Shown piece after piece: positions 1 through 26,595 of a DNA stretch of 26,595 nucleotides. How positions within the stretch are numbered: position 1 is the first letter of the stretch; each line of letters starts with the position of its first letter. The position numbers and the translations under genes are program-made. The stretch covers positions 1 through 26,595 of the forward strand of contig CAZFXB010000003.1 of the NCBI GenBank assembly GCA_964522835.1. Direction: 5' to 3'. Source of the stretch: an uncultured Oscillospiraceae bacterium (lineage in GTDB: Bacteria; Bacillota; Clostridia; Oscillospirales; Oscillospiraceae). The notes under the pieces were generated by a model. The model was not told where the DNA came from. It worked only from the letters and a program-made list of their open reading frames with translations, and did no database searches.

Positions 1-2
1 AC

Positions 3-275
3 GAGAAGGACTGCTTCTCCATCTGGTCTGCCAGCCGTGACAACCGGGACATCTACCCCTATGTGGCCCAGCTCACCATCGACGAGACCTATGAGATCTC
101 CAAGCTGGCCGGCGACTATGAGTCCTATGCGCTGGAGTGCCGTGATAAGTTTATCACCGGCGATATGAACATCGAGACCGAATACGAAGCCTACGAAGAG
201 GCCGTCCGGGAAATGGGTCTGACCCGTGCCCTGGAAATTAAGCAGGACGCTTACGACCGCTACATGGAAAAGTAA
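3..275 (+). CDS. 3' part of an ABC-transporter extracellular solute-binding protein (5'-truncated by window edge)
   Basis: Frame is open from position 3 (EKDCFSIWSASRDNRDIYPYVAQLT...). C-terminus KFITGDMNIETEYEAYEEAVREMGLTRALEIKQDAYDRY resembles the typical end of clostridial carbohydrate-binding SBPs. Confidence 0.65.
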   Translation, partial: EKDCFSIWSASRDNRDIYPYVAQLTIDETYEISKLAGDYESYALECRDKFITGDMNIETEYEAYEEAVREMGLTRALEIKQDAYDRYMEK

Positions 276-384
276 ACAGCGTGCATCCAGTCTCTGGTTT
301 GCCACGCCCATAGCCGAGATTTCCGTAGCCATCGTCACGGTTTTGCTGATGGGGAAATTCACAAAAGAACTGGCGTAAGCAAAA

Positions 385-416
385 ATTCTCCCGGAACGGT
401 TCCGTTCCGGGAGAAT
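385..416. terminator. Bidirectional intrinsic terminator
   Basis: Perfect 14-bp stem ATTCTCCCGGAACG / CGTTCCGGGAGAAT, flanked by A-run and T-rich tract, between convergent genes. Confidence 0.85.
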
Positions 417-424
417 ACTTTTAT

Positions 425-2050
425 TTAACCATCGATCTCCAGAATATATCCCTTTTTCCCGGAATATTCGCTGACCGAATTGGCGGCATCGTTGAAGTAC
501 CAGCTTCCGTCCACCTTAAACATGGACAAATAGGTTTCTTCGCCGCCGCTGGGCTCACCGGGATACCATGCGGTAAAGTTCATAGACTCACCGGTTCCCC
601 AGGTGGAAACATCCCAATCATCTACGCTGTTTACGTTCATGTTCAGCCACATAAAGACCAGACCGTTGGCATCCGCCAGCTGGGCAGCCTTGTTGAATTC
701 CTCCTCAGAGGTCACAGTCAGAATATGTCCACCTTTTGCCTCTGCATCTGCCTTTGCTTCCCACCACGTATAATTTCCGGACACGATCTTATAGGTATTA
801 CCATTGAGGGTAAAGCTTGTTGCCGGAGTGGGTGTGGGAGACGGGCTGGGCGAAGGAGTGGGGCTGGGCGAGGGCTTGGCCGTGGGAGTAGCTGTGGGCT
901 TTGCCGTGGGTGTGGGGGTTGCAGAAGGCTTCACCGTGGGTGTGGGGGTAGCTGTGGGGGTTGCCGTAGGAGTCACCACAGCCTGCTCCTGCTCCTTAAT
1001 AACGGTAGAGCCCTGTCCAGCCGTGGGGCTGGGCGCTGCCGTAGTCTCAGGGGATGTGCTGGGGGATGCCTCCGGATCCGTCTCTCCTGCTCCCGGGGCG
1101 CTGGGAGAGGGCGGTACAATCACGCCTGTGCTGGGGCTGGGCGAGGGAGTCGGTTCTTTTTCCTGCTCCTCCTCTGCCGCCTGATTCAGGCTGGCCAGAC
1201 CGGCAATGGCTGCGGAGTTGCTGGGATCCAGCTTCTCCAGAACGGTGTCATAGCAATTTTTAGCCGTAACCATATCACTTTCAGACTTAGCCTCGTCGCC
1301 CATCTTCAGATAGGCATCAATAGCCGCCTTTTTCAGACCGCTGTCCTTCAGCTCCTGGAATCCCCGCAGATATGCATCTGCCGCCTTATCCGGCTCTTCC
1401 ACCGTCTCATAGGTGGTTCCCAAAAGCTCATAGGTCTCTACCGTGGCCTCGCCGCTGGCAATTATATTCTCCAGCTGAGCAATGGCCTCCTGGTAGTTTG
1501 CTTCGTTATACTGCTGCTGGGCCAGCGTCATAGGTGTCTCTTCCTGATTAGATCCCACGATGCCCAGTTTAAAGGCCATCACAACGCCCACTGCGATCAC
1601 TGCCACCAGCAGAATTGCCGCAATCACCGTAACGATCAGTCCGTTCCGCTTTCCTGGATCCAGGGGATTCTTACGCACACCGGGGTTTGATGCCTCTTCC
1701 GCCAGATTGTTTTTGCCCCGGCTGAAGCTATAGCCCTCTCGGCTTTCCCCATCGGAAGTATCATATTCGCTGTAGCTCATATCCCCGTTCTCGTAGCCGC
1801 TGCTCTGGTCGGGGCCGGGGTAGAGATTGGCGTTGGGATCTACCCCTCCTGTGTTGCCGCCGAAAGCAGTGTACTGCTGGGTATAGTCCACATCAGCAGG
1901 CTGCTGATAACGTTCATAGGCCACAAACTCGTCATTCTCCTCGGTAAAGGGGGTACCGCAGGAGGGACAGAACTTCGCCGCCACAGATACGGATTGACCG
2001 CACTGGGGACAAATCTTGTAAACAGAGGAAGTATCGGACATATATTTCAT
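425..2050 (-). CDS. Membrane-anchored surface protein: zinc ribbon, TM helix, TPR-like region, Pro/Thr linker, C-terminal C-type lectin-like domain
   Basis: CPQC/CPSC zinc ribbon; hydrophobic LIVTVIAAILLVAVIAVGVVMAF; TPR-like helices (YQEAIAQLENII, TYELLGTTYETVEEPDKAADAYLRG); CTLD motifs TWWEAKADAEAKGGHILTVTSEEE and WYPGEPS...FND. Confidence 0.85.
   Translation of the reverse strand: MKYMSDTSSVYKICPQCGQSVSVAAKFCPSCGTPFTEENDEFVAYERYQQPADVDYTQQYTAFGGNTGGVDPNANLYPGPDQSSGYENGDMSYSEYDTSDGESREGYSFSRGKNNLAEEASNPGVRKNPLDPGKRNGLIVTVIAAILLVAVIAVGVVMAFKLGIVGSNQEETPMTLAQQQYNEANYQEAIAQLENIIASGEATVETYELLGTTYETVEEPDKAADAYLRGFQELKDSGLKKAAIDAYLKMGDEAKSESDMVTAKNCYDTVLEKLDPSNSAAIAGLASLNQAAEEEQEKEPTPSPSPSTGVIVPPSPSAPGAGETDPEASPSTSPETTAAPSPTAGQGSTVIKEQEQAVVTPTATPTATPTPTVKPSATPTPTAKPTATPTAKPSPSPTPSPSPSPTPTPATSFTLNGNTYKIVSGNYTWWEAKADAEAKGGHILTVTSEEEFNKAAQLADANGLVFMWLNMNVNSVDDWDVSTWGTGESMNFTAWYPGEPSGGEETYLSMFKVDGSWYFNDAANSVSEYSGKKGYILEIDG
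820..975 (-). repeat. Intragenic Pro/Thr/Ser tandem repeats (TPTA/TPTP/SPSP linker)
   Basis: Repeated GTGGGTGTGGGGGT-like units on + strand encoding TPTATPTATPTPTVKPSATPTPTAKPTATPTAKPSPSPTPSPSPSPTPTP. Confidence 0.85.
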
Positions 2051-2231
2051 TCCTTTCCTGAAAATAGAGTCGTTTTATCATATATGAAGAGCTTCCTAGC
2101 CATTATAACATAGATTTACCCGTTTGTGTGCACCAACTGAGAATTTTGTCAAAAATTAAAAAATTACCGTTTCAGAATGGGAACACTACATAAAAAAACA
2201 GTCTAATTTCAAGAAAAACCTTGTTTTAAGG

Positions 2232-2260
2232 TAGAAAAACCGCACAATGTGCGGTATACT
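2232..2260 (+). promoter_or_regulatory. Candidate sigmaA promoter of nagZ with a palindromic operator in the spacer
   Basis: TAGAAA-17nt-TATACT; perfect 8-1-8 palindrome ACCGCACA-A-TGTGCGGT at 2239-2255. Confidence 0.55.
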
Positions 2261-2293
2261 ATCCACATCAAACAAACATACCGGAGGTTCTAT

Positions 2294-3625
2294 ATGGCCA
2301 AACGAATTATCATTTCACTGCTTCTGATTATTTTGATCGTTGCGGTGGTCGCTGGAGGGGCCACTTTTGTGTTCTCCAGCCAATACGACTCTCTCCAGTC
2401 TCTGGAGCATGAAGTCGCAGACCCTGCCGAGGAGCCCACTACCAAAGTGGTTCTGACTGACGGCACAACCTCATCCTTGGCTCCCGCAAAAAAGCCCACC
2501 ATGCTGGAGGACTACGGCTCCATTCAGGAATCCCAGCCCCAGATTCAGGCTCCTGTCGTTCAAACCAATATCAACACCTCCACGGTGCAGACCATGCTCG
2601 GCAGCATGACCCTGGAAGAAAAGATTTATCAGATGCTGTTTGTTACCCCCGAGGCCCTGACCGGCTATAACAAAGTCACCCAAAGCGGCAGCGCCACCCG
2701 CTCCGCACTGGAGTCCAGGCCTGTGGGCGGTATCATCTACTTTTCTGACAATCTGATTTCCGTAGACCAGACAACGGAAATGATCTCCAATATCCAGTCC
2801 TACTCCACCGAGCTGACAGGACGGGGACTGTTCATCGGCATCGACGAAGAGGGGGGCACTGTGGCTCGTGCTGCCGACTCCCTGGGTACCACCGCCTTTG
2901 ATGACATGGTCACCTACGGCAGTGCCGGAGATACCGACGCAGTCTATGAGATTGGTGCCACCCAGGCCAGCGAGCTTACCGCTCTGGGCTTCAATGTCAA
3001 CTTCTCTCCCGTGGCAGATGTGCTCACCAACGACGAGAACACCGTGGTCAAAGTTCGCAGCTTTGGCTCCGATGCCGCTCTGGTTTCCGACATGGTCTCC
3101 ACAGTGGTCTCTGGCCTCCGGGACGGTGGGATGCTCTCCTGTCCCAAGCATTTCCCCGGCCATGGCAGCACCGGCGGCGACACCCACAATGGCTATGCTT
3201 CCTCTGACCGTACTCAGGAGGAGTTGGCTCAGTGCGACTTAAAGCCCTTTGAGGCTGCCATTGCCGCAGGCGCCCCCATGATTATGGTAGGCCACATGAC
3301 CATGACCCAAATCGATCCGGATCACCCTGCTTGTCTCTCCCCCGCCATTGTCACCGGTCTTCTCCGGGAGCAGCTTGGCTATAACGGTATCATCATTACA
3401 GATGCCCTTAATATGGGTGCCATCACAGATAACTACTCCTACTCCGAGGCTGCCATTGCCGCCATCTCTGCCGGCTGTGACATGCTGCTGTGTGTCTCCA
3501 ATATTGACACCGTGGTAAGCGCTGTGGCCGCTGCTGTGGCAGACGGCACCATCCAGGAATCCCAGATCAACGACAGCGTCCTTCGGATTCTCACCGAAAA
3601 AGCCCGCTACGGTATTATCTCCTGA
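2294..3625 (+). CDS. nagZ: GH3 beta-N-acetylhexosaminidase with N-terminal membrane anchor
   Basis: KHFPGHGSTGGDTH catalytic motif, IGIDEEGGTVAR, IITDALNMGA. Start moved to ATG 2294 because of GGAGG at 2283-2287; hydrophobic N-terminal helix. Confidence 0.85.
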   Translation: MAKRIIISLLLIILIVAVVAGGATFVFSSQYDSLQSLEHEVADPAEEPTTKVVLTDGTTSSLAPAKKPTMLEDYGSIQESQPQIQAPVVQTNINTSTVQTMLGSMTLEEKIYQMLFVTPEALTGYNKVTQSGSATRSALESRPVGGIIYFSDNLISVDQTTEMISNIQSYSTELTGRGLFIGIDEEGGTVARAADSLGTTAFDDMVTYGSAGDTDAVYEIGATQASELTALGFNVNFSPVADVLTNDENTVVKVRSFGSDAALVSDMVSTVVSGLRDGGMLSCPKHFPGHGSTGGDTHNGYASSDRTQEELAQCDLKPFEAAIAAGAPMIMVGHMTMTQIDPDHPACLSPAIVTGLLREQLGYNGIIITDALNMGAITDNYSYSEAAIAAISAGCDMLLCVSNIDTVVSAVAAAVADGTIQESQINDSVLRILTEKARYGIIS

Positions 3626-3630
3626 GTCCA

Positions 3631-3668
3631 ATCACCCCGGAACGCATTTGCGCCCGGGGTGATTTTTT
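3631..3668. terminator. Terminator between nagZ and the last phage-like gene
   Basis: ATCACCCCGG...CCGGGGTGAT stem followed by TTTTT on + strand; the stop codon of the convergent gene lies at 3667. Confidence 0.8.
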
Positions 3669-4233
3669 ATTCCAAATACCCCAGTCGCTGTTCCCACGCC
3701 CCCTGAGATCGTTTTCGCAGATCCTCCAGTGCCACCGTCTCTTGAACGGTTGTGCTGGTTCGAATGTCATAATAAGAAAGTGTCACTGTTACCTTCATGT
3801 GACAGGGCATAATGCACTCCAGTACCCGCAGCTGAAACACAGGATCCTTGGCAATCACCATTTTCTCCTTCATGGTCACCTGGCAGCAAAAGGGCTCCGT
3901 TGACTCCGAAATCATCACCGGAATGCCGCAGGCCTCCAGCGTCTTCGTCAGTCTTTCCCTGCTTCCCCACTGGGTATCCACCGAAAACAGCGCCGACAGT
4001 GCTTCTCTTCGGCTGGTTGTGCCGTTGGATGCCAGCATTGGAAACAGCCCCTCTGCCAGCGACAGTCCGTTCCCCGTGGCAGTCCCTGGATCAATCTCTT
4101 TGATATATTGCTCCATCTGCTGCTGAACATCGTCCATACCGTTTCCCAATGCCTTCAGCTCACCCAGGTTGTATCCGCTGTCCCTGTACACCCCCAAAGG
4201 CTCCAGCATTCCCCAAAGATAATCAAAATACAT
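3667..4233 (-). CDS. Baseplate wedge protein, gpI / Mu gp48 / DUF2313-like (188 aa)
   Basis: Immediately downstream of baseplate J with TAATG overlap and GGAGG RBS; start MYFDYLWGML at 4233. Size, position and the 'CIMPCHMKV' end fit this class. Confidence 0.6.
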   Translation of the reverse strand: MYFDYLWGMLEPLGVYRDSGYNLGELKALGNGMDDVQQQMEQYIKEIDPGTATGNGLSLAEGLFPMLASNGTTSRREALSALFSVDTQWGSRERLTKTLEACGIPVMISESTEPFCCQVTMKEKMVIAKDPVFQLRVLECIMPCHMKVTVTLSYYDIRTSTTVQETVALEDLRKRSQGAWEQRLGYLE

Positions 4234-5282
4234 TAAATTCCCTCCAGCGTAATGGTGCCCAAAAGCAGCCGCTGTCCCGCCTCCGGGGTCATATCTGCCG
4301 CCGGCTTGGTAAACACAATGTTGTCTATGGCCCCTGTGGACATAGCTTTGCTGCAAAGTGCCGCCTTGTACAGTGTTTTCCCCAAAGCCAGCGATCCAAT
4401 GTAATCGCCAAGGGCCTGTTCCACCACGGTTTTTGCCTGAGATACCGAGTAGCCCTCTGCCGGAAGTATGGTCGCCTTAACTGTTACCACCACATTTTCC
4501 GGCTCCTGAACCACTACCGTAATTCCCAGCTCCCGCCGCTGCTCCAGCAGCGCATCCAGCTTGTCCAGTGCCCCCTGGGATACCTTCCCGCTGTCAGAGG
4601 TGACCAGCAGCCCCACAGACCCGGCCCCGTTCATCTGCGGCACCACCGATACCCCGTCGATCCCATCTACGCTCAGGGCCAGCTCCCGATAAAACGCCGC
4701 ATTTGTGCCGTTGTTCAGCCCCTTGTAGGATTCCAAGATTCTGCTTCGGTAATCCTCATCCGTTTCTCGACTTCGGCCGCCCGAAAACCGCTGTGGATTT
4801 GTCACCAGCTCCACCCCATCCGGCGGTGTCTGCATTACCGTAATACTCTTCGCCACTGCATTGCCCTGGGGCCCCGGTTCCACAGCCTGGGCTGCAATGT
4901 CTGCAGAGGTGCTTCCCGCCAGAATAATCCCGCTGTCTACAGTCTCAAAGGCCGTCCCCTCGCTGCTGAGGCAAATCGTCCCCTGTTCAATTCCCAAGGG
5001 TGCCGCCAACGGACTGGAAATCGAAAACCGAAGAGTTCCCGTAGCCTTTCGTTCCTCCAGCCGTGCAAGTCCCCGCCGCTGTCCGTGGAGATCCAGGCTT
5101 TCTTCCTGGGCCGTCTGCGGAAAGGCCTGTCGGTAAATGTAGTCTCCGTAGTGATAAAGTGCCATCAGCTGTGCCGCCGCTGCCTGAAACCGCACCGCCA
5201 AATCCCCGGTTGTCCCAATTTCATACCCGGTTTCCTCCTCAAAAAACGCCAGCATATCCTGATATATCTCTGCCTGTGTCAT
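4233..5282 (-). CDS. Baseplate J / Mu gp47 / XkdT-like protein
   Basis: Motifs QTAQEESLDLHGQRRGLARL, ATGTLRF, AVEPGPQGN, GGRSRETDEDYRSRI, GTNAAFYRELALSVDGI. Confidence 0.9.
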   Translation of the reverse strand: MTQAEIYQDMLAFFEEETGYEIGTTGDLAVRFQAAAAQLMALYHYGDYIYRQAFPQTAQEESLDLHGQRRGLARLEERKATGTLRFSISSPLAAPLGIEQGTICLSSEGTAFETVDSGIILAGSTSADIAAQAVEPGPQGNAVAKSITVMQTPPDGVELVTNPQRFSGGRSRETDEDYRSRILESYKGLNNGTNAAFYRELALSVDGIDGVSVVPQMNGAGSVGLLVTSDSGKVSQGALDKLDALLEQRRELGITVVVQEPENVVVTVKATILPAEGYSVSQAKTVVEQALGDYIGSLALGKTLYKAALCSKAMSTGAIDNIVFTKPAADMTPEAGQRLLLGTITLEGI

Positions 5283-5620
5283 TTTACTGTCACCTCCAAA
5301 TTCATTTCATTTCCCTCATAGCCAAGCTCCAGCTCCACCAGCATTGGCTCCCCGCTCGTTACCACAGCGTCCTTCACCGTCAGTCCCAAAGGCTCCAGGG
5401 CCTCCCCGGCGTAGCGAATCGCCAGAGTTTTTCGCACCGATGGCTTCTCCCGGTATAGCGTATACAGTCTGCTGCCTACCTCCGGCATCAGCGAAAATGC
5501 CCCCCGGCGGGCCGTCAACTGAAACATGGCCTGCTCCAAAATCGCCTCCAGCCCGTAGGCCCGCTGAAATCCACCTGCGCCATCGGGCACATAATCCCCC
5601 TCCCGCAGTTTCAGGCTCAT
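5279..5620 (-). CDS. Baseplate wedge gpW/gp25 / Mu gp46-like protein (113 aa)
   Basis: LTARRGAFSLMPEVGSRLYTL and 'AIRYAGEALEPL' pattern; directly upstream of J with ATGA overlap. Confidence 0.75.
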   Translation of the reverse strand: MSLKLREGDYVPDGAGGFQRAYGLEAILEQAMFQLTARRGAFSLMPEVGSRLYTLYREKPSVRKTLAIRYAGEALEPLGLTVKDAVVTSGEPMLVELELGYEGNEMNLEVTVK

Positions 5621-5970
5621 ACCGTAATCTCCTTTCCGTTCACCAGCACGGTTCCTTCCAACAGGATGGAGCCGTCATTTTTTAGCCAAATGGAGGCTTT
5701 TTCGGTATACAGCCGAATCTCTCCCGGCTCCATCGTGCCAGCCCCCTCTGTCTCTGCCCCTGCAATGCAGTCCTCCATTCCAGCCTTCACCACCAGAACC
5801 CCCTGGCCCCGTTTCGGCACCCAGGTCAATCCTCCGGGCCCGTAAACGGCCCGGCTGCTCTGATTCCCGGCGGACACCACCGTGCTGTTTTCGCCGCCCA
5901 GAGACACCGTCTCCAGGCTGCCGCCGGAGATATCTCCACCTGTTTGTTTCCAACGCTCCGAAAGAAACAT
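5617..5970 (-). CDS. Short baseplate spike, Mu gp45 / gpV-like (117 aa)
   Basis: Start reassigned to MFLSERW (AGGAG RBS). GPGGLTWVPKRGQGVLV and EPGEIRLYTEKASIWLKNDGSILLEG resemble the gp45-type OB and beta-helix regions; position hub > spike > gp46. Confidence 0.65.
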   Translation of the reverse strand: MFLSERWKQTGGDISGGSLETVSLGGENSTVVSAGNQSSRAVYGPGGLTWVPKRGQGVLVVKAGMEDCIAGAETEGAGTMEPGEIRLYTEKASIWLKNDGSILLEGTVLVNGKEITV

Positions 5971-5984
5971 TCTCTTTTCTCCTC

Positions 5985-6920
5985 TCAGCTCATTTCCCGC
6001 ATACGCAGCCTGCACTGTTTTCCCCCATCGCCCAGGCTGTTTTCTGTTTCTGTCACAAGAAATCCCCCGGAAATACCCATCTCCGGCAAATTCACCGTCA
6101 CAATATCCATGGGTTCTGCCCAAAACAAGTTGGGCAGCGTCACCTCCAGCGTGCGAAACTCCTTTTGGGAATCCATCAGCACTTGATTGGGCGAACTGAG
6201 CCCCGCCCTGCACCGATTCTTTCTTGGAACTGTCATCCGGCGGGTGGCACATCCGCCCAGCTTTTGAAATCTGCCGTTGTCCACCTGCTGTTCATAATAC
6301 GTGCCCACATATTGGGCCATAACCCGGCTGTAGACTCCGTATCGGGTCTGCCTCCACTGTGTTTTTTCCACCTCATTTGGATCCAGGCTCCGTCTTGTCC
6401 CGGTTTTTGAGGAAATCAGCAATGTGCCATCGGGTAAAAATCTGGGCTGAACCCCAGCCGCCCACAGACAAAATCCAGATAGGGCATCCCAGCAATCTGT
6501 TCCGTAGTCCACTGCATAGGTTGAAAGCCAATAGTTTTCCCCATACTGCACCGCCGGAAGGTTGTATGGCTCCGCATAATTTCTTAAAATATCCTTCAAT
6601 CTGACCCAGTAGTACACCCGCTCTGGCACCTCATTGTCCATCAGCAGTCCTGCCAGTCCCCGGCCATAGATCTCCCCTGTCATGCCTCTGTCGTCCCTCG
6701 TCACCTCATACTCATCCACGATTCCGCAGAATCGCTGTGTATCCCCCTCCCATGCTTCCAATCTCACCCCTCTGCTGAGGATTTTCTCCCAAGAGCTGTC
6801 CCAGCGAAAGCCCACCGAAAAGCTGTCGCTGCTGGTTCCGTCTGTATGTATAAATTGCCACTTCGTCAGCACAGGCAGACCTACCCTGCTGCCATCATTC
6901 AAAATCACCACAGCCTTCAC
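5985..6920 (-). CDS. Baseplate hub / late-control protein (XkdQ / Mu gp44-like, 311 aa)
   Basis: GTG start at 6920 overlaps the LysM gene stop (GTGA). FCGIVDEYEV...GEIYGRGLAGLLMDN pattern; position after the LysM gene. Confidence 0.75.
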   Translation of the reverse strand: MKAVVILNDGSRVGLPVLTKWQFIHTDGTSSDSFSVGFRWDSSWEKILSRGVRLEAWEGDTQRFCGIVDEYEVTRDDRGMTGEIYGRGLAGLLMDNEVPERVYYWVRLKDILRNYAEPYNLPAVQYGENYWLSTYAVDYGTDCWDALSGFCLWAAGVQPRFLPDGTLLISSKTGTRRSLDPNEVEKTQWRQTRYGVYSRVMAQYVGTYYEQQVDNGRFQKLGGCATRRMTVPRKNRCRAGLSSPNQVLMDSQKEFRTLEVTLPNLFWAEPMDIVTVNLPEMGISGGFLVTETENSLGDGGKQCRLRMREMS

Positions 6921-7447
6921 GGGATCACCACCATTCTGCCCACCGTCAGGCTGTTGGGGTTCTGTATCCACGTGTTGGCCTTCAGCAGTTCTTCAGCCGT
7001 GGTGCCGTACAGCTCTGCAATTTGCCACAGATTCTGTCCCGCCTGTACGCTGTGATTGCCCGAGGTTTTCGCCCCCTGCTGCACCACTGTACCATCTCCA
7101 TCCTCCCAGAACGAGAACCGATACTTCACGTAGTCCTCCCTGGGCTCCTGAATCAGCTCCAGCTCCTGAAACCAGGCCCGATTCATATCGATCACCGGGT
7201 GAACCAATACCCCAGTTCCCCCCTCATAGAATACCGCCAACAGAGCCTGCATCGTTTCATAGGCCCCTGCTCCGTAGAATTCCCCCTCGCCTGTCAGTAC
7301 CCGTATATTTTTCCCCAGATCCTCCAGTCCGCAGCCCCGTCCCGGAAATCTGTGCGCAACCAGCTCCCGGCTGGTACTGAGCTGATAGGAATAGGGATTG
7401 TTGGGCCATATAAAATCTTTATACCGCATATTCAGCACCTGCTGCAC
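6917..7447 (-). CDS. Tube-initiator protein with C-terminal LysM (XkdP-like)
   Basis: C-terminal HSVQAGQNLWQIAELYGTTAEELLKANTWIQNPNSLTVGRMVVIP is a clear LysM; position between the tape-measure slot and the hub. Confidence 0.85.
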   Translation of the reverse strand: MQQVLNMRYKDFIWPNNPYSYQLSTSRELVAHRFPGRGCGLEDLGKNIRVLTGEGEFYGAGAYETMQALLAVFYEGGTGVLVHPVIDMNRAWFQELELIQEPREDYVKYRFSFWEDGDGTVVQQGAKTSGNHSVQAGQNLWQIAELYGTTAEELLKANTWIQNPNSLTVGRMVVIP

Positions 7448-7450
7448 CCC

Positions 7451-7963
7451 CTAAGAATATCTTCTGGCGTCCCGTTGAAAAAACATAGAAAGCCGTTCCG
7501 GCTCCATGGCATTCTGAACCCGCTCCGGCTCCATAGCCTGCCGTCCCTGCCCATTGGCTCCGAATGCGGCTCCTGTTGTTTCGCCTGTTCCTCCGTTTAT
7601 GCGTCCCGTAGCCAGTATTTCCCGCCAGAGCCCCACTTGTTCCAGATAAGCCGCCCCATCCTTAATTTCCACCTGTTGTCTTGTTTGGAGCTCCTCCGAT
7701 TGCCGAATTCCCGCCAGTACCCGCTCCAGCGTTCTCGTTCTCTGCTGCCCCTTCCATGCTCCGGTGTCCTTTTCTTTTTCATTTTCACCTGTCCCACGAC
7801 CGGGCCCATTGTGTTCCGATGGTTCCTCCGTCTTCTGCCCATTGGTCATGCCATTTTCTCCAGACACCAGATATTCCTCCAGCCTTCTTCTCACTTGCTC
7901 CCCACTGTGCTCCTGTGTCCCGTCCTGCTGTTCCAATAAAACCTTCAGAATATAGTCATCCAC
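7451..7963 (-). CDS. 170-aa protein at the tape-measure position (putative mini tape measure)
   Basis: Position between chaperone and LysM genes; low-complexity, helical/charged composition. No sequence motif recognised. Confidence 0.45.
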   Translation of the reverse strand: MDDYILKVLLEQQDGTQEHSGEQVRRRLEEYLVSGENGMTNGQKTEEPSEHNGPGRGTGENEKEKDTGAWKGQQRTRTLERVLAGIRQSEELQTRQQVEIKDGAAYLEQVGLWREILATGRINGGTGETTGAAFGANGQGRQAMEPERVQNAMEPERLSMFFQRDARRYS

Positions 7964-8579
7964 CCTGTCTCATCTCCTCAAACCGGCTCAGATCAAAGCT
8001 GGGATTTCTGTCTGCCTCGTCCTCGATTGCACCGCCGCAGCGGATGCACCGGTGCTCCTCCACTTTTTGTCTGCATGTGGGGCAGAGTTTGTTTTTTTGC
8101 TCCTCGTTGTCCAGCATCAGCTGTACGGCGCAGTAAAGATAATCCCCCTCTGTCATGGATCTCGCCCGGCTTTCCGTGGGCAGTACGCCAAATGTTTTCA
8201 GTACATACCATCGAATCCGCTCCATCGGCTCCTTTTCCAGGGCCTCCATCAGGGCGCTGATTCGTGTCTCTTGACCACAATCCGGATCCACCCGGTCAGC
8301 CAGAGCCCGATACGCCTCCATCTCCTGGGCAATCTTCTCCCCGCTCCAACCTTCCAGCACCGACCGGCCCGAGGAAAACAGGCGCATCCCGCCCCGATAT
8401 ACCGCCCGGCTCAAAATACAGGCATTCCCCCGGAGGGCCAGGGTTTCTTCCGGCCCCTCCAGGCTCCTCGCCTCCTGTCTGGCCTGTATCAGTTCCCAGG
8501 CCGACAAAATGCGAAGCTCATATCCTTGTCTCGTAAGACACCGCTGGCCTGCCAGCACATCTAACAGTGCCTTATCCAT
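7956..8579 (-). CDS. Putative tail assembly chaperone with C-terminal Cys4 zinc ribbon
   Basis: Directly after the tube gene; contains YVLKTFGVLPTE and CPTC-x7-CIRC. Confidence 0.55.
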   Translation of the reverse strand: MDKALLDVLAGQRCLTRQGYELRILSAWELIQARQEARSLEGPEETLALRGNACILSRAVYRGGMRLFSSGRSVLEGWSGEKIAQEMEAYRALADRVDPDCGQETRISALMEALEKEPMERIRWYVLKTFGVLPTESRARSMTEGDYLYCAVQLMLDNEEQKNKLCPTCRQKVEEHRCIRCGGAIEDEADRNPSFDLSRFEEMRQGG

Positions 8580-8969
8580 TTAGGCATCCAGCTCCATTCT
8601 GCCGGTGGCAGTCAGGTTCACCTTCTCCAGTACTGTGCCTCCCAGGGCGGTGCTCTCCTCCAGACTGCTCCACTGGCACCCTGTATAGATCACCCGCCGT
8701 CCCGGCTTTACAATAACCAGAGAGAAATTCTCCATCTCGTAGAAATTAAGTCCATCCTGCAATGCCTTGTCCGTTGCATAAAGTCGGCTCAGCTCCAGCG
8801 TATACTTGCTGAGCCCCCGAATGGTCGCCACAGGCTCCTGCTGCCCAAATGCCTCAATATTCTTGCTGACTCTGGTGGTCACTGCCCGATAGGACTGTAC
8901 CACCGCCACCTTGGTTCCATCACACTCCAGATAAATATCCGCACTTGTGGGTATTTTCACTGTTTCCAT
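8580..8969 (-). CDS. Tail tube protein (129 aa)
   Basis: Follows the sheath gene. Alternating beta-strand pattern (IYLECDGTKVAVVQSYRA...YTLELSRLY...VIYTGCQWSS...LEKVNLTA) and size fit contractile-tail tubes. Confidence 0.75.
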   Translation of the reverse strand: METVKIPTSADIYLECDGTKVAVVQSYRAVTTRVSKNIEAFGQQEPVATIRGLSKYTLELSRLYATDKALQDGLNFYEMENFSLVIVKPGRRVIYTGCQWSSLEESTALGGTVLEKVNLTATGRMELDA

Positions 8970-8984
8970 GGTATGCTCCTCCTT

Positions 8985-10028
8985 TTACACTGAAATGTGG
9001 GCCGTCAAATAGATGCGGCTGATACCATGAGCCACCGCAAACGAGAACGTAACCAGACAAATGGTAGGATCCTCCGCATCTGCCTCCACTTCGATCTCCC
9101 CGTAGTCATCAATAATCTCCCGCTGCTTTCGATTTTCCAGCTCCACCACCACCTGAGAGCGAATGGCGCCCCGGGTTGCCTCATTGTTTTTCTTCCGAAT
9201 AAATCTGGCCCGTAGGGCATTCCGCACCCCAGGCACCACATCGTCCACGATTCTTATGGTGGTAAGTTCCCGCCAGCTGGCATCTGCCACACTGTTGGTG
9301 GTCGTCCTGGTGGTCACCGCCCGGATCAGGCTCACCGTACCGCCCGATGCCTCCAGCTGGCTGACACCGCCCTTTACCAGGGTGTCGATTTCCGTGTCCG
9401 TAAAACGCTGAGGCACATTTCCAATGCCCTTCAGCGCCACACCGTGAACCGGAACCGCCGGATCTGTCTCTCCGGCCAGCAAGCCTGCCACCGCTGCGGC
9501 TCCGTAGATACCGCCGCCGATGGAGCTGTCCCAGCTCAACTTTGCGCTGCCGGCCACCAATACCATTCGTTCGCAATTCAGGGAAGCCGCCCTGGACACC
9601 AGGGGATTAACGCCTGTACTGGCCATACCGATCACACCAATGCACTCATTTCCATCTTCCGCTGCCGCCTGAAGTGCATTCCGCATAACCAGTTGAACAT
9701 CTCCGTAATCGCAGTCGCAGATCAGGAAGGATGCCTGTTTTTCCTCCAGCAGCTTTTCTATTGCTACTTTGTAGTTGTCCGCCGTATCATCTGCCGACGG
9801 ATACAGCAGCACAGTTCCTGCGCCGTTCATCAGCAGCAGTCTGGTCAGATTCAGCACCACCTTCTGAGATCCCAGTACACGCTCTGCCTGGCTGATCGAG
9901 GTGATGGTTACCAGACCCGAGCCTGCGAACACCCCCGCCAGTGCCACAGTCCTGCTGCCGCCGCTGGATACCAGTATGGTTGACATTTCATAATTTGAAT
10001 ACACGCCCGTTCGTTCGTGATAATCCAT
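8985..10028 (-). CDS. Contractile tail sheath protein (compact, 347 aa)
   Basis: N-terminal RTGVYS; C-terminal 'IDTLVKGGV...LIRAVTT...WRELTTIRIVDDV...IRKKNNEATRGAIRSQV...FSFAVAHGISRIYLT' sheath signature. RBS AAAGGAG, start 10028. Confidence 0.9.
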   Translation of the reverse strand: MDYHERTGVYSNYEMSTILVSSGGSRTVALAGVFAGSGLVTITSISQAERVLGSQKVVLNLTRLLLMNGAGTVLLYPSADDTADNYKVAIEKLLEEKQASFLICDCDYGDVQLVMRNALQAAAEDGNECIGVIGMASTGVNPLVSRAASLNCERMVLVAGSAKLSWDSSIGGGIYGAAAVAGLLAGETDPAVPVHGVALKGIGNVPQRFTDTEIDTLVKGGVSQLEASGGTVSLIRAVTTRTTTNSVADASWRELTTIRIVDDVVPGVRNALRARFIRKKNNEATRGAIRSQVVVELENRKQREIIDDYGEIEVEADAEDPTICLVTFSFAVAHGISRIYLTAHISV

Positions 10029-10057
10029 TCTTACATCTCCTTTTTCGCTTCTGTTAA

Positions 10058-10091
10058 GAGGCCGCATCAGGCTTCACCGGATGCAGCCTCT
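10058..10091. other. Stem-loop in the head/tail intergenic gap
   Basis: AGAGGCCGCATC...GATGCAGCCTCT (11/12 complementary, G-U compatible on the minus-strand mRNA); no U-tract on the coding strand. Confidence 0.5.
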
Positions 10092-10094
10092 TTC

Positions 10095-10568
10095 TCACAG
10101 CATCAATGCCTTCACCCGGAAATCGCTCAGCGCAACTCCGCTGTCTGTCTCCGTGCCATAGGCCATAATTCGGCTCTGTACCGTAATTTCCTGTCGAAAG
10201 CAGTCCCGCAGACTATCATACTGGGCCTCAGCGCACAGAATCTCCTGTACCCCCAGCTGCCCCACTGCCAGCAGCACTGCGTTCATGATTTCTTCCCCAA
10301 AGGCCTCTGCCTCCGGTGCCCCCAGTTCCTTCGGGGTCAGCAATACCAGCGCAAATGTAACCGTCAGCTCTGCCCCATAGACCTCATTGCCGTCAATGTC
10401 CAGCCCCAGATACTGCTGAAAGGCCCCCTGGGCTCCGGTGATCTGCCGAAGGGAAACGAACACACCCTTCTCCTTCTGTAAGGGCCCCATTTTCCAGGCC
10501 CCGCCGTCTGCCGCCGAGATTCCTGCCTGCTTCAGTGCCGCTTTCAGCGCAGCTTTAAGCTCCTGCAT
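10095..10568 (-). CDS. Putative tail terminator / completion protein
   Basis: 157 aa directly upstream of the sheath gene; position-based call. Confidence 0.5.
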   Translation of the reverse strand: MQELKAALKAALKQAGISAADGGAWKMGPLQKEKGVFVSLRQITGAQGAFQQYLGLDIDGNEVYGAELTVTFALVLLTPKELGAPEAEAFGEEIMNAVLLAVGQLGVQEILCAEAQYDSLRDCFRQEITVQSRIMAYGTETDSGVALSDFRVKALML

Positions 10569-10899
10569 CTTCGCTCCCTCCCTGGATCAGCAGTGCCCAC
10601 CAATATAAGTTTTCTCCCGCTGCCTCATATCGTTCCTTCCTGCGCAGGAAAAATGTTCTTTCCCCAGCCGTCACCGTGTGTACCTCTGTCAGATCCACCT
10701 CCGGCAGTCCAAAGTATTGATAGCTTCCCGGTGGAAAATATCCATCCGGCAGGGCCGCAATGCTTCTGGCGTTTTCCGAAACACTATGTACCGGGTCAAT
10801 GATGGCTCTGGTCTCCTGGTCGCCCCATTTTCCCTTCAACACCACAGGCTGTCCCAGCAGCCGGATTTTTTCTCCAATGCTTTCGCCCATCTGTTTCAT
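10555..10899 (-). CDS. Putative head closure (SPP1 gp16-like) protein
   Basis: 114 aa beta-rich protein following the connector gene; start ATG 10899 right after the upstream TAA. Confidence 0.5.
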   Translation of the reverse strand: MKQMGESIGEKIRLLGQPVVLKGKWGDQETRAIIDPVHSVSENARSIAALPDGYFPPGSYQYFGLPEVDLTEVHTVTAGERTFFLRRKERYEAAGENLYWWALLIQGGSEDAGA

Positions 10900-10900
10900 A

Positions 10901-11236
10901 TTAAACCCTCTGAAATCCAAAGCTCTGATCCTTCATCCAGGGTCTCAGCAATTCTATCGCCGCCGAGGTGAATCGGTCTCCCTCCTGACTGACCGACAGG
11001 CTGACGGAACCAGCAGCAAAGCTGCTGATGGCTCCCTCCCCTACGCCGTCCTCCCAGGCTTTTGCTGCCAATGCAGCCACTGCAACAGGGAATGCCTTTC
11101 CGCAGTCCTCCACGGTCACATCCTCCTTCAGCCGCATTTTGAGGGAGTTGTACGCACTCTGGCACAAGGCCGCCAAAAGCGTATCGTCCTTTTCGCCACC
11201 GGATATTTCGGCTGCCATGGTCAAAATCTCGTCCAT
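10901..11236 (-). CDS. Head-tail connector (SPP1 gp15 / HK97 gp6-like)
   Basis: Directly after the capsid gene; helical N-terminus plus 'ISSFAAGSVSLS' hairpin typical of this class. Confidence 0.7.
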   Translation of the reverse strand: MDEILTMAAEISGGEKDDTLLAALCQSAYNSLKMRLKEDVTVEDCGKAFPVAVAALAAKAWEDGVGEGAISSFAAGSVSLSVSQEGDRFTSAAIELLRPWMKDQSFGFQRV

Positions 11237-11237
11237 A

Positions 11238-12269
11238 TTACAACTTCAGCGCCTTCACCGCTTCTGTCTGGATTTTTACAAAGCCCACCATGCAGGTAAT
11301 GGCCGCACGCTCAATCTGCCGATCAATGAGCTTGTCATATTCCACTTCAACATCTCCTGCCTTCACCATCTCCAGGGCGTACCGACGATCCAGACCGATC
11401 ATGGTACCTGCCTCCAGGCTGTCATTCCGGATCAGCTTGGCACCCAGAGGGGAAATCACGTTGCCCTTGCTCTGGAAATCAAAACCTGCCAAAGGATTCT
11501 TCATTTCGTCCATATTCAGCAGCTTTACCATCATATCGGGCGCAACGATCAGCGTGTTCATCTCGTATGGATGGAACAGGCTCCAGAACTTCACCAGTGC
11601 CTCGTAATCGAGAACATCCTCGGTTCCGCCGATGGTAGCATCTCCGGGGGAATAGACCGGGGCCACATTCTCGTTGTCCTGACCGTCTCCCTCCAGCAGG
11701 CATTTGACTGCCTCATCCATAAGCTGTGCCTGCATGTGTGCACCGATCTGCCGCAGCATCACCGAAAACAGATCCAGCCGCTGGAACCGGATTGCCTCAT
11801 AGGATGCGCTGAGGATTCTGCCTCGTTTCCGCAGAGTCACATAGTTTTCCCTTGCGAAGATGTTCGTCTCCGGAATGGACGCACCCTCGGCCACCTCAGC
11901 CAGACTCTTCATCTCCTCCGAAGGGATCGAATACATGGATCTGTAGTCGTAGGAATTGATGTTGGTCACCGTTGAAACAATGTCTCCCAGGTGATCCTCC
12001 CCTTCCATACCCTGGTGGATCATTCTGTGAATGTATTCCGGAAAGAGAACCCTGGATTCCACCGTGGAGAAAAACTTGTCCACACAATCCGAGTTAGGGC
12101 CCTTTACCTTGATGTCAAACCGCTTGAGCTGCCGCTGAAAAGCGTCCAGATGCTCATAGGCAGTTCCCCGGTAGTTTTCACTGGGATCCAGCCGCTCCAG
12201 CACCTGAGAAAAGCTCTTTCCGCTTTCTCCATACATTCCCTTATCCAGTTTCAGATTATCAAATGCCAT
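11238..12269 (-). CDS. Major capsid protein, HK97 fold (343 aa)
   Basis: AEVAEGASIPET, VTLRKRGRILSASYEAIRFQRLDLF, 'EYDKLIDRQIERAAITCMVGFVKI...AVKAL' HK97-type motifs. Confidence 0.9.
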   Translation of the reverse strand: MAFDNLKLDKGMYGESGKSFSQVLERLDPSENYRGTAYEHLDAFQRQLKRFDIKVKGPNSDCVDKFFSTVESRVLFPEYIHRMIHQGMEGEDHLGDIVSTVTNINSYDYRSMYSIPSEEMKSLAEVAEGASIPETNIFARENYVTLRKRGRILSASYEAIRFQRLDLFSVMLRQIGAHMQAQLMDEAVKCLLEGDGQDNENVAPVYSPGDATIGGTEDVLDYEALVKFWSLFHPYEMNTLIVAPDMMVKLLNMDEMKNPLAGFDFQSKGNVISPLGAKLIRNDSLEAGTMIGLDRRYALEMVKAGDVEVEYDKLIDRQIERAAITCMVGFVKIQTEAVKALKL

Positions 12270-12286
12270 AGTAATCGCTCCTCTCT

Positions 12287-12634
12287 TTACAGTAAAAATG
12301 TGACATAACGTTCCGTGGTATCCACTGCAACCACCAGCCGGGGCACATTGCCCGCAATCCCGGAAAGGGCTTTTACGTATCCATTTCCGTCGGCCACCAG
12401 TTCACAATATCCCACCGTAGGAGCCGTCACCCCGCTATAGGGCATTTTGATAAATCCGCCCACCTGCATGGTTGCGTTTCCGTCCCGCTCCCAGAGGCAC
12501 ACCCCGTGAAATACATCCCCGTTGTCGCACCAGTATCCGGCGTCATTTTCGCTCACCTTGGACACACACCCCGGGCTCATGCCTTTATTCTTCAGTGTAA
12601 TGTCCACTTCTCCGATTCCATTGTAGCTGTACAT
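12287..12634 (-). CDS. Putative capsid decoration/cement protein (115 aa)
   Basis: Between protease and capsid genes; small Gly-rich beta protein (GDVFHGV...ATMQVGG...LVADGNGYVK). Confidence 0.55.
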   Translation of the reverse strand: MYSYNGIGEVDITLKNKGMSPGCVSKVSENDAGYWCDNGDVFHGVCLWERDGNATMQVGGFIKMPYSGVTAPTVGYCELVADGNGYVKALSGIAGNVPRLVVAVDTTERYVTFLL

Positions 12635-12654
12635 AAATGTTCCTCCTTAGTAAA

Positions 12655-12969
12655 TTAAATTCGATAGACCTCGCCGTCGCAGTCCTTTACAACATCTGCC
12701 GACAGCTGACTTTTCCCGCAGTGGAGCTGCTCCATTTTCTTTTGGAACCCCTTATGGAGCTTGTCCAGCACATCGTCCTCCAGTCCCATGGCCATTTCCT
12801 CCAGTTCCTTTCGGCTCAGTCCCAGTTCCAGTGCCACGCCCATCCGTGCAAAGTCCTGTTCCTTTTCGATTCGCTGGGCCTCTCCGTAGCTGGCCAGTGC
12901 CTTCAGCTTGGCAAGCTCCTTTTTCAGCCCTTCCAGTCCGCTTTTCTCCACATACTCCTTCAAACCCAT
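12655..12969 (-). CDS. Putative nested in-frame scaffold protein (104 aa)
   Basis: Perfect SD AAAGGAGGTGA (12974-12984) upstream of the in-frame ATG at 12969, right after the protease domain ends. Confidence 0.6.
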   Translation of the reverse strand: MGLKEYVEKSGLEGLKKELAKLKALASYGEAQRIEKEQDFARMGVALELGLSRKELEEMAMGLEDDVLDKLHKGFQKKMEQLHCGKSQLSADVVKDCDGEVYRI

Positions 12970-13557
12970 ATATTCACCTCCTTTCCAGTGCTTCACCACC
13001 CCAGCCCTGGGCTGGGCCGGCACTGCCACAAAGGAGAATTCATAGGCATCCAGAGGCTCCTGTAAGATTCCAATACACATCTCCCCCTCGTAATATTTGC
13101 CCGGCACATGGCCGCAGGCACCGATCTCCCCGCCGCAGATGGAGCAGGTCTTTCGCCCCATGCTACAGGATATGCTGACCTCCCGGCGAATGCCGCTTTC
13201 AATATCATGGATTACTTCCTCTTTTCCCTTTCGGGGTATATAGGCCCAGCCCCGTAGCCAGGAGCTCTCCGGTTCCCGTACCACTTCTGTGTCGAAAACC
13301 CGTGCCACCTGCTTCTCTGCGGACCAGTTGTGATCCACAATGCCGGGTTTTCCCACAAACAGCTTCCCCAGGGTCTCCAGCGCCTCACGGTCAAACTGTT
13401 CGTAGTCCCGATCCACCTGATCGTCGCAGAGCCGGACAGAAAAGGCATATACCTCCTCTGATGTAAGGGCTGTTTTGCTTTGGAGATTGATTTTCTCCAA
13501 CTGACCATCATCCGGCACTCCGCCGGGAAGGCCCATTCCCTGTTTATTGATCTTCAT
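12655..13557 (-). CDS. Prohead maturation protease with C-terminal scaffold-like coiled coil (300 aa)
   Basis: GKPGIVDHNW (His), REVSISC (Ser), AYEFSFVAVPAQPRA (HK97-type protease end). RBS AAGGAGG before ATG 13557. Confidence 0.85.
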   Translation of the reverse strand: MKINKQGMGLPGGVPDDGQLEKINLQSKTALTSEEVYAFSVRLCDDQVDRDYEQFDREALETLGKLFVGKPGIVDHNWSAEKQVARVFDTEVVREPESSWLRGWAYIPRKGKEEVIHDIESGIRREVSISCSMGRKTCSICGGEIGACGHVPGKYYEGEMCIGILQEPLDAYEFSFVAVPAQPRAGVVKHWKGGEYMGLKEYVEKSGLEGLKKELAKLKALASYGEAQRIEKEQDFARMGVALELGLSRKELEEMAMGLEDDVLDKLHKGFQKKMEQLHCGKSQLSADVVKDCDGEVYRI

Positions 13558-14695
13558 GTGCTTCCTCCTTCTGTAAATTCTCAGCCTGTACCCGGTAAAG
13601 GGCGGTCTTGGCCTCCTCCACCATGTCCTGCAAGCTGATGTCCTCCCAAACCACCTCATAGCCGCAATCCCAGCCCTGGAGCCGCAGGAAGGTTTCCCCG
13701 ATCTTTTCCAGCACCGGGGTCACCGCCCGTCGAATGGCCCAAAGCTCCGAGGTCAGCATATCTGCCTGCTGCTGGCTCATCCGTTCCGTAGAGGCCCAAC
13801 TCAGCCCCAGCAGGAATGGGGGCAGTCCTGTTTTTGCCACCAGCTGTTCCAGAATCTGCCTTACCGGCACCTCCGAGTCCAGCACCGGGCCATCTGCACC
13901 AATGACTTTGATCTCCACATCGCCTACCGCCACAAAATCCCGAACCGCCCCGCTTTTGCTCTCCTCCATGGCCTGGCTCCACTCTCTGGCCATGGTAGAC
14001 AGTCTATGTTCCACAGTCCCCTGATCCACATTTTCTTCCCCGGGCCGATATACCACCGAGTAGCGCACATTGCCTGCCCGCTCCCAGTTTCGGCCCACTG
14101 TCTCGTAGATTTTCATCAGGATTTCTGTCAGAAACGGCATACTTCGGAACAGGCTCACCCCATAAGGGCTCCCCACCTCCGGATTCAATGTAGAAAACAG
14201 CAGCAGCTCCTGCCGGGGCAGCGGCATCATTTGTCCAAATTCATTGGGGCCGCAAATGGTAATGTCCAGCGGACTCTCCCCCTGCCGGATCTCCGCCTGG
14301 GTCACATCTCCCCACAGCACCGCCTGTACCCCCTCCGGCCCTGTGACCAGTTCCCCCAGGGCCCGGCCATAGGTCAGCATACTGTCGAGATACCCGCCCA
14401 GGAAGCCATCCAGTCCCACCTGTCCCCGGCCCACAGGCACCTTTCGGAGGAATTCCTCCATGGCCTTCTGCGCCCCCGGCGCAGTGCATTCAATGGTAAA
14501 CCCGCCAACCAACCGGATCAGCTTTCCCACCGCCGCATCCAGAATGGGTACGCTTTCCCGAATCCCCCGGTACAGCCGTTCCTGGCTGCCCCCCAAGGGG
14601 ATTTGGCTGCTCAGACCTCCAAAGCGAAGTCCCTGATCTGTCCGCAGCTGGGTAGCCTGTACACCGCCACCCCGGGCCTTCTTCCAAAATTTCAT
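13544..14695 (-). CDS. Portal protein (383 aa)
   Basis: Between large terminase and protease. NPEVGSPYGVSLFR, 'GNVRYSVVY', KTGLPPFLLGLSW portal-like motifs. Confidence 0.85.
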   Translation of the reverse strand: MKFWKKARGGGVQATQLRTDQGLRFGGLSSQIPLGGSQERLYRGIRESVPILDAAVGKLIRLVGGFTIECTAPGAQKAMEEFLRKVPVGRGQVGLDGFLGGYLDSMLTYGRALGELVTGPEGVQAVLWGDVTQAEIRQGESPLDITICGPNEFGQMMPLPRQELLLFSTLNPEVGSPYGVSLFRSMPFLTEILMKIYETVGRNWERAGNVRYSVVYRPGEENVDQGTVEHRLSTMAREWSQAMEESKSGAVRDFVAVGDVEIKVIGADGPVLDSEVPVRQILEQLVAKTGLPPFLLGLSWASTERMSQQQADMLTSELWAIRRAVTPVLEKIGETFLRLQGWDCGYEVVWEDISLQDMVEEAKTALYRVQAENLQKEEAHEDQ

Positions 14696-15954
14696 CGAAT
14701 TCCTCCTGTTCTTCTGGCCACCGCCTGGGCCCCAAAGGCCGTTTCCGTTCCGCCCAGTATGGTGGCCGCAAAATATCGCATATCGTCCATGGCGTGGTCA
14801 TATTCCTTCCGCACCGTGTCCTTGCCATTCTTATCGTCCCAGGCATACAGCTCCATTTCTCTGAGGCAGTCGCAGCAGCCGCTGCATATTTTGATTTTCC
14901 CGTTTTTCAGCAGCTCTGCCGTCCGCCGGATCCCAGATAGCACATCGTTGTCTGCCTTTTTCACATGCCACCCCTCTCTCCGGAGCAGCTCTGAAAAGCT
15001 GGCCGCCGATGGGTCAATCACCACCGCCCGGATTTTTCTTCCTCCTGCCAGCCTTGCAAGTGCCCTGGCATATTCCCCGTCTGTCAGCTGCCGTCCCTCC
15101 CGCTTGGAGTCGTAGTAGTATTCGTTCAGCCGATACCAAACCCCCGCCTTGCTGCCCCATAGCCCAAAGGATGTGGGATTCACCGTGCCATAGTCGCAGG
15201 AGATGTAGTATTCTCCACAGGGCTCCTCCGGCCTTTCCACCGCCATATCCTGGGTGAAAAAATCGTAAACCCGTCCCTCCACACTGACCCATTTCCCCAA
15301 TATAAAACGTTCGTAGAAGGTTCCGGTATAGAGCCTTTCGTATCTTTCCCGAATCTGTCTCGTCAGGGATGGGTTGTCCTCCATGGTAAAGTGTAAATAC
15401 AGCGCCTTCTTTTCGTTTGCCCCCAGGATCCACTCCTTGTAGAACCAGTGTCCCGGCCCCTCCGGGTTACAGTTGAACCAGATTCGGCTCCCAGACAGAG
15501 AGCAGCGGGCCATGGCCTGCTCCACAAAGCTTCTGGGCATCAGGGCCACCTCGTCCATCAGCACCCCGCCGAAGGTAACACCCTGGATCAAAGAGGCCGA
15601 CCCCTCGTCCTTGCCGCCGAACTGATAAAACTCATTGGTTCGCCCCTTCCAGGTCACCGTCAGCAAATTTTCCGACCTTTTTTCCGTACATTTCAGCCCC
15701 AGCTCTCCAAGCACCGGCACAATCTCCTTCAGTACATTTCGCCGGAGGGAAATAATCGTTCTTCCGCAGAGGCCAAACCGACTCCCGTTGAAGCAGCACA
15801 TGGCCCATAGGAAGAAGCTCAAGCTCATGCTCAGGGTCTTTCCCGACCGAACAGCCCCATCGCAGATAATGGCCTCCATTTTGTGATAGGGACTTTTCCC
15901 CGTCCACCAGGTCAATACCGTTTTCTGCTTCGGTGAAAAGCTGATCAGGGTCAT
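14692..15954 (-). CDS. Terminase large subunit, PBSX (XtmB-like) family
   Basis: Walker A DGAVRSGKT, Walker B VLMDE, FNCNPEGP, nuclease DYGTVNP and DHAMDDMRY. Confidence 0.95.
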   Translation of the reverse strand: MTLISFSPKQKTVLTWWTGKSPYHKMEAIICDGAVRSGKTLSMSLSFFLWAMCCFNGSRFGLCGRTIISLRRNVLKEIVPVLGELGLKCTEKRSENLLTVTWKGRTNEFYQFGGKDEGSASLIQGVTFGGVLMDEVALMPRSFVEQAMARCSLSGSRIWFNCNPEGPGHWFYKEWILGANEKKALYLHFTMEDNPSLTRQIRERYERLYTGTFYERFILGKWVSVEGRVYDFFTQDMAVERPEEPCGEYYISCDYGTVNPTSFGLWGSKAGVWYRLNEYYYDSKREGRQLTDGEYARALARLAGGRKIRAVVIDPSAASFSELLRREGWHVKKADNDVLSGIRRTAELLKNGKIKICSGCCDCLREMELYAWDDKNGKDTVRKEYDHAMDDMRYFAATILGGTETAFGAQAVARRTGGIR

Positions 15955-16241
15955 ACCCCCTCCCCCTCCTGTAGAGAGCGAAGAAATGCCTCCGCACCGT
16001 CCTCATCGGTTTTCAGCAGCTCCAGCAGCCGGTTCAGAATGCTGACCCGGTCAATAAGCTTCAGTTCAATGTTGCCGTTGACCCCTCGCTTCACCTCGCT
16101 GACCAGACTCAAATCCACATCAGCCTCTGTGCACCGGCCCTCCAGCAGTGCCGCACACTCGCTTCCGCTGCCAAAGCCCAGCCGCACCAGCCGTTCCAGC
16201 ACATCCTCGTACCCGATTTTCTCCTTCTGCTTTTCTTCCAT
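15951..16241 (-). CDS. Terminase small subunit-like protein (96 aa), no obvious HTH
   Basis: ATGA overlap with the large subunit; 'VSEVKRGVNGNIELKLIDRVSILNRL' resembles the TerS oligomerisation segment. Confidence 0.7.
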   Translation of the reverse strand: MEEKQKEKIGYEDVLERLVRLGFGSGSECAALLEGRCTEADVDLSLVSEVKRGVNGNIELKLIDRVSILNRLLELLKTDEDGAEAFLRSLQEGEGV

Positions 16242-16308
16242 AAAAAATCTCCCTTCACCCATATTCTCCCAACTCTGGTTTTTTGCCTATTTTTCTGTCC
16301 TCTTTTCC

Positions 16309-16350
16309 GAAAAAATAAAAAAGCGTGTTGCAAACTTACCTGCAACACGC
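16309..16350 (-). terminator. Intrinsic terminator separating early genes from the late operon
   Basis: Perfect 10-bp stem GCGTGTTGCA / TGCAACACGC (16323-16350) followed on the minus strand by TTTTTTATTTTTT. Confidence 0.8.
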
Positions 16351-16364
16351 CCAAACAGTATTCC

Positions 16365-16520
16365 ATTCGTCCCGAAGGGACGGCAACCGGCCCTACAGCA
16401 ACCCCAAGGCCCCCTGAGAGCTGTAGGGCGGGCTGCCCTCAGCCCGCCGCTGGTACGCAGTCCTTGAACCCCACCACATCATTGCGAGCCAGTGATCGAC
16501 ATCTACTACGGTGGCAATCC
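16365..16520. repeat. Cluster of GC-rich palindromic (REP-like) units
   Basis: Hairpins CGTCCC-GAA-GGGACG; GCCCTACAGC...GCTGTAGGGC (16390-16429); GCGGGCTG-CCCT-CAGCCCGC; and a GGATTGCCAC...CACTGGCTCGCAATG unit on the minus strand. Confidence 0.6.
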
Positions 16521-16541
16521 GTATTTCCCCCGACAATAGCC

Positions 16542-16772
16542 CTAAGTACAATATTGAAGATAGTGGGCAATGCGGGATTCTGCTCTGCGCCGAAGTCGCT
16601 GGGCCGAGGCTGGGGTGATCCCCAGCTTTTTTGCAGTCTGGGCATCGTTCAGTTCTTCCACATAGTAGAGCTGGATCACCTGCTGCTGCCGTGGGGTCAG
16701 CTCCTGACGAATAATGGAGGGCAGAATGGCCCGCTTCTTTTCAAACAAAGGATCATAGTGCATATTTGCCAC
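16542..16772 (-). CDS. Sigma70 region-4-type HTH protein (76 aa), candidate late-operon activator
   Basis: ELTPRQQQVIQLYYVEELNDAQTAKKLGITPASAQRLRRRAESRI is a canonical sigma70_r4 HTH. GTG start with AAAGGGGG RBS; same position as PBSX xpf. Confidence 0.8.
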   Translation of the reverse strand: MANMHYDPLFEKKRAILPSIIRQELTPRQQQVIQLYYVEELNDAQTAKKLGITPASAQRLRRRAESRIAHYLQYCT

Positions 16773-16983
16773 GTTTTTGATACCCCCTTTCATAGTAGTG
16801 TTCCAGCAGCGTGGCAATTTCTCTGGTTTCCCGGCGAAGCTGGGTAAGCTCCAGGATCCGGCGATCCAGCCGAAAACATTCCTGGGGCGGACAGCTTTTC
16901 CGCAGTGCCCGGAGCTCCAGAATCCGGGTTCTGAGCCGGGCTTCCTGCTGGCGGTATTCCTTGGATAGCTCTAACAGTGTCAT
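16753..16983 (-). CDS. Small coiled-coil early protein (76 aa)
   Basis: AAAGGAGGG RBS, start MTLLELSKEY; overlaps both neighbours. Confidence 0.7.
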   Translation of the reverse strand: MTLLELSKEYRQQEARLRTRILELRALRKSCPPQECFRLDRRILELTQLRRETREIATLLEHYYERGYQKRGKYAL

Positions 16984-17144
16984 CGGATGCCCTCCTTTTG
17001 CAATTCTCGCCTGCGGCACCGGGGGCAGAAGCCGTCTTGCTTCATACCACGATAGAGCTCGCTGCCGCAGATGCGGCACCAGGATAAGGGCGAAAGGGCC
17101 TGCTGATCCTGACTTTTCCACGTCCTGGTTCCTTTTCTTTTCAT
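16980..17144 (-). CDS. Small Cys4 zinc-finger early protein (54 aa)
   Basis: CRIC...CPRC; AGGGGAG RBS; ATGA overlap with the next gene; first gene after the sigmaA promoter. Confidence 0.7.
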   Translation of the reverse strand: MKRKGTRTWKSQDQQALSPLSWCRICGSELYRGMKQDGFCPRCRRRELQKEGIR

Positions 17145-17167
17145 GAACACTCCCCTAAAATGTAAAT

Positions 17168-17206
17168 TATTACAATCATTGTAATACACGAATCGTGTTG
17201 TGTCAA
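17168..17206 (-). promoter_or_regulatory. Early sigmaA promoter with two palindromic operators
   Basis: Minus strand TTGACA (17201-17206)-17 nt-TACAAT (17178-17183). Palindromes ACACGA-A-TCGTGT (17186-17198, in the spacer) and TATTACAAT-C-ATTGTAATA (17168-17186, over the -10). Confidence 0.85.
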
Positions 17207-17227
17207 GAAGATTTACCTAAATTTTCC

Positions 17228-17256
17228 TTTACTTTCCAAAATAGCCGTGCTAAACT
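17228..17256 (+). promoter_or_regulatory. Promoter of the repressor gene
   Basis: TTTACT-17 nt-TAAACT with extended TG. Confidence 0.65.
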
Positions 17257-17293
17257 ATGATGTGAAACGAGAAATCGGAAGGAGGCATGAAAA

Positions 17294-17632
17294 ATGGTGG
17301 GAATGCGGATTGCACAGCTTCGGCGGGAAAATAACATGACCCAGAGGGATCTGGCCCTGGCCCTGAATGTATCCCCCAGTGCCATTGGCATGTATGAACA
17401 GGGAAGGCGGCAGCCCTCGGCAGATTTAATCGTGAACATCTGTCAAACCTTCTCTGTCAGCACCCAATGGTTGCTCACTGGGCGGCCCTATACAGGCAGA
17501 GATTTTCAGGAGGATTTGAAAATGCTGCTGCAAACCCCTGGGCCTGAGGGAGAAACAAGGGTGGATTTGGAGGAAGTGGAGCATCTGCTGCGGGAACTGG
17601 GGAAAAGTTGTGCCGAAACCGGGATATCCTGA
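17294..17632 (+). CDS. Xre/Cro-CI family HTH repressor (112 aa, no S24 peptidase domain)
   Basis: RIAQLRRENNMTQRDLALALNVSPSAIGMYEQGRRQPS HTH_3 signature; divergent from the phage-like operon. Confidence 0.9.
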   Translation: MVGMRIAQLRRENNMTQRDLALALNVSPSAIGMYEQGRRQPSADLIVNICQTFSVSTQWLLTGRPYTGRDFQEDLKMLLQTPGPEGETRVDLEEVEHLLRELGKSCAETGIS

Positions 17633-17640
17633 AAAAATGC

Positions 17641-17669
17641 TTGATTTGTGGCGGAATATTGGGTATGAT
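17641..17669 (+). promoter_or_regulatory. sigmaA promoter of metG
   Basis: TTGATT-17 nt-TATGAT, 8 nt after the repressor stop codon. Confidence 0.65.
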
Positions 17670-17712
17670 AAAATGTACCGAAATACCGGAATTTTTTGAG
17701 GAGGGGATTTTT

Positions 17713-19668
17713 ATGGAAAAGAAATCCTATTATATATCCACCGCCATTGCGTACACCTCGGCCAAGCCCCACATTGGCAACACCTACGAGGTAATTCTGG
17801 CCGATGCCATTGCCCGCTATAAGAGAATGACCGGCTACGATGTTTACTTCCAGACCGGCACCGACGAGCATGGTCAGAAGATCCAGCAGAAGGCAGAGGC
17901 CGCCGGGATCACCCCCCAGCAGCACGTAGATAATGTTTCAACTGAGATTCGCCGGATCTGGGATCTGATGAACACCAGCTATGACAAGTTCGTTCGCACC
18001 TCCGACCCGGAGCACAAGGCCAAAGTGCAGAAGATTTTCAAGAAGATGTACGACAAGGGCGACATCTACAAGGGAAAATACGTGGGCAAGTACTGCACCC
18101 CCTGTGAAAGCTTCTGGACAGAGAGCCAGCTGGTGGACGGCAAATGCCCCGACTGCGGCCGTGAGTGCGTGGATGCGGAGGAGGAGGCTTACTTCTTCCG
18201 TATGAGCAAGTACGCTGACCGGCTCATGGACTACATCAACGAGCATCCCGACTTCATCCAGCCTGAGAGCCGGAAAAACGAGATGATTAACAACTTCCTA
18301 AAGCCCGGCCTCCAGGATCTGTGTGTGTCCAGAACCTCCTTCTCCTGGGGTATTCCTGTGGAGTTTGACCCCGGCCACGTGGTCTATGTGTGGCTGGATG
18401 CCCTGACTAACTACATTACCTTCTGTGGCTATGACCCCGATGGGAACCACGAGGAGCACTATAAGAAGTTCTGGCCTGCGGATGTACATCTCATCGGCAA
18501 GGACATTATCCGGTTCCACACCATCTATTGGCCCATCTTCCTGATGAGCCTGGGCGAGGAGCTGCCCAAGCAGGTATTCGGTCATCCCTGGCTGCTGGTG
18601 AACAACGGCAAGATGAGTAAGTCTGTGGGCAATGTGATCTATCCCGATGATCTGGTGGAGCTGTTCGGCGTAGATGCTGTCCGGTACTACGTGCTTCACG
18701 AGATGCCCTTTGCCAATGATGGCGTTCTGACCTACGAGCTGATGATCGAACGAATCAACTCCGAGCTGGCCAATATTCTGGGCAACCTGGTGAACCGTAC
18801 CATCGCCATGGATCAGAAATACTTTGGCGGCAAGATTATGAATCCCTGCGCCGGAGAGCCCGTGGACGAAGAGCTGAAGGCTGTTGCTCTGGCCATGCCG
18901 GAAAAGGTGGAGCAGAAAATGGCTGGCCTCCACGTGGCCGATGCCATCGACGAGATTTTTGTACTGCTGCGCCGGGCCAACAAATATATCGATGAGACCA
19001 TGCCCTGGGCCCTGGCCAAGGATCCTGCCAAGTCCGACCGACTGGGCACCGTGCTCTACAACCTGCTGGAGTCCATCCGGTTTGCAGCGGTCATGCTTGA
19101 GGCTTATCTGCCCGAAACTGCCCAGAAGATCTTTAAGCAGCTGAATGTGGAGAATCAGGGTGTGGAATCCCTCCGTGAGTTTGGCCAGATGCCTGTGGGC
19201 GAGTCCGTTGGCACCGCCGAGATTCTCTTCGCACGAATCGATGCCAAGAAAAAGCTGGAGGAAATCGAGGCCCAGAAGGCCGCTAAGGCTGCCGCCGAGG
19301 CAAAGCCCGAGGAGCCCCGGGAGGAGCCTGTCACCTTTAAGGAGAACATCAATTTTGATGACTTTGAGAAGGTGGACATGACCGTGGTAAAGGTTCTCGA
19401 ATGCGAGAATGTAAAGAAATCCAAGAAGCTCCTTCGGTTCACCCTGGACGACGGCAGCGGCACCCCCCGGCAGATTCTGTCCGGCATTGCCCAGTTCTAT
19501 AAGGCTGAGGAACTGGTAGGCAAGACCCTGGTGGCCGTCACCAACCTGGCCCCCAGAAAGATGATGGGTCTGGAGTCCTGCGGTATGCTGCTGTCTGCCG
19601 AAAAGGGCGAGGGTCTGAACCTGCTGATGCTGGATGACAGCATTCCCGCTGGTGCCAAGCTCTGCTAA
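17713..19668 (+). CDS. metG: Methionyl-tRNA synthetase with C-terminal tRNA-binding domain
   Basis: HIGN and KMSKS motifs, CTPC/CPDC knuckle, C-terminal OB domain (RQILSGIA...[17 protein letters not shown]). Start ATG 17713 after GAGGGG. Confidence 0.97.
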
Positions 19669-19679
19669 GAGGATTGAAT

Positions 19680-19922
19680 ATGCGTCTTGACAAGTATTTA
19701 AAAGTATCCCGTCTCATCAAACGCCGCACCGTGGCCAACGAGGCCTGCGACGGAGAGCGGGTCATGGTCAATGGCCGTACTGCTAAAGCCAGCTATGATG
19801 TAAAAATCGGAGATGTGCTGGAAATCCGTTTTGGTCAAAAAACGGTAAAGGTGGAGGTGCTGAATCTCAGCGAGTCCACCAAGAAGGCAGATGCGGTGGC
19901 CATGTATCGGGAGATTTCTTGA
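19680..19922 (+). CDS. rqcP: S4-domain RNA-binding protein YabO/RqcP (Hsp15-like)
   Basis: [45 protein letters not shown]. Confidence 0.9.
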
Positions 19923-19928
19923 TAAAAA

Positions 19929-20035
19929 TAGGGCTGTCTCGAGAGCTCAGACAATCCCAGGTGTCATATTCGTCCCAGTGGGACGGGTTGCCACAAGCGA
20001 CATGAGGGAAAGTTGCGGCTCAAGAGACAGCCCTA
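19929..20035. repeat. 107-bp element with 12-bp terminal inverted repeats (MITE-like or structured RNA)
   Basis: TAGGGCTGTCTC...GAGACAGCCCTA; further nested pairing (GAGC/GCTC, TCCC..TGTC/GACA..GGGA, CGTCCC/GGGACG). Confidence 0.55.
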
Positions 20036-20086
20036 CTGTTACAGCAGGAGAAAAGAAAGTCGTCTTGTTTTATCGGAGGCGATAAT

Positions 20087-20611
20087 ATGAAAGAAATGTA
20101 TCAAAGCGTTCAGAAAGAGAAAAAACAAGAGAAGCGGTGGAGCCTGAAAATCAGCGGAGCTGTGGCCACGGGACTAATTCTGGTGGTGGTATTGACGGTG
20201 CTGTGGGCCGTGCGGTATGAGCTGAACTACCGGGCGTATATCTCCTATCTCTCCAACAGCGAAACCTATGCCGTGGGCCACCACACCCTGCGGGCAAATG
20301 TGCAGGGTGATCTTGTCTGGGTCAAGGGCAGCAATGCCGAAAAGCTGTACGCCTACCTTCTGGTGGCCGGGAAAGGCCGGGTGGGCAACGGCCCGGCGGG
20401 ACAGCCGGAGATTGCCATGGAATTTGGAGACGGCGGAACACTAAAAATCTGGGAGACAGAGGGAAAATTCCACAGCTATGTCCTGTATCAGCACGAGGAT
20501 GGATATTCCTATGGGTATTATTCGGGACAGATATATGTGGGAACTGTAGCCACAAACTATCTGTCTCTGTCGGAAAATGTGGTATGGACAGGTGAACTGA
20601 ATATTAGCTAA
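20087..20611 (+). CDS. Hypothetical single-TM membrane protein (174 aa)
   Basis: GGAGG RBS; hydrophobic ISGAVATGLILVVVLTVLWAV. Confidence 0.75.
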   Translation: MKEMYQSVQKEKKQEKRWSLKISGAVATGLILVVVLTVLWAVRYELNYRAYISYLSNSETYAVGHHTLRANVQGDLVWVKGSNAEKLYAYLLVAGKGRVGNGPAGQPEIAMEFGDGGTLKIWETEGKFHSYVLYQHEDGYSYGYYSGQIYVGTVATNYLSLSENVVWTGELNIS

Positions 20612-20706
20612 GTCTTTATACAGTCTAAATGGATTATTCATAATTTATTCACGTTTTTAGGATATCATTACACCGCACAGGGACATGTGCGGAACGGAGA
20701 GATCAT

Positions 20707-21732
20707 GTGAAGCTGATAACCTTTGCGGTCCCCTGCTATAACAGTGCCGCTTATATGGAAAAATGTATAGAATCCCTGCTTTCCGGCGGGGACGAGGTGG
20801 AGATCATTCTGGTGGATGACGGCTCCACCAAAGACGACACCCCGGAGATCTGCGACCGATATGCCCGGCTGTATCCGGACATAATCCGTGCCATTCATCA
20901 GCCCAATGGCGGCCATGGCGAAGGGGTAAACCAGGGGCTGAAAAACGCCAGCGGCATATACTATAAGGTAGTAGATTCCGATGACTGGCTGGATCGAGAG
21001 GCGTTGCAGAAAACGCTCCGCAAGCTTCGGGAGCTTTCTCAGGGCGAGACACCCCTGGATATGATGATCCTCAACTACGTGTATGAGCACGTAGAGGACA
21101 ACACGAGCCACGCCGTGGGATATCACAACGTGTTCCCCAAGGACCGGATTTTTTCCTGGGAAGACTGCGGCAACTGGAAGCCGGGCCAGTACCTTTTGAT
21201 GCACTCGGTGATCTATCGGACAGAGCTTCTGAGAAACTGCGGGCTGGAGCTGCCAAAGCACACCTTTTATGTAGACAATATTTTCGTATATTATCCCCTG
21301 CCCCTGGTAAAAACCATGTACTATATGGATCTGGATCTGTACCGCTACTTTATCGGTCGGCAGGATCAGTCCGTCAACGAAAGTGTGATGGTAAGCCGAG
21401 TGGATCAGCAGATCCGGGTGACCCGGCTGATGTTCAGCTACTACAACATCCGGGAGCTGAAAAAGACCCAGCCGGAGCTGGCAAAGTATATGTTCCGTTA
21501 TCTTTCCATGATGCTGACCATCTGCAATACCCTGCTGAACCTGAAGGGAACCCCCGAGGCCATACAGCAGAAAAAAGAGCTGTGGCGGGAGCTTACCGAA
21601 AAGCATCCGGAGCTAAGATGTCGGCTACGGGCCTTTTCTCTGGCTGGTATCAGCAATGTGCCCGGATTCGTGGGCAGAAAAGCGGAGCTGGGGGTTTATC
21701 ACCTGGCAAACCGGGTATTCAAGTTCAACTGA
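20707..21732 (+). CDS. Family 2 glycosyltransferase
   Basis: ITFAVPCYNS, EIILVDDGS, NGGHGEGVNQG, VVDSDD, FYVDN motifs. Confidence 0.92.
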   Translation: MKLITFAVPCYNSAAYMEKCIESLLSGGDEVEIILVDDGSTKDDTPEICDRYARLYPDIIRAIHQPNGGHGEGVNQGLKNASGIYYKVVDSDDWLDREALQKTLRKLRELSQGETPLDMMILNYVYEHVEDNTSHAVGYHNVFPKDRIFSWEDCGNWKPGQYLLMHSVIYRTELLRNCGLELPKHTFYVDNIFVYYPLPLVKTMYYMDLDLYRYFIGRQDQSVNESVMVSRVDQQIRVTRLMFSYYNIRELKKTQPELAKYMFRYLSMMLTICNTLLNLKGTPEAIQQKKELWRELTEKHPELRCRLRAFSLAGISNVPGFVGRKAELGVYHLANRVFKFN

Positions 21733-21738
21733 GCATGT

Positions 21739-21766
21739 AAAAGGCCGCCCTTTGGGGCGGCTTTTT
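21739..21766. terminator. Intrinsic terminator after the GT2 gene
   Basis: AAAAGGCCGCCC-TTT-GGGGCGGCTTTTT. Confidence 0.8.
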
Positions 21767-21789
21767 GCTATGGACGGGCATACATGGAA

Positions 21790-22088
21790 GCACTGGTGCG
21801 GCAGCACCTTGCCTCGCCCCGCTGGGGAGAGGTGGCACGGCGTAAGCCGTGACGGAGAGGGGAAGAAAAGCAGTGCGTTTTTGCACTGGTGCGGCAGCAC
21901 CCAGAGCCTCCCTTGTGTAAAGGGAGGTGGCACGGCAATGCCGTGACGGAGGGATTGTGCAGTAGAATGCTGTGTATAGCAAGAACTTTTCGGCGAAGTC
22001 GTACTACGGTAGTCAATCCCTCAGTCAGCTGACGCTGACAGCTCAGCACAAGGCACTTCCTTCGGTCGCCTTTACACAAGGGAGCCTC
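21790..22088. repeat. Composite palindromic intergenic repeat array
   Basis: 19-bp direct repeat GCACTGGTGCGGCAGCACC at 21790 and 21883; duplicated GAGGTGGCACGGC..GCCGTGACGGAG; 16-bp inverted repeat CTCCCTTGTGTAAAGG (21908) / CCTTTACACAAGGGAG (22069). Confidence 0.75.
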
Positions 22089-22187
22089 CGGCTGGTGCAA
22101 ATTTGTTGGTTTGTACACAGTCCTTGTCGCCCACCATATCGTTGCGAATATAACAGTGTTTACGGGTTTACCCGGCCGGAAAAGTGC

Positions 22188-22215
22188 TTGCAATGGTGAC
22201 TATACGTGCTATAAT
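22188..22215 (+). promoter_or_regulatory. sigmaA promoter
   Basis: TTGCAA-16 nt-TATAAT with extended TG. Confidence 0.65.
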
Positions 22216-22239
22216 GAGGAAAGCTGGGGAGGAATGCAG

Positions 22240-22590
22240 ATGGAAAGCTGGTTTCCGATCATAATGCTGTGGCTTGTGGTCTTTTGGCTCCTGTGGAGCG
22301 AGAAAAAGGTCAAGGTTGCTGCGGCGGTACATCACAAACGGAAAACAAGAGAGGAGAGACGATCCATGGAAGAAATGGCGAAGCAATTTGTGGGCCAGGA
22401 TTGCATTGTATACACGGTGACCTCCAGCAGTGGAGAGATTCAGGGCACCCTGATCAGTGTTGGGGATGGAGGACTTCTGCTGAAGGACAAGAACAAGCAG
22501 AAGCAGGTCATCAATCTGGAGTATGTAACCAGAATCCGGGAATATCCCACCAATAAAAAAGAAAAAAAGAAAAGCATCATCACAGATTAA
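22240..22590 (+). CDS. Small membrane-anchored protein with Sm-like beta domain (DUF6897-like, 116 aa)
   Basis: GGAGG RBS, start MESWFPII; TM helix then 'FVGQDCIVYT...IQGTLISVGDGGLLL...INLEYVTRIREYP'. Confidence 0.7.
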   Translation: MESWFPIIMLWLVVFWLLWSEKKVKVAAAVHHKRKTREERRSMEEMAKQFVGQDCIVYTVTSSSGEIQGTLISVGDGGLLLKDKNKQKQVINLEYVTRIREYPTNKKEKKKSIITD

Positions 22591-22595
22591 GCCGC

Positions 22596-22680
22596 AACGC
22601 CGCCGACCAGGAACCGAAAGGAACCAGGTCGGCGGCGTTTTTTGTAAACAGAAAGCGGTCTCGACACAGACCGCTTTCTG
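22596..22680. terminator. Two back-to-back 13-bp stem-loops terminating convergent genes
   Basis: AACGCCGCCGACC/GGTCGGCGGCGTT plus T-run; CAGAAAGCGGTCT/AGACCGCTTTCTG. Confidence 0.75.
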
Positions 22681-22718
22681 ATATATATCTTAATGACTGT
22701 GAAGGAAGTGGAGTATAT

Positions 22719-22955
22719 TTATGGATTACGGCGAGAAATGTCTTTCTCCACATTATGTTCCAACAAGTAATCGGTAGAGGTGTGGTATAAATCGGCAAGT
22801 TTGAGCAGTAAATGTACAGGAATTTCACGTTTTCCTGTTTCGTAATTACTGTAAACACGCTGGTCAATCCCAAGGTAGGCAGCGACTTCTTTTTGGACCA
22901 TGTCGTGATCCTCTCGCATATCACGAAGCCGGCGATAGTAATACAAAATGGTCAC
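22719..22955 (-). CDS. Xre-family HTH regulator (78 aa)
   Basis: RLRDMREDHDMVQKEVAAYLGIDQRVYSNYETGKREIP. Confidence 0.88.
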   Translation of the reverse strand: MTILYYYRRLRDMREDHDMVQKEVAAYLGIDQRVYSNYETGKREIPVHLLLKLADLYHTSTDYLLEHNVEKDISRRNP

Positions 22956-22977
22956 TCCTTTCGCATGGAGTATAACC

Positions 22978-23024
22978 TACTATCGAACAATAGTACTTGA
23001 CTTACTATCAAATGATGGTAAAAT
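22978..23024 (+). promoter_or_regulatory. Promoter with two 18-bp operators
   Basis: TTGACT (22997)-16 nt-TAAAAT (23019) with TG extension; TACTATCGAACAATAGTA (22978-22995) and TACTATCAAATGATGGTA (23003-23020). Confidence 0.7.
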
Positions 23025-23065
23025 AGAGTCAAGGCTGGAGACAGCAAAGGAATTTGTAGAGAGGA

Positions 23066-24028
23066 ATGAAAACGATGAATGAACAACAATGTCAGCTGAG
23101 TTCAACAAATATTACACAGAATGTAGATAAAACGCTAATGGACTATCTCAAAGAGGTTGCTGGGCTGGAATGTAGACTATGGATGCAGGGACGGTTGATC
23201 AGCAGTCTATCGTTCAAAGCGAATAGACTAGGGAAACAGAAAGAGATCAAATATCCGTATAAGCCAGAGCTCATAGATGATGACACAATGGCCGGGTTTG
23301 CATTAGGGGGGATGGTTTTCGGATTTATTTTACTTGTGGGACTTGTAGTATTTGCGGTGACAGGTAAAGGCACAGGACTATTAGATTGTCTATTAGATTA
23401 TGCGTTAATTGGTTCTCCACTTCTTCTATTGGCGGGGGCCGGATTTGTAAAATCCTTGGTAAAATGGTTGTATGAATTACCTGGTTATCACAGGTAAGTG
23501 GCGAAATGCGATCAGGCTGTTGCTAAAGACAACGCCCGGGTTGCTCGTGAAAATGTATTAAAGGCAGAGATCAAGCGACAAATTAGCAGTGTGAAGGAAG
23601 AACAAGCAAAAACAAAGAATGCACTCAATGCGATTTATTCCCTGGAAATAATTCACCCAAGCTATCGTAATCTTGTGGCGGTTTCTACCTTCTATGATTA
23701 CTTTGATAAGGGGATTTGTGTTTCACTTTCGGGACGAGATGGAGCATATGCGTTTTATGAAGAGGCACTTCGATTCCAGAGAATCGAAACAAAGCTGGAC
23801 GTAATTATCAGCAAGCTGGATGAAATCAGCGAAAATCAGAGGTACATTGCTGAGCTGGTTCGTGAAGGAAACGCATCGCTCAGGCGGATTGAAAAACAAA
23901 ATGATCGGATGATTTCTCAGCAGAGTGAAATTGTGGAGAATACAGCCCTTACGGAATACAACACTCGCTGTAGTGCGGAGAGCATGGCGGCAATCGAGGC
24001 CATTGAGATTTATCGAGTGCTGTGCTGA
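23066..24028 (+). pseudogene. 2-TM coiled-coil hypothetical gene interrupted by one in-frame TAA (23495-23497)
   Basis: The 143-aa and 176-aa ORFs are in the same frame and abut (CAC AGG TAA GTG GCG); no properly spaced RBS for the second. Confidence 0.6.
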
Positions 24029-24060
24029 TGTAAATAGGAGTGTATCTTGAACGACCTGCA

Positions 24061-24116
24061 AATCTGGAGTACCCACCAATAAAAAAGGAAAAAAGAAAAG
24101 CGTGATTGTGGACTAA
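24061..24116 (+). repeat. Displaced duplicate of the 3' end of gene 22240-22590
   Basis: 24072-24101 matches 22546-22575 at 29/30 nt; AATCTGGAGTA also shared (24061 vs 22513); reads PTNKKGKKKSVIVD* versus PTNKKEKKKSIITD*. Confidence 0.8.
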
Positions 24117-24122
24117 ACAAGA

Positions 24123-24152
24123 CCCCGCCGGAGCCTCCTGGCTCCGGCGGGG
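24123..24152. terminator. Stem-loop terminator downstream of the rubrerythrin gene and the duplicated gene end
   Basis: Perfect 13-bp stem CCCCGCCGGAGCC / GGCTCCGGCGGGG. Confidence 0.7.
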
Positions 24153-24173
24153 GTAATTATTTTATAGGGGATA

Positions 24174-24716
24174 TTAGCCGAAGTACCGCTTCAGCAGGCC
24201 CTCAAAAGCCTTGCCGTGGCGGGCCTCGTCACGAGCCATCTCGTGAACAGTGTCGTGGATGGCATCCAGGTTCAGAGCCTTGGCACGCTTGGCCAGGTCG
24301 AACTTGCCATTGGTGGCACCCAGCTCAGCATCGATGCGGAGCTCCAGGTTCTTCTTGGTGGAGGGGGTGATGACCTCGCCCAGGAGCTCAGCGAACTTAG
24401 CGGCGTGCTCAGCTTCTTCGAGACCTGCCTTCTCCCAGTACAGGCCGATTTCAGGATAGCCCTCACGGTGAGCCACACGAGCCATAGCCAGGTACATGCC
24501 TACCTCAGTGCACTCAGCCTCAAAGTTGGCACGGAGATCAGCCTTGATATCCTCGGGAACATCGGAGGCTACGCCTACTACGTGCTCAGCCATATAGCCC
24601 ACGGACTCTTCCTGCTTGACGAACTTATCGGGGCCTACGCCGCAGAGGGGACATTTTTCGGGAGCGGAATCGCCCTCGTGAACATAACCACATACAGTAC
24701 ATACATACTTTGCCAT
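24174..24716 (-). CDS. Reverse rubrerythrin (N-terminal rubredoxin-like domain + ferritin-like diiron domain)
   Basis: CTVCGY...CPLC; E-x-x-H diiron motifs EEAEHA and DEARHG. Confidence 0.92.
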
Positions 24717-24753
24717 AATCATTTACCTCCAGATTTTTTGTTGTTTTTATTGT

Positions 24754-25143
24754 TTATTGAATTGCTGTTTTTCTACAGTGGGGACACTGTCCCTGGAGCC
24801 GGAGGGAGATACCGGAAATGAGATAGCCGGTTTGCTCCTCGGCCTGGGCAGTGAGGCCCTGGGGAAGCTCCAGAATCAGATCCACTACAGTGCCGCATCC
24901 GGTACAAACCAGGTGCGGGTGGGAAGAAACATCTGCATCGAACCGTTCCTGGCCGTCCACAACGCCAACGGACTGGATAAGACCTGCCGCCTTGAGCTGA
25001 GAGAGATTGCGGTAGACCGTGCCCAGGCTCAGATCCGGATACACCGGCTGAAGCTGACTATAGATCCAATCAGCAGTGGGATGGGACTTGGTGTGCTGGA
25101 GACAGTCGTAGATCGCTTGTCTTTTCTTGCTGAATCGCTGCAT
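24754..25143 (-). CDS. perR: Fur-family regulator, PerR-like
   Basis: HPTADWIY, LSLGTVYRNL, HPHLVCTGCG...CPHC; immediately upstream of reverse rubrerythrin. Confidence 0.8.
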   Translation of the reverse strand: MQRFSKKRQAIYDCLQHTKSHPTADWIYSQLQPVYPDLSLGTVYRNLSQLKAAGLIQSVGVVDGQERFDADVSSHPHLVCTGCGTVVDLILELPQGLTAQAEEQTGYLISGISLRLQGQCPHCRKTAIQ

Positions 25144-25162
25144 CAGGAGCTCCTTTCTTGTT

Positions 25163-25222
25163 GATAACGATAATCATTATTGATTGTGTCTAAATTATAT
25201 CAGATGAATTTCTATTTGTAAA
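25163..25222 (-). promoter_or_regulatory. sigmaA promoter plus Fur/Per-type box of the perR-rubrerythrin operon
   Basis: TTTACA (25217-25222)-17 nt-TATAAT (25194-25199); GATAACGATAATCATTATT (25163-25181) matches the 19-bp Fur consensus at 17/19. Confidence 0.8.
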
Positions 25223-25365
25223 GAGGTTTTTAAAAGTTTTTTTGTATAAAACAGTCCTACAATTTTTAGACACATTGACGAAGCGAACCGTCTTTCCCCC
25301 TTCACCTTGTCTCCCGCCATGGCGCATCTCCCGTTCTGCCGCTGCCCCGGATGCCCTTTGAAAGT

Positions 25366-25401
25366 AAAAACTTCCGGCACCCCCAACGGGATACCGGAAG
25401 T
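25366..25401 (-). terminator. groEL terminator
   Basis: ACTTCCGG..CCC / GGG..CCGGAAGT stem followed by TTTTT on the minus strand. Confidence 0.65.
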
Positions 25402-25436
25402 CATTTTTATTATACCTCTGTCGGTCAGATTTGATC

Positions 25437-26591
25437 TTAGTACATGCCGGAGCCAGCGGCAGCCTGTGCCTGAGCGGCAGCAATGGCAGCATCCTGCTGG
25501 GGATTGGGCTTATCGCAAACCAGGCTCTCAGTGGTGAGGACGCAGGAAGCGATGGAAGCTGCGTTCTCCAGAGCACAACGGGTTACCTTGGTGGGATCCA
25601 CAATGCCCTTAACGATCATGTCGCAGTACTCCTCGGTGTAAGCGTTGTAGCCATAGCCAACCTTGCCGGAGTTCATGATCCGGTCAAAGATCACGGAGCC
25701 GTCTACGCCTGCGTTGTAAGCAATCTGGCGGACAGGGGCCTCCAGAGCCTTGGCAACGATCTGAGCGCCGGTCTTCTCGTCACCCTCCAGGGTAGCAACC
25801 AGAGCAGAAACAGCGGAGATGGCGTTGACATAAGCGGTACCGCCGCCAGCCACAATGCCCTCTTCAACAGCAGCCCGGGTAGCGTTCAGTGCATCCTCGA
25901 TCCGGAGCTTCATCTCACGCATCTCGGTCTCAGTCTGTGCGCCAACCTTAATGACAGCAACACCGCCGGACAGCTTTGCCAGCCGCTCCATCAGCTTTTC
26001 CTTGTCGTACTCGGACTCAGTTACAGCGATGGCAGCCTGAATCTCATGGATCCGGTTCTGGATGGCAGCGGGAGCACCATTGCCGCCTACGATGGTGGTG
26101 TTGTCCTTGGTGATCTTAACCTGATGGGCAGTACCCAACTGGTTGTAGGTCATGTCCTTCAGATCCATATCGAGATCGCCGGTGATAACCTCGCCGCCGG
26201 TCAGGATTGCGATATCCTTCAGCATCTCCTTACGACGGTCGCCGTAACCGGGAGCCTTTACGCAGGCCACATTCAGCACGCCACGGATCTTGTTCACCAG
26301 CAGTGTGGACAGGGCCTCGCCCTCCACATCCTCAGCGATAATGACCAGCTTCTGACCGGCCTTCATAACCTGCTCCAGAATGGGCAGCAGATCCTGAATG
26401 CTGGAGATCTTCTTATCGGTAATCAGCAGCAGTGCGTCATCCATAATGCAGTCCATGGTCTCAGCATCAGTGGCCATGTAGGGGGAGATATAGCCCCGGT
26501 CAAACTGCATGCCTTCTACCACCTCAAGCTGGGTCTCAGCAGTCTTGCCCTCTTCGATGGTGATAACACCGTTGGTGGTAACCTTCTCCAT
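25437..26591 (-). CDS. groEL: Chaperonin GroEL, 3' part (5'-truncated by window edge)
   Basis: [59 protein letters not shown]. Confidence 0.97.
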
Positions 26592-26595
26592 AGCC

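What the first reader, a model, noticed from the sequence alone, without database searches (positions are those of the whole stretch)
3667..17632. Candidate domesticated, minimal contractile-tailed GTA/PBSX-like particle in a clostridial chromosome
Seen: 19 intact co-oriented morphogenesis genes in 12.6 kb (terminases to baseplate), many with ATGA/TAATG/GTGA coupling and good RBSs, plus a 4-gene switch. No integrase, replication, lysis or fibre gene. Established: the order xre <> small genes > sigma-like activator > xtmA > xtmB > portal > capsid > sheath > tube > chaperone > tape measure > LysM > hub > baseplate is that of Bacillus PBSX, which packages host DNA. Intact structure clusters without replication or integration functions are the hallmark of gene transfer agents. 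Inference: a host-maintained DNA-packaging particle; it has a head, so it is not a tailocin or eCIS. I know of no characterised example from this kind of clostridium, but cannot check novelty here.
Basis: partly seen in the sequence, partly recalled or inferred. Interest (0 to 1): 0.92.

Follow-up and report, generated by a model that had tools for sequence, protein, structure and literature searches.

The report
Host-kept mini phage-particle gene cluster
This 14-kb block is an intact set of phage head, DNA-packaging and very short contractile-tail genes that gut Oscillospiraceae have inherited with their chromosomes, so it is a leading candidate for the unidentified "gene transfer agent" genes of this family; DNA packaging and transfer were not tested here.

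Summary
Window 3667-16262 (- strand) carries 19 intact morphogenesis genes, TerS to a gp48-like baseplate protein. A sigma-region-4/xre switch lies at 16542-17632. The contig has no integrase, replication, fibre or lysis gene.

The reading as a domesticated particle is well supported.
- A congener has the empty site (GH3 directly beside metG).
- Four congeners keep all genes intact at saturated dS, with dN/dS 0.03-0.6.
- A single portal copy occurs in 107 of 246 high-quality family genomes.
- Portal and rpoB trees are congruent (15/25 shared splits; Mantel r 0.82).
- No bona fide phage carries a close relative.
- Relatives are always minimal and flanked by housekeeping genes.

New here:
- TerS lost its N-terminal HTH in this lineage.
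- No relative has room for a normal tape measure.
- Sheath-less and head-only derivatives nest inside the family.
- An unlinked XhlA-like/holin/amidase cassette (G000 C13) sits behind the same terminator-plus-motif signature as TerS. These are the only two hits in the genome.

Random DNA packaging and transfer are inferred, not shown.

This scan has found the same family before on other DNA. No paper I found describes it.

The parts
3667..4233 (-). Last gene of the late operon: gp48/XkdU-like baseplate wedge protein. It abuts the convergent host GH3 gene, which ends at 3625.
   Evidence: PF10076 Phage_Mu_Gp48, E 4e-5, below cut-off. Orthologues occupy the same position in G001, G004, G005 and G007.
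4233..5282 (-). Baseplate J-like wedge protein.
   Evidence: PF04865, E 3.5e-47; phrog_6, E 2e-60.
5279..5620 (-). Small baseplate protein, GP46/gpW-like.
   Evidence: PF07409, E 3e-4, and phrog_180. Both matches are weak.
5617..5970 (-). Spike-position protein of about 117 aa. The listed ORF runs on to 6252.
   Evidence: phrog_25991, E 9e-19. Called as 117 aa in relative L152.
5985..6971 (-). Baseplate hub.
   Evidence: phrog_177 baseplate hub, E 1.6e-20.
6917..7447 (-). LysM + DNA_circ_N tail/baseplate protein (XkdP/gpX-like).
   Evidence: PF01476, E 4e-10; PF07157, E 7e-9.
7451..7963 (-). 170-aa protein at the tape-measure position. It is poorly conserved except for its C-terminus.
   Evidence: No family hit. 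30% identity to G001; only the last ~19 residues are conserved elsewhere. The tube-to-LysM interval is 0.02-1.27 kb (median 0.92 kb) in 22 relatives.
7956..8579 (-). Tail-assembly-chaperone-position protein with a C-terminal zinc ribbon. It is split into two ORFs in G049 and G185.
   Evidence: Weak DZR hits. Two consecutive half-length hits in G049 and G185.
8580..8969 (-). Tail tube protein.
   Evidence: phrog_27038, E 9e-48. AF2 model pLDDT 80.7; Foldseek matches tail tubes at prob 1.0, TM about 0.55-0.6.
8985..10067 (-). Tail sheath (360 aa).
   Evidence: PF04984 and PF17482; phrog_279, E 2e-36.
10095..11236 (-). Three small neck/connector-position genes: 10095-10568, 10555-10920 and 10901-11236.
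   Evidence: Only phrog_25177 (unknown function) matches, for the first gene. All three are conserved in congeners.
11238..12269 (-). Major capsid protein.
   Evidence: PF25209, E 2e-12; phrog_3922, E 6e-96.
12287..12634 (-). Small virion structural (decoration-like) protein.
   Evidence: phrog_4588, E 6e-19.
12655..13659 (-). Protein at the protease/scaffold position. The true start is probably near 13557.
   Evidence: phrog_16951, E 7e-83, function unnamed. Called as 300 aa in relatives.
13544..14695 (-). Portal protein.
   Evidence: phrog_30703, E 2e-143.
14692..15954 (-). Large terminase, PBSX family. The sequence shows Walker A (GAVRSGKT) and Walker B (LMDE).
   Evidence: TIGR01547, 200.6 bits against a cut-off of 105. 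Terminase_6N and Terminase_6C. Sequence read.
15951..16262 (-). Small terminase without the N-terminal HTH domain. The start is probably the second ATG at 16241.
   Evidence: It matches only positions 56-134 of Terminase_2. G004 and G005 orthologues carry an extra N-terminal segment (…RRRAFAQVYLKT…) that G000, G001 and G007 lack.
16236..16352 (-). Intrinsic terminator (16352-16321) followed by a conserved late-operon leader: GGAAAW, then N18-48, then AWGGGTGAARG.
   Evidence: Terminator scan. Alignment of six leaders. Only two hits of the motif occur in the 2.32-Mb assembly.
16542..16817 (-). Sigma-70 region-4-only protein, the presumed late activator.
   Evidence: PF08281, E 1.4e-8; PF04545, E 4e-8.
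16753..17189 (-). Two small early genes: 16753-17121, and 16980-17189 which has CxxC…CxxC.
   Evidence: No family hits. Orthologues lie beside xre and metG in G004, G005 and G007.
17178..17206 (-). Early promoter-like site, TTGACA-17-TACAAT.
   Evidence: 11 of 12 matches.
17294..17632 (+). Divergent Xre-type repressor. It marks the right end of the element; metG follows.
   Evidence: PF01381, E 1.3e-16. The switch is found beside metG only in cluster-bearing congeners.

Best explanation
This is a chromosomally fixed, vertically inherited, phage-derived particle system (a viriform of the GTA/PBSX kind) belonging to a large family in Oscillospiraceae.

Proposed working, all steps inferred:
1. 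The Xre repressor holds the early promoter shut.
2. On derepression the early operon makes a sigma-region-4-only activator.
3. Transcription of the early operon stops at a strong terminator.
4. The activator then turns on a conserved leader (GGAAAW…AWGGGTGAARG) in front of the 19-gene late operon. In this lineage the same leader also precedes an unlinked XhlA-like/holin/amidase lysis cassette.
5. The late operon builds an HK97-type head, a neck and a contractile tail.
6. The tape-measure slot (170 aa) would allow a tail of at most about 25 nm, with a P2/Mu-type baseplate and no fibre.
7. A PBSX-family (headful) TerL, working with a TerS that has lost its DNA-recognition HTH, most likely fills heads with arbitrary host DNA.
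8. The producer cell lyses.

Whether the particles deliver DNA (a true GTA) or act otherwise (PBSX-like killing) is open.
For: Shown here:
- Gene content and intactness. Tube fold.
- Insertion between GH3 and metG, with the empty site preserved in congener G018.
- The same locus, with all 19 genes intact, in G001, G004, G005 and G007. dS exceeds 1 and dN/dS is 0.03-0.6, against 0.11-0.25 for flanking host genes.
- Host genes lie between the switch and the late operon in G004. The switch and the operon are on separate contigs or inverted in G001, G005 and G007. Both parts nevertheless stay intact.
- One portal copy per genome in 107 of 246 high-quality family genomes, spanning 57 of 101 genera. 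Three families of the order show 40-50% prevalence.
- Portal and rpoB distances correlate: Mantel r 0.82, with 0 of 5000 permutations as high.
- The two trees share 15 of 25 splits, against a mean of 0.17 and a maximum of 3 under label permutation.
- No close relative among 50,697 phage records, apart from three 'Bacteriophage sp.' virome scaffolds that are chromosomal fragments.
- The top 80 IMG/VR hits are all 18 kb or shorter.
- Relatives are minimal and flanked by housekeeping genes.
- TerS lost its HTH within the genus. 42 of 65 family TerS ORFs are short, and none of these has an HTH match.
- An unlinked lysis cassette carries the same leader motif, in both G000 and G001.

From the literature:
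- GTA-like packaging of about 5.9-kb fragments was reported in an Oscillospiraceae MAG, with no gene cluster identified (PMC12946183).
Against: - No particle, packaged DNA or transfer has been observed for this or any family member.
- Capsid capacity is unknown, so 'cannot carry its own 14 kb' is not shown.
- Only 5 of 21 congeners carry the element.
- The lysis cassette was found in only 2 of the 5 carriers, and its amidase type is rare in the family, 5 of 250 genomes.
- No receptor-binding protein is identified.
- A few relatives lack the terminase genes or have fragmented genes: G045, L218, G149, G167.
- Host-restricted temperate phages can also co-diverge with their hosts.
- The RNA evidence consists only of contigs from one RNA library.
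Confidence: 0.72

Rival explanations
1. A PBSX-like phage-like bacteriocin. The particles package host DNA incidentally, but their selected function is killing or competing with related strains by adsorption and contraction, not gene transfer.
For: - Contractile sheath, tube and baseplate are retained in this lineage.
- The TerL family, the xre/late-activator logic and the XhlA-like/holin/amidase cassette all parallel PBSX.
- PMC12946183 raises the same alternative for FpGTA.
Against: - No fibre or receptor-binding gene lies in or near the cluster.
- The tail would be far shorter than any known tailocin.
- Many relatives have lost the sheath or the whole tail yet keep the head and packaging genes, which points to the head with its DNA as the conserved function.
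Confidence: 0.15
2. An ordinary defective prophage remnant: a once complete temperate myovirus that lost its integrase, replication, lysis and fibre modules and persists without function.
For: - It is an insertion relative to the empty site in G018.
- 16 of 21 congeners lack it.
- Some relatives are degraded.
Against: - All 19 genes plus the switch are intact in five species whose synonymous sites are saturated. dN/dS is like that of host genes.
- About 92% of 109 family portals are full-length without stops.
- The same minimal architecture recurs across genera and families.
- Trees are congruent with the host's.
- No complete phage relative is known.
Confidence: 0.06
3. A mobile element that still spreads horizontally: a helper-dependent satellite, or a miniature phage that relies on functions encoded elsewhere.
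For: - Small size.
- Chromosomal positions differ between genera.
- Clusters turn up in virome-derived scaffolds.
Against: - No integrase, excisionase, primase/replication gene or att repeats.
- It encodes its own tail, unlike capsid-forming satellites.
- Single copy per genome.
- No near-identical portals between distant hosts: the minimum portal p-distance is 0.205 once the rpoB p-distance exceeds 0.15.
- The virome scaffolds carry host genes on both sides.
Confidence: 0.05

Closest known systems
PBSX of Bacillus subtilis (defective prophage, GTA-like 'phibacin')
   Same: - Xre-type repressor divergent from an early operon that ends in a sigma-like late activator.
- PBSX-family TerL (TIGR01547 met).
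- Gene order: terminases, portal, capsid, sheath, tube, chaperone, tape-measure slot, LysM protein, hub, Baseplate_J, gp48/XkdU-like protein.
- A lysis cassette of XhlA-like protein, holin and Amidase_3.
- No integrase or replication genes.
   Different: - The activator is region 4 only (91 aa), not a full sigma factor.
- The portal and MCP have no hit to the Pfam families I recall for PBSX XkdE/XkdG (a comparison from memory, not tested against PBSX sequences).
- The tape-measure slot is 170 aa, against more than 1300 aa as I recall for XkdO.
- No fibre genes.
- The lysis cassette is unlinked.
- TerS lacks the HTH.
- The element is in Oscillospiraceae and is inherited across at least three families.
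FpGTA of Faecalibacterium prausnitzii (PMC12946183)
   Same: - Gut Oscillospirales.
- Minimal packaging/head operon without integrase or replication genes.
- TerS without an obvious DNA-binding domain.
- Multilocus layout with lysis genes elsewhere.
- Near single-copy and widely conserved in its host group.
   Different: - FpGTA is described as podovirus-like or tail-less. Its baseplate, fibre, holin and endolysin sit in a second operon.
- This element has sheath, tube, hub and baseplate in the main operon, and no fibre.
- Sequence homology to FpGTA proteins (RCH50849.1, RCH50851.1) could not be tested with the tools available.
RcGTA-type gene transfer agents of Alphaproteobacteria
   Same: - Domesticated head-tail cluster of about 14 kb that co-diverges with hosts.
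- TerS lacks its DNA-binding domain.
- Short tape measure.
- Lysis (and in RcGTA attachment) genes are at other loci under a common regulator.
   Different: - RcGTA has a non-contractile siphovirus-type tail and no resident xre/sigma switch; it is controlled by CtrA/GafA.
- The proteins are not related beyond fold level. The tube matches RcGTA 6tba only at Foldseek E 1e-3.

Membership tests
Gene transfer agent (viriform) | Phage-like structural and packaging genes resident in the host chromosome, without genes for own replication or integration. | tested here: met
   for the window. for relatives.
Gene transfer agent (viriform) | Vertical inheritance and purifying selection with the host lineage. 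| tested here: met
   Synteny and dN/dS. Single copy in 107 of 246 genomes. Mantel r 0.82 and 15 of 25 shared splits.
Gene transfer agent (viriform) | Packages essentially random host DNA. | not testable with these tools
   Indirect evidence only: an HTH-less TerS, a headful-type TerL, and GTA-like packaging reported for another Oscillospiraceae genus.
Gene transfer agent (viriform) | Head capacity smaller than the encoding gene set. | not testable with these tools
   The capsid T number cannot be read from the sequence.
Gene transfer agent (viriform) | Delivers the packaged DNA to recipient cells. | not testable with these tools
   Needs an experiment. No receptor-binding protein was identified.
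PBSX-like element | PBSX-family large terminase. | tested here: met
   TIGR01547, 200.6 bits against a cut-off of 105.
PBSX-like element | Xre repressor plus a sigma-factor-type late activator. | tested here: inconclusive
   Xre is clear. The activator has only sigma region 4, so it is not a complete sigma factor.
PBSX-like element | Long contractile tail set by a large tape measure, with tail fibres. | tested here: not met
   The tape-measure slot is 170 aa, and the interval is 1.27 kb or less in 22 relatives. No fibre gene.
PBSX-like element | Contiguous xhlA-xhlB-xlyA-type lysis cassette. | tested here: not met
   A cassette of this type exists, but on another contig: G000 C13 7397-8580.
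Temperate prophage | Integrase, att repeats, and replication and lysogeny modules. | tested here: not met
   None on the contig. No junction repeat of 9 bp or more.
Capsid-forming phage satellite (cf-PICI-like) | Integrase and replication module, capsid genes only, tails taken from a helper phage. | tested here: not met
   No integrase or replication genes. The element encodes its own sheath, tube and baseplate.
Tailocin / extracellular contractile injection system | Tail-only particle without head or packaging genes. | tested here: not met
   TerS, TerL, portal and MCP are all present and intact.
FpGTA family | Sequence homology to FpGTA portal and MCP. | not testable with these tools
   The accessions are known from the paper, but the sequences could not be fetched. 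Genomes reached through the genome search carry no names.

The most novel reading that the evidence does not exclude
This family is the missing genetic basis of the GTA-like packaging of short host-DNA fragments seen in gut Oscillospiraceae.
- It would be an ancient domesticated viriform, dating to family level or older.
- Its contractile tail would be only a few sheath discs long.
- It is run as a multilocus regulon: the late operon and the lysis cassette share one leader motif.
- It is caught in a reduction series, from mini-contractile tail to sheath-less to head-only cassettes.
Probability: 0.45. Interest if true: 0.9.

Novelty: new variant of a known kind. Interest (0 to 1): 0.8.

Why it matters
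Two recent VLP-sequencing studies report GTA-like packaging of host DNA in gut Oscillospiraceae but could not find the genes responsible (PMC12946183; bioRxiv 10.64898/2026.07.08.737213). This cluster family is a concrete candidate.
- It occurs in roughly 40-50% of the high-quality genomes sampled from each of three families of the order.
- Some carriers have complete or near-complete assemblies and at least one is a named isolate, so the idea can be tested directly.

If confirmed, three things would follow.
- It would add a contractile, ultra-short-tailed type to the few known gene transfer agents.
- It would show repeated loss of the TerS DNA-recognition domain during domestication.
- It would identify a major route of gene flow among abundant gut anaerobes.

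Tried and rejected
- Gene callers. A greedy longest-ORF caller and a GC3-based caller both mis-called genes in this roughly 55% GC DNA. I relied on tblastn and on called genes from the look-up of encoding contigs instead.
- PDB by sequence. Sheath, tube and MCP gave no useful hit. Only the fold search identified the tube.
- Extra 'GGGTGAARGGRG' boxes in G000 (C295, C306), G004, G001 (C30) and G007 lie inside coding sequence or lack the terminator/GGAAAW context. I treated them as chance.
- Lysis cassette elsewhere. The amidase was not found in G004, G005 or G007, even at E 1e-3, and it is rare in the family. No homologue lies beside clusters in the loci I held, apart from a weak hit in L024. 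The cassette is therefore lineage-specific, not a family trait.
- Read evidence. All runs were Logan contigs. The one RNA library holds near-identical pieces across the late operon, but DNA carry-over cannot be excluded. No VLP run of this organism was available.
- Composition. The cluster GC (55.5% against 52.8% for the genome) and its tetranucleotide distance (94th percentile) are not decisive either way.
- Identity and homology. I could not name the genus of G000 or test homology to FpGTA.
- Gain or loss. I could not decide whether the absence in the second clade of the genus reflects loss or a later gain.


Full report
**What is there.** The window is one whole contig (C3) of an 80%-complete, 2.32-Mb metagenome-assembled genome. 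Its closest relatives are labelled Oscillospiraceae.

On the minus strand, 3667-16262 holds 19 tightly packed ORFs. Family searches name most of them:
- TerS, matching only the C-terminal part of Terminase_2.
- A PBSX-family TerL (TIGR01547, above cut-off).
- Portal, a protease/scaffold-position protein, a small virion protein, and an HK97-type MCP (Phage_capsid_4).
- Three small neck-position proteins.
- A 360-aa sheath.
- A 129-aa protein whose predicted fold is a tail tube.
- A 207-aa chaperone-position protein and a 170-aa protein in the tape-measure slot.
- A LysM/DNA_circ_N protein, a hub, a spike-like protein, a GP46-like protein, Baseplate_J and a gp48/XkdU-like protein.

Upstream lies a switch. 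An Xre repressor (17294-17632, + strand) is divergent from two small genes and a sigma-70 region-4-only protein. There is an 11/12 consensus promoter, and a 14-bp-stem terminator separates the early genes from TerS.

The flanks are host genes: a GH3 hydrolase on the left, and metG, a glycosyltransferase and GroEL on the right. Nothing on the contig resembles an integrase, a replication protein, a fibre, a holin or an endolysin. The two junctions share no repeat of 9 bp or more.

**It is an old, fixed insertion kept by selection.** In congener G018 the 541-aa flank gene, GH3 and metG are contiguous, with 118 bp between GH3 and metG. This is the empty site.
- Four other species of the genus (G001, G004, G005, G007) carry the cluster with every gene intact.
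- G001 and G007 have the same GH3 flank. G004, G005 and G007 have the switch beside metG. G001 and G005 have window genes r6/r7 beside TerS.
- Synonymous sites are saturated (dS above 1). dN/dS is 0.03-0.6 for the morphogenesis genes, against 0.11-0.25 for flanking host genes.
- In G004 three host genes lie between TerS and the activator. In G001 and G005 an inversion separates them. In G007 they are on different contigs next to host genes. Both parts remain intact in every case.
- Host-wide dispersed repeats have settled in the TerS-activator spacer.
- The switch is found beside metG only in genomes that have the cluster.

On an rpoB tree of the genus, all carriers fall in one of two clades. 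Within that clade a tight subclade of four species lacks the cluster. The other clade of nine species lacks it altogether. The 5-of-21 distribution is therefore phylogenetically coherent: either two losses, or one gain and one loss.

**The family.** A portal profile finds relatives widely.
- More than 573 GTDB species representatives carry one. The best 80 are all labelled Oscillospiraceae or similar: Faecousia, Oscillibacter, Dysosmobacter and others.
- In an even sample of the family, 107 of 246 high-quality genomes (57 of 101 genera) have a match. It is almost always one full-length copy without stops.
- In the order, three families show 40-50% prevalence and twenty show none.
- For 28 genomes from 18 genera, portal and rpoB distances correlate: Mantel r 0.82, with 0 of 5000 permutations reaching it. 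No distant hosts share similar portals.
- The two trees share 15 of 25 splits, against at most 3 under label permutation.

Phage collections give no true relative.
- The only good hits among 50,697 phage records are unverified 'Bacteriophage sp.' virome scaffolds. These carry host genes on both sides, so they are chromosomal fragments.
- The next best hit is a Microcystis phage at 29% identity.
- IMG/VR relatives are all 18 kb or shorter.
- Every context I examined is minimal and bounded by housekeeping genes.

**Features that point to function.**

(a) *Small terminase.* In G004 and G005 TerS is about 145 aa, with a classical N-terminal HTH segment. In G000, G001 and G007 that segment is gone. 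Across the family, 42 of 65 TerS ORFs are short and none of these matches the HTH. Paired with a PBSX-family, headful-type TerL whose ATPase motifs are intact, this suggests packaging without site recognition, as in RcGTA. This is an inference.

(b) *Tape measure.* The slot is 170 aa here. The whole tube-to-LysM interval is 1.27 kb or less in all 22 sheath-bearing relatives. By the usual 0.15 nm per residue, the tail would be at most about 25 nm. This too is an inference, and the protein's role is assigned by position only.

(c) *Tail reduction.* On the portal tree the sheath-bearing type is basal. A large nested clade has lost the sheath; some members keep a tube homologue. A further nested group shows only the head module. 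The head and packaging genes are thus the conserved core.

(d) *Lysis cassette.* I derived a leader motif from the TerS upstream regions of five species: terminator, GGAAAW, 18-48 nt, AWGGGTGAARG. It has exactly two hits in the G000 assembly, where about 0.07 would be expected by chance (my own estimate from motif information content and genome size).
- One hit is at TerS.
- The other is on contig C13, in front of an 80-aa TM/coiled-coil protein, a 66-aa holin (phrog_297) and an Amidase_3 endolysin (phrog_435).
- That cassette is wedged among host genes upstream of rplS.
- G001 has the same cassette with the same leader.
- It was not found in the other three carriers or in any non-carrier, and the amidase type is rare in the family. 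It is a lineage-specific addition.

(e) *Expression.* One gut metatranscriptome library holds near-identical contigs across the late operon. This is a weak hint of expression.

**Comparison with known systems.**
- *PBSX.* Gene order, TerL family, switch logic and the type of lysis cassette match. The activator (region 4 only), the tail length, the fibres and the linkage of the lysis genes do not. The head proteins have no hit to the Pfam families I recall for PBSX XkdE/XkdG, which was not tested against PBSX sequences.
- *RcGTA.* The domestication signature, the HTH-less TerS, the short tape measure and the multilocus layout are shared. The tail type and the proteins are not.
- *FpGTA of Faecalibacterium.* This is the nearest ecological and perhaps evolutionary neighbour, but homology could not be tested.
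- *Other kinds.* The element is not a prophage, a satellite, a tailocin or an eCIS, by tested features.

**Novelty.** Full-text searches found no description of this cluster. Two 2026 studies report GTA-like packaging in Oscillospiraceae (Onthomonas, with peaks near 5.9 kb, and Pelethomonas) without identifying a gene cluster. Earlier entries of this same scan describe the same family, and its tail-less derivative, in other genomes. Those are unchecked AI notes. I re-derived the distribution, selection and congruence results independently here.

**Verdict.** A host-maintained phage-derived particle system is very likely. Random host-DNA packaging is likely. Gene transfer is possible but untested.

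Noticed in passing
G000 contig C13 7397-8700 (locus L299 3398-4700, - strand): An orphan phage-type lysis cassette: an 80-aa TM/coiled-coil protein, a 66-aa holin and a 242-aa Amidase_3. It lies between a 696-aa host gene and rplS. It is preceded by a terminator and the same leader motif as TerS.
   Followed up: yes
window 16380-16540 and 21733-22110: Short dispersed repeats with 37 and 96 BLAST hits respectively across the G000 assembly. Metagenome contigs from three other runs break at the first site (contig ends at about 16381-16511).
   Followed up: partly
GenBank MT835769.1 (L001), MT835508.1 (L002), MT835952.1 (L003): These are filed as 'UNVERIFIED: Bacteriophage sp.' from human faecal samples. 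They are in fact bacterial chromosomal fragments: a member of this cluster family flanked by housekeeping-gene homologues.
   Followed up: partly
L154, L216, L217, L218; L148/L149 (G045): Sheath-less relatives consist of head genes plus LysM, hub and Baseplate_J in about 10.5 kb. Two relatives (L218, G045) have no terminase genes beside the portal. G045 also has a fragmented protease-position gene and an extra 425-aa ORF after the baseplate.
   Followed up: partly
L014 4623-6113 (G007 TerL): The TerL ORF is 497 aa because of an in-frame tandem duplication of about 86 residues (TIISLRR…ARC). This may be a real duplication or a MAG assembly artefact.
   Followed up: partly
window 22600-24100: An AT-rich stretch (GC 0.43-0.47, against 0.53 for the genome) holds two ORFs without any Pfam hit (23066-23497 and 23498-24028).
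   Followed up: no
L337 (G049) 10634-11241; L338 (G185) 10780-11411: The 207-aa chaperone-position gene of the window corresponds to two consecutive ORFs of about 100 aa in these relatives. The window gene therefore looks like a fusion of a two-ORF tail-chaperone pair.
   Followed up: no
L150/L151 (G043, HGW-Firmicutes-16, groundwater): A non-gut relative has the same minimal architecture. Here the g21-like/sigma-like gene pair sits downstream of the baseplate genes instead of upstream of TerS.
   Followed up: partly

Follow-up and report, generated by a model that had tools for sequence, protein, structure and literature searches.

A short protein in the tape-measure slot of a chromosomal contractile-tail cluster of Oscillospiraceae as a probable minimal tape measure

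The morphogenesis cluster and the gene in the tape-measure slot

The window, by which the whole stretch of 26,595 nucleotides from an uncultured Oscillospiraceae bacterium is meant, has 19 morphogenesis genes closely packed on its minus strand between 16262 and 3667 (Table 1), whose tail part runs in the order sheath, tube, chaperone, an open reading frame (ORF) of 170 codons, DNA_circ_N protein, hub, spike and gp46/47/48-like genes. The tube protein is 58–97% identical among the loci retrieved, and a second sheath gene, sought in the genome to which the window belongs (80% complete), was not found. The gp43 (DNA circularisation protein N)-like domain of the window takes up ~120 aa, the gp43 of Haemophilus phage SuMu having 451 aa. 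The baseplate operon ends with the gp48/gpI-like gene, after which there are no fibre, holin or endolysin genes, and a search of the window cluster identified no integrase, replication or fibre genes; lysis genes are also absent here. In a few other genera a CHAP or a Peptidase_M15_4 gene lies just downstream (2/46 each). On both sides the cluster is flanked by host genes, of which the GH3 glycosidase gene, together with that of a Zn-ribbon protein (425–2050, minus strand), is syntenic in two related loci, L002 and L009; the former is a 44.8-kb metagenome contig with the whole cluster adjoining the same GH3 gene.

Table 1. Features of the cluster, of the slot gene and of the flanks, in positions of the window, with fused forms in related loci given in the positions of those loci
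Feature	Position	Strand	Evidence and remarks
Host methionyl-tRNA synthetase (metG)	17608-19668		flanks the cluster
Head/neck module: small and large terminase, portal, protease/scaffold, 115-aa protein, major capsid, three neck genes	10095..16262	(-)	Pfam, synteny with L002 and all loci
Tail sheath, 347 aa	8985..10028	(-)	PF04984, PF17482
Tail tube protein, 129 aa	8580..8969	(-)	phrog_27038, E 9e-48
Tail assembly chaperone, 207 aa	7956..8579	(-)	weak phrog_25000 and double Zn-ribbon matches
170-aa protein in the tape-measure (TMP) slot	7451..7963	(-)	GTG start, TAG stop; no Pfam/PHROG family
Conserved N-terminal helix, residues 1-14, MxDYxExxL...	7922..7963	(-)	alignment, AF2 helix 2-14, dN/dS 0.13
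Hypervariable spacer, residues 15-153	7505..7921	(-)	predicted helices 20-38 and 67-118, Gly/Glu/Gln-rich coil; dN/dS 0.66
Conserved Arg-rich C-terminal helix and motif, residues 154-170, ...FFQRDARRYS	7454..7504	(-)	alignment; AF2 helix 155-169; dN/dS 0.21
Mu gp43/P2 gpU-like N-terminal domain with LysM, 176 aa	6917..7447	(-)	PF07157, PF01476; phrog_184, phrog_16855
Baseplate hub (gpD/gp44-like), 311 aa from GTG 6920	5985..6920	(-)	phrog_177; orthologues 294-317 aa
Small spike/plug protein, 117 aa	5617..5970	(-)	phrog_25991; 116-117 aa in L002 and L176
gp46/gpW-like wedge gene	5279-5620	(-)	Pfam set for wedge genes: PF07409, PF04865, PF10076
Baseplate_J wedge gene	4233-5282	(-)	Pfam
gp48/gpI-like wedge gene	3667 to ~4233	(-)	Pfam
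Host GH3 glycosidase	2249-3625	(+)	flanks the cluster; next gene after baseplate
Fused chaperone-slot ORFs	L051:8433-9068, L060:6578-7255, L027:9189-10052, L084:8379-9275

The 170-aa ORF is real and under selection. Its frame is open across all 170 codons, it begins at a GTG within GTGGATGA that overlaps the TGA of the chaperone gene, the overlap with the end of that gene being 8 nt, it has a GAGGAG 9 nt 5′ of the start as ribosome-binding site, and its TAG is followed after only 3 nt by the GTG of the DNA_circ_N and LysM gene. This short gap and the overlap at the start leave no space for pseudogene remnants, so that the preliminary description, which had seen here a single intact ORF coupled to its neighbours and free of such remnants, is borne out by the frame and the junctions, just as the Pfam and PHROG matches agree with its naming of those neighbours as chaperone and LysM genes. 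The GTG start is confirmed by the N-terminus (MDDYI...), which is conserved among orthologues. Purifying selection acts at both ends of the protein (dN/dS 0.13 over the first 20 codons and 0.21 over the last 25) and is relaxed in the middle (0.66), the overall value being 0.30–0.47 against two close relatives and that of the adjoining genes 0.08–0.19. An ORF of 305 aa on the opposite strand (7022–7939) is most simply a shadow frame, because its GC3 mirrors the GC1 of the sense genes.

The identity of the slot is given by its position, directly after a G/GT-type chaperone pair and before the baseplate hub genes. The chaperone of the window is an in-frame fusion of a "G-like" A domain and a C-terminal Zn-ribbon "T-like" B domain, and in relatives, among them Intestinimonas, Flavonifractor, Pseudoflavonifractor, Evtepia and others, the same protein is encoded by two overlapping ORFs, A with ~127–146 aa and the Zn-ribbon B in the −1 frame, joined by a conserved in-phase slippery heptamer, A_AAA_AAA; the string CTAAAAAAAGCCTGGAG is present in 34/160 loci. 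Examples of the two-ORF form are found at L031:10387-11024 and in L024, L062, L066, L081 and others. In the clade of the window an in-frame fusion has made A and B one ORF, without the slippery site, so that only the long "GT-like" product can form. A programmed G/GT frameshift ahead of TMP genes was reportedly described by Xu, Hendrix and Duda in 2004 for long-tailed phages. The gene order, in turn, is that of SuMu, the only true phage with a detectable, although weak, sheath similarity, in which sheath, tube, chaperone and a small ORF are followed by gp42, gp43, gp44, gp45, gp46, gp47, gp48 and the fibre gene, gp42 being a TMP of 787 aa with the PF10145 domain, gp43 a DNA-circulation protein, gp44 the hub and gp45 the spike. 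The conserved frameshift signal upstream in relatives and the identical order in SuMu strengthen the assignment, and the 170-aa ORF occupies the TMP slot.

The overlap of 8 nt with the chaperone stop might also be read in another way, namely that the ORF is a frameshifted "T" extension of the chaperone, or that the true TMP is a long one encoded at another place in the genome, given that GTA systems can be multi-locus and that this genome is a metagenome-assembled genome (MAG), 80% complete. The first form was rejected: relative to the chaperone the ORF is read in the +1 frame, it runs back no further than two codons beyond its GTG, is served by its own GAGGAG and has a conserved N-terminal motif of its own, and it is the Zn-ribbon B domain, already fused in the window, that represents the true −1 extension. 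As for the second, a long TMP elsewhere would have told against the preliminary description, and searches of the window genome with the TMP families PF10145, PF20155 and PF06791 found no match, a result that is weak because the genome is a MAG of 80% completeness. Taken together, the two forms of this explanation are very improbable.

Length and anatomy of the slot protein in its relatives

By position a TMP, the protein has neither the usual size of one, which is several hundred to more than 1,000 residues, nor a match to the sequence families of TMPs (Pfam PF10145 PhageMin_Tail, PF06791 TMP_2, PF20155 TMP_3; PHROG). Pfam and PHROG searches with the 170-aa protein gave no match at E values up to 0.1, a PDB sequence search with the family profile matched no chain at E up to 10, and a search of the ESM Atlas for look-alikes gave no usable match. 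Its TMP-like traits are long helices predicted, with modest confidence, by AlphaFold2, shifts of length by insertion and deletion and, at the locus L084, a spacer lengthened by a tandem repeat of 39 nt (13 residues).

The preliminary description had drawn attention to a gene of only 170 codons at the TMP position, and the obvious objection would be that this copy has suffered a deletion. However, no long gene occupies the slot in any of the 141 related loci in which the interval was measured, 75 from genomes and 66 from IMG/VR. Between the stop of the tube gene and the start of the LysM gene there are 647–1477 nt in the former and 427–1521 nt in the latter, and the ORF with the C-terminal motif has 85–304 aa (median 184) in the genome loci and 102–298 aa (median 186) in those from IMG/VR; in all, orthologue lengths were obtained from 135 loci, and these lie between 85 and 304 aa, none of them long. 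Seven near homologues found with a word-index search have 136–170 aa. Among 1.84 billion cluster representatives, 1,778 matched the family profile at E up to 0.001; the best 150 of these are all of 283 aa or less, and 147 of them, at 71–283 aa (median 188), align almost without exception over their full length. Longer relatives (481–2000 aa) were sought with the family alignment and none was found, which is weak evidence. The comparison of sequences thus indicates a shortness that is ancestral and universal in the family, not a local accident, and this in clusters whose tube and sheath are otherwise alike and whose slot protein varies 3.5-fold in length.

The same protein is also more changeable than its neighbours. 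Between the window and the loci L002 and L006 the adjoining proteins are 50–97% identical (49–91% with the contig L002), whereas the slot protein keeps only its ends, and with the copy in L002 it aligns over the last 26 residues only. When the genomes of 40 relatives were searched with the single 170-aa protein, a match appeared only in its own genome; the search is nearly blank because the slot protein has diverged, not because the cluster is absent.

In an alignment of 40 orthologues only ~15 N-terminal residues (MxDYxExxL...) and ~25 C-terminal residues are conserved, with a mean column identity of 18% over the whole length and many insertions and deletions. The C-terminal part has the form ...S/DRxFxRDARRY, followed in most cases by DGGFxLY, and the conservation of this end, which the preliminary description had proposed to examine, is plain: R164, D165, R167, R168 and Y169 vary little or not at all among the 40 sequences. 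The clade of the window (with L002, L006, L009, L010, L012, L018, L019 and L055) stops at RDARRYS/G, without DGGFxLY. The spacer that joins the two ends, rich in A, G, E, R and P, has neither a constant sequence nor a constant length. For the window protein AlphaFold2, run on this alignment, predicts helices at 2–14, 20–38, 67–118 and 155–169 (58% helix; pLDDT 66.7), and for the orthologue of Intestinimonas massiliensis an N-terminal helix at 2–31 (pLDDT ~90) and short helices at 102–115 and 143–157, the rest being coil (36% helix; pLDDT 64.8). Since the content of P and G has a median of 16% in the family versus 9.9% in the SuMu TMP, the slot protein would not be a rigid helical ruler of the classical kind.

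In some lineages (L051, L060, L027, L084, L069, L016, L017 and L035) a single ORF of 211–298 aa spans the whole interval from tube to LysM, in which a reduced chaperone part that keeps the FDxxRF motif is followed by a low-complexity spacer and the RDxRRY C-terminus. Such a fusion to a reduced chaperone is unusual for a ruler, and it brings forward the explanation that the slot protein has kept the terminal anchors of a former TMP and no longer measures, acting instead as a plug of the hub or of the tube lumen, as a nucleator of assembly or as a pilot protein that is ejected, in which case the length of the tail would be set by the kinetics of the terminator or by the supply of subunits and need not be ultra-short. 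Against this, the length of the tube follows the TMP in the tailed phages studied so far, the cluster encodes no other candidate for a length determinant, and rulers too vary in length between lineages. The explanation is nevertheless kept in play by the 3.5-fold natural range of lengths and by the disordered spacer, which is nearly unconstrained (85–304 aa, dN/dS 0.66) and large parts of which are predicted to be coil, and the chaperone fusions also speak for it, as does the fact that the short TMP of RcGTA, the gene transfer agent of Rhodobacter capsulatus, has itself been likened to a tail needle (PMC7296036). On balance we consider it unlikely, if not markedly so.

Distribution and probable long residence in the chromosome

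With the tube-protein alignment, and scanning one genome per species, at least 405 carriers were found, and those with a name are all Oscillospiraceae-type Clostridia: Flavonifractor, Oscillibacter, Intestinimonas, Pseudoflavonifractor, Lawsonibacter, Dysosmobacter, Evtepia and Colidextribacter. Within the family the tube profile detects the cluster in 83/201 sampled species and 68/134 genera (genomes G000–G234), in the genus of the window in 5/21 species, and in every carrier as a single copy. Several congeners with genomes that are 99–100% complete are without it. This patchy, single-copy distribution suggests the repeated loss, or the occasional transfer, of an old element. Housekeeping genes make up the flanks, which are not the same from genus to genus, and no integrase is found among the top 25 families of 46 upstream and 46 downstream neighbour ORFs; because the flanks are so diverse and free of integrase among these top families, they suggest long residence rather than recent decay. 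Prophage calls in IMG/VR are mostly of ~13–15 kb, that is, the cluster alone.

A tblastn search of 50,697 phage genomes with the tube and sheath gave two unverified faecal contigs and the weak match to the SuMu sheath, and no close true phage showing an ancestral long TMP was found among these genomes. The two contigs, L007 (MT835769.1) and L008 (MT837832.1), are labelled "UNVERIFIED Bacteriophage sp.", come from Mexican human faecal samples and represent the chromosomal cluster; in the first, from a faecal virome, the cluster runs into the host genes for PNP, a racemase, thyA, DHFR and recG. They are either host DNA in preparations of virus-like particles (VLPs) or contamination.

If the lack of integrase, replication, fibre and (here) lysis genes and the patchy presence in the family and in the genus are given their full weight, the slot ORF could be what a deletion left behind in a prophage fragment that is in decay, has lost its function and makes no tailed particle at all. 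This, however, is quite improbable, in that the 19 genes are without exception intact and coupled in translation, more than 135 loci, spread over many genera and with one copy each time, have the short slot gene open and conserved at its termini, the gene and its neighbours are under purifying selection, and the varied housekeeping flanks show no integrase among their top families. With only structural and packaging genes, a chromosomal position, one copy and host flanks, the cluster has instead the characteristics of GTA- and PBSX-like elements.

Among these, PBSX of Bacillus subtilis, whose xkdK–xkdU tail module contains XkdO, a TMP of ~1,300 aa, is alike in being a chromosomal, defective, structural-only element of Firmicutes with the order sheath, tube, chaperone, TMP, LysM, hub and baseplate; it differs from the window in its long TMP, its tail of ~200 nm and its lysis and fibre genes, the window having a miniature ruler and no fibre gene. 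As regards the TMPs of Mu-, P2- and PBSX-like systems in general (for example SuMu gp42), the slot protein shares with them the position of the gene, helical segments and a length that evolves by insertions, deletions or repeats, but it is 4–5 times shorter, has no detectable sequence homology to them, is largely disordered in its middle in place of forming a continuous helix, and carries no hydrolase or other domains.

Nearer to the hosts considered here, FpGTA of Faecalibacterium prausnitzii and a GTA-like packaging of host DNA in gut Oscillospiraceae (Onthomonas, Pelethomonas) have been described (PMC12946183; 10.64898/2026.07.08.737213), the gene clusters responsible for the packaging signals in Oscillospiraceae not being identified there. 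The likeness lies in the gut Oscillospirales themselves, in structural-only clusters and in small packaged DNA fragments from VLPs; unlike the cluster of the window, FpGTA is podovirus-like and has neither sheath nor tube. In the papers searched, no description of a cluster of the window type or of its particles was found.

A proposed tether-like tape measure and the probable length of the tail

A precedent in size is the TMP of RcGTA, g11 (Rcc01694), which has 216 residues, ends in a C-terminal helix and whose trimer fills five tube hexamers and the distal tail protein (PMC7296036). Like the slot protein in the reading preferred below, it is a very short TMP of a domesticated, structural-only particle, and a C-terminal helix is predicted for the slot protein too; RcGTA differs in a non-contractile tail of the siphovirus type, in an unrelated gene family and in a more regular N-terminal helix of 113 residues, and no sequence relation between g11 and the slot protein was detected.

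That the tape measure sets the length of the tail is a textbook rule, and the rulers of contractile tails normally have 600–1,300 residues; a slot protein of 170 residues therefore makes an unusually short tail probable. How short depends on the way in which the chain is assumed to be laid out: (i) at 0.15 nm per residue, 170 residues would give ~25 nm; (ii) with the ratio found in RcGTA, and a ring rise of ~4 nm, the estimate is ~19 nm; (iii) with the predicted helices at 0.15 nm and the coil fully extended, an upper limit of ~40 nm is reached; (iv) and finally, a chain extended throughout would set the absolute limit at ~60 nm. These models make a very short tail likely. Of the proposal in the preliminary description, a tail of at most ~25 nm, the short tail stands as likely, and nothing was found in the sequences searched that would refute it, but 25 nm is no hard bound, because the rule fits alpha-helical rulers and only ~36–58% helix is predicted here, with a hypervariable spacer, and also because the orthologues vary 3.5-fold in length and the slot protein matches no TMP family.

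The reading that we prefer, with a probability of about 60% taken as a whole, is that the slot protein is a minimal, tether-like tape measure giving a very short contractile tail to a GTA/PBSX-like particle, encoded by a chromosomally fixed element of head and contractile-tail structural genes only, which is widespread in Oscillospiraceae. By analogy with long-tailed phages, the protein would be the client of the G/GT-type chaperone whose gene immediately precedes its own, and would come to lie inside the lumen of the tube, with one end probably held in the hub complex (gp43-like protein, gpD-like hub and spike) and the other placed at the distal end of the tube. With a conserved helix as anchor at each end and, between them, a spacer that evolves fast and is partly disordered, the protein could in this manner stop the polymerization of tube and sheath after a few rings, which for the present copy would be ~4–7 rings or 15–30 nm, and at most ~40–60 nm with the coil fully stretched. 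The location in the lumen, the partners of the anchors, the function as a ruler and the length of the tail are all parts of the model that we infer.

To what was already apparent in the locus, the present analysis adds a G/GT slippery site that is conserved in relatives and that an in-frame fusion has removed from the clade of the window, and also the two-anchor architecture with its region-wise dN/dS, the fused chaperone-ruler forms and a family of 1,778 representatives. Extended to the family of hosts, the preferred reading leads to a more tentative proposal, which we hold at slightly under even odds: that hundreds of species of gut Oscillospiraceae make a DNA-carrying particle whose contractile tail, of 4–7 rings (~15–30 nm), is set by a flexible tether of two anchors and a spacer and not by a rigid helical ruler. 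The tails of myoviruses measure 80–455 nm, far above this range, and to our knowledge ~15–30 nm also lies below the known extracellular contractile injection systems. If the proposal is true, the natural lengths of 85–304 aa would correspond to a graded series of stub tails, and, as this series exists in nature and there are cultured carriers (Intestinimonas, Flavonifractor, Pseudoflavonifractor, Oscillibacter), the ruler hypothesis is directly testable.

A family of contractile tails whose ruler is shorter than usual by a factor of 4–10 would show how small a working sheath-and-tube injection machine can be, and raises the question of how a stroke of ~10 nm could cross a cell envelope. It is plausible that clusters of the window type are candidates for the machinery behind the GTA-like packaging in gut Oscillospiraceae, and, if they are that machinery, the design of this tail would bear on the movement of genes in the human gut microbiome.
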